Positions 1-64,000 of a stretch of DNA of 64,000 nucleotides are shown here, piece after piece. The stretch spans positions 764-64,763 of the forward strand of contig JAGAAL010000035.1 of NCBI GenBank assembly GCA_017615245.1. The letters are read 5' to 3'. Source of the stretch: Bacteroidaceae bacterium. Its GTDB lineage: Bacteria; Bacteroidota; Bacteroidia; Bacteroidales; Bacteroidaceae. A program made the position numbers and the translations under genes. Position 1 is the stretch's first letter; each line of letters begins with the position of its first letter. The notes below the pieces were generated by a model. The model saw nothing but the letters and a program-made list of their open reading frames with translations. It searched no databases and had not been told where the DNA came from.

Positions 1-1260
1 CCACCACACTCCTGCTGCACCTTTGTCGAGTGTGAACGCAAAGAAATAGCTGAGCGGCAGGCTGACGATGATATAGGCGATGAAGGCATAGAGCATCATC
101 CGTTTCACGGCTTCTATTCCTCTCAGCACGTTGGCAAACAGTATCTGTGTGCAGTCGCCCAACTGATAGACCATGAAACAAGGCAGAATGGTATAGAGCG
201 TGTTGACAACTCCCTCGCTGGTGGTGAACAGCGATGTCAGCGGGCTGAAGAACACGGTGATGAGCGTCGTCATCACCAACGAGCAGACTAATGTCATCAC
301 GTATGCAGTCTTCACCGTGCGGTGCAACATCGTCCAGTCGTTCCGTCCCCGATACTGACTCACCAGAATCGAGGCTGCCCCTCCGACGCCATAGAGCACT
401 TGGAAACAAAGTGTGGAGATGGTACCCATCACCTGATGGGCAGCAAGCGGAATAGCACCCAGCCACCCCATGAACAATGCAGCAATATTGAACGAAGATG
501 CTTCCAGACACAATTGGATGGCGATAGGCAGTCCCACCATCGTAAGGTGGACCATCCCCAAACGTGTCACACCGTTTGTTCCTTCTACCGTTTCAGGTCT
601 TACATACGCACGATAGGACTGGCTCATTAGCACCACACCCATCGCAATCGGCATGAATGCCCTCGCAATCAGCGTCGCGATACCTGCACCCAACAGACCC
701 ATCTCGGGGCATCCTGCCACACCGAATATCATCACGTAGTTGAGCACTACATTCAGTACGTTCGATATGAGCATGATATACATCGGCGTACGTGTCCGTC
801 CCAGCGCATCGGAGAACTGCTTCATCGAGTTGAACACCGCCAGAAACAGCACCGAAGCCAGTTGGGTCAGCAAATAGGGGCGAATCAGCGGCAGCAACTC
901 AACGGGTTGACCCAGGCGATCGACGTTCACATACAGCAACACCAGCACCAGCGACACGAATATGCCTGCTACGATGTTCACCAAAAGGCTCTCACGCAGG
1001 GCACGAGCTGTTCCGCGATAGTTACCCCGACTGAAGAGTGCCCCTACCACGGGTGTTGTACCGAACGAGATTCCCAACAGGAAGAAAATCGCCAGATTGA
1101 ATATGTTGTTCACGAATCCCGATGCCGACAGCTCCATCGTGCCGTACTGCCCCACCATCATCGTGTCGGCAAACGACTGGCAGACAATCCCCAGTTGTCC
1201 GACAATCAATGGACTGCCCAGCTTCGCTATTTTCCATACCAGTTCCTTACGCGATTCCAT
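1..1260 (-). CDS. MATE family efflux transporter; the C-terminus lies beyond the window start
   Basis: My own minus-strand translation from the ATG at 1258-1260 (MESRKELVWKIAKLGSPLIVGQLGIVCQSFADTMMVGQYG...) stays open for 420 codons to the window edge. It is missing from the ORF track because there is no stop in the window. The multi-helix hydrophobic pattern is typical of MATE/NorM-type transporters. Confidence 0.8.
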   Translation of the reverse strand, partial: MESRKELVWKIAKLGSPLIVGQLGIVCQSFADTMMVGQYGTMELSASGFVNNIFNLAIFFLLGISFGTTPVVGALFSRGNYRGTARALRESLLVNIVAGIFVSLVLVLLYVNVDRLGQPVELLPLIRPYLLTQLASVLFLAVFNSMKQFSDALGRTRTPMYIMLISNVLNVVLNYVMIFGVAGCPEMGLLGAGIATLIARAFMPIAMGVVLMSQSYRAYVRPETVEGTNGVTRLGMVHLTMVGLPIAIQLCLEASSFNIAALFMGWLGAIPLAAHQVMGTISTLCFQVLYGVGGAASILVSQYRGRNDWTMLHRTVKTAYVMTLVCSLVMTTLITVFFSPLTSLFTTSEGVVNTLYTILPCFMVYQLGDCTQILFANVLRGIEAVKRMMLYAFIAYIIVSLPLSYFFAFTLDKGAAGVWW

Positions 1261-1266
1261 TAGAAT

Positions 1267-1353
1267 AGTTTACCGTTTACTGTTTACCGTTTACTGTTTT
1301 GCACTGCGAAGATAGTAAAAGTTTATCGTTTACTGTTTACTGTTTACTGTTTT
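1267..1353. repeat. Two 34-bp direct repeats, each built of about 4.5 tandem GTTTAC(C/T) heptamers, 53 bp apart
   Basis: 1267-1300 (agtttaccgtttactgtttaccgtttactgtttt) versus 1320-1353 (agtttatcgtttactgtttactgtttactgtttt) differ at 2 positions. The 19-bp spacer carries TATCTTCG on the minus strand (1307-1314), which is one mismatch from the -7 consensus. Confidence 0.9.
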
Positions 1354-1361
1354 TTCTAGTT

Positions 1362-1430
1362 TTTTTACATAAAATTCTAACGCTCGACAATAAAAACAAG
1401 CTTTTATTGTGCTCACTTAACCGAATTTTT
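1362..1430 (+). repeat. 69-bp dispersed intergenic repeat, copy 1 (inverted relative to copy 2 at 25308-25376)
   Basis: tttttacataaaattctaacgctcgacaataaaaacaagcttttattgtgctcacttaaccgaattttt matches the reverse complement of 25308-25376 at 64 of 69 positions by hand alignment. It contains a 9-bp A/T inverted repeat (acaataaaa / ttttattgt). Confidence 0.9.
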
Positions 1431-1472
1431 CAGTTTTACAATTTTTTAATTCTTCAATTTTTCAATTTTCGC

Positions 1473-1480
1473 TATCTTTG
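1473..1480 (+). promoter_or_regulatory. Bacteroidetes sigma-A -7 box, TATCTTTG
   Basis: Exact TAnnTTTG match 28 nt upstream of the ATG at 1508. Confidence 0.6.
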
Positions 1481-1507
1481 CAACGGAAATCAATAACTAA
1501 TCGCCTT

Positions 1508-4500
1508 ATGATAAAGAAACGTATATTTATGAGTGTGGCGGGGATGATAGCTTTTGCTATTTCCTTCGCTCAAGGAACAAACGTATGGGAAGCCCCTGCT
1601 GTTCCTGCTGAGGATATCAGTACATTGAAGTCGGTAACGACGGGCTATCTGCTGAATGTGGAGGCGGATGCTTTCGTAGTGAACGGTATGACGAGTAACG
1701 TGCAGGCTTGTGCCACACGACTGACGAACGGAGACACACAGGAATCCACGCCTCATCGCTGTACGGCGATGGTGGGGAGCGACGGAACGGTGCGTTTCAG
1801 ACTGACCAGCAGTTCATCATCGTACATCTCGTGTGTGAACGCTAATGCCAATAACGTAGTGGTGAACCGCACGACAAATCCGAAGTTCACCTATACGGAA
1901 ACGGCTGAGGGGAGTCATGTGTACACGCTGACAAGTGCGACATTAGAGGCCCCGCTCGATGTAGCCTGGACCTATGGCGGCCCACTGACGCTGAAGGATG
2001 GACAGGGCAAAACCACATGGGCATTCATCAAAGAGACGTCGGTCACCAACGGCAACTATGCCCGATACAAAGCAAAACGTCAGCTCTATAACATCTATAA
2101 GGCGTTGGCGGATGCAGGGATGACAGGGCAATACAAGGATGCTTTGGAGAGTGCCTATAAGGAGTACACGGCTTCGGATGCCACCTTGGAGCGTCTGCAG
2201 ACTGCTGCCCGCAAACTGTTCCACGCGACCTATGCTGATATCACCACCCCTATCAACGTGTCGTTCCTGCTGGTGAATGCCGATATGGTGGGCAACGGTT
2301 CGACGGACGGATGGGACAAGAGCAGCCCTGCCTTCAGCTGGGCAGAGTTCGAACGCTACCACTCTGTATGCACGTTGGAGCAGGGAGCCACCTTCCCCAT
2401 CGGCACATACGATTTCGGTTTTCATTCGCTCTATCGTCAGGACGGCTCGGATGCTGCTCCTACGTTTGTGGTGACCGCTTCGAATGAGGTGAAGACGACC
2501 GTACCGCTGATGAGCGACATCGACTTCGGCGTAACGAACGCATCGGAGAACAACTGGAAGCAAGGACCGAAGTACTACCAGCCCGACGGGATGAAGTCGT
2601 GCGGACAAGCTTTGGCTCACGGAGATGCTGTGGCTTGGGCAAAAAACGTGGTGGTGGATGGAACAGGTTCTGTCTACGTGAAAGCAGCGATGGCCTCAGG
2701 TTCACAATGGTTGAACTGGCAAGGGGTGACTGTCATCTACAAGGGTGTGGGTCAGGATGCCCTGCGCTCCGTATTAGCCAATACTATCAGCCAGGCTCAG
2801 ATGTTGTATGGTGACGGAACGGGCAATGGTGCATCCATACTAAAGAGTGCCATTGATCAAGCACAAGCTGTCTATGACAACCCTCAGGCCACAAACGCAG
2901 ACATCAGCGGTTGGTGTGAAAAACTGAGTGAAATCATTGACAGCTATCGCAAGGCCAACGCTTCGGAGGTGAACCCGATTGACTACACTTCGCTGATTAC
3001 GAACCCGAGTTTCGAGGACGGTACAGACGACTGGACGATATCGGGAATGGGTACACAAGGCAATACTGCATTCTCCATCAAGGCAGGCAGCACCTATCTG
3101 GAACGCTGGACAGGTAAAGGCAACAAGGTGGGCGACGGATATGTGATGCAGACCATCAAGGACCTCCCAGTAGGTAAGTATCAGCTGAAGGTGGCTGCCC
3201 AGAATATTCAGGAAGACACGCCATCAAGATCACAAAACGGTGCATGGATTGTGGCGAATATCGACAGCCAGAAGGTGACCATCCGTAAGCAATACACGCT
3301 AACATTCACCAATATTGAGAAGGATGCCATCATCGGCTTTATCGCAGAAGGAGCTACAGGAAACTGGATTTCGTGCGACAACTTCCGCTTGTATTATATC
3401 GGTGGCAATGACACGGATTTTCGTGATGCTCTCGGCCGATATATTCAGAATGCGACATCGCTGCAGAACATGAAGATGCACGATAGTGCAAAAGAACAAC
3501 TCGACCTCTGTGCCGAGGCTGCAGTGAAAGTCCTGACCGCTCCTGAAGGAACGGGCGACTACACTGAGGTATCTACCCCACTCCGTTTGGCTACGGAAGA
3601 AGCCAAACGTTCTATCCAGGCATACGAAGCGCTGAATACTGCCATCGCTGATGCGGATGCCACCTACGGCGACGGAAGTAATCCAGGAGCTACTGACTAT
3701 CTTGCTGCCATCGATGCAGCCAAGACTGTCTACGAGAATGGTGCTTCGACCTACGATGAACTAGCCGAGCAAGTTGTGAAGCTGGAGGATGCCAAACTGC
3801 TGTTCCTGATTCAGTCGCCGACGGGTAACATACCGACCATCACGACGGACAAGCGTTATGCACGAGGTGCAACGATGGCATTCGGACGATTCACATATAA
3901 GGTGAACGGGGCAAAGATGAAGCAAGCGGGCTTCTGCTACAGCACGGAACATAACCCGACCATCTTCGACGAGAAGTCCACCCGTACGCTTTCGAACAAC
4001 GGACTTATCTACGTGATGGAGAACATGAAGCCTGCGACCGTCTATTATGCTCGTCCGTATGTACTGACCGAAGGATATCAGGTAGCATACGGCGACGAAC
4101 TGAAGATTATCACCATTCCAAAAGGCACAATGACCTATTGGTACAACAACGGTGGTAGCGCAGAGGAGAACGACCGCATCAACTACGCGCTGAAGAACGG
4201 AACGACCATCTGGAACAACCTGATGAACATTCAGGGTGTGAATCTCAGTGTTTCCTACGGTTCGGGTACACCTACTGCCGACTGCAGCTACGGAGGCAGC
4301 ATGCGTGTAGGGCCTAACTCTGCTTATCAGCGTACGGGAACCATTATGCACGAGGCAGCTCACGGTGTGGGTGTAGGTACCATCGGAGGCTGGTGGGCAT
4401 TGCTGGTTGACGGCGTCTGGACTGGTGTACGTGCCAATGAGGTACTCCAGTTCTGGGACAACGACAACTCGGCTAAGATGAAGGGCGACTCGATGCACAT

Positions 4501-5266
4501 GTGGCCATACGGCATAAATGGTGCACAGGAGGATAGTGGTACGGACCTGCTGTACTATGGAAATGCTCTCATCATCGAAGGTATGCATGAGGATGGTGTA
4601 CAGCCTACAGGCAACTGCTTCGCCACCCCAGCTTATACCTACGATTATGTTGATGACCAGTGGTATTACATCCAGAACGAAGACGAAACATTCGGATTCC
4701 AAAAAGCATACCTGCAAGCAACAGCGTCAGGATTGAAATGGACGGAAGTGGCAACCGAAAGCCTTGGAAGCGATGAAAGCTTTGCATGGACCATCACGTT
4801 CGACCCCAAGACCCAGTACTATTCATTCCGCAACGTAGGCACAGGTGCATTAATCTCGTATAACGGCAGTAAGTTCACCACCGTGAAACGCGAGACACCA
4901 ACAGCCAATGAAAAACTCCAGTTGATGCCAAGCCGTAGTCTCGTCACATGGAAGAACGACGGAAAGAGCTATAAGCTGCGTGGCTACTGGATGCTACGCG
5001 CCAACGGAGGTTCTGCAACTGCGATGACAGGAGCAGCAAACGGAAACGTCAGCGGCACAAACTTTGATAACAATCAGGCAGACACCAAACAGCGATGGCT
5101 CATCCTGAGCGAAGAGAACGGAATAGCAAGCGGAATCGAAGAAATCAGCGTGAAGAGTGAAGAGAGGAACGTGAAGGAAGCTATCTATAACCTCGCAGGT
5201 CAGAAGTTGAGTGCACCTCGAAAGGGATTAAACATCATCGATGGCAAGAAGATTTATGTGAAATAA
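1508..5266 (+). CDS. Large T9SS-secreted multidomain protein with a putative zinc-metallopeptidase HExxH motif, lectin/CBM-like modules and a C-terminal sorting domain
   Basis: The ORF track gives 1478-5266, but that TTG start overlaps the -7 box, so I use the ATG at 1508 (MIKKRIFMSVAGMIAFAISFAQG signal peptide). HEAAH is encoded at 4349-4363. Two FIVAR-like helical segments are present (AIDQAQAVYDN..., AIDAAKTVYENG...). There is a galactose-binding-like module (NPSFEDGTDDWT...NFRLYYIG) and a beta-trefoil-like C-terminal region with a QRW motif. The last roughly 70 aa end in AIYNLAGQKLSAPRKGLNIIDGKKIYVK, typical of a Por/T9SS C-terminal domain. Confidence 0.8.
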   Translation: MIKKRIFMSVAGMIAFAISFAQGTNVWEAPAVPAEDISTLKSVTTGYLLNVEADAFVVNGMTSNVQACATRLTNGDTQESTPHRCTAMVGSDGTVRFRLTSSSSSYISCVNANANNVVVNRTTNPKFTYTETAEGSHVYTLTSATLEAPLDVAWTYGGPLTLKDGQGKTTWAFIKETSVTNGNYARYKAKRQLYNIYKALADAGMTGQYKDALESAYKEYTASDATLERLQTAARKLFHATYADITTPINVSFLLVNADMVGNGSTDGWDKSSPAFSWAEFERYHSVCTLEQGATFPIGTYDFGFHSLYRQDGSDAAPTFVVTASNEVKTTVPLMSDIDFGVTNASENNWKQGPKYYQPDGMKSCGQALAHGDAVAWAKNVVVDGTGSVYVKAAMASGSQWLNWQGVTVIYKGVGQDALRSVLANTISQAQMLYGDGTGNGASILKSAIDQAQAVYDNPQATNADISGWCEKLSEIIDSYRKANASEVNPIDYTSLITNPSFEDGTDDWTISGMGTQGNTAFSIKAGSTYLERWTGKGNKVGDGYVMQTIKDLPVGKYQLKVAAQNIQEDTPSRSQNGAWIVANIDSQKVTIRKQYTLTFTNIEKDAIIGFIAEGATGNWISCDNFRLYYIGGNDTDFRDALGRYIQNATSLQNMKMHDSAKEQLDLCAEAAVKVLTAPEGTGDYTEVSTPLRLATEEAKRSIQAYEALNTAIADADATYGDGSNPGATDYLAAIDAAKTVYENGASTYDELAEQVVKLEDAKLLFLIQSPTGNIPTITTDKRYARGATMAFGRFTYKVNGAKMKQAGFCYSTEHNPTIFDEKSTRTLSNNGLIYVMENMKPATVYYARPYVLTEGYQVAYGDELKIITIPKGTMTYWYNNGGSAEENDRINYALKNGTTIWNNLMNIQGVNLSVSYGSGTPTADCSYGGSMRVGPNSAYQRTGTIMHEAAHGVGVGTIGGWWALLVDGVWTGVRANEVLQFWDNDNSAKMKGDSMHMWPYGINGAQEDSGTDLLYYGNALIIEGMHEDGVQPTGNCFATPAYTYDYVDDQWYYIQNEDETFGFQKAYLQATASGLKWTEVATESLGSDESFAWTITFDPKTQYYSFRNVGTGALISYNGSKFTTVKRETPTANEKLQLMPSRSLVTWKNDGKSYKLRGYWMLRANGGSATAMTGAANGNVSGTNFDNNQADTKQRWLILSEENGIASGIEEISVKSEERNVKEAIYNLAGQKLSAPRKGLNIIDGKKIYVK

Positions 5267-5273
5267 AAGACAG

Positions 5274-6041
5274 ATGAAGACGGCAATCATACAACACGTT
5301 ATCAAGGAGAACGGGTTGGAGTGGAACCTCCAGCATATAGCCGATTTGCTGAACGAACAGCCAGGAGCTGACCTCTACGTACTGACGGAGATGTTTGCGA
5401 CAGGATTTATGGCGAAAGGGGCAGCAGAACATGGGCAGCAGATACTGAGTTGGATGCAAGCACAGGCTCAACGCCTGGATGCCGCGATTGCCGGAAGTAT
5501 TGCGATAAACGATGGGGTGCGACAAAGGAACCGCCTGTTCTTTGTTCGTTCCGACGGCAGTTATGATTATTATGACAAGCGCCACCTATTCAGTTATGCA
5601 GGAGAAAACGAAGAGTATGCCGCAGGAGAACGGCGTGTGGTGGTAGAATGGCGAGGTGTGCGCTTTCTGTTGCAGGTATGCTATGACCTGCGTTTCCCCG
5701 TATTCAGTCGCAATCATGGCGACTACGATGCAATTATCTATGTAGCCAATTGGCCTCAACAACGCAGAGAGGTATGGCAAACACTGCTGAAGGCCCGTGC
5801 CCTTGAGAACCAAAGCTTCGTAATAGGCGTGAATATCGTAGGAAACGATAAGACATGCGAGTATTTAGGTGATTCGGTTATTATCAATGCATACGGTCAC
5901 ACCATCGCTCAGTGCACCCCAGGAAAAGAAGAAACCGCTGCAGCCGAACTTGATATGAACGAACTGCAGCGATTCCGTGAGAAGTTCCCTGTACTAAGGG
6001 ATGCGGACCTTCCTATTTCACGAGTACCTTACGGCCATTAA
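5274..6041 (+). CDS. Carbon-nitrogen hydrolase family amidohydrolase (omega-amidase YafV-like)
   Basis: 255 aa. The Glu-Lys-Cys triad contexts are LTEMFATGF, KRHLF and QVCYDLRFP. Confidence 0.8.
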   Translation: MKTAIIQHVIKENGLEWNLQHIADLLNEQPGADLYVLTEMFATGFMAKGAAEHGQQILSWMQAQAQRLDAAIAGSIAINDGVRQRNRLFFVRSDGSYDYYDKRHLFSYAGENEEYAAGERRVVVEWRGVRFLLQVCYDLRFPVFSRNHGDYDAIIYVANWPQQRREVWQTLLKARALENQSFVIGVNIVGNDKTCEYLGDSVIINAYGHTIAQCTPGKEETAAAELDMNELQRFREKFPVLRDADLPISRVPYGH

Positions 6042-7389
6042 CGATGTTGATACCCTTCTGCAGGGAATTGGTTCGTTGGCCTCGCAGGTTATACTTAACT
6101 TCCTCACCCTTAGGAGAGATTTGGGTTGCAGTAATTCCTACTGCATTAGGATCGTAAGAGTGAATCTCGATGGCTTCAATCTTGATGTCATCTGTTGATG
6201 CTTCCTTAGTGAAGCTAAGGTTGAACTCGCACCAGGTATCAGGTATTTCAAATTCGATGGCACGATCGTTGCCAACCTCAACTGTTTCCTTGAACACTAC
6301 GTCTTTCTTTCCAGAGAGTCGCTTAAGTTGTACCGTAACAGTTTTTCCTGCCTCACCGATTGCATTGAAGGTAAGGCGATAGTTGCCCTGAATGAACTGA
6401 AGTGATGGGTAAACGTTCGCATTGCCGTTAGAGCCGGTATCTTGTTCCTTTCCATAAGAGCAGATGGTGGTACCAGAGTTAATGGTCCATCCGTGACTCT
6501 TTGGTGCCCAGCCTTCTACCTCGATACATGGACGGAACTTGAGGGTAGGATCGCAAGGTGAATCGAGGGTGTATTGCTTCATGAAGTTCCACATGGTCTT
6601 CGATGCATTTCCGTCTTCAGTGTTACTGGTTTCGGGCGAGTGGCCCATACCGTTCATTGAGTAGAACACGTAGGGGAATCCACCTTCGCCAGCTTCGTAA
6701 ACCTTCTTGGTGAACTTACCCGACTTTGTGGTGGTAACTGGTACCGGATTACAACCATTACGAGCTACCATATTATCGACAATCTTCGTTACAAGCGAAG
6801 ACTTCACAAGGTCGTCATTCGTTCCGTGAATATGGAGGAATGGTACTGGACGATAGCCTGTGTGGTGGAGGTGGAACTCATTGATAGGGTATCCGCTGAT
6901 AGATGCGAATGCAGCAAACTTATCAGCGAGGAGGTTCGCAACCGTGTAGGTCATCATACCTCCATTGGAGAATCCGCAGCAGTAGATACGTTTACGGTCG
7001 ATGCTGTAAGTCTTTGCTACGTCCTCAATGATGGCAAGAATGTAGTCAATGTCGTTGCTCCATTCGCCAGTAGAGTTCCAACCTGGCAACTCCATATTGC
7101 CGAAGAATGGGAATTTGACATTTTCACCATGTCCGTATACCACGATGATACCATCTGTGTTGGCAATCGCATCGAACGATGGCTGTTTGTTGTCGGACGA
7201 ACCGCCAGTTCCGTGCAGACAGAACACGAGTGCGGTGTTTTCTTTTACGTTGTTTGGCACGTAGAGACGATACTTACGAGTCTTAGTACCTACTTTGATG
7301 TTGACTGCTTTGTCAACCTTTGCTGCCCATGCGAAGGTTCCGCCTACCATGAGCAATGCTGCGATGAGCATAAATTTAAAAGTTCTCAT
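6013..7389 (-). CDS. Secreted esterase (PHB-depolymerase / CE1-type alpha-beta hydrolase) with a T9SS C-terminal sorting domain
   Basis: Signal peptide MRTFKFMLIAALLMVGGTFAWA. Nucleophile elbow GFSNGGMM. LHGTGGS and HIHGTNDD motifs are present. The C-terminus KYNLRGQRTNSLQKGINIVNGRKVLVK is T9SS CTD-like. Confidence 0.8.
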   Translation of the reverse strand: MRTFKFMLIAALLMVGGTFAWAAKVDKAVNIKVGTKTRKYRLYVPNNVKENTALVFCLHGTGGSSDNKQPSFDAIANTDGIIVVYGHGENVKFPFFGNMELPGWNSTGEWSNDIDYILAIIEDVAKTYSIDRKRIYCCGFSNGGMMTYTVANLLADKFAAFASISGYPINEFHLHHTGYRPVPFLHIHGTNDDLVKSSLVTKIVDNMVARNGCNPVPVTTTKSGKFTKKVYEAGEGGFPYVFYSMNGMGHSPETSNTEDGNASKTMWNFMKQYTLDSPCDPTLKFRPCIEVEGWAPKSHGWTINSGTTICSYGKEQDTGSNGNANVYPSLQFIQGNYRLTFNAIGEAGKTVTVQLKRLSGKKDVVFKETVEVGNDRAIEFEIPDTWCEFNLSFTKEASTDDIKIEAIEIHSYDPNAVGITATQISPKGEEVKYNLRGQRTNSLQKGINIVNGRKVLVK

Positions 7390-7418
7390 AATGTTGTTGT
7401 TTGTAAAAGGGAAAAATG

Positions 7419-8753
7419 TTAAATATTTAATAGGGTTTCATTTACTCTGACGTTTTTGACTTGCAAGCGTTCGATGTACTCAGGATGGAAATCTGCATTA
7501 CCTGCCCGGATCGTGCAATCCTCAAAGAGGAAATCACGAAGGTGGTATTGGTCCTCGCGAGGAGTGACATTGAAGAAGGTAGAGCACTCCAAATTGATGC
7601 GTCGCATCATGATGTTGTTGCTGTACGACATCGGGGTATCTTTACGGTCCTTGAGATCGTAGAACTGTGTCCAAGGACGTACCAAGAGGAAATTCTTCGC
7701 ATTACCCGTGATGTCCTCGACGGTGATGTATTCGTAGTGCTGAGGTGTGTCGGGCCGCATCTTGAGCCACAGCAAATTAGTAGCCTCATCAACCTTGATA
7801 CGTCGCAAAAGAATGTTGTGGTCGTAGATAGATTCACTACCGCAAGTAACACAACTGGCACAGAATCCGAACGTGCAGTCCTCAATGATGATATTCTCAT
7901 TACCTCCGTTCTCAGGCATCTTCACAGGGTCATCTGCCCATGGGCCTTTACCGCCTTTGAGAGCTACCGCATCGTCGTCGACAGACATATAACATCCTTT
8001 CACCAGCATATTCTTGCAGGCATCAATATCGATGGCATCGGTCGATGGTGCACGTACTGGTTTGTAAAGCGACGTGATATGGAGATTGAGTAACTTCACG
8101 TTCTCCGATTTATAATAATGAGTCGTCCAGAACGGGGAATTCTGCAGGCTAACCTGCTCGATTTGTACATTCTTACAATTCGAGATATAGACCAATCGTG
8201 GACGCTGTTCATCCTTGTTCGTACATTGTGGATTCCAACTGCGGCGCAACCAGAAAGCTTCCCAATAAGGCAATCCGTTTCCATCGATTGTACCTTCGCC
8301 AGAGATGGTAAATCCATCCAATCCGTCAGCATTAACCAATGCAGGGAAGTACTTACAGGTCTCACCTTCGATTCGGGTGGTCATCACAGGGAAATCGCTG
8401 ATATCGGTAGAACCTTTCAGCACCGCACCTTTTTCTAAAAAGAGATGCGTACCCTGCTTAAAAAACAACGCTCCTGACATGAATGTGCCTGACGGAATCA
8501 CCATCACTCCCCCACCATTGGCAGCGATGCGGTCAATGAGTGACTGCAGTTGTTGCGTATAAATCTTGCCATCCATCATCACCCCATAATCAGTGACGCG
8601 ATACTGCCGACCTAAGCGCGAGATATCAACGTGAGTCGTATCGCGAAACCATGCAGGAATCTCCGTACCATCGGGAAAAAGGTCCTTCACCAGCTTCTTG
8701 GCTGATGCGGTAACAGACAGCATGACAAATGCGATAGAGAGGAGCAAATTCAT
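7419..8753 (-). CDS. Glycoside hydrolase family 28 (polygalacturonase-like beta-helix)
   Basis: GH28-like motifs STDAIDID, SVDDDAVALKGG and RRIKV. I start at the ATG at 8753 (MNLLLSIAFVMLSVTASA signal peptide) rather than 8765, because the -7 box lies at 8776-8783. Confidence 0.8.
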   Translation of the reverse strand: MNLLLSIAFVMLSVTASAKKLVKDLFPDGTEIPAWFRDTTHVDISRLGRQYRVTDYGVMMDGKIYTQQLQSLIDRIAANGGGVMVIPSGTFMSGALFFKQGTHLFLEKGAVLKGSTDISDFPVMTTRIEGETCKYFPALVNADGLDGFTISGEGTIDGNGLPYWEAFWLRRSWNPQCTNKDEQRPRLVYISNCKNVQIEQVSLQNSPFWTTHYYKSENVKLLNLHITSLYKPVRAPSTDAIDIDACKNMLVKGCYMSVDDDAVALKGGKGPWADDPVKMPENGGNENIIIEDCTFGFCASCVTCGSESIYDHNILLRRIKVDEATNLLWLKMRPDTPQHYEYITVEDITGNAKNFLLVRPWTQFYDLKDRKDTPMSYSNNIMMRRINLECSTFFNVTPREDQYHLRDFLFEDCTIRAGNADFHPEYIERLQVKNVRVNETLLNI

Positions 8754-8775
8754 TTTAATAAGCATTTATTGACCG

Positions 8776-8783
8776 CAAAGATA
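8776..8783 (-). promoter_or_regulatory. -7 box TATCTTTG (minus strand) for the GH28-esterase operon
   Basis: The plus strand reads caaagata, which is an exact TAnnTTTG on the minus strand. Confidence 0.55.
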
Positions 8784-8868
8784 CAAAAAAGTTTAGAGTT
8801 TAGTGTTCCGAGCTTAGAAAAATTTGAAAAAATAGTCAATAGTAAACAGTTAAATGCTAAAAATTTAC

Positions 8869-8876
8869 TATCTTTG
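8869..8876 (+). promoter_or_regulatory. -7 box TATCTTTG for the parC-like gene
   Basis: Exact TAnnTTTG match 18 nt upstream of the ATG at 8894. Confidence 0.6.
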
Positions 8877-8893
8877 CTGCAAATTGTATAGAA

Positions 8894-11704
8894 ATGGACG
8901 AAAACATCAACGATATAGAAGAGATTTCCACCAACGAATCCAACGCTGCCCATAGCGATTATGATCCCACGAAGATGCAAGACGGTATCACCCATCATCT
9001 GAGTGGGATGTATCAAACTTGGTTCTTGGATTACGCTAGCTACGTTATTTTAGAGCGTGCCGTACCTTACATCATGGACGGATTGAAGCCCGTACAGCGT
9101 CGAATTATGCATACCATGAAACGTATGGATGACGGCCGCTATAACAAAGTGGCCAACATCGTAGGTGAAACCATGAAGTTCCATCCACATGGTGACGCAT
9201 CTATCAAAGATGCATTGGTGCAACTGGGACAGAAGGAATTACTAATTGACTGTCAGGGTAACTGGGGAAATATCCTCACAGGTGATGATGCTGCCGCAGC
9301 ACGATACATAGAGGCGCGTCTGTCGAAATTTGCAAATGATGTGGTGTTCAACCCTAAGACAACAGAATGGATGTTGTCGTACGATGGTCGCAACAAAGAA
9401 CCAATTTCGTTGCCTGTGAAGTTTCCACTGCTTTTGGCACAAGGTGCTGAGGGTATCGCTGTAGGACTGTCTACCAAAATACTTCCACATAACTTTAACG
9501 AATTGTGTGACGCTGCGGTAAGCTATTTGCACAACGAACCGTTCCAACTTTATCCTGATTTCCTGACAGGAGGTAGTATCGACGTATCGAAATACAATGA
9601 TGGTCAGCGTGGAGGAATGGTCAAGGTGAGAGCTAAAATTGAGAAACTGGACACAAAGACACTTGTCATTCGTGAGATACCATACGGCAAAACTGCTACC
9701 ACTCTGATTGATTCTATACTGAAAGCCATCGATAAGGGCAAGATAAAGGCACGTAAGGTGGACGATAATACTGCAGCTAACGTAGAGATCTTGGTACATC
9801 TGATGCCTGGAGTGTCGAGTGACAAGACCATAGATGCACTCTATGCATTCACCGATTGCGAAATCAGCATCAGCCCTAACTGCTGTGTCATTGATGACCG
9901 TATGCCGCAGTTCCTTACAGTAAGTGATGTGCTGCGTCGATCGGTCGATTACACCAAATACCTTATTAAGCGTGAATTGGAGATACGTCGCGATGAACTT
10001 CTGGAGCAGTTGCACTTCTGTTCATTGGAGAAAATCTTCATCGAGGAGCGCATCTATAAGGGCAAGCCGTTCGAAAATGCAGAGAACACAGATGCTGCTC
10101 TCAAGTATATTGACGAAAGACTCGAACCGTTTAAGAAAAATTTCATACGTGAGGTGACCCGTGATGACTTGTTGCATCTGCTCGAAATCAAGATGCAGCG
10201 TATCTTGAAATTCAATAAAGACAAGGCAGATGAACTGATTGCCAAAATCAAGAAGGAGTTGGAAGATATTGCCCGCGACCTAAACAATCTGGTAGAAGTC
10301 ACTGCTGAATGGTTCAAGTTCCTCCAGAAGAAATACGGAGAGGAGCATCCACGTCTGACCGAGATTCGCAACTTCGATACCATCCAAGCTGCAACCGTAG
10401 CTGAAGCCAATCAGAAACTCTATATCAACCGCACCGATGGCTTTATCGGAACCAGTCTGAAGAAAGACGAGTTTATCTGCAACTGCAGCGACCTCGACGA
10501 CATCATCATCTTCTATAAGGACGGTACATATAAGGTTACGAAAGTGGCCGAGAAGGTCTTTGTGGGTGAGACAGAAAAGGCCAGAAACGAGAAGCGTAAG
10601 ACGGAGATTATCCATGTGGCAGTATTCAAAAAGAATGATACACGTACCATTTATAATGTGTGCTACAAGGACGGTAAGAGCGGTATCACTTACATGAAAC
10701 GCTTCAATGTCCCGACCTTGAACAGAGACAAAGAATATGATGTGACGATGGGTACACCTAAGTCACGCATCACCTACTTCACAGCCAATGCAAACGGTGA
10801 GGCAGAAATCATTAAGGTGACCCTGAAAGAACGCCAAAAGACAAAGATTAAGAAACTGGTGTTCGATCAGGATTTCAGCGAGATTGATGTGAAAGGACGT
10901 GGTGCCCGAGGTAACATCCTCACAAAATTCGATGTCTTACGTATCGGATTGAAATCACATGGTGGAAGTACGCTCGGCGGACGCGATGTATGGTTCGACA
11001 ACGACGTGAAACGTCTCAACTACGAAAGCCACGGCGTGTATCTCGGAGAGTTCTTCAACGAAGACCAGATACTCGTAGTGCTCGATAATGGGGAATTTTA
11101 TGTCACCAACTTCGACATCAATAACCATTTCGAGCAGAATATCCTACGCATCGAGAAGTACAACAATGAAAAGGTATGGACGGCTGTGCTTTGGGATGCC
11201 GATAATCAAGGGCTACCCTACATCAAACGATTCACCATGGATGCCTCATTGAGACATCAGAATTTCATTGGCGACAACCCCGCATCAACCATGATACTGC
11301 TCACAGACACACCATCGCCACGTCTAGAACTGACCTTTAAGGAGCCTGACACTTTCCGCGGTCCGCAAGAGATGGATGTAGAGGAGTTTATCGCAGTGAA
11401 AGGCTATAAAGCAAAAGGGAAACGCCTCACGACATGGGCACTTGACAAGGTGAAGGAGATACTGGATGAGCAAGAAGAGGAAAAGGAAGCTGAGACACCG
11501 GATAGCCCAGAAAGTCCAGAAAATCTGGAAAAACCTGAAAAAACAGAAGAGCTGGAACCAGAGTCCAAGCCTCAACCAGAACCTCAACCAGAACCTCAAC
11601 CAGAACCTCAACCAGAACCAGAGCCGGAACCTATTTCCGATGAAGAGTATCATAAGACCAATCCGCCACATGACGAAGGTCCTATTCAACTCACACTATT
11701 CTAA
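8894..11704 (+). CDS. parC: DNA topoisomerase IV subunit A (GyrA/ParC family) with an acidic Pro/Glu-rich C-terminal tail
   Basis: 936 aa. Contains DGLKPVQRRI, HPHGD and the catalytic-Tyr context AAARYIEARL. The length and architecture fit a Bacteroidetes ParC rather than GyrA. Confidence 0.85.
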   Translation: MDENINDIEEISTNESNAAHSDYDPTKMQDGITHHLSGMYQTWFLDYASYVILERAVPYIMDGLKPVQRRIMHTMKRMDDGRYNKVANIVGETMKFHPHGDASIKDALVQLGQKELLIDCQGNWGNILTGDDAAAARYIEARLSKFANDVVFNPKTTEWMLSYDGRNKEPISLPVKFPLLLAQGAEGIAVGLSTKILPHNFNELCDAAVSYLHNEPFQLYPDFLTGGSIDVSKYNDGQRGGMVKVRAKIEKLDTKTLVIREIPYGKTATTLIDSILKAIDKGKIKARKVDDNTAANVEILVHLMPGVSSDKTIDALYAFTDCEISISPNCCVIDDRMPQFLTVSDVLRRSVDYTKYLIKRELEIRRDELLEQLHFCSLEKIFIEERIYKGKPFENAENTDAALKYIDERLEPFKKNFIREVTRDDLLHLLEIKMQRILKFNKDKADELIAKIKKELEDIARDLNNLVEVTAEWFKFLQKKYGEEHPRLTEIRNFDTIQAATVAEANQKLYINRTDGFIGTSLKKDEFICNCSDLDDIIIFYKDGTYKVTKVAEKVFVGETEKARNEKRKTEIIHVAVFKKNDTRTIYNVCYKDGKSGITYMKRFNVPTLNRDKEYDVTMGTPKSRITYFTANANGEAEIIKVTLKERQKTKIKKLVFDQDFSEIDVKGRGARGNILTKFDVLRIGLKSHGGSTLGGRDVWFDNDVKRLNYESHGVYLGEFFNEDQILVVLDNGEFYVTNFDINNHFEQNILRIEKYNNEKVWTAVLWDADNQGLPYIKRFTMDASLRHQNFIGDNPASTMILLTDTPSPRLELTFKEPDTFRGPQEMDVEEFIAVKGYKAKGKRLTTWALDKVKEILDEQEEEKEAETPDSPESPENLEKPEKTEELEPESKPQPEPQPEPQPEPQPEPEPEPISDEEYHKTNPPHDEGPIQLTLF
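11570..11617 (+). repeat. In-frame tandem repeat, 4 x 12 bp (cctcaaccagaa), encoding (PQPE)n inside the parC-like tail
   Basis: Four perfect copies read directly. Degenerate continuation to about 11632. Confidence 0.95.
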
Positions 11705-11707
11705 GAT

Positions 11708-12469
11708 ATGATCAGATTATTGTGCATCATACTGACCATCATCCTCCCTTCGTGCCTTATGGCGCAGGGAGATGCCGAGACAAAAACCGCCAAACGATTC
11801 CTGATGGGTATTGGTTCGGCGAATGTGATGGATACTTATCTGTCGCCCTATTCCTATAAACATAATGACATTCGTATTGATTTGATTTACGAATCTTCTC
11901 GTTTCAAGAAATGGTATGACGGGGCGGGCCTGCACCTTGCAACCATGGAAAATCCTGCCCGTAATGTCCGCGAATATGACATAGGTCTTTATGTACAATC
12001 TTCCTATTATCTCTTGCAGAAAAGCATGGGGGCTTTCTGTGTAAAAGCGGGACCGATGGGTTATTTGTATGTGGGAGGATTGTATAATGAGCGTAATGGC
12101 AACAATCCTGCTCAAGCACGTCTTTCATTGATGGCCGACCTTGCTGCAGTGGCTACTTACGACTTCTCGCTGTGGAACAAAAACTTCCAGTTGGAGTACT
12201 CACTCGATATCCCATTTGTAGGCGTGGCCTACTCGCCTCAGTTCGGGCAATCGTACTACGAGCAGTTCATGTTGAGCGACTATGACCACAACTGTATATT
12301 TGCTCACTTTGTCAATACGCCTTCGATTCGCCATCGGCTGTTGCTCAACTTCCCATTCTTCGACAAGCGATGGTTTGTCGGGTATAATGGCGTGATGGAT
12401 CAGTCGAAATATAACGGCTTACGCTACCATTCTTATAGTCATCAATTCATAATCGGTTGGAAATTATGA
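11708..12469 (+). CDS. Hypothetical exported protein, possibly an outer-membrane beta-barrel (DUF3316-like, family uncertain)
   Basis: 253 aa. Signal peptide MIRLLCIILTIILPSCLMAQG. Alternating aromatic/hydrophobic strands and a C-terminal ...FIIGWKL. Confidence 0.6.
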   Translation: MIRLLCIILTIILPSCLMAQGDAETKTAKRFLMGIGSANVMDTYLSPYSYKHNDIRIDLIYESSRFKKWYDGAGLHLATMENPARNVREYDIGLYVQSSYYLLQKSMGAFCVKAGPMGYLYVGGLYNERNGNNPAQARLSLMADLAAVATYDFSLWNKNFQLEYSLDIPFVGVAYSPQFGQSYYEQFMLSDYDHNCIFAHFVNTPSIRHRLLLNFPFFDKRWFVGYNGVMDQSKYNGLRYHSYSHQFIIGWKL

Positions 12470-13500
12470 GATACAGACTACACATCTTCTATATCATCGT
12501 TTCAGCACTATTGCTGGCTGCATGCGTAGATGAAGAACTGCCTACGGCCGACACGCCGGAAGGCAATCTGGATGCGTTGTGGCAGCTAATGGACGAGCGT
12601 TACTGCTTCTTCGACTATAAGAAGGCGGAACTCGGAGTTGACTGGAACGAGGTTCATGAGCGCTATCGCAAGAAATTGTCGCCGAAGATGAATGACCTGC
12701 AGCTTTTCGAGGTCTGCTGTGCCATGATTGGAGAGTTGAAAGACGGACATGTGAACCTTGGAGCCTCGTTTGATTTAGGACGAAACTGGAGCTACTGGGA
12801 GGACGAACCAGAGAATTATTACGACTCGATTGCCCGCAGCTATCTCGGACATGACTACGGTATCGCAGCCAGTCTGAAGTATCGAGTTTTGGACGATAAC
12901 ATCGGGTATATCCGCTGCGAGAGTTTCAACACAGGGCTGGGCGATGGCAACGTGAGCAGCGTGCTGTCGATTCTCGCACCGTGCAACGGATTGATACTCG
13001 ATGTCCGCGGCAATAGCGGTGGAAGTCTGACGAATGCCGACTGTCTGGCTTCACATTTCACCAATGAGAAAATCCTCGTAGGATATACCTATCACAAAAC
13101 GGGAAAAGGACACAACGACTTCTCCAAGATGAAAGCCGACTATCTGGAGCCTGCTAAGGGAACCCGGTGGCAAAAGCCAGTTGTAGTCATCACCAACCGT
13201 CAGTGCTACTCAGCCACGAACGATTTCGTAAAGATGATGCATTGCCTGCCAAATGTCACCCTCTTGGGCGACAAGACCGGCGGAGGATCGGGTATGCCAT
13301 TCACACAGGAGATTCCTTGCGGATGGAGCGTCCGCTATAGCGCAGTCGTTTCGGTCGACCGTGACAAGCAGCATATCGAGTTCGGAATCAACCCCGACGT
13401 AAAAGTCAGCATGGACATGAAGGATGTCATGAGGAAACGAGATACGCTCATCGAACAGGCACGCCTCGTGCTTCATGAGAAAGCATCCATCAAACCTTAA
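12466..13500 (+). CDS. S41 family peptidase (tail-specific protease-like lipoprotein)
   Basis: LILDVRGNSGGSL motif and lipoprotein-like LLLAAC. The ATG at 12466 overlaps the upstream stop (ATGA). The track's TTG at 12457 is less likely. Confidence 0.8.
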   Translation: MRYRLHIFYIIVSALLLAACVDEELPTADTPEGNLDALWQLMDERYCFFDYKKAELGVDWNEVHERYRKKLSPKMNDLQLFEVCCAMIGELKDGHVNLGASFDLGRNWSYWEDEPENYYDSIARSYLGHDYGIAASLKYRVLDDNIGYIRCESFNTGLGDGNVSSVLSILAPCNGLILDVRGNSGGSLTNADCLASHFTNEKILVGYTYHKTGKGHNDFSKMKADYLEPAKGTRWQKPVVVITNRQCYSATNDFVKMMHCLPNVTLLGDKTGGGSGMPFTQEIPCGWSVRYSAVVSVDRDKQHIEFGINPDVKVSMDMKDVMRKRDTLIEQARLVLHEKASIKP

Positions 13501-13537
13501 TACAGATACCCCATAGAGGGGAAGAAATTAAGAAAGA

Positions 13538-14881
13538 ATGATAGATTACAGCGTCTTCAACGGGAAACGCGCGGCATACTTCACACTGGGATGCAAGCTC
13601 AACTTCGCCGAAACCTCTACACTCGGCGAGACACTCATGTCGTATGGTGTGACGAAGGCAAAGAAGGGAGAACGCGCCGACATCTGTATCGTCAACACCT
13701 GCACCGTCACCGCGATGGCCGACAGCAAATGCCGACAAGCTATCCACAAAATCATCAAGGACCATCCCGGAGCACTCGTAGCCGTCACCGGCTGTTATGC
13801 CCAATTACAACCACAGCTCATCAGCGACATCCCTGGAGTCAATATCGTCGTAGGAGCACAACAACGTAGCGACCTTATCGACCAAATTTGCTATCAGCTA
13901 CAGGGCTGCCCATCCTCCAATAGTCATCAACTGCCATTAACATCCATTGCGAGGGAGGCCGCCCTTTTCTTTCCATCCTGTTCGCGAGGCGACCGCACCC
14001 GCTACTTCCTCAAAGTACAGGACGGATGCAACTACTTCTGCACCTACTGCACCATTCCCATGGCTCGTGGAAGAAGCCGCAACGGTTCGATTGCCTCGAT
14101 GGTAGAACAAGCCCGACAAGTGGTAGCACAAGGCGGAAAGGAAATCGTACTGACAGGTGTGAATATTGGCGATTTCGGGCGAACCACAAAGGAAACATTC
14201 TACGACCTCATTCAAGCATTAGACACGGTGGAGGGCATCGAACGCTACCGCATTTCATCCATCGAGCCAAACTTGCTGACAGACGAAATCATTGACTTCT
14301 GCTCCAATTCCAAACGCTTCATGCCCCACTTCCACATTCCACTGCAAAGTGGCAGCGACGAGGTACTCCGACTGATGCACCGCCACTACGACACAGCATT
14401 GTTCCGGCATAAAGTGGAGCGCATCAAGCAACTGATGCCCAACTGCTTCATCGGCGTGGATGTCATGACAGGCATGAGGGGAGAAACCGAAACATATTTC
14501 GAACAGGCATACGAATTTATCAAGAGTCTCGACATCAGCCAGCTACATGTCTTTACCTATTCCGAACGTCCTGGCACAAAAGCATTGGAAATTCCCCATG
14601 TTGTAAGCCCTCAGGAGAAACATATCCGCACCCAGCGACTGTTAGAGCTTTCCGACCAGAAGACGCACGACTTCTACCAACACCACATCGGACAGACCGC
14701 ACGAGTGCTGCTCGAGCATACCTCACGACGTACGAAGCCGATGAACGGCTTTACAGAGAACTATATACGTGTGGAGCTACCCAACCAACCCGAACTCGAT
14801 AACCAGATAGTGGAAGTAAAACTGGAAGCATTCAATCAAACCCAAGATGCGTTATGTGCAAAGTTGCTATCGTCATACTAA
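13538..14881 (+). CDS. mtaB: tRNA (t6A37) methylthiotransferase MtaB (radical SAM)
   Basis: 447 aa. Has an N-terminal UPF0004-like Cys triad, the radical-SAM motif CNYFCTYCTIP and a TRAM-like C-terminus. Confidence 0.85.
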   Translation: MIDYSVFNGKRAAYFTLGCKLNFAETSTLGETLMSYGVTKAKKGERADICIVNTCTVTAMADSKCRQAIHKIIKDHPGALVAVTGCYAQLQPQLISDIPGVNIVVGAQQRSDLIDQICYQLQGCPSSNSHQLPLTSIAREAALFFPSCSRGDRTRYFLKVQDGCNYFCTYCTIPMARGRSRNGSIASMVEQARQVVAQGGKEIVLTGVNIGDFGRTTKETFYDLIQALDTVEGIERYRISSIEPNLLTDEIIDFCSNSKRFMPHFHIPLQSGSDEVLRLMHRHYDTALFRHKVERIKQLMPNCFIGVDVMTGMRGETETYFEQAYEFIKSLDISQLHVFTYSERPGTKALEIPHVVSPQEKHIRTQRLLELSDQKTHDFYQHHIGQTARVLLEHTSRRTKPMNGFTENYIRVELPNQPELDNQIVEVKLEAFNQTQDALCAKLLSSY

Positions 14882-15918
14882 ACTGGAATGGTGCTGAAAT
14901 GATGCGCCACTATCTGCCTTCTGTCATCCAATGTTCGCAGGGAGAAGGCATTGAAGTCATCGTTGCCGATAACGCATCGACCGACAATTCTATCTTGCTG
15001 TTGCAGACAGAGTTTCCAGATATCCGCATCATACAATTGGACAAGAACTACGGCTTTGCCGATGGGTACAACCGCGCACTGCATGAAGTAGAAGCCACCT
15101 ATTATTTATTATTGAATAGTGATGTAGAGATACGCCAACCTGGGTGGTTGCAACCAATGACAAAGTATATGGATACCCATCCACAAGTAGCAGCATGCCA
15201 GCCAAAGTTGCTGAAACTCCAAGCCACTCCTCACAGAGGAGAAGACGAAGGAGTTCGGTATTTTGAATACGCCGGTGCTTCTGGTGGTTTTATCGACAAG
15301 TACGGCTATCCCTATTGCCGGGGAAGAGTATTTGATACCATCGAAGAAGACAAAGGTCAGTACGATGAAATCGCATCGGTGATGTGGACAACAGGAGCTG
15401 CGATGATGGTACGCTCCGACATCTATTGGAAAGCAGGCGGTCTCGATGCACGCTTCTTTGCTCACATGGAAGAGATTGATCTCTGTTGGCGTATGCGGAT
15501 CATGGGATATGAATTGGTATGCATCCCCCAATCCTCTGCATTCCATCTTGGTGGAGCCACTTTAAACCAAGGTAATCCACGTAAGACGTTCCTCAACTTC
15601 CGCAACAACTTGCTGATGCTCTACAAGAATCTACCCGAAAGCCAACTGACCTCCGTGCTGAAGATGAGAACATTACTTGACTGGGTGGCTGCCCTGCAGT
15701 TCCTAATTAAGTGCGACCCACAAAACATGAAAGCAATCTTTAAAGCACACAAAGAGTTCAAGCAACTCAAACCTCTGTATGCAACCACTCGTCAGCGAAT
15801 ACAGAACTATCGCACCTCTGCATTACAATCTGAGATGTCCGACTTCTCACTCCTGTGGCAGTATTATATCAAAGGGCGGAAAACTTATAAAGCCCTACAC
15901 CTTATTAATAATATATAA
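14854..15918 (+). CDS. Glycosyltransferase family 2
   Basis: VAIVILNWNG, ADNASTD and NSDVE motifs. Overlaps the mtaB 3' end by 28 nt. Confidence 0.8.
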   Translation: MCKVAIVILNWNGAEMMRHYLPSVIQCSQGEGIEVIVADNASTDNSILLLQTEFPDIRIIQLDKNYGFADGYNRALHEVEATYYLLLNSDVEIRQPGWLQPMTKYMDTHPQVAACQPKLLKLQATPHRGEDEGVRYFEYAGASGGFIDKYGYPYCRGRVFDTIEEDKGQYDEIASVMWTTGAAMMVRSDIYWKAGGLDARFFAHMEEIDLCWRMRIMGYELVCIPQSSAFHLGGATLNQGNPRKTFLNFRNNLLMLYKNLPESQLTSVLKMRTLLDWVAALQFLIKCDPQNMKAIFKAHKEFKQLKPLYATTRQRIQNYRTSALQSEMSDFSLLWQYYIKGRKTYKALHLINNI

Positions 15919-16067
15919 GGAATTTAAAAATAACTCGTTTTCGCACACAACTTTGCTTTTGATATCATTTTTCTATCAAAAACACAAAAAGCCTTACTTT
16001 TTTCATTTTTTTTGTCGCTTTTGGTATTTTTTTGCTATTTCACCATTGCTATTCCATAGAATATGCG

Positions 16068-16075
16068 TAACTTTG
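16068..16075 (+). promoter_or_regulatory. -7 box TAACTTTG upstream of gdhA
   Basis: Exact TAnnTTTG match. Implies a 5' UTR of about 130 nt. Confidence 0.5.
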
Positions 16076-16210
16076 CAGTCGATTTAGAAAAACCAACACA
16101 GACACAGGATAAAATCGACAAATCTATCGAGGATATGTGTTGATGAATTAGTAAGCATATTTAGTAAGTATATAAAGAAATTAAATAATTATCAACTAAA
16201 CACGTAAATT

Positions 16211-17548
16211 ATGGATTCAAAGAAAGTTTTGGAAAGCCTCAAGATGCGTTTTCCCAATGAACCTGAGTACCATCAGGCAGTAGCAGAAGTGCTTGGTACA
16301 ATTGAAGAAGAATACAACAAACACCCTGAATTCGACAAGGTGAACCTCATAGAACGTCTCTGTATTCCAGACCGTATTTATCAGTTCCGCGTGAATTGGA
16401 TGGACGATAATGGCAACATTCAGACAAATATGGGTTATCGTGTACAGCACAACAATGCTATTGGCCCTTACAAAGGCGGTATCCGTTTCCACAGCAGTGT
16501 AAACCTTGGCATTTTGAAGTTCCTTGCTTTCGAGCAGACTTTCAAGAATTCACTCACAACGTTGCCTATGGGTGGTGGCAAAGGTGGTTCCGACTTCTCT
16601 CCACGTGGTAAGAGCAACGCAGAGGTAATGCGTTTCTGCCAAGCATTCATGCTTGAGTTAGGTCGTCACATCGGTCCAGACATCGATGTTCCAGCTGGTG
16701 ACATTGGCGTAGGTGGTCGTGAAGTAGGTTATATGTTCGGTATGTACAAGAAGCTCACTCGCGAGTACAGCGGTGTGCTGACAGGTAAAGGTATCGAATT
16801 CGGCGGTTCACTCATCCGTCCTGAAGCAACTGGTTACGGTACAGTTTACTTCCTCCGTGCTATGTTGAAGACTAAGGGAGAAACAGTTGAAGGCAAGAAG
16901 GTACTGATTTCAGGTGCAGGCAACGTTGCTCAGTATGCAGCAGAGAAAGTGCTGCAATTGGGCGGTATTCCAATGACTATGTCAGACTCTGACGGTTATA
17001 TCTACGATCCAGACGGTATCGACCGCGAGAAGCTCGACTACATCATGGAGTTGAAGCAAGTTTATCGTGGACGTATCAAGGAATATGCTGACAAGTATCC
17101 TACAGCTAAGTATGTAGCAGGCGCTAAGCCTTGGTTCGAGAAGGCTGATATTGCTCTTCCTTGTGCTACTCAGAACGAGTTGAATGAAGAAGCAGCGAAA
17201 GCTCTCGTAGCAAACGGCGTGATTGCTGTTGCAGAAGGTGCTAACATGCCTACTACTCCAGAGGCTATCCGCGTATTCCAGGAGGCAAAGATTCTGTACT
17301 CTCCAGGCAAGGCAAGTAATGCCGGTGGTGTATCAGTATCAGGTCTTGAAATGTCTCAGAACTCAGAGCGTCTGTCATGGTCAGCCGAAGAAGTTGATGC
17401 TAAGCTCCTCTGGATTATGGAGAACATCCACGAGAACTGCGTGAAGTACGGTACTGAGGCAGACGGCTATGTAAACTACGTGAAGGGCGCTAACGTTGCT
17501 GGCTTCATGAAAGTTGCCAAAGCAATGATGGCTCAAGGTGTAATATAA
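16211..17548 (+). CDS. gdhA: NAD(P)-specific glutamate dehydrogenase
   Basis: 445 aa. Contains LPMGGGKGGSDF, a Rossmann motif ISGAGNVAQ and the family-typical C-terminus. Confidence 0.95.
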   Translation: MDSKKVLESLKMRFPNEPEYHQAVAEVLGTIEEEYNKHPEFDKVNLIERLCIPDRIYQFRVNWMDDNGNIQTNMGYRVQHNNAIGPYKGGIRFHSSVNLGILKFLAFEQTFKNSLTTLPMGGGKGGSDFSPRGKSNAEVMRFCQAFMLELGRHIGPDIDVPAGDIGVGGREVGYMFGMYKKLTREYSGVLTGKGIEFGGSLIRPEATGYGTVYFLRAMLKTKGETVEGKKVLISGAGNVAQYAAEKVLQLGGIPMTMSDSDGYIYDPDGIDREKLDYIMELKQVYRGRIKEYADKYPTAKYVAGAKPWFEKADIALPCATQNELNEEAAKALVANGVIAVAEGANMPTTPEAIRVFQEAKILYSPGKASNAGGVSVSGLEMSQNSERLSWSAEEVDAKLLWIMENIHENCVKYGTEADGYVNYVKGANVAGFMKVAKAMMAQGVI

Positions 17549-17697
17549 TTACAACAGAGCCAGCAGGACAACTTAGGCGTAGCGAAGCGAAGCCAATGTT
17601 TTTCCCCATGATGGCTCAAGGCATTGTTTAATCTACGCATTTAGTTCAAGATTTCATATCTGGTTAAATAATAAGTTTTAAAACACGACAATTCGGG

Positions 17698-17731
17698 AGT
17701 GTGTCGAGCTGGTCTCGGCACACTTTTTTTA
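17698..17731 (+). terminator. Rho-independent terminator of gdhA
   Basis: 11-bp stem (agtgtgtcgag / ctcggcacact), loop ctggt, then a run of 7 T. Confidence 0.75.
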
Positions 17732-17771
17732 TCTTCTCGCTGTTTTTCTTGGTTGTTTCGAATATTTTTTG

Positions 17772-17779
17772 TTACTTTG
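17772..17779 (+). promoter_or_regulatory. Near-consensus -7 box TTACTTTG
   Basis: One mismatch to TAnnTTTG, 24 nt upstream of the ATG at 17803. Confidence 0.4.
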
Positions 17780-17802
17780 CAGGAACAAAAACCAATAACG
17801 AT

Positions 17803-18651
17803 ATGAAACCGATAGTTTTTGCCATTGTAATTTGGGCGATGTCCATCACGGGCGGATGGGCACAGCGTCAGGAGGTTTTCACACCTGAGGCTTTCCACGT
17901 AGAGGTAACCGACATGTTCCCTTTATCTTTTAGAGCCAGTTATGGTCTTAACGAATTCTCTTTGACCATACGCAACGATTCTGCATTGGTGTGCATGCCT
18001 TATCTCGGAGAGGCATACGTACCTTCATTCACCTATGATGGTCTGCGGTTTGAACATCTGTATGAAAATCTGAAAGTTGGTAAGGACAAGAAAGGAGAGG
18101 CTACGATTGTGACGTTCAACGTAAAACATGGCATTGTTGACCATCTGTTCACCATCACCGCCTATCCCAACCACAAGGCTTATATCACCGTTTATCCAAG
18201 CAATGCCCAAGCATGCTCCTACGCTGGCGAATGGACGGCAGTCGACCAGCGTCAGTTGTCGTATGTGGCATTGGTACTCGACGAAACTTCAAGCAACACA
18301 TTGAAAGCATTTGCCAACGACAACATGCCTTGGAGCGACAACACTGTGTATTGCCACCACATGACGATTGCCCACTATACGAACATCACACCAAAACTGA
18401 GACATTGGGCTGAGCGACACGAAGGGAAGGCCTACACCATTCAAGCCACCGACTACGGACATTCCAACCAAGCATTTGCAGTAAAGGTAAAGCCTGGCAA
18501 AGTACCAAGTGCCAATACAGTGACTCATGTGACACTAGCCACGAACAATGCAACTGGTGGTAAAGCCGTTGAAAGCAACTACATCACTGCGTGGCAGCAA
18601 CTGGCAAGGCCCATCACCCTGAACGGCACTGTAACGTTCATTTACCAATGA
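17803..18651 (+). CDS. Secreted two-domain protein: an N-terminal DUF4251-like domain fused to a C-terminal domain with two HxTx motifs (2H phosphoesterase-like)
   Basis: I start at the ATG at 17803 (MKPIVFAIVIWAMSITGGWAQ signal peptide). The track start at 17701 lies inside the gdhA terminator. H-M-T-I is encoded at 18358-18369 and H-V-T-L at 18526-18537, both in frame. Confidence 0.7.
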   Translation: MKPIVFAIVIWAMSITGGWAQRQEVFTPEAFHVEVTDMFPLSFRASYGLNEFSLTIRNDSALVCMPYLGEAYVPSFTYDGLRFEHLYENLKVGKDKKGEATIVTFNVKHGIVDHLFTITAYPNHKAYITVYPSNAQACSYAGEWTAVDQRQLSYVALVLDETSSNTLKAFANDNMPWSDNTVYCHHMTIAHYTNITPKLRHWAERHEGKAYTIQATDYGHSNQAFAVKVKPGKVPSANTVTHVTLATNNATGGKAVESNYITAWQQLARPITLNGTVTFIYQ

Positions 18652-20753
18652 TTCAGCGATCACAGGACATAAAGTATCTGCAAGGAGTAGGACCGGCTCG
18701 GGCCGACCTGCTCAGCAAGGAACTCGGCATCCGCACCGTGGGCGATTTGCTGACCTACTATCCATATAAGTATGTCGACAAGACCCACATCTACAAGATT
18801 CGCGAGATTGATGCCTCGATGCCTTATGTTCAAGTCATGGGACAGATTCTCTCTGCCGACGTTGTGGGTGAAGGGCGCGGGAAACGGCTTGTTGCTCGAC
18901 TGGTCGATGATACCGGTGTCATCGAATTGGTATGGTTCCAAGGCATCAAGTATGCGCTCAAAAACTACGATTTCAATGTGCCCTATGTAGTATTTGGCAA
19001 ACCAACTGTCTATGGAGGCCGACTCAATATTGCACATCCAGAAATCGAGAAAGTAGATCCCTCAAGGCCATTCGACGGCGAAAGTAAAAACCGTTATGTC
19101 CCCAGTTACAACACATCGGAGAAGATGAAGCGGTCGGGGTTGAACTCAGGGGCGATGATGAAACTTACCAGCAAACTTTTCGAGTTATTCGACAGTCCAT
19201 TCCCTGAGACGCTGAACACATATCTCGTGGAGCATTACCACCTTATCTCCTACGATGAAGCTATTCGTAACATCCATTTTCCACAATCTGCTGAATTGCT
19301 GCGCAAGGCACAGGTGCGACTGAAGTTCGAGGAACTCTTTTATGTCCAACTTAACATCCTGCGATATGCCCGCGACCGCATGCGTAAGTATCGGGGTATA
19401 GTGTTTCCCAAAATTGGCGATGCGTTCAACGGCTTCTACCATCACCACTTGCCTTTCGAGCTAACAGGTGCACAGAAGAGGGTGTTGAAGGAGATACGCA
19501 AGGACATGGGATCGGGTCGGCAAATGAACCGTTTGCTGCAAGGTGACGTTGGTTCTGGAAAGACGCTTGTGGCACTGATGAGTGCACTCATTGCCATCGA
19601 CAACCACAGTCAAGCTTGCATCATGGCCCCGACAGAGATATTGGCAGAGCAACATCTGCAAACCCTCCGTCAGTTCTTAGGCGACATGCCCATCCGCGTG
19701 GAACTACTTACAGGCAACGTAAAAGGGAAAAAACGCGAGACGATTCTCCGTGATTTAAAGAATGGAAGCGTCCATATCCTTGTCGGCACCCATGCCGTCA
19801 TTGAGGACAATGTGGTATTTATGCGTTTGGGACTGGCTGTCATCGATGAACAACATCGTTTCGGTGTGGCACAACGTGCGAAGATGTGGCAGAAAAACAA
19901 CGTACCGCCTCATGTACTTGTCATGACTGCCACCCCAATTCCTCGCACCCTCGCCATGACCCTCTACGGTGACCTCGATGTGAGTGTCATTGATGAACTA
20001 CCACCAGGCCGTAAACCTATCTATACCGTCCACATGTTCGATAACCATCGCGACAATATCTACCGCAAGCTACGGATGGAGTTGGAGCAAGGTCGTCAAG
20101 TCTACATTGTCTACCCTCTGATTCAGGAGAGTGAGAAGATGGATCTGAAGAACCTCGAAGACGGCTACGTGCAAGTATGCCGTCATTTCCCCGACTACAA
20201 GGTAGGAAAGGTACACGGTAAGATGAAGCCTGCAGAGAAGGATGCCGAAATGCAACGATTCGCCAGCGGTGAGACACAGATACTCGTCGCCACCACCGTC
20301 ATCGAAGTGGGCGTGAACGTACCAAATGCCAGTGTCATGGTCATTGAGAATGCTGAACGGTTCGGCCTCAGTCAGCTGCATCAGCTGCGTGGACGTGTAG
20401 GTCGTGGCGCCGACCAGTCCTATTGCATCCTCGTCACCAACTACGAAATAGGCACCGAGACCCGCAAACGTATCCAAATTATGGTTGACTCCACCGATGG
20501 GTTCGAGATTGCCGAAGCCGACCTTCGCCTGCGTGGACCTGGCGACCTTGAAGGCACTCAGCAGAGCGGCATGGCATTCGACCTCAAAATAGCCAATCTC
20601 GCCTCCGATGGACAAATACTTACTCTCGCTCGCGAAGCGGCTACTACTATCCTCGACAACGACCCCGACGAGCGGAATCCCCAAAACGACATCCTGTGGC
20701 GCCGACTTCAGGAGTTGCGGCGCACCAACATCAATTGGGGTGCCATAAGTTGA
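18648..20753 (+). CDS. recG: ATP-dependent DNA helicase RecG
   Basis: GDVGSGKT, DEQHRFG and QLHQLRGRVGRG motifs. The ATG at 18648 (MIQRSQDIKYLQGVGP...) overlaps the upstream stop as ATGA. Confidence 0.92.
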   Translation: MIQRSQDIKYLQGVGPARADLLSKELGIRTVGDLLTYYPYKYVDKTHIYKIREIDASMPYVQVMGQILSADVVGEGRGKRLVARLVDDTGVIELVWFQGIKYALKNYDFNVPYVVFGKPTVYGGRLNIAHPEIEKVDPSRPFDGESKNRYVPSYNTSEKMKRSGLNSGAMMKLTSKLFELFDSPFPETLNTYLVEHYHLISYDEAIRNIHFPQSAELLRKAQVRLKFEELFYVQLNILRYARDRMRKYRGIVFPKIGDAFNGFYHHHLPFELTGAQKRVLKEIRKDMGSGRQMNRLLQGDVGSGKTLVALMSALIAIDNHSQACIMAPTEILAEQHLQTLRQFLGDMPIRVELLTGNVKGKKRETILRDLKNGSVHILVGTHAVIEDNVVFMRLGLAVIDEQHRFGVAQRAKMWQKNNVPPHVLVMTATPIPRTLAMTLYGDLDVSVIDELPPGRKPIYTVHMFDNHRDNIYRKLRMELEQGRQVYIVYPLIQESEKMDLKNLEDGYVQVCRHFPDYKVGKVHGKMKPAEKDAEMQRFASGETQILVATTVIEVGVNVPNASVMVIENAERFGLSQLHQLRGRVGRGADQSYCILVTNYEIGTETRKRIQIMVDSTDGFEIAEADLRLRGPGDLEGTQQSGMAFDLKIANLASDGQILTLAREAATTILDNDPDERNPQNDILWRRLQELRRTNINWGAIS

Positions 20754-20781
20754 TTGTCCTAAAGTTGTATTGAAGAACCGT

Positions 20782-22320
20782 ATGAGAAGAAAAACAAACA
20801 TCATCATCATTACACTCGCTTCACTGATTTTTATGGGGTGTGAGCGTGTCTTCGGGCCTACCGAAGCCGATTTGTCGGCCTTCAGGGAATATGTCTATCG
20901 TATCGATTCCCTACAGCTGCGTACCCAATTCGGCCAGATAATGAATGATGACACCACGCACGATGATGTCAGGGCGGCTGTCCGCCAATGCTATATGGAC
21001 AGGATAGGCACCAATCATTTCTCGTTATGGCTCACGCGGATGGGTATCGACAATGATGCAGATGCCTTGTTGGCTTGGTTACAACGAGAGGTGCCAGCAG
21101 CAGGTCTCGATCCCAAAGCTTTTCGTTTGGAAGAAATTGCGCAAGACTTAAACGTGGTACACCTCTTGGCATTCGATTCTCTTGGCATTGACATCAACAC
21201 CCTACTGCCCCGACTCGACTACAACCTGTCGCAAGCCTACGTCCGCTATGCTGTTGGACAGCGTTATGGCTTCGTAAACCCAAGTAAGTTGCTGAACCAA
21301 CTGGATTATAATCAGGAGTCAAATGGCTTTATGCGATTATTCGACTATGAAGTAACGGCTCCTGAATACACAGAGGTCGTTCATCACCTACTGGCGGACG
21401 ATAGAATGGGCTACCTGCGCCAGTCATCGCCCAACGATTCCGTCTACATGAAATTGCAGACCCGTCTTTCGACCTCTACCGATGCTGCCGAGCGCCGTAA
21501 GTTAGCCGTCAATATGGAACGTTGCCGATGGCAGCTAAAAAAGCCGCTTGCCAACGAACGGATGGTGCTCGTCAACCTTCCTTCACAACAATTATGGTGC
21601 GTTTGTCCCGACTCCGTCATCAATATGCGCATCTGCTTTGGCAAGACACGTACCAAAACACCCCTGCTGCAAAGCAACATCACTCGCATTGAAGTCAATC
21701 CCGATTGGATCATCACTCCCAATATCATCAAGAACGAAGTGTCCGTTCATGCAGGCGATTCGGCCTATTTCGCCCGCAATCGCTACTATATTGTCGACAT
21801 GAGTTCGGGCGACACACTCAATCCTACCCATGTCAGTGTCAACCAGTTGCAATCAGGGCGGCTGCGAGTGGGACAACGTGGCGGTGCAGGCAATTCATTG
21901 GGACGTATCGTGTTCCGGTTCCCTAACAACTTCTCGGTCTATTTGCACGACACCAGCAACCGCGGTGCGTTCGACCTTGCTCAACGCACATTATCACATG
22001 GCTGCATCCGTGTACAGAAACCGTTCGATCTTGCTCTCTTTGCGCTTCCTGAGTTAGAGGAATGGGACGTGGAACGTCTGCGCTTGTCAATGGACATCAA
22101 ACCTGAAACAGAAAAGGGATTGCAGTATCTGGAGGAACATCGTAATGATCCGCGTCCACTGCGGCTATTCAATCAACATGCCATCTCTCCCACCCTGCCA
22201 CTCTACATCGTCTACTACACGGTCTATCCCAATCCCGAGACTGGCATCGTGGAGTACTGGTCCGATCCCTATGGTTACGATTCCGTAATTGCCAACGCAC
22301 ACCCGTGCTTGCTCCGTTGA
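20782..22320 (+). CDS. L,D-transpeptidase family protein (YcbB-like lipoprotein)
   Basis: YkuD active-site context LSHGCIRV. Lipobox LIFMGC. The ATG at 20782 is preferred over the TTG at 20770. Confidence 0.8.
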   Translation: MRRKTNIIIITLASLIFMGCERVFGPTEADLSAFREYVYRIDSLQLRTQFGQIMNDDTTHDDVRAAVRQCYMDRIGTNHFSLWLTRMGIDNDADALLAWLQREVPAAGLDPKAFRLEEIAQDLNVVHLLAFDSLGIDINTLLPRLDYNLSQAYVRYAVGQRYGFVNPSKLLNQLDYNQESNGFMRLFDYEVTAPEYTEVVHHLLADDRMGYLRQSSPNDSVYMKLQTRLSTSTDAAERRKLAVNMERCRWQLKKPLANERMVLVNLPSQQLWCVCPDSVINMRICFGKTRTKTPLLQSNITRIEVNPDWIITPNIIKNEVSVHAGDSAYFARNRYYIVDMSSGDTLNPTHVSVNQLQSGRLRVGQRGGAGNSLGRIVFRFPNNFSVYLHDTSNRGAFDLAQRTLSHGCIRVQKPFDLALFALPELEEWDVERLRLSMDIKPETEKGLQYLEEHRNDPRPLRLFNQHAISPTLPLYIVYYTVYPNPETGIVEYWSDPYGYDSVIANAHPCLLR

Positions 22321-22416
22321 CCTTCCTCCCCCTCGAAATCAGCGTTTTATCTCTACATTTCCCTTGATTTTGTGCATTGATGGTAGGAAAACAAACGCAC
22401 ATTATAATTAAATGCT

Positions 22417-22424
22417 TATCTTTG
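22417..22424 (+). promoter_or_regulatory. -7 box TATCTTTG
   Basis: Exact TAnnTTTG match 24 nt upstream of the ATG at 22448. Confidence 0.6.
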
Positions 22425-22447
22425 CAACGTAAATCATTGTGAAGCTT

Positions 22448-22999
22448 ATGAAACCTATCTTTCTGTTTCTGGCCACTGGTTTCCAGGAAACCGAGGCTAT
22501 CGCACCAATCACCGTATGTCGTAAAGCGGGATTGCTAATCAAGACGGTATCAGTCACGGGCAATATGTTCGTGGAGAGTGCAATGGGTGTAACTATTAAG
22601 GCAGACATGCTGTTCGAAGAAGCCGACTTCAGCAATGCCGCCATGCTTGTCATGCCTGGTGGTATGCCAGGTAGTACGAACCTATATGACTTCGCTCCAC
22701 TGCGCGAACTGATTATACATCACTACGAAGCAGGTAAGCCACTGGCTGCCATTTGTGCCGCACCACTCGTCTATGGACGTATGGGTCTGCTTCGTGGTGT
22801 GAAAGCAACCTGCTACCCAGGCTGTGAAGACGAGCAGTGGGGAGCTATCATCACAGACGGTGCAGCAGTTACCGACGGGCAGTTTATCACAGGTCACGGA
22901 CCTGGGGCAGCCCTCGACTTCGGTTATGCCATCGTTGACTATTTGGCAGGCCCTGAGGCTGTCAAACGTGTAAAAGAAGGAATGGTATGGCCGTACTAG
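22448..22999 (+). CDS. DJ-1/PfpI family protein
   Basis: LATGFQETEA N-terminus and nucleophile elbow AAICAAP. Confidence 0.85.
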   Translation: MKPIFLFLATGFQETEAIAPITVCRKAGLLIKTVSVTGNMFVESAMGVTIKADMLFEEADFSNAAMLVMPGGMPGSTNLYDFAPLRELIIHHYEAGKPLAAICAAPLVYGRMGLLRGVKATCYPGCEDEQWGAIITDGAAVTDGQFITGHGPGAALDFGYAIVDYLAGPEAVKRVKEGMVWPY

Positions 23000-23003
23000 G
23001 GAA

Positions 23004-23047
23004 AATTAAAAAATGTAAGAATTTAAGAATTAAAAAATGTAAGAATT
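23004..23047. repeat. AT-rich direct repeat, 2 x 20 bp (aattaaaaaatgtaagaatt) with a 24-bp period
   Basis: Perfect copies at 23004-23023 and 23028-23047. The word taagaatt occurs three times. The second copy abuts and overlaps the alternative TTG start (23046) of ispD. Confidence 0.9.
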
Positions 23048-23048
23048 G

Positions 23049-23690
23049 ATGACGAAGGCAGTTATTATCGTCGCAGGCGGAAAAGGGTTACGCATGGGTG
23101 GCGACATTCCCAAGCAGTTCTTGGTGGTAAAGGGCAAACCTATTCTGATGCATACCATCGAGCGATTCCATGACTTCGACCCATCGATGCAGATTGTTGT
23201 AGTCCTACCAAAAGACCAGCACGACTATTGGAATGAACTATGCCAACAATATAGGTTCAACATCCCGATTACTATTGCCAACGGCGGTATCGAGCGATTC
23301 CATTCCGTGAAGAACGGCATCGCGGCAGTTACCCCTGAAGCACAACTCATCGGAGTACACGATGGCGTGCGTCCGTATGTAGCGATTGATGTTATCCGTC
23401 GTTGCTATGAAGCAGCCGCAGCCGATGGAGCTGCCATCCCTGTAGTAGATGTCGTAGAAACCCTCCGTCACATCACGCCTGACGGCAGTCACACCGTACC
23501 ACGAAGTGAATACAAACTGGTGCAGACTCCCCAGGTATTCCAAGCTGATATCCTTCGCCGTGCCTACGAACAACCATTCAATCCCGGCTTCACCGATGAT
23601 GCCAGTGTGGTAGAAGCAATCGACCAGCGCATCACGCTGGTCGAAGGAAATCGGGAAAACATTAAGATAACTACCAAAGCTGATTTATAA
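23049..23690 (+). CDS. ispD: 2-C-methyl-D-erythritol 4-phosphate cytidylyltransferase
   Basis: [22 protein letters not shown] and VHDGVRP motifs. Confidence 0.9.
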
Positions 23691-23703
23691 GGGGGTCTTC
23701 CTT

Positions 23704-25071
23704 TTAGAAATTCACATCCACACCCACGCCAAACACACGATTCTCGCGGTGGTAGACGATATTGCTGACAGCGGTTGTCTGCGTATGATCCTTATAATTC
23801 GTCTGGAAATAGGCAGCGTTGAGTTTCACCTTGTCCGTCACTTTCACCCCTACTCCAAGTCCGAACGAATAGCTGTTGAGGTTGAACGAAAGGTCAGAGT
23901 AGTTCGCCTCCGACTGGTCGTACATCGTCTTCTGATAACCAGCACTCACTTCGATGCGGTCAGTCAGGTCGTAGGCAGCACCCAGCGTAAACTCATTCGT
24001 ATCCTTCACGAGGTCTTTGCTCCACTGACGCGTGTCGCGGTCAAAGTACATGTGATAGCCTGCGTTGAGACGCAACTTCTCGATAGGTGTTACCTGAACA
24101 CCTACTGCCAAGTAGCCTGGAAGATCCATCTGAGTCTCTGCTTCGTCGAGATAGTTGGCAAAAGCAGCACGCTGACCAGCCATCTGGTTGAACGCATCAT
24201 TGTTCTTTGCATCAGCCTTCACTGTGATAGGAGTGCGGAACTCATACTTTGCAGCTAGGTTCACATAGTCGTTCACCTTATAATCTATACCGATGATAGG
24301 AGCCAAACCCAGTCCCGTCTGCTTGCAATCGAGCACATAGTTGTTAGGATAGTTCACAATAGTATAATCATTCGGATTGGTCTGCATACGGAAAGTGATG
24401 TTGTCAATATATCCATCGTAATTGTTCCATGCATAAATGGCACGGATACCCAAGCTCACGCTCAGCTTCTCATTCAACTTACGAGCAGCAGCCAGCGTCG
24501 TGCCGAAGAAATACGACTTACCCTTCAGGTAGCTATCCAAGCTATATCCGCCAAAACCAACATTCATTTGCTCCATCGTCGTCTTAGCCATCTGGCCCAC
24601 CAGTGCCTCGAACGAACCTACGCCATTCTTGAACTCACAGGTACCACCACCTCCGATGATGCCGAAACCGAACTGGAACGCCCAATCATTCTTGTTATAT
24701 GCCAAGTAGAGCGATGGCTGGATAGGCACATGTACACGACCCTTATACAATCGGCTCGCTGATCCGTCAGCCTCTGGAGTACCAGGATTCAGATAGTTCG
24801 CCCCGAACAGCGCACCATAGCTGCTACGCGAATCACGCTTCTGATGCGGACTCTGCCAGTTGAACTGGAAGTGCCAGCCTTCATCGAGGAAGCTCACACC
24901 TGCAGGGTTGTAATACACACCATCGATGTCGATAGCAGCGTCACGCGATGGATTTCTCAAAAAACCGATACTTTGATTTGTGTTTGTCAAATAATCTCCT
25001 GCCCACACCTCGGTCATCGTTCCGCCGAGCATCAGGTATAAGGAGCACAATGTAATAACTCTTTTCTTCAT
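23704..25071 (-). CDS. Outer membrane transport protein, OMPP1/FadL/TodX family
   Basis: 455 aa. Has a signal peptide, an N-terminal ...NPAGVSFL... segment and a beta-barrel ending in GVGVDVNF. Confidence 0.75.
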   Translation of the reverse strand: MKKRVITLCSLYLMLGGTMTEVWAGDYLTNTNQSIGFLRNPSRDAAIDIDGVYYNPAGVSFLDEGWHFQFNWQSPHQKRDSRSSYGALFGANYLNPGTPEADGSASRLYKGRVHVPIQPSLYLAYNKNDWAFQFGFGIIGGGGTCEFKNGVGSFEALVGQMAKTTMEQMNVGFGGYSLDSYLKGKSYFFGTTLAAARKLNEKLSVSLGIRAIYAWNNYDGYIDNITFRMQTNPNDYTIVNYPNNYVLDCKQTGLGLAPIIGIDYKVNDYVNLAAKYEFRTPITVKADAKNNDAFNQMAGQRAAFANYLDEAETQMDLPGYLAVGVQVTPIEKLRLNAGYHMYFDRDTRQWSKDLVKDTNEFTLGAAYDLTDRIEVSAGYQKTMYDQSEANYSDLSFNLNSYSFGLGVGVKVTDKVKLNAAYFQTNYKDHTQTTAVSNIVYHRENRVFGVGVDVNF

Positions 25072-25102
25072 TACTATAAACCTTTTATGCTAAAAACGGC
25101 TG

Positions 25103-25110
25103 CAAAGTTA
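25103..25110 (-). promoter_or_regulatory. -7 box TAACTTTG (minus strand) for the FadL-like gene
   Basis: The plus strand reads caaagtta. Lies 32 nt upstream of the ATG at 25071. Confidence 0.55.
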
Positions 25111-25297
25111 CCAAAAATTACACAATCTGGAGCCAGTTCGTGCACTTAATTACATTCTTGCTCCTCTTTCCGCTCATACGCCCCGTCAAAACGCGCACAT
25201 AACCATAAAGAACGCGCAATAGAGAGATTAAACGACACTCTATTCTCTATATCGTGACTTATATTACAAATGATTTGGCTAATCCCCAAAAAACACT

Positions 25298-25305
25298 TAT
25301 CTTTG
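25298..25305 (+). promoter_or_regulatory. -7 box TATCTTTG for the GH53 gene
   Basis: Exact TAnnTTTG match. The 69-bp repeat copy 2 lies between it and the ATG at 25392. Confidence 0.6.
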
Positions 25306-25307
25306 CA

Positions 25308-25376
25308 AAAAATTCGGTTAAGCGAGTACAATAAAAGCTCGTTTTTATTGTCGAGCTGTAGAATTTTATGTAAAAA
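25308..25376 (-). repeat. 69-bp dispersed intergenic repeat, copy 2
   Basis: The reverse complement matches 1362-1430 at 64 of 69 positions. Confidence 0.9.
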
Positions 25377-25391
25377 TTCGGGTAACAAGCA

Positions 25392-26432
25392 ATGAAACAA
25401 TTACTGACTACAGTTTTTCTGCTCCTACTGACACTCACGGCAGCGGCGCAGAAGTCTCAGAAAAAGGCTGATTTCGTGAAAGGCGCCGACGTGGGTTTCC
25501 TAACAAGTCAGGAACGGCGAGGACAGAAATTCCATGATGTCAAAGGGAACGAGCGCGAATGTCTGGAACTGTTGAAGAACGACTACCAGATGTCGGCTAT
25601 CCGTATGCGTGTCTGGGTAAATCCCCGTGGTGGCGACTGCGACAAGAACGTACTCCTTGCGATGGCGAAGCGAGTGAAAGCACTGGGTATGGATTTCATG
25701 GTCGACTTTCACTACAGCGACTCGTGGGCCGACCCTGGTAAGCAACCTATTCCACAAGCATGGCGTGGTCATACTTTCGAAGAGATGACACAAGATCTTC
25801 GCAACCACACCATCGAAGTGCTGTCGCTGCTGAAGGAGAACGGCATCACCCCACGTTGGGTACAGGTAGGCAACGAAACCACCAATGGACTTCTATGGGA
25901 TATGGGCCATATCGAGAAGAATCCGCAGCAGTATGCAGGCTTCATCCGCGCCGGCTACAATGCCGTGAAGGAAGTCTTCCCCCAAGCGATTGTAATTGTC
26001 CACCTTGACCGCGGACACCGTCAGGACATCTACGACAAGAATCTCGACACCATCCTGAGGTATGGCGGCAAGTTCGACATGATAGGCATGTCGCTCTATC
26101 CCTATTGGGCCATGGAGGGACATCCCGAGCTGAAGGCCGACGACATCATCACCGATTGCATCAAGAACATCCGCTACGTGAGCAAAAAGTACAAGTGCGA
26201 CGTGATGATTGTGGAAACAGGTTACGAAGTGAACGAGCAGCATCCCGAAATCATAGAGGAAGGACGCCGTCAGTTGGCACGCGTCATCCGTGAGGCCCGT
26301 AACGAAACCAATGGCAGATGCCGTGGCGTCTTCTACTGGGAACCTCAATGTATGCCTGGCGGATACAAACTGGGGGCATTCGACAGAACAGGAACACCTA
26401 CCGCCATCATGGACGGATTCTTGGAAAAATAG
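25392..26432 (+). CDS. Arabinogalactan endo-beta-1,4-galactanase (GH53)
   Basis: Acid/base context VQVGNETTNG, nucleophile context VMIVETGY, plus a signal peptide. Confidence 0.85.
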   Translation: MKQLLTTVFLLLLTLTAAAQKSQKKADFVKGADVGFLTSQERRGQKFHDVKGNERECLELLKNDYQMSAIRMRVWVNPRGGDCDKNVLLAMAKRVKALGMDFMVDFHYSDSWADPGKQPIPQAWRGHTFEEMTQDLRNHTIEVLSLLKENGITPRWVQVGNETTNGLLWDMGHIEKNPQQYAGFIRAGYNAVKEVFPQAIVIVHLDRGHRQDIYDKNLDTILRYGGKFDMIGMSLYPYWAMEGHPELKADDIITDCIKNIRYVSKKYKCDVMIVETGYEVNEQHPEIIEEGRRQLARVIREARNETNGRCRGVFYWEPQCMPGGYKLGAFDRTGTPTAIMDGFLEK

Positions 26433-26466
26433 AAACACATCCACAACATTCGTTCTCACGAAATAG

Positions 26467-26499
26467 AATTAGGAGCAGTCTTTATGATTGCTCCTAATT
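26467..26499. terminator. Bidirectional hairpin terminator between the convergent GH53 and leuB genes
   Basis: 11-bp stem (aattaggagca / tgctcctaatt) with T-rich flanks on both strands. Confidence 0.5.
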
Positions 26500-26537
26500 T
26501 TGTCCCTGGCTTTTGTTTGTCAGAGAAGTTTTCGTTC

Positions 26538-27608
26538 CTAAACTTGCTCTTTGTTGTTGATGTAATCGACTATCCACTGCCCAACTTCGCGAGTGCCGTA
26601 CTTGGCACCGCCTTCGACTTGTATCTCGGGCGTGCGGACATTGGCATCGAGGCTGGCATTGACGGCCTCACGAATGAGTGCACCCTCTGCCTTAAGGTCG
26701 AAGTACTCAAACAGCATGGCAACGGAAAGAATCTGTGCCAACGGGTTGGCGATGTTGAGACCCTTGGCCTGTGGCCATGAGCCATGGATAGGTTCGAATA
26801 CGGGTGTATGCTCACCTGTGCTGGCTGACGGAAGGAGTCCCATAGAACCTGTGATGCATGAGCCTTCATCGGTGAGGATGTCACCAAAAGTATTCTCTGT
26901 GACCATGACATCGAAGAATGTTGGTTCCTGAATCATGCGCATAGCAGCATTGTCGACATACATGTAGTCGGTAGTTACATCGGGATACTGAGGGGCTATC
27001 TCCTGTGCAACGGCACGCCACAGACGGCTGGATGCGAGGACATTGGCCTTATCGACCACGGTGAGGTGCTTACGGCGCTGCATGGCATACTGATATGCCA
27101 CACGTAGGATGCGCTCTACTTCCTTTCGGGTGTAGTAGTTGGTATCATAAGCCACATCGTTACCTTCTTTCTTCTCGCCAAAATACATACCACCTGTCAG
27201 CTCACGGATGCAGATGAAGTCGGCACCACGTACCAGTTCGTCCTTCAACGGTGACTTGTGAATAAGGCAGTCGAAGGTCTCGACCGGACGGATATTGGCA
27301 AACAAGCCGAGTTTCTTACGCATAGCCAGCAAACCCTGCTCAGGACGCACCTTGGCATTAGGGTTGTTGTCGAACTTAGGGTCGCCAACGGATGCAAAGA
27401 GGACGGCATCGGCTTCCATACATGTCTGGAAGGTTTCCTCTGGGAATGGGTCGCCTACCTCATCAATGGCATGGGCGCCACAAAGTGCTTCCTTATAGCT
27501 GACCTCATGTCCGAATTTCTTACACACGGCGCTCATCACTTTCACGCCTTGTTCCATAATCTCTGGGCCGATTCCATCGCCCGAAAGAACTGCAATTTTA
27601 AGTTTCAT
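26538..27608 (-). CDS. leuB: 3-isopropylmalate dehydrogenase
   Basis: [18 protein letters not shown]-terminus with family-typical sequence throughout. Confidence 0.95.
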
Positions 27609-27653
27609 TGTTGTATCTTTTTATAAATATGATTCGTTAGGGGAGGTTTCCCA

Positions 27654-29189
27654 TTATGGCTCTATCAGATTCAGCATTTTGATGGTGGCTTTGATGGCCG
27701 CCTCTGTCTGGTCTGCGTCAAGGCCACGGGTGCGATAGGCTTTGTCCTCATAGGTCCACGAGATGGATGTCTGAACAAGGGCATCCGTACGTCCTCCAGG
27801 TGGGATGGTCACGACGTAGTTGGTGAGCCAAGGGAACGGACGATGTAACTTGTCACGATAGATGTGACGCACACAATGCACGAAAGCATCGTACATACCG
27901 TCACCCATTGCCGACTCTTCGTAGACCTCTCCATTGACTTCGAGCTTCACACTGGCCATAGGCTTGAGGCCATAGGCGGTGCTGACCATATAGCTGAGCA
28001 ACTTGACCTTCTCATCGGGTGTACTGTGTTTGAGTACATCGCTGACGATATACGGAAGATCTTCCTGTGTGACAATCTGTTTCTTGTCACCTAACTCGAT
28101 GATGCGATCGGTAACGCGGCGTGTCTGCTCGGGTGTGAGTTCAAGTCCCAATTCCTCAAGGTTCTTTAGGATATTGGCCTTTCCGCTGTTCTTGCCGAGC
28201 GCATACTCGCGCTTGCGTCCAAACCGTTCGGGGAGCAGGTCATTGCAGTAGAGGTTGTTCTTATTGTCACCATCGGCATGGACGCCTGCCACCTGGGTGA
28301 AGACATTCTCGCCGATGATGGGTTTGTTTGACGGGATGGCCATACCCGAATAGCTCTCGATGAGGTGGCTCACCTCGTTGAGCTTCACTTCGTTGATATT
28401 GGTCTGTACCTTCAGTTGGTCTTTCAGGATGGCCTGCACACTGCTCAGCGGTGCATTACCTGCACGCTCTCCCAATCCGTTAACACAAGTGTGGATACCA
28501 CGACAGCCTTCCAGCACGGCATACATGACGTTCGACGTAGCGAGGTCGTAGTCATTGTGTGCATGGAAGTCAAAATGCAACGTGGGGAACCACTCTACCA
28601 TCTGACGCACATACTGCTGCGTCTGCACAGGATTGAGTACGCCCAAGGTATCGGGCAACATGAAACGCAAGACACCATATTCTTTCAGCGCAGCAACAAA
28701 ATCATGCACGTACTGCGGAGAGTCTTTCATGCCGTTGCTCCAGTCCTCCAAGTAGATGTTGACAGCAATGCCCAATCTATGTGCATAGTCGATGGATTGA
28801 CGGATGTCGGCAAGATGCTCGTCGAGGGTTTTCTTCAGCTGATAGACGCAATGGCGCTCGCTGCCCTTGCAGAGGAGATTGACCACCTTGCATCCGCAGT
28901 CGTTGAGCCAATCGATGGATGTATGACCGTCAACAAATCCCAGCACTTCTACCCTATCGAGTTTCCCTGCCATGTTTGCCCACTTGCAGATGCTGCGGAC
29001 AGCATCTTTCTCGCCATCGGACACACGGGCAGATGCCACCTCGATGCGGTCGACATTCAAATCCTGCAACAGCATCCTTGCCACGATGAGTTTCTCATGC
29101 GGAACGAAGGACACTCCGTTGGTCTGTTCACCGTCGCGGAGGGTCGTGTCCATGATCTCAACAGACCCACCCCTTTTACTTAGATTCAT
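27654..29189 (-). CDS. LeuA/CimA family synthase, probably (R)-citramalate synthase
   Basis: [11 protein letters not shown], a HMGL-like barrel (HAHNDYDLA) and a LeuA-dimer-like C-terminal domain. It is the second paralog in the leu operon. Substrate assignment is an inference. Confidence 0.75.
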   Translation of the reverse strand: MNLSKRGGSVEIMDTTLRDGEQTNGVSFVPHEKLIVARMLLQDLNVDRIEVASARVSDGEKDAVRSICKWANMAGKLDRVEVLGFVDGHTSIDWLNDCGCKVVNLLCKGSERHCVYQLKKTLDEHLADIRQSIDYAHRLGIAVNIYLEDWSNGMKDSPQYVHDFVAALKEYGVLRFMLPDTLGVLNPVQTQQYVRQMVEWFPTLHFDFHAHNDYDLATSNVMYAVLEGCRGIHTCVNGLGERAGNAPLSSVQAILKDQLKVQTNINEVKLNEVSHLIESYSGMAIPSNKPIIGENVFTQVAGVHADGDNKNNLYCNDLLPERFGRKREYALGKNSGKANILKNLEELGLELTPEQTRRVTDRIIELGDKKQIVTQEDLPYIVSDVLKHSTPDEKVKLLSYMVSTAYGLKPMASVKLEVNGEVYEESAMGDGMYDAFVHCVRHIYRDKLHRPFPWLTNYVVTIPPGGRTDALVQTSISWTYEDKAYRTRGLDADQTEAAIKATIKMLNLIEP

Positions 29190-29790
29190 ATTGTTCTATC
29201 TTATCTTTGTTGCTCAGCAAGAAGTCGATGTCATCATAAGCATTCATCAGACAGTACTTCTTATAGGAGTTGATTTCGAACTGCTCGCTGCGACCAGTCG
29301 TCAGGTTGGTCACCGTCTGGTTAGGTACATCGACCTTAACCTTTGCCTCAGGATTGGCAGCGATGGTAACGAAGAGTTCCTGCTGAAATGCAGGAGACAC
29401 GATGACGGGCAGCACGAAACAGTTGAGCAGGTTGTTGCGATGGATGTCGGCAAAGCTACTGCTGATAACTACACGCACACCATAGCCTGCAATGGCCCAT
29501 GCGGCATGTTCACGACTAGAACCTGAGCCCCAATTCTGTCCACCTACGATAATCTCATGTACACCCTCGTGAGGAGCCTCAGAGAATGCCGGCTGATTCA
29601 TCACAAAGTCGGCTACAGGGTTGCCATCAGCATCGTAGCGGAGGTCATGCATGAAAGCATCACCGAAGAACTTAGGATCGCGAGTGGTACTTGCAAGATA
29701 CCGAGCAGGGATTATCAGGTCGGTATTGCAATTGTCTATCTGAATAGGAATACAGGTAGATTCTATGATATTGAATTTCTGTTTTGCCAT
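29176..29790 (-). CDS. leuD: 3-isopropylmalate dehydratase small subunit
   Basis: 204 aa, with GQNWGSGSSREHAAWA. Confidence 0.92.
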   Translation of the reverse strand: MAKQKFNIIESTCIPIQIDNCNTDLIIPARYLASTTRDPKFFGDAFMHDLRYDADGNPVADFVMNQPAFSEAPHEGVHEIIVGGQNWGSGSSREHAAWAIAGYGVRVVISSSFADIHRNNLLNCFVLPVIVSPAFQQELFVTIAANPEAKVKVDVPNQTVTNLTTGRSEQFEINSYKKYCLMNAYDDIDFLLSNKDKIEQYESK

Positions 29791-29794
29791 ACGT

Positions 29795-31183
29795 CTATAT
29801 TTTTCTTGGGTCGGTTACTACTCCTGTGATTGCACTTGCAGCAACGGTGAGAGGCGAAGCAAGGATGGTGCGAGCACCTGGTCCCTGACGGCCTACGAAG
29901 TTACGGTTGCTGGTTGAAATGGCAAGTTTGCCTGCCGGTACCTTATCGGGATTCATAGCCAGACAAGCGGAGCAAGATGGCAGACGGAGCTCGAAGCCTG
30001 CATCGGCAAGTATCTTGTCGATACCTTCGTCGATAATCTGCTGACGTACAAGCCATGAACCAGGTACGAGCCATGCTACGACATTGTCGGCCTTCTTCTT
30101 TCCTTTCACTACGGAAGCAAAGGCACGGAAGTCCTCAATACGGCCATTGGTACATGCACCAAGGAAAACATAGTCAACGGGTGTACCTTCAAGACGCTGT
30201 CCAGGCTCGAACTGCATATACTCCAACATGCTGAGGAACTGACCACGGTCGGCCTCAGCAATCTGCTCAAGGGTAGGAATACACTCATCGACAGCGATAC
30301 CAGCTCCTGGGTTGGTTCCGTAAGTGATACGTGGAGCGATATCCTCAGCACGATAGGTCACTTCCTTATCGAACACAGCATCGGGGTCGCTCTTGAGCTT
30401 ACGCCACTCCTCGACTGCCTTGTCCCACTCTGCACCCTTTGGTGCATATTCACGGCCTTTAAGATATGCAAAGGTAGTTTCATCAGGGGCAATGATTCCC
30501 GCACGGCTACCCATCTCAATACTGAGGTTACTCAGAGTGAGACGGCCTTCCATCGACATGTTGCGGATGGTGCTACCTGCATACTCCACTGCATAACCCG
30601 TCGCACCGCTGGTAGTCATCTGTGCCATGATATAGAGTGCCACATCCTTTGCTGTAACATTAGGGCGCAACTCACCCTCGATGTTGATACGCATAGTCTT
30701 TGGCTTGGCTTGCAGGATACACTGTGAAGCCAGTACCTGTGCCACCTCACTGGTACCTATACCCATCGCAATAGCACCTACTGCACCGTGGGTACTGGTG
30801 TGAGAATCGCCACAGACGATGGTCATGCCCGGGAGCGACAGCGCCTTCTCGGGACCTACCACATGGATGATACCATTATCCTTAGTGCCCATCGTAAAGT
30901 GCTTGATTCCAAACTCCTCACAATTGGCCTTGAGTGTCTCTACTTGTTTGCGTCCTACAGGGTCGTCAATACGCTCCTGCTGGTCGCTTGGTGTATTATG
31001 ATCGGGCATTGCCACTACATGGTCTGGGCGGAATACCTTGACACCTTTATCTCTCAGTGTGTCGAATGCCTGAGGGCTGGTCACCTCATGTGCATACAAA
31101 CGGTCGATGTACAACTGTGTAGGTCCATCCTCCACCTGCTGCACTACATGAGCATTCCAGATTTTGTCGAATAAAGTTTTCAT
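29795..31183 (-). CDS. leuC: 3-isopropylmalate dehydratase large subunit
   Basis: The aconitase-family Fe-S Cys ligand contexts are present. I start at the ATG at 31183 ([14 protein letters not shown]), 1 nt after the leuA stop. The track's upstream extension overlaps leuA. Confidence 0.92.
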
Positions 31184-31184
31184 A

Positions 31185-32681
31185 TTATTTAAACTTATTA
31201 ATACAGTCAATATATGCTTCGACGGAGGCGGTGACGATATCGGTGTTGGCACCAAATCCATAATAAATGTGGTTGTTGTATTCCACCTGCATGTGGACTT
31301 TACCCAGGTCGTCGGAACCCTTTGAAATGGCTTGGATTGTGAACTCCTTGAGGGTCATGTCGCGCTTGATGATACGCTTCAAACCTTTAATTGCTGCATC
31401 GACAGGTCCGTTACCTGTTGCTGCTGCTTCGAAGTGTTCGTTGGCAATCTGCAATCCGATGGATGCCACACTACGTACTCCCTTTCCTGTCGTAACTTGC
31501 AGGTAATCGAGTTTGATGTTGTGTGACTCGCTGCGGTCTGCCCCTGCGAGTACGAGGATGTCGTCGTCGGTCACCTCTTTCTTCTTGTCTGCCAATTCGA
31601 GGAAAGCCTGATATACCTTGTCGAGTTTCTCCTCATCGACATCAACACCGTTGATATGCAAGCGGTGTTTGAGGGCGGCACGTCCTGAACGGGCTGTCAG
31701 TACGATTGATGCCTCGTCGATACCCACATCCTTAGGATCCATGATTTCGTAGGTAGATGCATTTTTCAACACCCCATCTTGATGGATGCCGCTGGAGTGT
31801 GCGAAAGCATTACGGCCTACGATTGCCTTGTTTGGTTGAACAGGCATATTCATGAGGCTCGACACCATGCGGCTGGTAGGATAGATCTTAGTGGTGTTGA
31901 TGTTGGTCTCAATACCAAGGTCGGGATGTGTCTTGAAAATCATGGCAATCTCTTCGAGCGATGTGTTACCAGCACGTTCGCCGATACCATTGATCGTAAC
32001 CTCCACCTGACGTGCACCTGCCAACACACCAGCTACGGTATTGGCTGTAGCCATACCGAGATCGTTATGGCAGTGAGTAGACAGGATGGACTTACCGGCA
32101 GCAAAAGCATCAACGTGCTCATAGAGATACTTAATCTTCTCGTGATACTCGTTAGGCACACGGAAACCTGTCGTATCGGGGATGTTACAAACCGTAGCAC
32201 CTGCCTTACATACGGCATCGATGACACGAGCCAGATACTCGTTGTCGGTACGTCCTGCATCCTCGGCATAGAACTCCACATCGTCCACAAAACGACGTGC
32301 GTACTTTACGGCAGCTACTGCACGTTCGATGATTTCCTCACGGTTGCTGTTGAACTTAAACTTAATATGCGAGTCGCTCGTACCGATACCAGTATGAATA
32401 CGCTTACGCTTTGCATACTGCAAAGCCTCAACAGCCACATCGATATCTTTCTCGACTGCACGAGTCAACGCACAAATGGTAGGCCATGTCACAGCCTTCG
32501 AGATTTCGATTACTGAATTGTAGTCGCCAGGACTTGAAATAGGGAATCCAGCCTCGATGACATCGACACCCAGCATCTCCAACTGCTTGGCAACCTGAAT
32601 CTTCTCTACTGTGTTGAGCTGGCAACCAGGTACCTGCTCGCCATCACGCAATGTTGTGTCAAAAATAAATAATCTGTCCAT
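31185..32681 (-). CDS. leuA: 2-isopropylmalate synthase
   Basis: [11 protein letters not shown] and [12 protein letters not shown] motifs, plus a LeuA-dimer regulatory domain. Confidence 0.95.
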
Positions 32682-32711
32682 TATAATAATTATGAATTAT
32701 CAATTATGAAT

Positions 32712-32749
32712 TAAACAAAAGCCCCTCTCGCTCGGAGCAAGAAAGGCTT
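32712..32749 (-). terminator. Candidate attenuator terminator in the leuA leader
   Basis: RNA 5'-AGCCUUUCUUGCU-ccg-AGCGAGAGGGGCU-3'. This is a 13-bp stem (3 G-U pairs) followed by UUUGUUU, about 30 nt before the leuA ATG. Confidence 0.6.
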
Positions 32750-32794
32750 ATATCTGTTTCTTTTTATTATCTATTCTAAATTATATATTTTAAA

Positions 32795-32881
32795 TTACAT
32801 ACAGGCCTCTCTCACTCCGAGCTTACTAAGTCGTAGTGACAAGATAATGCCGATGATGCTAATAGAATTCATACGATTCAT
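32795..32881 (-). CDS. Candidate 28-aa leu-operon leader peptide, MNRMNSISIIGIILSLRLSKLGVREACM
   Basis: My own translation. It has 5 Ile and 4 Leu codons within residues 7-21. It lies between the -7 box and the attenuator hairpin. Its 3' part encodes an RNA segment complementary to the 5' arm of the terminator. Confidence 0.5.
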   Translation of the reverse strand: MNRMNSISIIGIILSLRLSKLGVREACM

Positions 32882-32894
32882 TTGAATTTGGGTG

Positions 32895-32902
32895 CAAAAT
32901 TA
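32895..32902 (-). promoter_or_regulatory. -7 box TAATTTTG (minus strand) for the leu operon
   Basis: The plus strand reads caaaatta, an exact TAnnTTTG on the minus strand. Confidence 0.55.
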
Positions 32903-33129
32903 CACATTTTTGTTCACCCCACAAAAAAAATGGCAAAGAATTTGCACTTTTCGCTGTCTTTTTGCTACAAACATCTCATTTTTAGCCCTATGTCAGTAAC
33001 TCAGTTGCAGATAATAAGCATAGGAAGGACATGGTGTAGATAACACTAAACAGCAGCGTGGAAATGGCAAAACAACGGCGTTGTTTCTACTGTTTTTTAT
33101 TTTTCCTGAAGTCTTTAGAAGGGAAAAGC

Positions 33130-33195
33130 ATAGGGGAGAAAAGGGATTCCTATAGGGGAGAAAAGGGAGAGATATAGGGTGTAACTAATTTGCCC
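33130..33195. repeat. Three tandem 22-bp units starting with ATAGGG (ataggggagaaaaggga twice, then a degenerate copy)
   Basis: Unit starts at 33130, 33152 and 33174. Confidence 0.85.
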
Positions 33196-33270
33196 CGCCC
33201 GTGGCAATATCTTGCAGCGGGCGGGGCAATATCTTGTGGCGGGCGTGCGAATGTCTTGCGGCGGCCGCCA
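33190..33270. repeat. GC-rich 22-bp periodic repeats (ggcaatatcttgNNgcgggcg twice, plus a degenerate third) containing a perfect 12-bp inverted repeat
   Basis: ggcaatatcttg occurs at 33203 and 33225, and gcgaatgtcttg at 33247. The inverted repeat is ttgccccgcccg (33190-33201) with cgggcggggcaa (33218-33229). Confidence 0.85.
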
Positions 33271-33441
33271 AAAGACTGTACCCTCATGATAAAGTTTATA
33301 GTTGAAAGTTTATAGTTTATAGTCAGTTGAATGAGTTGATGGTTTAATAAGTTAGCAGAGTATCGTCTGCACTCCTGTAACTCCTCTTCTAAAGACTAAA
33401 GTCTAGAGTCTAAGGGCTAAAGCCTTTTATCTTTCTGAGTG

Positions 33442-33449
33442 CAAAGATA
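33442..33449 (-). promoter_or_regulatory. Orphan -7 box TATCTTTG (minus strand), part of the palindrome tatcttt-N8-aaagata
   Basis: The plus strand reads caaagata. The mirror box TATCTTTC lies on the plus strand at 33428-33435. No CDS follows either box. Confidence 0.35.
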
Positions 33450-33494
33450 CGAATTTTTTTACTGATATGCAAATTATTTCCCTTAAAAATTACC

Positions 33495-33532
33495 ATAAAA
33501 AAGAGGTGCCAGACTTTTGGTCGGACACCTCT
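33495..33532 (-). terminator. Rho-independent terminator ending the SusC/D-FAS1-CotH operon
   Basis: Minus-strand RNA is agaggtgtccgac-caaaa-gtctggcacctct, giving a 13-position stem with one mismatch, followed by UUUUUUAU. Confidence 0.75.
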
Positions 33533-33556
33533 GTGAATAAATTCTAATGGGAAGGA

Positions 33557-35632
33557 TTATGGTAACGGCAGATACCATTTACCTCCCTTGAGTGCATCGG
33601 CACGAGAATCGTACTCAGCAGCACCCTTACGACGAGCGACCTGATTTGCGATGAAGTCAGGATCGTTATAATACATCGCATAGCGCATCAAGTCGAAGAA
33701 ACGATAGCCTTCGAACATACCTTCGAGTGCTTCCTCATCGAGAATCATCTTCTCGAGAGCTGCCTGATAGAGAGGCACACTTGCTCTGTATGCATCATCC
33801 TGAGCTTGTCTCAAATTATAACTTGTCTGGTTAATGTCCTGATAAAGCTGATTGAGTGCAATTGAGTCAGAATCAGATTCATAGACATATACATAGTCTG
33901 TCCATGTATTACGTGAGCTGTTGTACTCTTCTTCGATGATTCCGCGGTAGTTTGCGTAATAATAATCAAGACTATCCTCTGGGATGATATGGATGTCATG
34001 CTCGTCAGAAACTGCTGCATAACGCTTGTTCAACGAATCAGACAGAATCTGCAATGCATCGCTCTCTGCCCAGATAGCAGCATCACGTGGAAGCACATAG
34101 TACTTGTTATAGTATGAGTCACCACAACCACGAGAGTGAACTCCCTGCATGTTAACAGTTACATTAGGCTGAGCTGCCATAGAAGAATGCTTGTCAACAA
34201 AAGCAGTGCTTGACCATGAGTAGAGGCTACCCAGGAAGTAAGTGCTAACGTCATACAAATTATTACGTTCAACACGTGAAACGAAATTACTCATCGTGCT
34301 TGGAGAAATACCATACTTGAGGACAGCGAATGCAGTCTCTGGGAATCCAGCACGGTTGAGTGCCTCAGCAAAGTGGAGCCATACAATGTTCTTGCGGAAT
34401 ATTGTGAAGGATTGCAACTTGCTGTCCGGGCCTTCGTTCGATCTTGAAGTAGCATACTTCATAATGTGCTGACGATCCTTAGCAAAGCGGTCGGTGTAGC
34501 GGTCGCTCACTTGTGAGCGGTCGTAAACAGCTTGCAGACGGAGGTCGCCCATTTCGAGTGAATCTTCCCATTCTACCTTTTCTGTACTATAGATAGTATC
34601 GCGGTTACCCATTTCCTCGAAGTATCCGCACCAGATCTGTTCTTGTGACAATTCACGGATACGCTTTGAAGGAACTACAGGTACATAGTAGTTGTTCTCG
34701 AACTGTGAGTTGAAGAAGCCATAGAGTTCGCTCCATGTTCCATCGTAAGCACAGGTATCAAGAGGGATAATGGCAATACGGTCTTCAGTGATAGAATATT
34801 CACCACTGGTATTACGCATACGACGATCACCCCAAGTAACTGCTGTGGTTCCTGTCGTCACTTCCTTATTGGTGTAGCAGAAGTAGTCGTGGTAGTAACG
34901 GCAAGCCTCAACAAAGTCGCTCTGATTCTGGGTGAAGCAACCTCTCCAAAGATAGAGTTCTGCCAGCATCAAACGAGCAGGAATGAAGAACATAGAACTG
35001 GTCATACCATTCATATCGCCAAAGTCTGGCATTTCAATCACCTTTGATGCATAAGGTTTCAAGTCATTGATGAAATACGTACAGATTTGGTTCATGTCGG
35101 CACGGTTGCTTGCATTTGCAAGGATGTCATCAGCGTCACCTGAATTGAGCACTGGATCGAGGACGAATGGAACCTGGCCATACATCTTAGCCAGTTCCAG
35201 ATAAGTCCATGCACGGAATACACGAACAGCCTGAATTTCTTTTTCGAAATGTTTACGGTTGTGTGACACATAGTTAGAGTCAACATAATTCAGATAAACG
35301 TTACATGCATTGACAACTGCATAGTAGTCGGAAATCTGGTTGTACTCATTGTCTGTTGGGATGTTATTGCTCATCACATCCTGCAAAGAGGTTTTAGCCA
35401 CTGTAGGATCAAGGTCAACGAGGTCGGCACGGAGTTCACCGAGTACGACAGTACGATCGACCAGACTCTGCATGCGATTGACGATACCCATAAGCTGGTA
35501 TACCGTATCCTGTGGAGCAAGATTCGTTGTATGCAACTCATCTTCTACAGAAAGCATATCTTCGCACGAAGTAGTAGCAGCTCCGAGTGTAACAAGGAGC
35601 AAGCCTGAAAATATGATTGATTTTGTTTTCAT
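33557..35632 (-). CDS. SusD/RagB family nutrient-binding outer membrane lipoprotein
   Basis: 691 aa. Lipobox GAATTSC, a TPR-like N-terminal half, and position immediately downstream of a SusC gene. Confidence 0.85.
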   Translation of the reverse strand: MKTKSIIFSGLLLVTLGAATTSCEDMLSVEDELHTTNLAPQDTVYQLMGIVNRMQSLVDRTVVLGELRADLVDLDPTVAKTSLQDVMSNNIPTDNEYNQISDYYAVVNACNVYLNYVDSNYVSHNRKHFEKEIQAVRVFRAWTYLELAKMYGQVPFVLDPVLNSGDADDILANASNRADMNQICTYFINDLKPYASKVIEMPDFGDMNGMTSSMFFIPARLMLAELYLWRGCFTQNQSDFVEACRYYHDYFCYTNKEVTTGTTAVTWGDRRMRNTSGEYSITEDRIAIIPLDTCAYDGTWSELYGFFNSQFENNYYVPVVPSKRIRELSQEQIWCGYFEEMGNRDTIYSTEKVEWEDSLEMGDLRLQAVYDRSQVSDRYTDRFAKDRQHIMKYATSRSNEGPDSKLQSFTIFRKNIVWLHFAEALNRAGFPETAFAVLKYGISPSTMSNFVSRVERNNLYDVSTYFLGSLYSWSSTAFVDKHSSMAAQPNVTVNMQGVHSRGCGDSYYNKYYVLPRDAAIWAESDALQILSDSLNKRYAAVSDEHDIHIIPEDSLDYYYANYRGIIEEEYNSSRNTWTDYVYVYESDSDSIALNQLYQDINQTSYNLRQAQDDAYRASVPLYQAALEKMILDEEALEGMFEGYRFFDLMRYAMYYNDPDFIANQVARRKGAAEYDSRADALKGGKWYLPLP

Positions 35633-35653
35633 ATATTTACTGTTTTGTTTTCT

Positions 35654-35679
35654 CTGTTCCTCCCCGAAGGGAGAAACAG
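35654..35679 (-). other. Stable RNA hairpin with a UUCG tetraloop in the SusC-SusD spacer
   Basis: Minus-strand RNA is cuguuucuccc-UUCG-gggaggaacag, an 11-position stem with one mismatch. No U-tract follows. Confidence 0.6.
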
Positions 35680-35689
35680 ATGAGTTTGA

Positions 35690-38600
35690 TTACAAGTTAA
35701 ACTTAACTCCGAGTGTGAAACTACGACCTGAAGGAGTAAATCCTGCATTGATACCCTGTAACAATGAACTGTTAGAGCAAGACACTTCTGGATCAGCACC
35801 TAAGTACTTGGTGAATGTCAACAAGTTGTTGGCTGCTGCCCAAATAGTGATACCCTGCAAGAACTTGTTTTCAGGAGAGAGAGGAAGTTTGTAGCTCAAA
35901 GTGATGTTCTTCAACTTGAGGTAAGAACCATCTTCAATCCAGCGGTCAGAGAAACGGCTGTTGCCCATTGGGTCATTGTATGTAGCCTGAGGTATATCGG
36001 TCTGCTGACCTTCAGCAATCCAACGGCGACATACAGCTGTTGTCTGGTTAATGAAATCGCTACCACCTTCAAGAACTGAGCGCTGGTAGTTGTAAATATC
36101 ATTACCAAGACTGTAGTTGAAGTTAACAGCTACGCTGAATGACTTACCGAAGTGGAGGTTTGCATGGAGGTTTCCGTAAATATCTGGGTTAGGATCGCCA
36201 ATGATTACACGGTCGGCCTCTGTGATGAGATTATCGTTGTTCATATCAACAAATCTCATATCACCTGCCTTGAAGTCAATCTTGTTGCCTGCTTTGTCGA
36301 GGATACCAAGATTAGCAGCCTGTGCTTCTGCAGTAGTTGCAAAAACTCCATCGGTCTTGTAACCGTAGAATACACCAAGTGGGCTTCCCACAACAGTCTG
36401 AATTGTTCCGTTGTAGATGTCGGTTTCAATAGACTGTACGTTATTTGGAAGCTGAGTGACTTCGTTCTTATAGTGACCTACGTTAGCACCGAGTTCAAAT
36501 TTGAATTTCTTATTATTAACAACCTTTGCAATAGCAGCCACGTCGTAACCTTCGTTCTTCATGGCACCATCATTGGTCCAATACTGCTTGATACCGGTAG
36601 GATAAGCAATAGCGCCGAGTGTTGCAAGGTTGCTTGTCTTTGCATAGAAGTAGTTGAGCTTCACGTTCAAACGGTTGTTAAAGAAATTACCTTCTAAGCC
36701 GACATTGAAACGGTTGGTGCTCTCCCAGCGAAGTTTTGAGTTTCCGATATTCTCAAGGCCGATACCTACGGCTTTCTCTTTGAGGAAGCTACGAGCACTC
36801 ATGTAAGTAAATGCTGCATTGTTATCATAAGAATCGTTACCCAATGATTCGAATCCCGCGTTGAGCTTCAACATGTTGATGCCACGACTTGGACGGAACC
36901 AGTCTTCGTTGCTGATGACCCAAGCTCCTTGAATGGATGGGAAGAATCCCCATGTAACACCAAACAACTTAATACCAGCATCAGCCTGCTTACCGAAGCG
37001 TGAAGAAGACTGGAATGCGAATGATCCCTGAAGATAGTACTTCTCACGATAGTTGTAATCAATGTTGCCGTACCAGTTGATTGACTTCCATGTTTCATCC
37101 ACACCTTCTGCGTGACGGTTACGAGTAGCCTGGTCAGGAGTCTTATCGTTACCTGAATCGTATGCATGGGTGTAAGAATCTTTGAAGTTATCGTTGAGGT
37201 AGCGAACACCACCGAAGATATCGAAACGATGTTTACCCAATGGGAGGGCAAGGTCGAAACGAGTATCACTCATCAAAGCCTTATGCTTATAGAAGCTGGT
37301 ACCTGTAGAGTTTTGAACCGTACCAACGTTCTTCACGTAGTAGTTTGGCATACCCTGAACTGGAGTGTAATAGATTTCACTGCAGCTGAGCTGAGAGTAT
37401 GCAAACTGCTCCTGGAGGGTGAAGTTGCGATTGACGTGCCATACTGGAGTAACAACGATGTTTACATCGGTATTGTCCACACGGTTCTTGTTCAATGCAT
37501 CAGCATATTTCAAGATACCGAGAGGGTTGGCCAATGAAGCCTTGCTACCAAGAGCTTCTGAGAGGTAGTCGTCAGCATCGGACACGAATGTTGATATCTT
37601 ACCATCGGTTGAGAAGTCGTAAGGAGCCACGAATGGAGACTTCATCAGTGCAAGCACGTTAGGAGAAGAGATAGCATTTGCCTGGAACTCAGGAGTGAAA
37701 CCATCATCTCTCAAGTTACGCTTCAAGTTTGCATAAGCTACGTCGAAACGAGTGGTCAACTTGTCTGTCAAGACAATATCTGAATTGAATCGGATATTGA
37801 AACGGTTTACATTGTTCTTCTTCAGTGTAGACTGAGAATCAACGTAACCAACAGAGAGGTTGTAGTTAGCAACTTCGTCACCACCTTGGATGTGGATACC
37901 GTAATTCTGAGAAAATGCCTCTTCAAATACGACGTCTTTCCAATCCGTGTTGTTGTGATACATATTATAATAATAATAGGTAGGATCGGTCTGCAAAAAC
38001 TTGAAGTTCTCCAGTTTACTACCCGCAGTCTTCAAAAGACCTGATGCGTATGCACGATACTGATTTGCATCCATAATATCAACAGATGAAGGAATCAGTT
38101 CTATACCACCACTGATATTCACATCGATGACGGTCTTCATGCTGGTGTTACGCTTAGTAGAGATAAGAATCACACCGTTGGCACCCTGAGCGCCGTAGAT
38201 GGCAGTAGCGTTCTTCAGAACCTTGATTTCAGCAACATCATCCATGTTGACATTGGCCAACGGGTTGTTCCAATAACCATTGTGCAACATTGTTGAGCTA
38301 TACATCATATCATGGATTACTCCATCAATAATGATGAGCGGCTGAGAAGATGCGTTGATAGAGTGGAAACCTTCAACAAACATACTAACACCCATACCCG
38401 GGATACCAGTACGTGAGATTGAGTGGACATCACCACCAAAACGGTTCTGCACCTCCTGGTCTAAGGTCCAAGCTGTTGATGTACCAAAATCTTTGGTTGT
38501 CACACTTTTTGCCGCAGATGTCTTCGTCACATAATCCTCGAGATACTGATCTGAGAACAATTTGATGTCAACACCTTCAGCACGGTCGTTGATAGCCACC

Positions 38601-38968
38601 TGTGTAAAGTTATAACCTTCGAGATCGGCAGAGAGTGAAGTAACGAAAGTAGGAACGCTGATAGTATATGTTCCGTCTTCGTCGGTCATCGCAGCATAGA
38701 AGCTATTGTTGAACGACTTCACTTTAACACCGGCAAGTGGTTCACCTGTTGTTGCATCAATTACCTTACCAGAAACTTCCTTCATTGGATATTTCTTGAG
38801 AGGCTTCTGTACTTTCTTCTTTACAGGAGCTTCAATCTCTTCCGTATATTCTGCATCATCATCTTGTGCAGACATAGGGAGAACTCCTATGCAGAATATC
38901 ATAGTTGCAATTCCTGCCTTGCAGAAACGCAGCATATTATTTTCAAAATATGTCTTCATATAATTCAT
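35690..38968 (-). CDS. SusC/RagA family TonB-linked outer membrane protein
   Basis: 1092 aa. Contains a carboxypeptidase-regulatory-like domain (VSGKVIDATTGEPLAGVKV...DGTYTISV), a plug and a 22-strand-type barrel ending in FTLGVKFNL. Confidence 0.92.
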   Translation of the reverse strand: MNYMKTYFENNMLRFCKAGIATMIFCIGVLPMSAQDDDAEYTEEIEAPVKKKVQKPLKKYPMKEVSGKVIDATTGEPLAGVKVKSFNNSFYAAMTDEDGTYTISVPTFVTSLSADLEGYNFTQVAINDRAEGVDIKLFSDQYLEDYVTKTSAAKSVTTKDFGTSTAWTLDQEVQNRFGGDVHSISRTGIPGMGVSMFVEGFHSINASSQPLIIIDGVIHDMMYSSTMLHNGYWNNPLANVNMDDVAEIKVLKNATAIYGAQGANGVILISTKRNTSMKTVIDVNISGGIELIPSSVDIMDANQYRAYASGLLKTAGSKLENFKFLQTDPTYYYYNMYHNNTDWKDVVFEEAFSQNYGIHIQGGDEVANYNLSVGYVDSQSTLKKNNVNRFNIRFNSDIVLTDKLTTRFDVAYANLKRNLRDDGFTPEFQANAISSPNVLALMKSPFVAPYDFSTDGKISTFVSDADDYLSEALGSKASLANPLGILKYADALNKNRVDNTDVNIVVTPVWHVNRNFTLQEQFAYSQLSCSEIYYTPVQGMPNYYVKNVGTVQNSTGTSFYKHKALMSDTRFDLALPLGKHRFDIFGGVRYLNDNFKDSYTHAYDSGNDKTPDQATRNRHAEGVDETWKSINWYGNIDYNYREKYYLQGSFAFQSSSRFGKQADAGIKLFGVTWGFFPSIQGAWVISNEDWFRPSRGINMLKLNAGFESLGNDSYDNNAAFTYMSARSFLKEKAVGIGLENIGNSKLRWESTNRFNVGLEGNFFNNRLNVKLNYFYAKTSNLATLGAIAYPTGIKQYWTNDGAMKNEGYDVAAIAKVVNNKKFKFELGANVGHYKNEVTQLPNNVQSIETDIYNGTIQTVVGSPLGVFYGYKTDGVFATTAEAQAANLGILDKAGNKIDFKAGDMRFVDMNNDNLITEADRVIIGDPNPDIYGNLHANLHFGKSFSVAVNFNYSLGNDIYNYQRSVLEGGSDFINQTTAVCRRWIAEGQQTDIPQATYNDPMGNSRFSDRWIEDGSYLKLKNITLSYKLPLSPENKFLQGITIWAAANNLLTFTKYLGADPEVSCSNSSLLQGINAGFTPSGRSFTLGVKFNL

Positions 38969-38981
38969 TGTTTAGGAGTTA

Positions 38982-40715
38982 CTATTCTTCATTATCTGGA
39001 GCTACAACTGGAAGATCGTCTTCGTCAGCTTTCACTGGCATTCCGTGTGGACGGAGAATCAGACGGTCAAACAACATACGACGAGAGAAGTCCTTAGTCT
39101 CCTTTGTAGACACATAAGACTGAATCTGAATCATCACACCAGCCTTGTTGGTTTTATAATAGCACTCAGTGAACTTCAAGGTACCCAAGAAGATGGAGTC
39201 GACCTTTTCAGGATTGCTGCGGAAGTTGGTTTCCTTTCCATCAGGGTCAGCAGGATTCTTCAATACCTCATTACGAGTCTTTGGCCATTGTGAACTAGCA
39301 TCCGTATCCTTGTTCGTACGATAGAACATATTGACACGGAACTGATATGCCTTCAAAGAGTCAGCTTCAGAGCTCAAATTCCTACCATACTTCAAAGGAA
39401 CCGTTACCAAATATACATCGTACTCACCAGACAGTGTGTTTGGAATATTGAAAGCGATATATGGCTGGGCAGAAGCCGTCTTAGGAATTACATCCAGATA
39501 AGCACGTTCAGAAATTCCAGGATGGATATTATCTGTTCTGACTGTATAGTCACAGTTCTTCGTAAAGATGTAACCCTTTTCGTCTTCATCCATGTTAATG
39601 TTACCAGTGCTTTCGGCTTCCAACTTGATCTCATGGAAGAACGCATCGTAGATTGACGTTGGGAACAAATCGGTCTTGTACACAATACCATTACTACAAG
39701 TCACCTTCTCGTAATACTTATCCGGAGCAAGGAGTCCACCCTCATCAAATGGTTTGTAGAACACGTTGTGCTCTGGGTCCCAACGGCTATAAGTCGTCGT
39801 TACCAATGAGTCGTTAGAGTAGATGTTTGCATTGCGGTTGTAGAACAACGAATTCAATGTGAAGTAGTTTGAATAATACTGCTGCAAAGAGTCGCGGTCG
39901 TCCTCATGAATATTAAAGTTGAAATAGTCCTTCACAAGGTTGTAACGCTCGTTGTAAGCTTCCTTACGAGGAGCAATCACCAAGTAGTTGGAATCTTCAC
40001 GATAGATGTAAGAATCGAGACGCTGCAACAAACGGTTTGCCTTAATCATCACGGAGTCAACATAGATTCGATTTCCGTCACCGTCTACACCACGATAAAC
40101 GCTTCGGTTAACGTCCAAAGAGTCATCGTCATAATATCTGATAATGGTGTACATAGAATCGATGTCAGGATCTGTTTCCAACAGCTCATAAATGTTAGGA
40201 TGGAATGGAAGATCTGAATTCAACACATGCAGAATACCATTGTTACAAACAGTATTAACAGCCTTTGCATGTACAGAGTCAACACCAACAACACCATTGG
40301 TCAAGGTTGTCTTCTTCTGATTGAGAAGCATAACATCCTGCTTGGTTGAGTTAGAAGAGTAGTTGTAACGTGCAATGTGGTTCTTTACAAATCGGGTAAT
40401 CACCTGATCCTTGTGACCATTATTAATCTCTCTGAGAAGGCTGTCTTTATTGAACGAGCCATTCACTGGTGCAAATACTGTTACTAATTGACTCTCATTG
40501 AGAAGTGCATCATAGCCTGTTGCGTCAAGGATTTCCACGAAATCCGTTAACCCTTCAGACTTAAGTTGCTGATAGATGGTGGCATCTACTACATTTCCAG
40601 TTGCCAGGCTTGCATCGTAGTGCTCATCCCATGTATCTGAACAGGCATAGCTCACCAGCAAGCCAGCGAACACCAAGACGCCTGTACGGATTGATTTATT
40701 TATATTCTTATTCAT
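38982..40715 (-). CDS. Fasciclin (FAS1) domain lipoprotein with a roughly 330-aa C-terminal domain of unknown function
   Basis: I start at the ATG at 40715 (MNKNINKSIRTGVLVFAGLLVSYAC lipobox). FAS1 H1 and H2 motifs are LVTVFAPVNGSF and NGILHVLNSDL. Confidence 0.8.
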   Translation of the reverse strand: MNKNINKSIRTGVLVFAGLLVSYACSDTWDEHYDASLATGNVVDATIYQQLKSEGLTDFVEILDATGYDALLNESQLVTVFAPVNGSFNKDSLLREINNGHKDQVITRFVKNHIARYNYSSNSTKQDVMLLNQKKTTLTNGVVGVDSVHAKAVNTVCNNGILHVLNSDLPFHPNIYELLETDPDIDSMYTIIRYYDDDSLDVNRSVYRGVDGDGNRIYVDSVMIKANRLLQRLDSYIYREDSNYLVIAPRKEAYNERYNLVKDYFNFNIHEDDRDSLQQYYSNYFTLNSLFYNRNANIYSNDSLVTTTYSRWDPEHNVFYKPFDEGGLLAPDKYYEKVTCSNGIVYKTDLFPTSIYDAFFHEIKLEAESTGNINMDEDEKGYIFTKNCDYTVRTDNIHPGISERAYLDVIPKTASAQPYIAFNIPNTLSGEYDVYLVTVPLKYGRNLSSEADSLKAYQFRVNMFYRTNKDTDASSQWPKTRNEVLKNPADPDGKETNFRSNPEKVDSIFLGTLKFTECYYKTNKAGVMIQIQSYVSTKETKDFSRRMLFDRLILRPHGMPVKADEDDLPVVAPDNEE

Positions 40716-40728
40716 AATAATATATTTT

Positions 40729-42783
40729 TTAGTACTTATCTTCTGGATAGTATTCATTGTTATAAACACTACGAGGGCAGAGTTCAATATAGTCGAATGC
40801 GAATGTACCCATATCGCCCATATCAAGTTTCTGCTGAACTCTTACATAGTGGTCGGTATGACCATCAGAATGGAAGGTTGTCCATATACGCCGCATCTCT
40901 GTCATGCCATCACGCATCCAGAATGGATTACCTGTACCATCCTGATTAATGTTTCCATAAGAAGCCGGTCCCTTCATCCAACCACGGTTGTGCAGAGCCT
41001 TGTCATAAGCAGCAATAGCTTCTTGGTCACCGAGATCTGAATCAGACTTGTTTCCGATTGACGGGTCAGTACCTTGCTTTCTCATATCAAGAGGGATACC
41101 ACATGGTTTGCCGTCGAAGTAGACCTGCAAAATACCACGGTTGTCGAATCCGAGACATGTCTGAATTCTAAACTCATAGTCACCTTCCGGTACAGGAGGA
41201 ATACGGAATGTGATATCGAACATACCGGAAATCAGCAATTCGTCACCCTGATAAGACCAGAAGCTGAGATAACGGTTACGGACATGCATGTGAGTCTTCT
41301 GGGTAAAGTCAAAATTCGTCACGAAACCACGTTTGAATCCGAGACAGTGATTCGGATTCACGTTGGGATCTGCTGAATCACTTTGCTTTCCATACTGACC
41401 TGGTTGAGAAGGCACACCTCCGACACCAACAACTGCATGACCACGGGCACCGCTTGTCAAGAAGTCTGGTGACAATGTCGTTGCGTCGATTCGCATACGT
41501 TCGTTAAGCACCACTGTCTGAGTAACTTCACCATAAGTGATAATGTCATTTATGTAGTGATAAACTCCATTGACAGCCACTAGATCACGACCAGCCTCAG
41601 AAGGAGACTTGATCTTAGCACCTGGTTCAAATACGCCACGACTATCCTTACGGTTCTGGACACCACGGCGGTTGACATAACGTCCTGCCTGTGAACCAGA
41701 TGGGAAGGAAATCTTCATAATAGAATAAGGTAGCATCGTCTCGTACCAGTCGGCTACGTCCCAGTGACGACGGTCAAAACACTTCAAAAGTACGTTATCC
41801 GCAGTCAACATGTTGTAGACAATACGGGCAGGGAGGAAATGATAAGACACAAATCTGTTGAGAGAATTTCGACGGTCCGTGTAATCTGTAACATTCGCGT
41901 CTTCCGGATAAACTTCGTCATAAACCTGCTTTGCATATGCTTTCAAGTCTTCGAGGTTATTGATTCCATGCTCAGCATAGACATCGTTTTGCTCAATGAA
42001 ACCAGTATATCCAAAGAAGCGGCTCTCCGCATACCCTACAATGTCACGTTCGACTGCAGTTTTCTGAGCGAACCACTGATCAATAGAGTCCACAGACAAC
42101 GTATAGTTTTCGTCCTTATAATCGCGCATCAGTTCGTCGAGTTGACAGAGTTTCATCGCGTTATAGAATAACGAAATCGTAGAGTCCTTCTTCATCAAAT
42201 CCGGGAGCATTTCTGTGGTTGCATCGATCACTCTATCGACCGTATGAACCACTCCGTTCTCCACAGAGTCGTCATGGTGGATTACCATTGCCGACTGATT
42301 GATGTAGTAAACAATCTGCACAGTACCTGGATCTGATGTTACATCAGAGTCGCAGGTGATTGTCAGATAACGGTCCAGCATGTTCTGAGTCGGAAGGGTC
42401 GCATCAGAGAAGTCGGTAGTGAAGTACGACTGCTCAATGATATGTGTACAAGCAATCGTATCACAATCGGCAACTGACAAGTCATCGACTGAGCTCATAT
42501 CTCGTCCTGACAAGTATGCATCTACTGCTTCGTTAGTAGGAGCGAAAACAGTATATGTGCCGTAAGTGCCGAGAAGGTCAAGGTTAACCAACTTTGACTT
42601 GTTAATAATCTCGACGAACTTACTGAACGTCTCAGGACGGCTGGTGAGATAGGTATTCGCCATCTCTCCTTTTGCAGTGTAATAATTCTCCACGCCTGGA
42701 TCATCGTCACAGCCAACCAATAAGATGGCCGTAAACGCTATCACGACTGCAAGGTATTTATTATTTCTAATCTTAGTTATCAT
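40729..42783 (-). CDS. Fasciclin (FAS1) domain lipoprotein with a large C-terminal domain of unknown function
   Basis: Lipobox AILLVGC. FAS1 motifs TYTVFAPTNEAV and NGVVHTVDRVI. Confidence 0.8.
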   Translation of the reverse strand: MITKIRNNKYLAVVIAFTAILLVGCDDDPGVENYYTAKGEMANTYLTSRPETFSKFVEIINKSKLVNLDLLGTYGTYTVFAPTNEAVDAYLSGRDMSSVDDLSVADCDTIACTHIIEQSYFTTDFSDATLPTQNMLDRYLTITCDSDVTSDPGTVQIVYYINQSAMVIHHDDSVENGVVHTVDRVIDATTEMLPDLMKKDSTISLFYNAMKLCQLDELMRDYKDENYTLSVDSIDQWFAQKTAVERDIVGYAESRFFGYTGFIEQNDVYAEHGINNLEDLKAYAKQVYDEVYPEDANVTDYTDRRNSLNRFVSYHFLPARIVYNMLTADNVLLKCFDRRHWDVADWYETMLPYSIMKISFPSGSQAGRYVNRRGVQNRKDSRGVFEPGAKIKSPSEAGRDLVAVNGVYHYINDIITYGEVTQTVVLNERMRIDATTLSPDFLTSGARGHAVVGVGGVPSQPGQYGKQSDSADPNVNPNHCLGFKRGFVTNFDFTQKTHMHVRNRYLSFWSYQGDELLISGMFDITFRIPPVPEGDYEFRIQTCLGFDNRGILQVYFDGKPCGIPLDMRKQGTDPSIGNKSDSDLGDQEAIAAYDKALHNRGWMKGPASYGNINQDGTGNPFWMRDGMTEMRRIWTTFHSDGHTDHYVRVQQKLDMGDMGTFAFDYIELCPRSVYNNEYYPEDKY

Positions 42784-42791
42784 AGTGTTAA

Positions 42792-44657
42792 TTAATAGTT
42801 TCTTTCATTTTTCTTTTCTTTGTCGTATGCAGGATTCTGCTTCAAAAGAGGGTTACGATCCAATTCGTCATCGTAGAATGGCATGTACAGGAATTCAAGC
42901 ATCGCCATCTTGATTCGCATAGCAGAAGCATTCTGAGTGAACTTGCTGCTGAGCAAACCAGATACGTATGTTGTACTACCTTCACGACGAGCACGACGAA
43001 CCAAATCATAATAACGCTTACCTTCGAACAGCAACTCTCTACGACGCTCATGCTCTACAAGTAAATCAAAATCTTTCTTGATATTGAAATTTGAGCGTTG
43101 AGGTTTAGCTGATGCCACTTTTGTCTGTGGAGTAGAGCGCTCATAGATAGCCCTGACAATATTGAATGCATCATCATAATACTCCTTTGCCGTTGAATAA
43201 ACGTTTCCTGTCGGAGTAACCCTGCGAGGAGCAGGCGTAGCACTATCATCAGCCGCAGCAGTTGCGTTGTCATCAAGATAACCAGCAATCTGGACTTCTG
43301 CCTCTGCCTTCATCAACATGACATCAGTGAGACGATAAAGAATCCAGTTTGCATAGTTTTCGCTACGTGCACTATTACTCAAACCATCCACTGACCAGAC
43401 GTTTTTAGCACCAACTTTCACTCTGGCTCTTTCCACCACATATTTCTGGATGGTATAAGGGTTGCTTTCGTGATACAGGAAGCTTGTCTGACTACGGAAA
43501 TCATAGGATGAGAACAAGTTATCATTAGATTCGAAGTTTGCATCAGGAATAGTCGACATCATTACGTCGCTAGCAGCCAACTGTGCACCACTTTCACCAC
43601 TATTGCGGCCTCCATAAAGTGAGCCTATCGCACTATTTTCTGCAGAGCTACCATATCTGTGGCTTTCTTCTTCAAAGTTCAATTCGAAAATACTTTCGAA
43701 TGAATTACCATCACCACCAAAGATTCGGTTAAATGCCTTTGCATTGGTTCCCTGACCAGAAGTCTGATCTGATTCTGCCCATTCTTCAAGCAGAGGGAAA
43801 CCGTAATCAGCGTAAATTTCGCGGCTAATCTGTGGTTTCAAAGTACCATAACGATCTTCCTTGTATTCTGCAATCTTGGCATCAATCACCTTGTCACAAC
43901 ATTCAACACACTTAAGGTAATCTGCGTTACGGGTTGCTGCATCTACTTTCGCATTCGAAGCTCTCCAGAGATACATATCTGCTAAGATAGCATTGATAGC
44001 ATTTCGGGAGATACGTGCAGAATTCTCAATCTCGTTGACATATCTCTTTGGTGCGTAATTGACATTCGCCTCCAAATCCATAATCAGCGTATCGAGTATC
44101 AGTTCCTGCGGTGTTGCAGGAAGATAATAATTCTGGTCATCATCGATAGATGCGACGAAGGTGAAAGGAACATCTCCGAACGTACGAATTAAATAGAAGT
44201 AGCACAAACCACGAATTGCCTTCACTTCTGCCAAATTCTGACGAAGGTCGGATTCGGTATAGTTAGGGTCACGTTCCTGAATCACTGGAGCGTAAAGCTC
44301 AACAGTGTTACAGCGGTTAATCAATTTATAGAATGCGCTATAATCACAATATGTATTTGTTTCAAGGATATTTCCGTTGAGCAAATACTGAAGGTCTTTG
44401 CTTGCCTGAGAGATCTGTTGTCCTTCCTTAATATTATCGGAACGGACCTCACCCCATATAATCATACGGGTGATAACATCGCTACTTGTCAAACCTGTAT
44501 AGCAAGAGAATACTACACTCTCGACGTCAGCCTTACTTGTCCAATAGTTCTGCGCAATAATCTGGTTCAATGGTAAAACCTCAACATCGCACGAAACCAA
44601 TGACAGGCTGGAGAGTGTTGCCAAACCTATTGACTTTATTATATTTTTTAGTTTCAT
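42792..44657 (-). CDS. SusD/RagB family nutrient-binding outer membrane lipoprotein
   Basis: I start at the ATG at 44657 (MKLKNIIKSIGLATLSSLSLVSC). The RagB/SusD-like C-terminal half contains RRELLFEGKRYYDLVR. Confidence 0.88.
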   Translation of the reverse strand: MKLKNIIKSIGLATLSSLSLVSCDVEVLPLNQIIAQNYWTSKADVESVVFSCYTGLTSSDVITRMIIWGEVRSDNIKEGQQISQASKDLQYLLNGNILETNTYCDYSAFYKLINRCNTVELYAPVIQERDPNYTESDLRQNLAEVKAIRGLCYFYLIRTFGDVPFTFVASIDDDQNYYLPATPQELILDTLIMDLEANVNYAPKRYVNEIENSARISRNAINAILADMYLWRASNAKVDAATRNADYLKCVECCDKVIDAKIAEYKEDRYGTLKPQISREIYADYGFPLLEEWAESDQTSGQGTNAKAFNRIFGGDGNSFESIFELNFEEESHRYGSSAENSAIGSLYGGRNSGESGAQLAASDVMMSTIPDANFESNDNLFSSYDFRSQTSFLYHESNPYTIQKYVVERARVKVGAKNVWSVDGLSNSARSENYANWILYRLTDVMLMKAEAEVQIAGYLDDNATAAADDSATPAPRRVTPTGNVYSTAKEYYDDAFNIVRAIYERSTPQTKVASAKPQRSNFNIKKDFDLLVEHERRRELLFEGKRYYDLVRRARREGSTTYVSGLLSSKFTQNASAMRIKMAMLEFLYMPFYDDELDRNPLLKQNPAYDKEKKNERNY

Positions 44658-44670
44658 TGTTCCTGATTTT

Positions 44671-47600
44671 TTAGAATCCAACATTTATACCTAAAGTAAA
44701 TTGCTTTGAACGAGGTGTACGACCACCATCGGTTGCAGCACGGTATCCACCCTGAGAGACTTCTGGGTCAGCACCTGAGTATTTCGTCAAAACGAATACG
44801 TTGTTGAAGTTGAGGTTGAAACTCAAACTCTTGATACCGAACTGGGTCAACTGCTTGGTAGGTACGCTGTACGACATAGTGATGAAGTTCATTCGGAGGA
44901 ATGAAGCATCTTCCATGAAGCGGTCGGAACCTAACCAGTTGTAACCATAGTCATGAAGCGCGCGTGGAATAACAGCAACATCACCCTCGTTGTGCCAACG
45001 CCAGTTGACTGCACGTGACTGGTTGTTGTTGTCATACATATTTTCAGCTTTCATACGTGCTTCGTTGATAACCTTCTGACCAATACGATAGTTGAAACGC
45101 ATGTGGAAATTGAATCGTCCATAGTTGATCTGGAATCCGAAACCACCAGTCAATTTTGGCAGAGAAGAACCGAGGTAAACGATGTCAAGTTCGTTGATGT
45201 TACCATCGTGGTTGATATCCTCATACTTAGCATCACCACCCTTGAACTCATACTGAATACCTCCGTAGTCGAACATCATTGGTTTTGAACGTCCGTTCTC
45301 ATTCAAGATTACTTCGCCAGCAGCATTGCGAGCCACTGGTGCATCAGGACCACTTACGCCTGGAATTTCAGTAGCACTCCATTCGCTATAAGAATAAACA
45401 CCCTTGTAACGGAAACCATAGATAGAACCGATTGGGTTTTTAATCTGTACACGAGAGAGGTACTGACCATTTTCATGGTTGAACTCAGCATTCATCTGGT
45501 CGAGCACCATTGCATCCATTTCAAGGATTTGGTTACGGTTGTTCGAGAATGCCATATTGAATGAAGCCGAGAACTTACCGCGACGAATGAAGTTGTTTAC
45601 ATTCAAGTTGAATTCCCATCCGTTATTACGAACGATACCTTGCAACTTAGCAGGCAGGTTAGAATATCCTGAAGAAGTAGGAATCGGGTAACTTGATACC
45701 TGTTCGTTTCGGCTGGTATAAACCTGAACGTCTCCAGAAATCTTATTACGCAAGAATGCGAAGTGAGAACCGAAGTTCCAAGTGTCATTATTTGCAGGAC
45801 GAATAATCTTCAGACGAATCTGTTGAGGAGCAACTGCTGTCACGCCAAGGTATGAACCGTCTGAGCTATAGGTACTATACATTGAAGTAGAACCTCCTGA
45901 TGGACGACCTGAACGACCCCAACCTATACTGAGTGACAACATGTTAATCCATTTCAGTTTTTCCTTTATAAATGTCTCATCGGAAATATTCCAACGACCA
46001 GAGATACCATAATATGCACCCCACTTCTTTGGGTTGCTGTTTGACTTATCGAAACGAGCGGTGAAGTCGAAACTGTATTTACCTCTGAATGAGTAGTGAG
46101 ACTGGAATGCGAAGTTCTCAGACTTAGATGGAGCACTTACGCTACCACTGGCACTGCTGAGTACACCACCTGCAAGTGCAGAAGTAATATCGCCTGTTGG
46201 GAGCCACTTACGTGACACGCTCTGATTAGAGCTGTTACCTGTACTATACTCACCACGAACCATGAACATCAATGAATGATCTTCGTTGTTGAAGTGTGGA
46301 GTATAAGTCAAACTGTGACGTGTACTGAAGCTATTGCTCTTACTCTGACTTGTAGATGCCACGTTAGAGTTACCACCATTCCAGCCATCTGTCTGAAGAA
46401 CAGAAGGCGTGAAGTTGTGGCTATCGTTTGCGGAAACGCTGAAGGATACTTGACCCTGATACTGCAAACGGTGCTCTTTTGGTTCTGTACCCAAAATGTC
46501 ATAACGGAAGATGAATTCTGGGTTGAGTGACAAGTCGTTAGTCAATCGCTTACCAAGATAAGCAGCTGCCAATGGGTTACCCTTACTCAAACGGTCATTC
46601 AACTGAGAAGAAGTATATTCCTTCTGCATGATGTAGAAGTCACCTGTTGGATTTTCGTTCTCATCTTCCTCGTAAGGAGCAAGGTTAGGCATCATTTCAT
46701 AAGCGAGGTCGGCAAGACCACCACTTGTTGTAGCCGTTCTCTTGTTTTCAGTATATGTCAATGAGAAGTTAGTAGATACCTGAATCTTTGTTGATACATA
46801 GTAGTCGAGAGCAACACGTGTTGTGTAACGGTCGAGTTTCTGATTGATTACGGTACCCAACTGATGTGTGTAACCACCTGCTACACGGAAGCGAGCTTTA
46901 TCACCACCACCAGAGAGTGATACATAATGGTCGTGATTCTGACCAGTCTGGTTGATAATCGTCTCCCAGTCAGTGTTGTTGTTGAACATGTGGTACTGAG
47001 AGTAGTTCGGGTCGTAGTTGATTTCAGGAATGTAATCACTAGATGTATTATCTGCGATAGAGCTCTGCAACGTTGGATTGTAGTATGCCTCTTTCAAGAA
47101 CATGGTGTAGTCATCACCATTGAGCATCTTCATACCACGTGGAGACCAAGTGCCACTGAAACGATATGTATAAGTCACACGAGTCTTACCACGCTGACCA
47201 CGTTTCGTACGGATTTCGATTACACCGTTTGCACCACGGCTACCCCAGATTGCTGTTGCGGCAGCATCCTTGAGGACTGTGATACTCTCGATATCTTCAG
47301 GGTTAACCTGAAGAAGTTCTGCGAACTTTTCTTCGTTGTAATCGTCCTTCTGATTCATATCAATTCTCAAGTCACTGGCATTACCGTTAACAACAATCAG
47401 CGGTTCTGCATCACCGGTGATAGTACCAACACCACGAAGACGCATGGTTGAACCAGCACCGAGGTTACCTGAGTTCATTACGATGTCAAGACCTGCGATA
47501 CGTCCCTGCAAAGCCTCATCGACAGATGTCATAGCCAGACCTTCGAATTCCTTCATATCAATTGTCTGCTGTGCAGTAGAAATTTCAGTAATAGGAATTT

Positions 47601-47970
47601 GCAGACCTACGTTTTCGGTCTTCTTCACTGCCTGGATAACGACTGGTTGAATTTGAGTCGCACTTTCCATCACAATCTTGAACACCTTTTTATTAATAGG
47701 AAGACTTTGCGTCTTATAACCGATATATGAAACCTGGATATGGTCCTTAGGATTCACTACCTTGAATGAGAAGTTACCATTAATATCCGTAACTCCATGG
47801 GCAACGATACGCTTATTATTGTCAATTTCGACAACATTCACCATCATCAATGGTTCATCTGAATCAGAGACAGTACCAGAGATAATGTCGCCAGCCTTCA
47901 CCTGTGCCTGTGCCATTCCACAGAAACAAGCCAAAAGCATTAATATTGATATTATTCTTTTCATACTCAT
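44671..47970 (-). CDS. SusC/RagA family TonB-linked outer membrane protein
   Basis: 1099 aa. Contains a carboxypeptidase-regulatory-like domain (ISGTVSDSDEPLMMVNV...NGNFSFKV), a plug and a barrel ending in FTLGINVGF. Confidence 0.92.
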   Translation of the reverse strand: MSMKRIISILMLLACFCGMAQAQVKAGDIISGTVSDSDEPLMMVNVVEIDNNKRIVAHGVTDINGNFSFKVVNPKDHIQVSYIGYKTQSLPINKKVFKIVMESATQIQPVVIQAVKKTENVGLQIPITEISTAQQTIDMKEFEGLAMTSVDEALQGRIAGLDIVMNSGNLGAGSTMRLRGVGTITGDAEPLIVVNGNASDLRIDMNQKDDYNEEKFAELLQVNPEDIESITVLKDAAATAIWGSRGANGVIEIRTKRGQRGKTRVTYTYRFSGTWSPRGMKMLNGDDYTMFLKEAYYNPTLQSSIADNTSSDYIPEINYDPNYSQYHMFNNNTDWETIINQTGQNHDHYVSLSGGGDKARFRVAGGYTHQLGTVINQKLDRYTTRVALDYYVSTKIQVSTNFSLTYTENKRTATTSGGLADLAYEMMPNLAPYEEDENENPTGDFYIMQKEYTSSQLNDRLSKGNPLAAAYLGKRLTNDLSLNPEFIFRYDILGTEPKEHRLQYQGQVSFSVSANDSHNFTPSVLQTDGWNGGNSNVASTSQSKSNSFSTRHSLTYTPHFNNEDHSLMFMVRGEYSTGNSSNQSVSRKWLPTGDITSALAGGVLSSASGSVSAPSKSENFAFQSHYSFRGKYSFDFTARFDKSNSNPKKWGAYYGISGRWNISDETFIKEKLKWINMLSLSIGWGRSGRPSGGSTSMYSTYSSDGSYLGVTAVAPQQIRLKIIRPANNDTWNFGSHFAFLRNKISGDVQVYTSRNEQVSSYPIPTSSGYSNLPAKLQGIVRNNGWEFNLNVNNFIRRGKFSASFNMAFSNNRNQILEMDAMVLDQMNAEFNHENGQYLSRVQIKNPIGSIYGFRYKGVYSYSEWSATEIPGVSGPDAPVARNAAGEVILNENGRSKPMMFDYGGIQYEFKGGDAKYEDINHDGNINELDIVYLGSSLPKLTGGFGFQINYGRFNFHMRFNYRIGQKVINEARMKAENMYDNNNQSRAVNWRWHNEGDVAVIPRALHDYGYNWLGSDRFMEDASFLRMNFITMSYSVPTKQLTQFGIKSLSFNLNFNNVFVLTKYSGADPEVSQGGYRAATDGGRTPRSKQFTLGINVGF

Positions 47971-47972
47971 AG

Positions 47973-50894
47973 TTATTTACGTCTACGTTTTGTTTCAGCT
48001 GCAGCCTCCTCTTCATCTGGATTATAAATCTCAAATGGAGAATAGATGAACTGATTGTTTTCTGGTAATGTCAAATCTGCACCTTCTTTATATTTATATA
48101 AGAGAGGTTTATCAATGGCATGAAGCACAACGCTTGAAGATGTTTCAATCATCGTAGCACTTTCTGCCTTCGCATTATTCAACCAATATTCACGAGCCAT
48201 GACGTTATACATCTTGTCCTTATTAACGGCTTGTTGGTTAGAGCAAACACCCGTAACTTTGAGGTCTGTTCCATTGTTGTCAACAGTAATTCTATATGAA
48301 CGGCCTGTTGAAGGATTGGTCTTGGCAGTTTCGTAACGGCCACTTGCGAAATCTGGCGCCACTTTCACATTGCCTTCCTCGTCCCTCTCAAAAAGTTCGC
48401 CTACTTCGTCAATAAAGATTGAATTATCCTGGATATGATACTTCACAAAGTCGAGCATCACCTTACGGATACGGGCAGCAGTTTCAGTAAGAGTATCGAA
48501 AGCGATAGAATCACCACAAGTATCAATGAAGTGATACTGGATCAGTTTATAGAGAAGAGGATCTTCGTCTGGATCTGTTGGTACTTTGATCTTGGTTGAA
48601 TCATCGTAATCAATATCAATTGCTAAGTCAAGCATATCCATGGTTGGAAGGCCTTTCTTACGAGCATCTTCCATCGCTGCATTGGTTGGAGCATAAATGG
48701 TATAATGATAAGTGTTCAACAGGTAGTTAACACTCTCATTCGCTTTTTCTGGAATGTAAATCAAGTTACCATTCTTTGACGTAGACGACCAGTTAACTTT
48801 GGAACCAGTACTTACTGCCAACGCACCACATTCACGAAGCAGCTCATAGAACTCTGAGAATTCTCCATCCTCTGCTTCATGGTCTGCAAGGATGTCACTA
48901 ACTGCCTTGTGTGCCGTATAAACAGGAGTCTCTACAATATATGACTTACCGTTCTCCATATTATAAACACTTGACACAGTCAGAGGTGCATCATTCTCAA
49001 TTTGCCAACCACCGGCAACAGTCATCTGACCAGGCACATTGATTGTACCACCAACCTTCACGAAGTTCCTACCCTTAGTCTGATAATAAGACTTTCCTTC
49101 AACAACATCACCTATCACGATGATATTATCAAGAAGGTCTTCAATACGGTCGAACAACTGGTCGGTTGAAGAACTACCAACAATCGTTCTCAATGAATCA
49201 GTTTGGAGCCATGTTCCGTCATCTTGTCTCTCTGCCTTATATACTACAGCCTGAATATGAGAGAACAAGTTGCTTCCAGGATTTGGATTCATCATGAACT
49301 TCCAAATATGGGTTTCTGACTGACCGAGTGAAACAGGGTCAATGTAAGTCAGCAAACCGTCATTAACCGGGATGAAGAAACTATAGCGAGAAACCATAGA
49401 GTTCAAATAGGCTTGGTATTCCAACAATGAGATGGCGTTATAAATTACGCTAAGGTTCTCTGTAACAACTGCCGGGAAAAGTACTGAAGAATATGACATT
49501 GGCGAGAACACCTTATTCGTCTGATAGACTGCTCCATTACATGCAAGGAACACACTATCAACATCTGATGTGGTAATACCCATTTCCATCGCAGCATCAT
49601 TCAATACTGACTTGAACTTAGAAGGAACAGATCCAACCAAAGAATAAAGTTGGTTGTTCTTGATAAGTTCTACGATAACGCGATCAGGAATATTGTCCCA
49701 ACTACCAAAGTTGTCTTTGAGGACTTTACCGCCGCCATTATCAAACCAGTCAGTGAGAGCAGCATCGGTAGGAACCAACATACAACCCATATCTTCCATC
49801 ACCTCATCACGGTCACGGTCGTTCAGTGTACCTGGGCTATAACGATTCCATCCTGGGTCGAACTTCAACAACTCTGTCAACTGCAATGAATATAACTTAT
49901 CCTTATCCTGGTTACGCTCTGTAGAAGTGATGCCATTACTTTCACTTCCGCGCGATGCAAAATATGATTTCTGATAAACAGAGTCAACCGTTGTCTTATA
50001 GAGACGGTTATACTCGCGTGTGATATCATAATTGTAGAATGGTGCTGCGAAACGCTCCAGTAATGAAGAATAGATGCTAAACTGTGGTCTTACACGAATC
50101 AATTCAGCCATATTGTCAAGTGGCAACATCACTTTGTTCACTTTGTGCAAGAAACCGTTCTTACAGAAAATGTTTGCTTCAACTACCTTACAGTCGTTTA
50201 CATAAGCATCATCTGAAACATGAGTTCCAATCGGGTCGTTGTAGAGGAAGTCTACGTCATGACCAGTAACCATGTTCTGCTCCATGAAACGTGGCAAGAA
50301 GTGAATCATAGGTGGTGCACCCGAAAAGTCCTTGAAGAGCACAATGGTATCATGCGTCTGTGCCAAATTCTTCCAATACTTAGTAAGTTCTCCTCCTAAT
50401 CTTGGAATCTGAGGATCTGTAGAGCTCACAACCAAAACGGAATCATAAGTCTGCAGAGATGCCGTACGACGCATACATTCGCCTTCGATAGGGCCTTGTA
50501 CGCTTGAAAGCAGACTGATTGTAGCTGGATTATCAATCATCGATGAACGAAGAATCAGTTTCTTCTGAGCCTCTGACAATTGATCATAACTTTTCACACC
50601 CCATTTATTATTTGCATAGAATGCCGCAAAAGCGTCATCATCTGCAATAAACAGGGTTTTACTACCTGTCTTTGAGAGAGTTGCCTTCTCACCCAGGTCA
50701 TCAATTAACTGCAAGAAATTCTTGTAGTTTCCCTGATCTTCCATATAACCATAGATGGTGTTCAGTCCAGTAGGCTGTTCTTCATCGAGGTTATAGTCTG
50801 GTGTACAACCAAAGAAACCAAGAGTTGCAGCACACACAGCACTTCCCATGAGAAGATGCTTGCGTAGTTTGTTACTCTGAAAGTTAAACAACAT
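47973..50894 (-). CDS. Large lipoprotein with three fasciclin (FAS1) domains
   Basis: Lipobox TLGFFGC. The three H1/H2 motif pairs are KTLFIADDDAF with NGFLHKVNKVM, CMLVPTDAAL with NGAVYQTNKVF, and YTIYAPTNAAM with VVLHAIDKPL. Confidence 0.8.
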   Translation of the reverse strand: MLFNFQSNKLRKHLLMGSAVCAATLGFFGCTPDYNLDEEQPTGLNTIYGYMEDQGNYKNFLQLIDDLGEKATLSKTGSKTLFIADDDAFAAFYANNKWGVKSYDQLSEAQKKLILRSSMIDNPATISLLSSVQGPIEGECMRRTASLQTYDSVLVVSSTDPQIPRLGGELTKYWKNLAQTHDTIVLFKDFSGAPPMIHFLPRFMEQNMVTGHDVDFLYNDPIGTHVSDDAYVNDCKVVEANIFCKNGFLHKVNKVMLPLDNMAELIRVRPQFSIYSSLLERFAAPFYNYDITREYNRLYKTTVDSVYQKSYFASRGSESNGITSTERNQDKDKLYSLQLTELLKFDPGWNRYSPGTLNDRDRDEVMEDMGCMLVPTDAALTDWFDNGGGKVLKDNFGSWDNIPDRVIVELIKNNQLYSLVGSVPSKFKSVLNDAAMEMGITTSDVDSVFLACNGAVYQTNKVFSPMSYSSVLFPAVVTENLSVIYNAISLLEYQAYLNSMVSRYSFFIPVNDGLLTYIDPVSLGQSETHIWKFMMNPNPGSNLFSHIQAVVYKAERQDDGTWLQTDSLRTIVGSSSTDQLFDRIEDLLDNIIVIGDVVEGKSYYQTKGRNFVKVGGTINVPGQMTVAGGWQIENDAPLTVSSVYNMENGKSYIVETPVYTAHKAVSDILADHEAEDGEFSEFYELLRECGALAVSTGSKVNWSSTSKNGNLIYIPEKANESVNYLLNTYHYTIYAPTNAAMEDARKKGLPTMDMLDLAIDIDYDDSTKIKVPTDPDEDPLLYKLIQYHFIDTCGDSIAFDTLTETAARIRKVMLDFVKYHIQDNSIFIDEVGELFERDEEGNVKVAPDFASGRYETAKTNPSTGRSYRITVDNNGTDLKVTGVCSNQQAVNKDKMYNVMAREYWLNNAKAESATMIETSSSVVLHAIDKPLLYKYKEGADLTLPENNQFIYSPFEIYNPDEEEAAAETKRRRK

Positions 50895-51077
50895 AATTTT
50901 TAGAATTATTAATTATTGATTTTGATATATTTTATTGATTATTCAACATCATTTTTTTATCTCGCTAAGATAACCTACTGAACTTCAGCTATCGTCTATG
51001 TGTATGTAAACCCATCTTGATTTTGTTTTCTTGTTCATTTTTTAATTGTTTAATTGGTTATTAATTGTTAATATATA

Positions 51078-53540
51078 TTAATTCAGCGTGATATTCATTA
51101 TAAACCTGTAATAATATCGATCATCGAACACAAGAAAAACACTTGCCGTGCATTTACTTCCGCTTACCGGTGCCATAAGATCAGAGGTATAAGCAAAATC
51201 TAAAGTACTTGCGCCTGGATTGTAACCCACTTTACACTCACTGCTCCCCCATGATGTGGCTGTACCATCGAACATCATATAAAATCCGTTAGAAGATGTG
51301 AGGTTTGAGGTCAGTTCGCCTGTTTTGATGTCTATACATGTCATATATTTCAGGTTGTCTACGGTTGCTCCTTGGGGGAACTTTGCCACAATCTCATTCA
51401 AATTGATTGAAATTGGCTGTTTGCTATAAGCTTCAACTGAACTCATATCATACGATTTGGTAATTATTTCTTCACCAACCTTTTGCATGTTCCGCCATGA
51501 ATAAAGCGACGGATCTACGTTGATATTATCATAAGTACCCTCTGGTATGCAGTCGATACCGAAATGGACGGTTACCGTAATGTAAGAAGTTTGTCTTTTC
51601 TGTGTAATGGCATACCGCATGGTTGCTACATGCTGGTCACCTTTCTGGCAATTGTTCGGATGGCAGCCATAGTTCCAACTATACACATCGCTGGTAGCAA
51701 GATTTCTTGGCTCTATAAACACATGCGAGTTACCTCCATAATCAACCACATTACCTTTATCATCGAACCATGCGCCCCATGTACCCTGTGCGGTATGTCC
51801 TCCTTCTTTGCCATTAGAGTTGAGTGCCGACAACTTTATAGTTGCATTGCTGAATTCATTGTCAGACAATCCCAACATTTCGGCTAATGTAGATGGAGAG
51901 ATTTCAATATTAGCAGACTGAGAATAACCATCAGCCATGTTCAATAGGAGATAGATATCCATGTTCGTACCAGAAACATATGTATTAAGGATGCCATAGT
52001 CCATTTCTTCTTCTGCTCCTTCTGTTCCTGTTTGAGGATATGCATTGATTATCTGGTCAAGATAAGTTACACGATTGTCAAGCCATGTCTTCATCTTTGA
52101 TAATTCCTGGTTCACATCATATGTCGTTGAATGGCCCCAACCTCCCCAGCCGGTGTTTTCAACAATTGGCCAACGCATTTTATTGCGGGCGTATGCACCT
52201 TTGTTGAGTTCATTCACATATTGCTCCACGATTTCCCAATTACGTGTGACAATTGAGTCTTTGACAGAATTCCAAAGTTCCTTGTATTCTCTAGTATAGC
52301 TATCAGATTTAAACATATCGGTAAAGAACCTCGGTGTGGCTCCGTACATTCCCTTACGGTTTGCAGGATCTGTTCCTAATACCAATTCATGATAATCACC
52401 GAAATAACGGAAAATGTTACCATCATAGAATGTACCCCAATCAAAATCGAAACCTGCATCCCAATCCCAGAATGGACCCATCGCCCACTTACCATTGCCG
52501 TCCTTGTACATAAAGATGCTACGTGGGGCACAAATCTCTACGTTCTCTACCAGTTCCTGAATCATTGCCATCGTCATAAACGACTTCATATCCATCAGAG
52601 AGTCAAGCATCTCATAATCAACAGCCTTGATTGCGTTTTCAAGTTCAGCAAAAACCATCCGGATAGAATCTTTTGTCTGCTCATCTACATCATCAGGGTA
52701 TTTAACACACATTGGCATATTGTAAACTGTTGACCAGAAATTGTCTGTAGATTCGGGACTCAGCTCTGGGCCGTCATCTTTGTCCATAGACAACAAGATT
52801 CCTTCGTTTTCGGAAACATCTACACGATTTTTACCTTGCTGTACCTGCTCCGTCAACTGATACAATCCCTCATATTCTCCATCAACAAACAATTCCACAA
52901 AACGAGTATGATTTACGTATGGCATGCCCATCCAGCGAGCAACTTCGAATACATAGGTATTCATCATGCTGGTAAGATCACGATAGTTTGCTAACAGCAC
53001 CCAACTCTTTGCTTTTGCCAGACCTAGCATCTTATGCTTGTCATTCAACTTGATGCGATAAGGCTTCTTGGGATAGATACTCCAAGTTGAGTTCCCCCTG
53101 CCACGAATGCTACCAGAACCAGAATACCAGTTATAGCCATCCTTACCATCTAAAGACACAACACAATCCACATACTCTTCTCGGGAATTGACTCCCACAA
53201 AGTCTTTGGTAGTTACACTTAAAGTGTACACCTGATACTTGTTATGTGACTGGAGGTCTTCTGACACTTCATCAACGAATGTAACACTGTCAATCATTGA
53301 AATGGCATACGGCACATTAATAGAGGATGCCTCATTAATTTCTTCAGCAGAGATACGGAAAAAGTGGCCATCTGAAGAGAAATCTGAATAAGGAAACTGA
53401 CTAATTTCATAAGGGAAACTCCATACAAAGTCGTACTTTGTGTCGGAATGAGTGTTTATCTTATACCAATTCTGAGCAACGGACGGACAGACCATCATTA
53501 TGGCCGTCAAGAATATTAAAAATTTACTTGCAAGTCTCAT
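51078..53540 (-). CDS. Secreted CotH (atypical kinase fold) family protein with a C-terminal duplicated domain of unknown function
   Basis: I start at the ATG at 53540 (MRLASKFLIFLTAIMMVCPSVAQ). CotH-like segments are KKPYRIKL, WVLLANYRDLTSMMNTYVFEVARWMG, FVELFVDGEYEGLYQLTEQV and FWDWDAGFD. Confidence 0.75.
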   Translation of the reverse strand: MRLASKFLIFLTAIMMVCPSVAQNWYKINTHSDTKYDFVWSFPYEISQFPYSDFSSDGHFFRISAEEINEASSINVPYAISMIDSVTFVDEVSEDLQSHNKYQVYTLSVTTKDFVGVNSREEYVDCVVSLDGKDGYNWYSGSGSIRGRGNSTWSIYPKKPYRIKLNDKHKMLGLAKAKSWVLLANYRDLTSMMNTYVFEVARWMGMPYVNHTRFVELFVDGEYEGLYQLTEQVQQGKNRVDVSENEGILLSMDKDDGPELSPESTDNFWSTVYNMPMCVKYPDDVDEQTKDSIRMVFAELENAIKAVDYEMLDSLMDMKSFMTMAMIQELVENVEICAPRSIFMYKDGNGKWAMGPFWDWDAGFDFDWGTFYDGNIFRYFGDYHELVLGTDPANRKGMYGATPRFFTDMFKSDSYTREYKELWNSVKDSIVTRNWEIVEQYVNELNKGAYARNKMRWPIVENTGWGGWGHSTTYDVNQELSKMKTWLDNRVTYLDQIINAYPQTGTEGAEEEMDYGILNTYVSGTNMDIYLLLNMADGYSQSANIEISPSTLAEMLGLSDNEFSNATIKLSALNSNGKEGGHTAQGTWGAWFDDKGNVVDYGGNSHVFIEPRNLATSDVYSWNYGCHPNNCQKGDQHVATMRYAITQKRQTSYITVTVHFGIDCIPEGTYDNINVDPSLYSWRNMQKVGEEIITKSYDMSSVEAYSKQPISINLNEIVAKFPQGATVDNLKYMTCIDIKTGELTSNLTSSNGFYMMFDGTATSWGSSECKVGYNPGASTLDFAYTSDLMAPVSGSKCTASVFLVFDDRYYYRFIMNITLN

Positions 53541-53590
53541 TTTGAATCCGTTGTTAATAAAATTTGGTACCTTCAGCATTTATTGGTGTA

Positions 53591-53598
53591 CAAACTTA
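53591..53598 (-). promoter_or_regulatory. -7 box TAAGTTTG (minus strand) upstream of the CotH-like gene
   Basis: The plus strand reads caaactta. Lies 51 nt upstream of the ATG at 53540. Confidence 0.5.
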
Positions 53599-53918
53599 GC
53601 TATTTTTTTTTGAATAGATAATATATTTTAACAAAAAAATGCTTGTTTCCCTCTATTTTATTCATAAAATAGTTTAAAATCACTGTTTTGACATCAAAGA
53701 CAAAGTCTTTATCGACAAAGCGCAACCAAATTCTATGCCCAAGAACAATGCAATTGTCAGTCAAACATCCGCGTCAAAGAGAGCGACAAAATATAATTAC
53801 ATAAATATTCATAAATAACAACACAACAAAGAATAAATCCATACATGATTTCGGGATAAAAGATTAAGATGAAATGGTTAAGTTATCTTCATTTTACACG
53901 TGATAATTTGGGGCTGTA

Positions 53919-53958
53919 CAAAAAAAAACAGTTATGCACTTTCATGCATAACTGTTTT
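53919..53958 (-). terminator. Rho-independent terminator after rplQ
   Basis: Minus-strand RNA is acaguuaugca-ugaaag-ugcauaacugu followed by a run of 8-9 U. Confidence 0.8.
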
Positions 53959-53980
53959 ATGAAAACACAGAAAAAATGAA

Positions 53981-54493
53981 CTATTCTGCAGCTTTCTCTT
54001 CTGCCGCCGGAGCCTCTTCAACAGTTGCTTCAGACGTAGCTTCCACTACATTTTCAACTGGAGCCTCTGCCTTAGTTGCAGACTTCTTAGAACGACGTGT
54101 ACGTGTAGTCTTCTTTGCAGTCTTTGCCATGTTCTCATCGAAGTCAACTAACTCGATGAATGCCATATCTGCGTCGTCAGAAGCACGCTTGCCGAGCTTA
54201 ATGATTCTCGTATAACCACCTGGGCGATTTCCAACTTTAGTGGCTACAGTACCAAACAACTCAGTGATAGCATATTTATTCTGCAAATAGCTAAATACAA
54301 CGCGGCGTGAAGCTGTCGTATCGTCCTTTGCCTTTGTAATTAATGGCTCAACATAAACACGAAGAGCTTTTGCTTTTTGAAGAGTCGTTGTAATTCTCTT
54401 GTGAAGAATTAATGAGGTTGCCATATTTGACAACATTGCAGCTCTATGTGATGCTGTACGACTCAGATGATTGAATTTTTTATTATGTCTCAT
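53981..54493 (-). CDS. rplQ: 50S ribosomal protein L17, with an Ala/Glu/Lys-rich C-terminal extension
   Basis: [24 protein letters not shown]... Confidence 0.97.
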
Positions 54494-54499
54494 CTTTGC

Positions 54500-55492
54500 T
54501 TAATCTTTTTCTAATTTATACTTAGAAGTGTCTGTTCCGAATGACAATCCATGATGCTCGAGAAGATCATCTAATTCAGTAAGAGATTTTTTACCAAAAT
54601 TACGGAATTTGAGCAAATCGCTCTTCTGGAATTTAACCAAATCACCAAGCGTGTCGACCTCTGCTGCCTTCAAGCAATTAAGCGCACGAACAGAAAGGTT
54701 CATGTCCGTAAGCTTTGTCTTCAGCAGTTGACGCATTCTCAAAACTTCCTCATCAAACTCTTCAGTACCATCCAAATCATTATTATCTAATGTAATCTTC
54801 TCATCAGAGAAGAGCATGAAGTGGTAAATCAGAATTTTAGCCGCCTCCTTCAATGCATCTTTTGGATGTATCGAACCATCTGTAGTAATCTCTAATACTA
54901 ATTTGTCATAGTCGGTCTTCTGCTGAACACGATATGGTTCCACAGAGAATTTGACATTACGTATTGGAGTATAAGTTGAATCGATAGCCAGTTCGTTGAT
55001 CTCTCTACAATACTGTCGATTCTCCTCAGACGGCACATATCCACGGCCTTTATTGATATTAAGTTCAATCTCTAATGTTGCTTTTGGATCTAAATGACAA
55101 ATTACCAATTCAGGATTTAACACTCCAAATCCTGTAAGATATTTGTTAATATCCCCAGCTTTAAACTCAGTTTCTTTCTCGATTACGATAGAGACTTTTT
55201 CTGTCTCTATGCCATCGGCATTTTGTTTGAATCTTACCTTTTTAAGATTCAAAATAATGTTGGTGACATCTTCCTTGACTCCTGGGACAGTAGAAAACTC
55301 ATGCTCTACACCTGCAATACGAATCGTATTAATGGCAAAGCCCTCCAACGAAGACAATAAGATGCGGCGCAGCGAATTACCAATAGTAATACCAAAACCA
55401 GGCTCCAAAGGGCGAAATTCAAATTTTCCACACTTGTCGTCGGCTTCCAACATTATTACTTTTTCGGGTTTTTGAAATGCTAATACCGCCAT
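54500..55492 (-). CDS. rpoA: DNA-directed RNA polymerase subunit alpha
   Basis: 330 aa. The N-terminal domain contains [11 protein letters not shown]. The C-terminal domain contains [12 protein letters not shown]. Confidence 0.97.
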
Positions 55493-55501
55493 TGTTAATT
55501 A

Positions 55502-56107
55502 TTATTTAGAGTACAACTCGACTATCATCTGTTCTTTAATATTCTCCGGAATGTCTGCACGCTCTGGCATATGCAGGAGCTTACCACCCTTTGCATTTTC
55601 ATCCCACTCAATCCATGGGTACTTGCTATGGTTAAAGCCTGCTAATGACGCAGCGATTACTTCAAGAGATTTAGATTTTTCACGAACAGCTACCAATTGA
55701 CCAGGTTTAACTGAATATGAAGGAATATTCACAACCTCTCCGTCAACAGTAATGTGCTTATGACTAACCAACTGGCGAGCTGCTGCACGTGTTGGAGCAA
55801 TACCGAGACGGTATACAACGTTATCAAGGCGTGCTTCAAGGCTCTGGAGCAGGACTTCACCTGTTACTCCATCGGTTGATGCAGCCTTCTCAAACAAATT
55901 ACGGAACTGACGCTCAAGAACTCCATAAGTATACTTAGCTTTCTGCTTCTCAGCAAGCATAAGTCCATATTCTGAAGACTTCTTGCGGCGATTGTTGCCA
56001 TGTTGACCTGCAGGATAGTTTCTTTTTGATAACACCTTATCAGGACCAAATATTGCCTCTCCGAAACGACGAGAGATTCTTGATTTAGGGCCAATATATC
56101 TTGCCAT
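55502..56107 (-). CDS. rpsD: 30S ribosomal protein S4
   Basis: [17 protein letters not shown]... Confidence 0.97.
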
Positions 56108-56209
56108 ATTGAATCTATATTTTAAGCATTAACTTCGTGTGCAGCCGCAACGGCAGAAAGGAATGATGCCGTCTTACAAATACACTCCGCAATGCAATTA
56201 ACTTAATGT

Positions 56210-56599
56210 TTATACTCTTCTTCTCTTAGGAGGACGACAACCATTATGTGGCAGTGGAGTAACGTCAACAATTTCTGTTACTTCGATTCCCACACCGCAA
56301 CAACCGCGAATTGCAGACTCTCGTCCATTACCAGGACCCTTGACATAAGCGGTGACCTTTCTCAAACCCAAGTCGTATGCAACCTTGGCACAATCTTGAG
56401 CCGCCATCTGTGCTGCATAAGGAGTGTTCTTTTTGGAACCTCTAAAGCCCATTTTACCTGCTGAAGACCATGAAATAACCTGGCCCTCACTGTTTGCCAA
56501 AGTAACAATAATGTTGTTGAATGATGAGTGAACATGAAGCTGTCCCTGAGCACCAACTTTGACATTTCTCTTCTTAGCAGAAGTTGTTTTCTTTGCCAT
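56210..56599 (-). CDS. rpsK: 30S ribosomal protein S11
   Basis: ...[27 protein letters not shown]... Confidence 0.97.
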
Positions 56600-56608
56600 A
56601 CCTATTTA

Positions 56609-56989
56609 TTATTTAGTAGCCTTTTTCTTGTTTGCAACAGTCTTTTTCTTTCCCTTACGAGTACGAGCATTATTCTTTGTGCTCTGACCACGAACAGGAA
56701 GTCCGATACGGTGACGGATTCCACGATAACAACCGATATCCATCAAACGCTTGATGTTAAGCTGAATCTCAGAACGAAGATCACCTTCTACCTTGTAATC
56801 TGCACCAATGATTTCACGAATCTTTGCTGCCTGATCATCTGACCAGTCTTTTACTTTCAAATCTTTGTCAACTCCTGCCTTTTCTAATATTTTTGCGGAG
56901 CTACTGCGTCCAATACCAAAAATGTATGTCAACGCAATTTCGCCTCTCTTGTTTTGTGGGAGGTCTACACCTACAATTCTTATTGCCAT
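56609..56989 (-). CDS. rpsM: 30S ribosomal protein S13
   Basis: [27 protein letters not shown]... Confidence 0.97.
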
Positions 56990-57026
56990 ATCTTAAATTG
57001 TTTTACTTATCTACTTGGCTTGAATT

Positions 57027-57143
57027 TTATCCCTGACGCATCTTATACTTAGGGTTCTTCTTGTTAATTACAAACAGACGACCCTTACGTCTTACTATAA
57101 CGCAATCAGGAGTACGTTTCTTTAAAGATGCTTTTGTTTTCAT
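57027..57143 (-). CDS. rpmJ: 50S ribosomal protein L36
   Basis: The 38-aa [38 protein letters not shown] lies inside the longer track ORF. I use the internal ATG at 57143. Confidence 0.9.
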
Positions 57144-57153
57144 ATGCAGTTTG

Positions 57154-57372
57154 TTATTTATATCTAAAAACGATTCTTCCTTTTGAAAGGTCATAAGGTG
57201 ACATCTCGACTCTGATTTTGTCACCTGGCAAGATCTTGATGTAGTGCATTCTCATTTTTCCTGAGATATGCGCTATAATCTCATGACCATTTTCTAATTC
57301 TACTCGGAACATTGCATTAGACAATGCCTCTACAATTGTTCCATCTTGCTCTATTGCTGACTGCTTAGCCAT
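57154..57372 (-). CDS. infA: Translation initiation factor IF-1
   Basis: [41 protein letters not shown]... Confidence 0.97.
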
Positions 57373-57373
57373 A

Positions 57374-58171
57374 TTAAAATGATTTTTCTTGTATAATATC
57401 TTCTATTTCTTTAAACGATGACAAAATATCGGCTTTACCTTTACGCACACAGATGGTATGCTCGAAATGTGCAGCAACTTTGGAATCACGCGTCACAATA
57501 CCCCATTTATCAGGTTGCATGTAGACTTCTTTCCGACCGAGAGTAATCATCGGTTCGATTGCAATGCACAATCCATTTTTCAGCATTATCCCATTTCCTC
57601 TCTTCCCAAAATTAGGAACTTGAGGATCCTCGTGCATATCTTTTCCTATGCCATGCCCCACAAACTCTCTCACAACACCATATCCATGACTTTCACAATG
57701 ATTTTGGACAGCATAAGAGATATCTCCTAGACGATGTCCAACGATGGCTTGTTCAATTCCTTTATATAATGCCTCCTTCGTCGTTTTCAGCAGTGCTTTA
57801 ACAGCATCTGAGATTTCACCAACTGCAAAGGTATAACATGAATCTCCACAAAAACCATTTAACTTCGTACCACAATCAATCGACACAATATCACCATTTT
57901 TTAGTGGCACGTCATTTGGAATGCCGTGTACTACCTGTTCATTTACAGACGTACAAATGCTGGCAGGAAAAGGTTCGCCATAGGGATTGGGGAAGTGCTT
58001 AAAAGTAGGAACTGCTCCATGATCCCTTATAAATGTTTCCGCTAAAACATCTAATTGGCGGGTGGTAACACCTGGCTTTATTATTTTGGCTAATTCTGCG
58101 AGGGTCTTTCCCACTAAGAGATTGGCCTCTCGCAGAAGTTCTACTTCATCATCAGTTTTAAGATAAATCAT
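57374..58171 (-). CDS. map: Type I methionine aminopeptidase
   Basis: Metal-ligand contexts [13 protein letters not shown] and EPM. Sits in the conserved position between secY and infA. Confidence 0.95.
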
Positions 58172-58190
58172 CCTAAAAATGCTTTACATA

Positions 58191-59549
58191 TCAATGTGCG
58201 CCACGGATACGACCAGAATCCAGAAGACCGTCATAATGTCTCATCAACAAGTGACTCTCAATATGCTGAAGTGTATCCAACACAACACCAACGAGAATCA
58301 ACAATGATGTGCCTCCAAAGAACTGGGCAAATTCACGCTGCACATTAAACAAGCTTGCAAACGCAGGCATTACAGCAATTAAGGCCAAGAACAAAGAACC
58401 TGGGAAAGTGATGCGTGACATGATACCATCAAGGTATTCTGCCGTGCTCTTTCCAGGTTTCACGCCTGGAATAAATCCGTTATTGCGTTTCATGTCCTCT
58501 GCCATTTGAGTAGGATTGATAGTAATAGCCGTATACAGATATGTAAATATGATGATTAATGCTGCGAAAATCACATTGTATACCACACTTGTGTTATCGA
58601 GCAATTGCATCATAAATGCATTCTGGCTAGCCCCCATAAACTGTGCAACCGTAATAGGAATAAACATGATTGCCTGTGCAAAGATGATAGGCATCACATT
58701 CGCTGCATATGGTTTGAGCGGAATGTACTGACGCGCACCTCCATACTGACGGTTACCTACAACGCGTTTTGCATATTGTACTGGAACTCGACGTACACCC
58801 TGAACCAACAAGATTGCTGCTGCTATCACCGCAAGCCACACAACGAACTCAACCAGGAAGCCAATCAAACCTCCTTGACCGAGAGAATCGAAACGTGTCA
58901 GGAATTCCTGAGAGATTGCTTGTGGGAATCGAGCAATAATACCAATCATGATGATAAGTGAAACACCTTGACCAATACCTTTGTCAGTAATTCTTTCGCC
59001 TAGCCACAAGATAAACATACTACCTGCTGCCAAGATAATGGTTGAAGTGATGTAGAACATCGTCCAATCAAGGCTTGAGTAAATAGCAGTACCATTTGTG
59101 GTTCTGTAAAGATTCACCAAATATGTAGGAGCTTGCAGAATGAGGATTCCAACAGTAAGATAACGTGTATACTGATTCATCTTCCTTCTTCCGCTTTCTC
59201 CCTCGCGTTGCATTTTTTGGAAATATGGGACAGCAATACCTAACAGCTGCATTACGATAGATGCAGAGATGTATGGCATGATTCCAAGTGCAAAAATTGA
59301 TGCCTTGGAGAATGCGCCACCTGAAAACATATCAAGCAAAGACATCAATCCACCACCTTCTGTCTGCTTTGAAAGACTCTCTAATGTCGCAGTATCTACA
59401 CCCGGAAGTACAATATAAGATCCAAATCTGTATACAGCGATAAAGGCGATTGTAATCAAGATACGCGTACGCAAATCTTCGATTTTGCAAATATTAGATA
59501 TCGTCTTTACTAACTTAATGTTCTTAAGTTTATCTATTGCTTTTCCCAT
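58191..59549 (-). CDS. secY: Preprotein translocase subunit SecY
   Basis: 452 aa, ten-helix hydrophobic pattern, FALGIMPYISASI. Confidence 0.96.
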   Translation of the reverse strand: MGKAIDKLKNIKLVKTISNICKIEDLRTRILITIAFIAVYRFGSYIVLPGVDTATLESLSKQTEGGGLMSLLDMFSGGAFSKASIFALGIMPYISASIVMQLLGIAVPYFQKMQREGESGRRKMNQYTRYLTVGILILQAPTYLVNLYRTTNGTAIYSSLDWTMFYITSTIILAAGSMFILWLGERITDKGIGQGVSLIIMIGIIARFPQAISQEFLTRFDSLGQGGLIGFLVEFVVWLAVIAAAILLVQGVRRVPVQYAKRVVGNRQYGGARQYIPLKPYAANVMPIIFAQAIMFIPITVAQFMGASQNAFMMQLLDNTSVVYNVIFAALIIIFTYLYTAITINPTQMAEDMKRNNGFIPGVKPGKSTAEYLDGIMSRITFPGSLFLALIAVMPAFASLFNVQREFAQFFGGTSLLILVGVVLDTLQHIESHLLMRHYDGLLDSGRIRGAH

Positions 59550-59553
59550 TTGT

Positions 59554-60000
59554 TTAGAGTTTTACAACATTACCACCTTTTTCAGTTATGATAGCTTCTG
59601 CTTTCTGAGAGAATGCATGAGCCTCAACTTCCAATTTAGAAGTCAACTCTCCTTTAGCAAGAATCTTAACCAACTGTTTTGAATTCACAAAACCAGCTTC
59701 AATCAGTTCAGCAATACCGATCTTAGTGAGGTTCTTATCATCCGCCAACTTCTGGAGTGTTGATAGATTAATTGCCTTATACTCTACACGGTTGATGTTC
59801 TTAAAGCCGAACTTAGGCACACGACGCTGCAATGGCATCTGACCGCCTTCGAAACCAATTTTCTTCTTGTAACCAGAACGTGCTTTAGCTCCTTTATGAC
59901 CACGAGTTGCAGTACGTCCCTTACCTGATCCGTAACCACGTCCTACACGTTTGCCTGTATGAGTAGAGCCTTCAGCTGGTTTTAAATTATGTAATTCCAT
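59554..60000 (-). CDS. rplO: 50S ribosomal protein L15
   Basis: MELHNLKPAEGSTHTGKRVGRGYGSGKGRT... Confidence 0.97.
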   Translation of the reverse strand: MELHNLKPAEGSTHTGKRVGRGYGSGKGRTATRGHKGAKARSGYKKKIGFEGGQMPLQRRVPKFGFKNINRVEYKAINLSTLQKLADDKNLTKIGIAELIEAGFVNSKQLVKILAKGELTSKLEVEAHAFSQKAEAIITEKGGNVVKL

Positions 60001-60027
60001 TGTTTCAATTTTTTGAAATAAATAACT

Positions 60028-60204
60028 TTAATCTACAACCTTAACAAGGTGATTAACCTTTTTGATCATTCCTCTCACTGAAGGAGTGTCCTCATGCTCA
60101 ACGACTTGGTTCATCTTGGTTAATCCAAGAGAATTCAACGTACGCTTTTGATCAACTGGTCGATTTGCACGACTCTTAACCTGCATAATTTTTATTGTTG
60201 CCAT
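60028..60204 (-). CDS. rpmD: 50S ribosomal protein L30
   Basis: Not in the ORF track because it is shorter than 60 aa. My own translation gives MATIKIMQVKSRANRPVDQKRTLNSLGLTKMNQVVEHEDTPSVRGMIKKVNHLVKVVD. Sits in the expected slot between rpsE and rplO. Confidence 0.9.
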   Translation of the reverse strand: MATIKIMQVKSRANRPVDQKRTLNSLGLTKMNQVVEHEDTPSVRGMIKKVNHLVKVVD

Positions 60205-60215
60205 GATATACCTCC

Positions 60216-60725
60216 TTATCCTCTAAACACCTTTGTTAAACTTACACCACGGTTCATTGCGACAGTCTTTGGATCACGAATACTTGTCAAAGCAGCAATT
60301 GTTGCCTTTACAAGATTGTGTGGGTTAGAAGAACCCTTAGACTTTGCAAGAACGTCAGTAATACCAACGCTTTCAAGAACGGCACGCATAGCGCCGCCTG
60401 CTACTACTCCTGTACCTTCAGAAGCCGGCATAATCAAAACACGAGCTCCGCCGAATTTTGCATATGCCTCATGAGGCAATGTTCCGTTCAGGACAGGAAC
60501 TTTCACTAAGTTCTTTTTGGCTGCCTCTACGCCTTTAGCGATTGCAGCTGTAACTTCACCTGCCTTACCAAGACCGCATCCAATTACACCGTTTTCATTA
60601 CCAACAACAACAATAGCAGCAAACGTAAATGTTCTACCACCCTTTGTCACCTTGGTAACACGATTAATAGCCACCAATCGATCTTTAAGCTCGACGTCGT
60701 TTCCTATTTTTACTCTATTAACCAT
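60216..60725 (-). CDS. rpsE: 30S ribosomal protein S5
   Basis: ...[27 protein letters not shown]... Confidence 0.97.
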
Positions 60726-60733
60726 AATCTTAA

Positions 60734-61075
60734 TTAAAATTTAAGTCCTGCTTTACGGGCAGCTTCAGCTACCTCTTTAACTCTACCATGATACAAGTAG
60801 CCATTGCGGTCGAACACCACTGTTGAGATTCCTGCCTCAAGAGCCTTCTTCGCAATAAGTTCGCCTACTTTTGCTGCTTGTTCGCATTTATTACATTTCT
60901 CTAATCCAAGTGAAGATGCTGCAACGAGTGTCTTAGCTTCGTCATCATTAATTATCTGAACGTAAATCTGCTTATTACTTCTAAATACAGACATACGTGG
61001 ACGTGCAGCAGTACCGGAAACTTTATTACGTACTCTATATTTGATTTTGATACGTCTTTCTATCTTTGTTATCAT
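60734..61075 (-). CDS. rplR: 50S ribosomal protein L18
   Basis: ...[21 protein letters not shown]... Confidence 0.97.
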
Positions 61076-61093
61076 AATTCGTACAATTTAAAA

Positions 61094-61663
61094 TTATTTA
61101 GCACTAGCTGACTTACCAGACTTTCTTCTAACAACTTCGCCCTGGAAGCGAATACCCTTACCCTTATATGGTTCAGGCTTACGCAATGAACGAATCTTAG
61201 CACATACTTGACCAAGCAACTGTTTGTCGCATGACTCAAGCATAATAAGAGGATCTTGGTTACGTTCTGACTTAGTCTCGACCTTAATTTCCTTAGGAAG
61301 AGCAAACAGGATTGCGTGTGAATAACCAATGGCAAACTCAAGAACATTACCTGTATTTGATACACGGTATCCAACACCAACCAACTGAAGTGTCTTCTTG
61401 TAACCTTCAGAAACACCAACAACCATGTTGTTCAAGAGTGCACGATAGAGACCATGGAATGCATGGCGCTGTTTCGTGTTGTCGGTCATCAGTTCAGTGT
61501 TCTCTTCCAAAGTAATCTGACCTTCATCAACTGTAACTTTGATGGCAGGGTTCACATACTGTGAAAGTTCACCTTTTGGACCTTTTACTGTTACAATGTC
61601 ATCCTTATGAGTAATTGTTACTCCTGCAGGAATACTAATAGGTAACTTACCAATTCTAGACAT
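61094..61663 (-). CDS. rplF: 50S ribosomal protein L6
   Basis: I start at the internal ATG at 61663 (MSRIGKLPISIPAGV). Confidence 0.96.
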   Translation of the reverse strand: MSRIGKLPISIPAGVTITHKDDIVTVKGPKGELSQYVNPAIKVTVDEGQITLEENTELMTDNTKQRHAFHGLYRALLNNMVVGVSEGYKKTLQLVGVGYRVSNTGNVLEFAIGYSHAILFALPKEIKVETKSERNQDPLIMLESCDKQLLGQVCAKIRSLRKPEPYKGKGIRFQGEVVRRKSGKSASAK

Positions 61664-61677
61664 TATATATCCTCCTA

Positions 61678-62073
61678 TTAATATACATAACAAAGTACTT
61701 CTCCACCAATTTTCAGGTCAGAAGCCTCCTTGTCTGTCATTACACCTTTGGAAGTAGATATAATTGCTATACCTAATCCGTTAATAACACTTGGCATGTC
61801 TTTATAACCAGTGTACTTACGAAGACCTGGTCTTGACACACGCTTCAAGCACTGAATAGCGCTTGTCTTTGTTGCGGCATCGTACTTAAGTGCGATCTTG
61901 ATGGTTCCCTGAGGGCCATCTTCTACGAACTTGTAATTCAGTACATAGCCTTTGTCGAAAAGGATCTTTGTGATCTCTTTCTTCAAATTTGAGGCAGGAA
62001 TCTCCACGACTTTATGTTTTGCCTGGATTGCATTCCTTAGTCTCGTTAGATAATCTGCTATTGGATCTGTCAT
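61678..62073 (-). CDS. rpsH: 30S ribosomal protein S8
   Basis: I start at the internal ATG at 62073 (MTDPIADYLTRLRNA). Confidence 0.96.
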   Translation of the reverse strand: MTDPIADYLTRLRNAIQAKHKVVEIPASNLKKEITKILFDKGYVLNYKFVEDGPQGTIKIALKYDAATKTSAIQCLKRVSRPGLRKYTGYKDMPSVINGLGIAIISTSKGVMTDKEASDLKIGGEVLCYVY

Positions 62074-62132
62074 ACTACTTAAATTAATCGGGACTCCCCG
62101 ACAATATTTAACAATGAATAATAACTCTAATT

Positions 62133-62432
62133 TTACCAACTGGCCTTCTTAACGCCAGGGATCAATCCAGCAGACGCCATCTCACGGAATTGAATACGAG
62201 AGATACCGAACTGACGGATATAACCTCTTGGGCGACCTGTAAGCTTACAGCGGTTGTGAAGACGAATAGGATTTGCGTTTGCAGGAATGTCCTGAAGTTT
62301 ACGAGCTGCCTCATAAGCTTCCATTGGATCGCCTGTTGCTACAATCTTCTTCAATGCTGCACGCTTTGCAGCATACTTTGCTACCAGCTTCGCACGTTTC
62401 ACTTCACGTGCCTTCATTGATTCTTTAGCCAT
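62133..62432 (-). CDS. rpsN: 30S ribosomal protein S14 (long form)
   Basis: [20 protein letters not shown]...[11 protein letters not shown]. Confidence 0.96.
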
Positions 62433-62437
62433 ATCAA

Positions 62438-62992
62438 TTATTTATTAGCGTCCTTAAATGGTAATCCAAATGCCTTGAGAAGTGCATAGCCTTCTTCATC
62501 TGTCTTTGCAGATGTAACAAATGTAATATTCATACCCATAATCTTATCAACTTGGTCGATATTGATTTCTGGGAAGATGATTTGCTCCTGAATACCAAGA
62601 GTATAATTACCACGACCATCAAATTTGCTTTCGATTCCCTTGAAGTCACGGATACGTGGCAATGACACACGAATTAACTTCTCAAGGAACTCATACATTC
62701 TCTGGCGGCGCAATGTAACCATCACACCAATTGGCATTTTCTTACGAAGATGGAAGTTTGACACGTCTTTCTTTGACAATGTTGCAACCGGTTTCTGACC
62801 TGTAATCTGTGCGATTTCAGTCATTGCCACTTCGATAACCTTCTTGTCTGCAGTTGCCATACCAAGACCTTGGTTAACTACAATCTTCTTCAATACAGGA
62901 ATCTGCATAGGAGAAGAATAGTTGAACTGTTTCATCAATGCAGGAGCAATCTGCTCTGCATATACATTCTTAAGATTTGCAGTAGTACTCAT
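62438..62992 (-). CDS. rplE: 50S ribosomal protein L5
   Basis: ...[21 protein letters not shown]... Confidence 0.97.
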
Positions 62993-63309
62993 TAAATCTC
63001 CTCCCCTGATTTTTTAGCATAACGAACTAATTTGCCGTTAGCTCCTTCTCTTCTACCGATACGAGTAGCTTTACCAGTCTTAGGATCAACTACGTTAAGG
63101 TTAGAAATGTGGATAGGAGCCTCTTGCTTAATAATACCTCCTTGTGGGTGCTGTGCTGATGGTTTTGTACTCTTTGACACAATGTTCACACCCTCGACAA
63201 CGGCACGCTGCTTCTCAACAAGCACTGACAGCACCTTACCTGTCTTACCTTTTGAGTTACCTGCATTCACGATAACCGTGTCACCTTTCTTAATATGTAA
63301 TTTGCTCAT
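62992..63309 (-). CDS. rplX: 50S ribosomal protein L24
   Basis: [27 protein letters not shown]... There is a 1-nt stop/start overlap with rplE. Confidence 0.97.
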
Positions 63310-63327
63310 TACTTTATTAATCTAAAA

Positions 63328-63693
63328 TTAAAGAACTTCAGTAGCCAAAGAAACTACCTTCATATTAGCAGCACGGAGCTCACGAGCAACAGGGCCGAAA
63401 ATACGACTGCCTCTCATTTCACCTGTATTACTCAGAAGAACGCATGCATTATCATCAAAACGGATATATGATCCGTCAGCACGACGAATTTCCTTCTTCG
63501 TACGAACAATCAAGGCCTTAGATACTGTACCTTTCTTGATTTCGCTTGAAGGAATTACGTTTTTAACCGTGACAACAATCACGTCGCCTACAGTAGCATA
63601 GCGACGGCGAGTACCGCCAAGTACACGGATACAGAGTACCTCGCGTGCACCACTGTTATCAGCAACTGTCAATCTAGATTCTACCTGTATCAT
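63328..63693 (-). CDS. rplN: 50S ribosomal protein L14
   Basis: [27 protein letters not shown]... Confidence 0.97.
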
Positions 63694-63695
63694 AA

Positions 63696-63953
63696 TTACT
63701 TAGCTCTTTCTACGATGTTAACTAATCTCCATCTCTTTGTTTTGCTCAATGGACGAGTTTCCATAATCAATACAGTATCGCCGATATTGCATTCGTTATT
63801 TTCGTCATGAGCATGGTACTTCTTCGTTTTTGTTACGAACTTACCATAAATAGGGTGCTTCTCCTTGAACTTGGCAAGAACTACGATGGTCTTATCCATT
63901 TTGTTGCTTACTACAACACCCTGTCTTTGCTTTCTTAAATTTCTATCTTCCAT
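63696..63953 (-). CDS. rpsQ: 30S ribosomal protein S17
   Basis: ...[14 protein letters not shown]...[13 protein letters not shown]... Confidence 0.97.
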
Positions 63954-63965
63954 GTAGACTCAATT

Positions 63966-64000
63966 TTATTTGTTAAGTTCTCTCTGACGCAATTCGCCTT
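63966..64000 (-). CDS. rpmC: 50S ribosomal protein L29, C-terminal fragment only (the gene continues beyond the window end)
   Basis: The minus-strand frame reads ...GELRQRELNK then stop (stop codon at 63966-63968). Sits in the expected position upstream of rpsQ. Confidence 0.7.
   Translation of the reverse strand, partial: GELRQRELNK

Follow-up and report, generated by a model that had tools for sequence, protein, structure and literature searches.

An eight-gene SusC/SusD locus between housekeeping operons

The window analysed here, a stretch of 64,000 nucleotides, comes from the metagenome-assembled genome of an uncultured, Prevotella-like bacterium of the rumen or gut. It carries the genes that would bind and import the substrate in a Sus-like polysaccharide utilization locus (PUL) for plant fibre. 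Eight open reading frames (ORFs) on the minus strand, referred to as g1 to g8, lie at 33557-53540 and are separated by gaps of 183, 2, 13, 8, 13, 13 and 57 nt, counted from the start codons of an earlier note on this DNA. The genes and signals are:

53916-53958, minus strand: terminator of the rpoA-rplQ operon (15-bp hairpin, then U9; -19.6 kcal/mol, z = -4.7)
53591-53598, minus strand: putative -7 promoter box TAAGTTTG (TAnnTTTG), 50 nt ahead of the g1 start codon (ATG, 53540)
51078-53540, minus strand: g1, CotH-like protein, 820 aa, predicted to be secreted or periplasmic (Pfam and AlphaFold)
47973-50894, minus strand: g2, predicted surface lipoprotein of 973 aa with multiple FAS1 domains (Pfam Fasciclin 1.9e-13, 51.2 bits)
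44671-47970, minus strand: g3, SusC-type TonB-dependent transporter 1, 1099 aa (TIGR04056, 626 bits)
42792-44657, minus strand: g4, SusD-type lipoprotein 1, 621 aa (SusD_RagB 1e-18, SusD-like_3; lipobox LVSC-DVE)
40729-42783, minus strand: g5, predicted surface lipoprotein of 684 aa (Pfam Fasciclin 1.4e-18, 67.7 bits)
38982-40715, minus strand: g6, predicted surface lipoprotein of 577 aa with an N-terminal FAS1 domain at 55-167 (Pfam Fasciclin 5.7e-10, 39.5-39.9 bits)
35690-38968, minus strand: g7, SusC-type TonB-dependent transporter 2, 1092 aa (TIGR04056, 563 bits; CarbopepD_reg_2, Plug)
33557-35632, minus strand: g8, SusD-type lipoprotein 2, 691 aa (SusD_RagB 6.1e-08, SusD-like_3)
33496-33532, minus strand: intrinsic terminator at the operon end (two-part stem of 12 base pairs, then U6)

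The layout, gaps, lipoprotein signals and domain calls of the earlier note were borne out by the ORFs and by Pfam and NCBIfam profiles. The single -7 box that it placed upstream is the sole intergenic TAnnTTTG on the minus strand within the locus (TAAGTTTG, 53598-53591), and may act as a Bacteroidetes-type promoter box. The downstream intrinsic terminator that it reported folds as an RNA hairpin (33532-33502, -17.7 kcal/mol, z = -3.47) followed by U6. The terminator of the rpoA-rplQ operon is outside the locus itself and is a boundary that insulates it. Hairpins were folded directly because a generic scan for sigma-70 promoters and terminators, which returned nothing above shuffle expectation, overlooked the hairpin at the operon end. 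RNA folding revealed no stable structure in the 183-nt gap between g1 and g2 (z = 0.06), and an Rfam search of the whole window and of the leuA-proximal intergenic region gave nothing credible.

The flanks consist of housekeeping genes, rpsM-rpsK-rpsD-rpoA-rplQ upstream and leuA-leuCD downstream. Three ORFs upstream of g1 (201, 330 and 170 aa) fit an ECF sigma/anti-sigma system by size, but are rpsD, rpoA and rplQ. Among the eight proteins, Pfam and NCBIfam profiles detected no glycoside hydrolase, lyase, esterase, sulfatase or peptidase family and no hybrid two-component sensor (HTCS), sigma/anti-sigma or SusR family; for g1, g2, g5 and g6 the scan was taken down to E<=1 and still gave no enzyme or regulator family. 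The earlier claim that none of the eight contains a catalytic CAZyme or peptidase domain thus holds at the level of profile search. No HTCS or other regulator was found among the part of the window ORFs scanned with Pfam. Outside the locus, the CAZyme-type genes among the scanned ORFs were limited to a GH28 and an esterase, which share its strand but lie some 25 kb from it, beyond housekeeping genes; endo-xylanases of families GH10, GH98, GH5_21 and GH30_8 are absent from the window.

FAS1 lipoproteins as candidate glycan-binding proteins

The FAS1 matches in g2, g5 and g6 (PF02469) all exceed the gathering score (cut-off 22), and the FAS1 fold is reproduced in the model of g5. Of the three FAS1 signatures previously attributed to g2, profile comparison (hhalign and hmmsearch) backs only two, at about 50-256 and 666-930. 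Two further H1/H2 motif pairs can be made out in g2 by eye only. In g6, profile comparison assigned no domain to the C-terminal half.

The AlphaFold model of g5 (pLDDT 83, pTM 0.79) comprises FAS1 domains at about 40-188 and 189-418 and a C-terminal CBM-like beta-sandwich at about 425-684. Using Foldseek, the FAS1 pair was matched to TGFBIp, periostin and fasciclin I (E 1e-12 to 1e-14). The non-FAS1 matches of g5 included 7EHG, Xyn30D (4QAW, a modular GH30 xylanase) and Cry-toxin entries; we take 7EHG as 'MiXBM' from its entry title alone, having found nothing relevant on MiXBM in the literature. The C-terminal domain gave matches of modest strength (E about 5e-5 to 3e-4, TM about 0.58 to a small target), and this fold similarity suggests a carbohydrate-binding domain in g5. 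Modelling of the C-terminal regions of g5 and g1, proposed earlier as a check, returned a CBM-like domain and a beta-sandwich, respectively.

The lipobox cysteine is followed by acidic residues in g2, g4, g5, g6 and g8 (in g6, SYAC-SDTWDEH), and the FAS1 lipoproteins adjoin SusD in every relative. Because they are lipoproteins with acidic residues after the cysteine, lie beside SusD and, in g5, appear to carry a CBM-like sandwich, g2, g5 and g6 are the most likely candidates to bind glycan at the cell surface, as the earlier note had supposed. As modelled, g5 would resemble the SusE/SusF-type surface glycan-binding proteins (SGBPs) of PUL 'utilisomes', which are non-catalytic surface lipoproteins encoded beside SusC/D with a terminal CBM-type beta-sandwich. 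Known SGBPs, however, are built from Ig-like or beta-sandwich domains, whereas the candidates in the window are based on FAS1; full-text literature searches turned up no paper on FAS1-based SGBPs. A protein combining FAS1 with a CBM-like domain would be an SGBP of a new structural class. The g5 family (306 clusters at the 50% identity level, E<=1e-30) is not exclusive to this locus, as some homologues were found outside the seven-gene core described below, one of them beside a GH127 and an HTCS and another in a non-PUL context.

Two SusC/SusD pairs with no support for an old duplication

The adjacent susC-like and susD-like genes by which PULs are recognised are present as two tandem pairs. 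In g3, CarbopepD_reg_2 spans 30-111 and Plug 128-250. Neither g3 nor g7 has a Pfam match to STN, and both run from signal peptide through CarboxypepD_reg to Plug, in line with the earlier observation that they carry no STN extension; this fits the presence of HTCS beside orthologous cores.

The two FAS1-SusC-SusD modules had been interpreted as an old duplication, and we reject this on the scores. The match between SusC1 and SusC2 (204 bits, 24% identity) falls short of that between SusC1 and a SusC of known structure to which it is unrelated (8AA4, 229 bits). With phmmer there is no match between SusD1 and SusD2, and g2, g5 and g6 have only the FAS1 domain in common.

A conserved seven-gene core

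We surveyed about 160 loci, 80 from genomes (drawn from 236 species hits) and 80 from metagenomes. Wherever the contig is long enough, the order FAS1 (~950 aa)-SusC-SusD-FAS1 (~690)-FAS1 (~580)-SusC-SusD is kept, with three odd cases (L023, L079 and L106), and it holds down to about 31-56% protein identity. The first gene of this core is g2: its full-length homologues in the 80 genome loci are 37-91% identical and always have SusC next, so that the position of a FAS1 protein ahead of the first SusC, already remarked on as unusual, recurs in related loci. The g6 orthologue always follows directly after the g5 orthologue, and g8 orthologues (34-91% identity) end the core in those metagenome loci that extend far enough. 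Between orthologous cores and the window, SusC proteins are 46-56%, SusD proteins 34-43% and FAS1 proteins 31-49% identical, with order unchanged. What is conserved is the block of seven genes as a whole, and the slot occupied by CotH varies.

At least 236 species genomes, most of them from rumen or hindgut Prevotellaceae, contain a relative of g2; one carrier, Paraprevotella xylaniphila, is cultured. In 36 of 62 loci, the rpoA-rplQ operon lies just upstream of the core. Like the window copy, its closer relatives (66-91% identity) and a 'naked' core, L175, have no adjoining CAZyme or sensor. The g5 orthologue of L175 is only 50% identical, and the recurrence of the enzyme-less arrangement in so distant a locus argues for a working configuration.

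Enzymes and sensors beside orthologous cores

More distant relatives differ in their surroundings. Downstream of SusD2, 50 metagenome loci have 2.5 kb or more of flank. Of these, 19 encode a full-length HTCS (Reg_prop, HisKA, HATPase_c, Response_reg and AraC HTH domains), which in 17 is directly adjacent. The same flank contains GH98 in five loci, GH5-like genes in eight and GH30-like genes in five, along with GH115, GH31, GH97, GH43 with GH43_C2, SASA/CE6-like and GDSL esterases, and MFS_2 accompanied by GH43 and a xylose-isomerase-like gene. Upstream of g2, Paraprevotella genomes including P. xylaniphila carry MFS_2-GH10-GH43-GH67 on the same strand, the set found in the Bacteroidetes xylooligosaccharide operon MFS-GH10-GH43-GH67. 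Neighbour clusters were labelled by Pfam scans of one to four representatives each, and at this family (not CAZy subfamily) level the predicted enzyme set of orthologous cores is of the complex-xylan (heteroxylan) type.

The commonest upstream neighbour is of another kind. A GH43 with GH43_C, whose best match is the rumen endo-1,5-alpha-L-arabinanase 4KCA (E = 3.6e-147), is encoded by the first large gene upstream in 25 of 62 genome loci, 440-650 nt from g2. We read its conserved C-terminal tail as a T9SS sorting signal; given this tail, the distance and the variable slot, it may be an independent gene.

These neighbours qualify the earlier conclusion that the operon has neither CAZyme nor regulator, which stands for the window copy and its close clade but not for the system, whose relatives have both. 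The window copy has lost, or never had, the enzymes and sensor that relatives keep. In relatives the HTCS is followed by a family of roughly 1250 aa; a 1262-aa ORF in the window (1478-5266) was rejected as a member, since only a conserved C-terminal tail of about 45 aa is common to the two.

Comparison with known systems

PUL-XylL of B. ovatus (BACOVA_03417-03450) is a locus for complex glucuronoarabinoxylan, with GH98, GH30, GH115, GH31, GH97, GH43 and CE6 families, tandem SusC/D pairs and an HTCS; the endo-xylanase that acts on corn glucuronoarabinoxylan at the cell surface is its GH98 (Rogowski et al. 2015, PMC4491172). It resembles the window core in having two tandem SusC/SusD pairs with non-catalytic surface lipoproteins alongside, and the orthologues of that core in its HTCS and enzyme families, which are the same or have GH5 in place of GH98. 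Its binders, however, are an inactive GH10 (BACOVA_03431) and BACOVA_03430, of unknown function, neither being described as FAS1 (PMC4491172). As the synteny of PUL-XylL was found only in B. ovatus and B. xylanisolvens (Rogowski et al., PMC4491172), the FAS1 core is a separate lineage. In contrast to PUL-XylL, the window copy has a FAS1 protein before the first SusC, two more between the SusC/D pairs, and no enzymes or sensor.

Tandem SusC/SusD pairs also characterise the Xus cluster of Prevotella bryantii (xusA-E plus xyn10C; SusC-SusD-SusC-SusD-XusE-GH10), which is not known to include FAS1 proteins. RagAB of Porphyromonas gingivalis and the predicted two-gene PULs of P. copri such as PUL9 and PUL11 (PMC8631079) are like the window copy in having SusC/D without adjoining CAZymes or regulator; in the window, however, the lack of enzymes marks a derived or alternative arrangement of a core that elsewhere lies inside a full PUL. 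Candidate binding proteins of FAS1 type and a CotH accessory within a PUL are what sets this locus apart from better-known ones.

Substrate and proposed mechanism

We interpret the operon as the capture and import core of a PUL, in keeping with the surface capture and import machine proposed earlier, and consider its target to be, with better than even confidence, complex (glucurono)arabinoxylan, an arabinose-decorated hemicellulose. The ligand had been called not deducible from enzyme content; flanking of orthologous cores by HTCS and a predicted heteroxylan-type CAZyme set indicates otherwise. The substrate was assigned by orthology, at only 31-56% identity, because neither the window copy nor its close relatives have a CAZyme or sensor, and the specificity of the window copy could have drifted.

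The neighbour sets are mixed, and the commonest upstream neighbour, the arabinanase-like GH43, points to arabinan rather than xylan. The same machinery might serve another glycan, either arabinan or the arabinose-rich side chains of pectin or arabinogalactan, an alternative that we regard as possible but unlikely. Besides the arabinanase-like gene in 25 of 62 loci, the g5 paralogue adjoining GH127, a beta-L-arabinofuranosidase family, and an HTCS would agree with it, as would the arabinan PUL of B. thetaiotaomicron, which has tandem SusC/D pairs too. Yet the remaining neighbours are of xylan type: GH10, GH67, GH115, GH98, GH30-like, GH5-like, a GH43 with a beta-xylosidase-type C-terminal domain, CE6-like esterases and an MFS_2 sugar transporter. 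No GH51 was seen among the representative neighbours scanned, and the arabinanase-like gene, in its variable slot and with its T9SS-like tail, may be independent of the core.

Far less probable is the import of peptides, proteins or another non-glycan nutrient, of the RagAB or BT2261-64 kind, in which FAS1 would bind proteins and CotH act on them. Eukaryotic FAS1 proteins do bind protein partners, the CotH of Bacillus belongs to a protein kinase family (PMC7821199), and eight genes without a CAZyme would suit such a role; however, orthologous cores repeatedly lie beside plant-cell-wall CAZymes and HTCS, no peptidase is consistently linked to them, and the g5 model includes a CBM-like beta-sandwich. 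The regulator type itself bears on this, in that HTCS are the regulators of glycan PULs. We give least credence to an adhesion apparatus that tethers the cell to plant fibre or host, with import secondary or absent, or to a decaying remnant left after loss of enzymes and sensor. FAS1 is a classical adhesion module, and the window copy sits without enzymes or regulator between housekeeping operons; against this, all eight ORFs are intact and retained by the clade in many samples (66-94% identity), both TonB-dependent transporters are still complete and have their plug domains, and the enzyme-less layout recurs in L175.

Under the arabinoxylan interpretation, the genes would probably be expressed as one transcript, bounded by the putative -7 promoter (53598) and the terminator (33496). 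Judging from lipoboxes and acidic residues, g2, g5, g6 and both SusD lipoproteins would be exported to the cell surface and would bind polymer or large oligosaccharides there, g5 partly through the C-terminal sandwich of its model. The two non-identical SusC/SusD pairs, going by their families, may import two size or decoration classes in a TonB-dependent manner. Depolymerising enzymes and HTCS would have to come from other parts of the genome or from the community, unless the cell does without them.

Prevotellaceae are dominant in the rumen and in the gut of people whose diet is rich in fibre, yet much less work has been done on their PULs than on those of Bacteroides. The persistence of a PUL core apart from enzymes and sensor bears on the sharing of breakdown products in fibre-degrading communities, and implies that functional uptake systems are overlooked when PULs are annotated by their CAZymes. 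With P. xylaniphila YIT 11841, a carrier is in culture in which the hypothesis can be tested directly.

The CotH/DUF4859 protein as a proposed accessory

The first gene, g1, encodes a signal peptide, an N-terminal beta-sandwich, CotH (~145-494; PF08757, 3.5e-40, 138.9 bits against a cut-off of 23.8), DUF4859 (~543-647; 1.1e-10) and a C-terminal beta-sandwich (~685-820). Its AlphaFold model (pLDDT 83) combines a CotH kinase fold with beta-sandwich modules, and Foldseek matched it to the B. cereus CotH kinase (5JDA/5JD9; TM (target) 0.70-0.72, prob 1.00). The protein thus agrees with the Bacillus spore-coat kinase CotH in Pfam family and fold, but is set apart from known CotH proteins by its signal peptide and its beta-sandwich modules, of which there are three with DUF4859 counted. 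Neither a PDB sequence search with g1 (phmmer) nor an 18-sequence CotH profile, which included two non-CotH sequences (L140, a GDSL esterase, and L161), matched Bacillus CotH.

Across 40 homologues N333, D359 and D361 are invariant and E335 is near-invariant (D in some relatives), forming the motifs N333-V-E335 and W-D359-W-D361; these are defined by conservation among the homologues. In B. subtilis CotH the catalytic residues are D228 and D251 (PMC7821199). As the signal peptide of g1 is of the ordinary type, without a lipobox, the protein is probably periplasmic or released, and we see it as an accessory in the variable slot.

It is conceivable, though we think it rather improbable, that g1 is an active extracytoplasmic kinase-fold transferase, targeted to glycan by its beta-sandwiches, which modifies incoming oligosaccharide or surface proteins of the uptake complex and, with the FAS1 lipoproteins, makes up a new class of Prevotellaceae PUL machinery. 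Such a PUL would have FAS1-based binding and one non-hydrolytic processing step. ATP is not expected outside the cytoplasm, and its supply to an extracytoplasmic CotH is doubtful. Like g1, the dockerin-bearing CotH in the cellulosomes of anaerobic gut fungi (PMC10978972) is tied to an extracytoplasmic apparatus that degrades plant cell walls. A recurrent CotH accessory would have a parallel in the CotH proteins, as yet unexplained, that fungal and bacterial cellulosomes contain.

DUF4859 is found elsewhere fused to GH127, adjoining the g5 paralogue and HTCS, a context that fits a carbohydrate-binding role. The slot upstream of g2 holds the arabinanase-like GH43, GH43 with CotH, or neither in relatives. 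CotH+DUF4859 proteins also close a different HTCS-containing PUL, and downstream of the core CotH recurs in L131 (Pfam), with a gene at the same place in L142 that is known by its similar size.

Organization of the locus

Positions 53579-33557 of the minus strand are filled by eight long ORFs as identified by ORF calling (g1 to g8, in transcription order). With the start codons chosen in the earlier note, their products are 820, 973, 1099, 621, 684, 577, 1092 and 691 aa in length, and the successive gaps between genes are 183, 2, 13, 8, 13, 13 and 57 nt. The eight-gene layout described in that note was reproduced in its ORFs, lengths, gaps and domain calls.

Features of the locus
g1, minus strand: CotH and DUF4859 domains (Pfam/NCBIfam)
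g2, g5 and g6, minus strand: Fasciclin (FAS1) domain (Pfam/NCBIfam)
g3 (SusC1) and g7 (SusC2), minus strand: SusC/RagA (TIGR04056, 626 and 563 bits)
g4 (SusD1) and g8 (SusD2), minus strand: SusD (Pfam/NCBIfam)
53598-53591, minus strand: -7 box TAAGTTTG, the sole intergenic TAnnTTTG on this strand within the locus
33532-33502, minus strand: end hairpin followed by U6, folding at -17.7 kcal/mol (z = -3.5)

In both SusC proteins (g3 and g7) a CarboxypepD_reg domain immediately precedes the Plug domain, and Pfam and NCBIfam reveal no STN domain in either. A lipobox cysteine followed by acidic residues is present in g2, g4, g5, g6 and g8; the signal peptide of g1 is of the ordinary type, and its cysteine is not conserved. 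With Pfam and NCBIfam none of the eight proteins matched a family of hydrolases, lyases, esterases, sulfatases, peptidases or regulators, and extending the search to E<=1 for the four non-SusC/D proteins (g1, g2, g5 and g6) brought up none either.

The upstream gene rplQ has a strong terminator of its own, and no structure was found on folding the 183-nt gap between g1 and g2. Together with the single -7 box and the end hairpin, these features make it plausible that the locus forms one transcription unit, insulated from the adjoining genes, which are housekeeping genes on both sides (secY-map-rpsM-rpsK-rpsD-rpoA-rplQ upstream, leuA-leuC-leuD downstream). Among the other window ORFs scanned with Pfam there is no hybrid two-component sensor (HTCS), and the sole CAZyme is a pectin-type GH28 adjoined by an alpha/beta-hydrolase esterase; the pair (6013-8765, minus strand) lies ~25 kb away, separated from the locus by housekeeping genes.

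A seven-gene core is conserved in order and, in many genomes, in position

The window's proteins recur on metagenome contigs from rumen and gut; an NCBI MAG with the label Bacteroidaceae bacterium encodes them too, its CotH being 100% identical. Full-length relatives of g2 form >3,000 clusters at 90% identity, and a scan of one genome per species recovered relatives in 236 species; the best 80 of these 236 are nearly all rumen or hindgut Prevotellaceae/Bacteroidaceae MAGs, the only cultured carrier among the 80 being Paraprevotella xylaniphila YIT 11841, whose orthologous locus lies on NZ_GL883836.1 at ~35.5-58 kb and beyond. We called ORFs in each fetched locus (L-numbers below), labelled them by their best phmmer match to the eight window proteins, and compared gene order across 80 genome loci and 80 metagenome loci. 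Wherever the contig was long enough, the order FAS(g2)-SusC1-SusD1-FAS(g5)-FAS(g6)-SusC2-SusD2 was held, with three odd cases (L023, L079 and L106), and it is retained down to identities of ~46-56% (SusC), 34-43% (SusD) and 31-49% (FAS1 proteins). The conserved unit, as judged from gene order, is this seven-gene block, referred to here as the core.

In 36 of 62 genome loci, as in the window, rpoA is found within four genes of the core, and this address is kept in relatives whose g2 is only ~40% identical. By this comparison, the rpoA-rplQ neighbourhood is an unusually stable chromosomal address for a polysaccharide utilization locus (PUL). Loci in which the rpoA-rplQ end of the ribosomal protein operon (window 53981-56107) lies close upstream of the core include L006, L009-L016, L019, L030 and L175, among others.

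Some variation was seen at the distal end of the core. Some Bacteroidales (L080, L086 and L162) have one more g2-type FAS1 gene after SusD2; in L080 this gene is followed by an unassigned 1457-aa protein, behind which a second g2-SusC copy begins, a tandem occurrence of the system. SusD2 itself falls into two length classes, ~690 aa (window 33557-35632 and its relatives) versus ~562 aa (others, e.g. L080:8241-9929), and alignment implies ~130 additional residues in the long form.

Orthologous cores are associated with sensor and hemicellulase genes

The interval between rplQ and g2 is a variable gene slot. Upstream sequence sufficed in 62 genome loci to identify the nearest large gene on that side: a GH43 with GH43_C, often with Laminin_G_3, in 25, CotH in 16, GH67 in four, and in three rpoA, i.e. 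there is no insertion. Several loci have CotH and then GH43. Paraprevotella carries MFS_2, GH10, GH43 and GH67 upstream of the core on the same strand.

Downstream flanks were tallied in the 50 metagenome loci that extend 2.5 kb or more past SusD2; each flank cluster was labelled by scanning one to four of its representatives with Pfam. A full-length HTCS (Reg_prop, HisKA, HATPase_c, Response_reg and AraC HTH domains) lies downstream of SusD2 in 19 of the 50, directly adjacent in 17. GH5-like, GH30-like and GH98 families occur there in eight, five and five loci respectively; further neighbours are GH115, GH31, GH97, GH43 with GH43_C2, and SASA/CE6-like and GDSL esterases, and another set comprises MFS_2 with GH43 and a xylose-isomerase-like gene. 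A family of ~1250-1330 aa is found within four genes of SusD2 in 17 of the 50 loci, directly after the HTCS or SusD2 (e.g. L116:16192-20031, L120:11749-15477 and L128:16117-20127). Neither Pfam, searched up to E<=1, nor the PDB sequences gave a match to this family, which may represent an enzyme or a binding protein yet to be described for PULs of this type.

In the window's own clade (66-91% identity) CotH alone lies upstream of the core, and in L091, the closest metagenome relative, a leuA-sized gene follows SusD2 as in the window. L175, whose g5 orthologue is 50% identical, has an entirely bare core between rplQ and rimP-nusA. Because both the window's clade and the distant L175 show it, the state lacking enzymes and sensor is real and recurrent, yet one state of an otherwise normal PUL. 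The earlier note's description of an operon with no enzyme and no regulator stands for the window copy and its close clade, but not for the system, in which relatives are flanked by HTCS and CAZyme genes.

FAS1 and CotH proteins

The AlphaFold model of g5 (pLDDT 83, pTM 0.79) has FAS1 domains at ~40-188 and 189-418, followed by a C-terminal beta-sandwich of ~260 residues (425-684). In Foldseek searches the FAS1 pair matches TGFBIp, periostin and fasciclin I (E 1e-12 to 1e-14). Among the significant non-FAS1 matches are 7EHG ('MiXBM'), Xyn30D (4QAW), which is a modular GH30 xylanase, and entries for Cry toxins; each of these contains a beta-sandwich, and we take them to match the predicted C-terminal domain. 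Two FAS1 domains of g2 are supported by profiles and two more by H1/H2 motifs identified by eye only; g6 has one Pfam FAS1 domain and a C-terminal half without a family match. The g5 family comprises 306 clusters (50% identity level) at E<=1e-30 and extends beyond the core, once beside a GH127-DUF4859 fusion and an HTCS.

The two FAS1-SusC-SusD modules had been proposed to be an old duplication, a proposal that fails on scores. SusC1 matches SusC2 at 204 bits (24% identity), less than the 229 bits at which it matches the unrelated solved SusC 8AA4; SusD1 and SusD2 have no mutual phmmer match, and the FAS1 domain is the sole part common to the FAS1 proteins.

The model of g1 (pLDDT 83) consists of an N-terminal beta-sandwich, the CotH domain, DUF4859 and an additional beta-sandwich, and its CotH domain aligns with the B. 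cereus CotH kinase (5JDA/5JD9) at TM 0.70-0.72 on the target. Across 40 homologues N333-V-E335, W-D359-W-D361 and many charged residues show little or no variation, which is compatible with a retained active site; sequence searches yielded no residue-level alignment of these motifs to B. subtilis D228 and D251. The linkage of CotH with PULs is repeated: CotH occurs upstream of the core, downstream of it in L131 (identified by Pfam; L142 has a gene of similar size in the same place), and as the final gene of another PUL. Dockerin-bearing CotH proteins are regular parts of anaerobic fungal cellulosomes (PMC10978972).

In L170-L172 a CotH(+DUF4859) protein 43% identical to g1 (around 10001-11887 in L170 and L171) closes a PUL of the order SusD, DUF6055, DUF6055, HTCS, 144-aa protein, CotH. 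The arrangement is abundant, given that one cluster of such CotH proteins has >1000 members. In L174 (7590-9989) DUF4859 is fused to an enzyme of GH127, a beta-L-arabinofuranosidase family, with a stand-alone g5-type FAS1 protein, a second DUF4859 protein, an HTCS and a CotH-LTD protein as neighbours. This fusion suggests that DUF4859 is a carbohydrate-binding module.

Probable substrate and mode of action

The enzyme families flanking orthologous cores are essentially those of PUL-XylL, the complex glucuronoarabinoxylan locus of B. ovatus, which has tandem SusC/D pairs and an HTCS; its GH98 is a surface endo-xylanase specific for corn glucuronoarabinoxylan, and some strains carry GH5_21 in its place (PMC4491172). 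The earlier view that the ligand is not deducible is therefore unsupported, and the apparent puzzle of an unclear ligand with neither enzymes nor regulator dissolves once relatives are compared. The target would most likely be an arabinose-decorated heteroxylan. The main alternative is arabinan; the slot GH43 family is nearest to the rumen endo-1,5-alpha-L-arabinanase 4KCA (E = 3.6e-147), and the wider flanking set is that of PUL-XylL. We are confident that the locus is a plant-glycan PUL core, consider xylan specifically to be at best marginally favoured, and regard the combined statement as somewhat probable.

The analysis establishes gene content, domain folds, conserved order and the association of orthologues with HTCS and hemicellulase genes. 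The capture-and-import reading of the earlier note is supported, as is its proposed binding role for the FAS1 lipoproteins. Surface-exposed FAS1 and SusD lipoproteins would bind polymer or large fragments, and the two differing SusC/D pairs would import these with TonB energy. The ancestral arrangement was probably regulated by the HTCS, which fits SusC proteins without an STN domain. In this genome, enzymes and sensor may be encoded elsewhere, or fragments may be scavenged from breakdown by neighbours. The locus is a PUL and therefore not categorically new. What is new is the proposed use of FAS1 proteins for binding, CotH as an accessory, the strict conservation of a seven-gene core by the ribosomal operon and the recurrent enzyme-less form; no paper on FAS1-domain proteins as PUL components or on CotH in PULs was found within an incomplete coverage of the literature.

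Other features of the window

The ~850-nt spacer between the terminator and leuA (window 32700-33490) is crowded with short tandem repeats, among them arrays of 22-nt units (33119-33179 and the GC-rich 33203-33264, with ~2.3-2.8 copies each) and 7- and 14-nt units; it contains a further TAnnTTTG box (33449-33442), and an Rfam search of it gave no credible match. The plus-strand ORF at 1478-5266 starts with TTG and encodes a 1262-aa protein that has a signal peptide but matches nothing in Pfam. The C-terminal ~45 residues of this protein are similar to those of GH43 proteins beside orthologous cores, and we read this shared segment as a candidate T9SS sorting domain.
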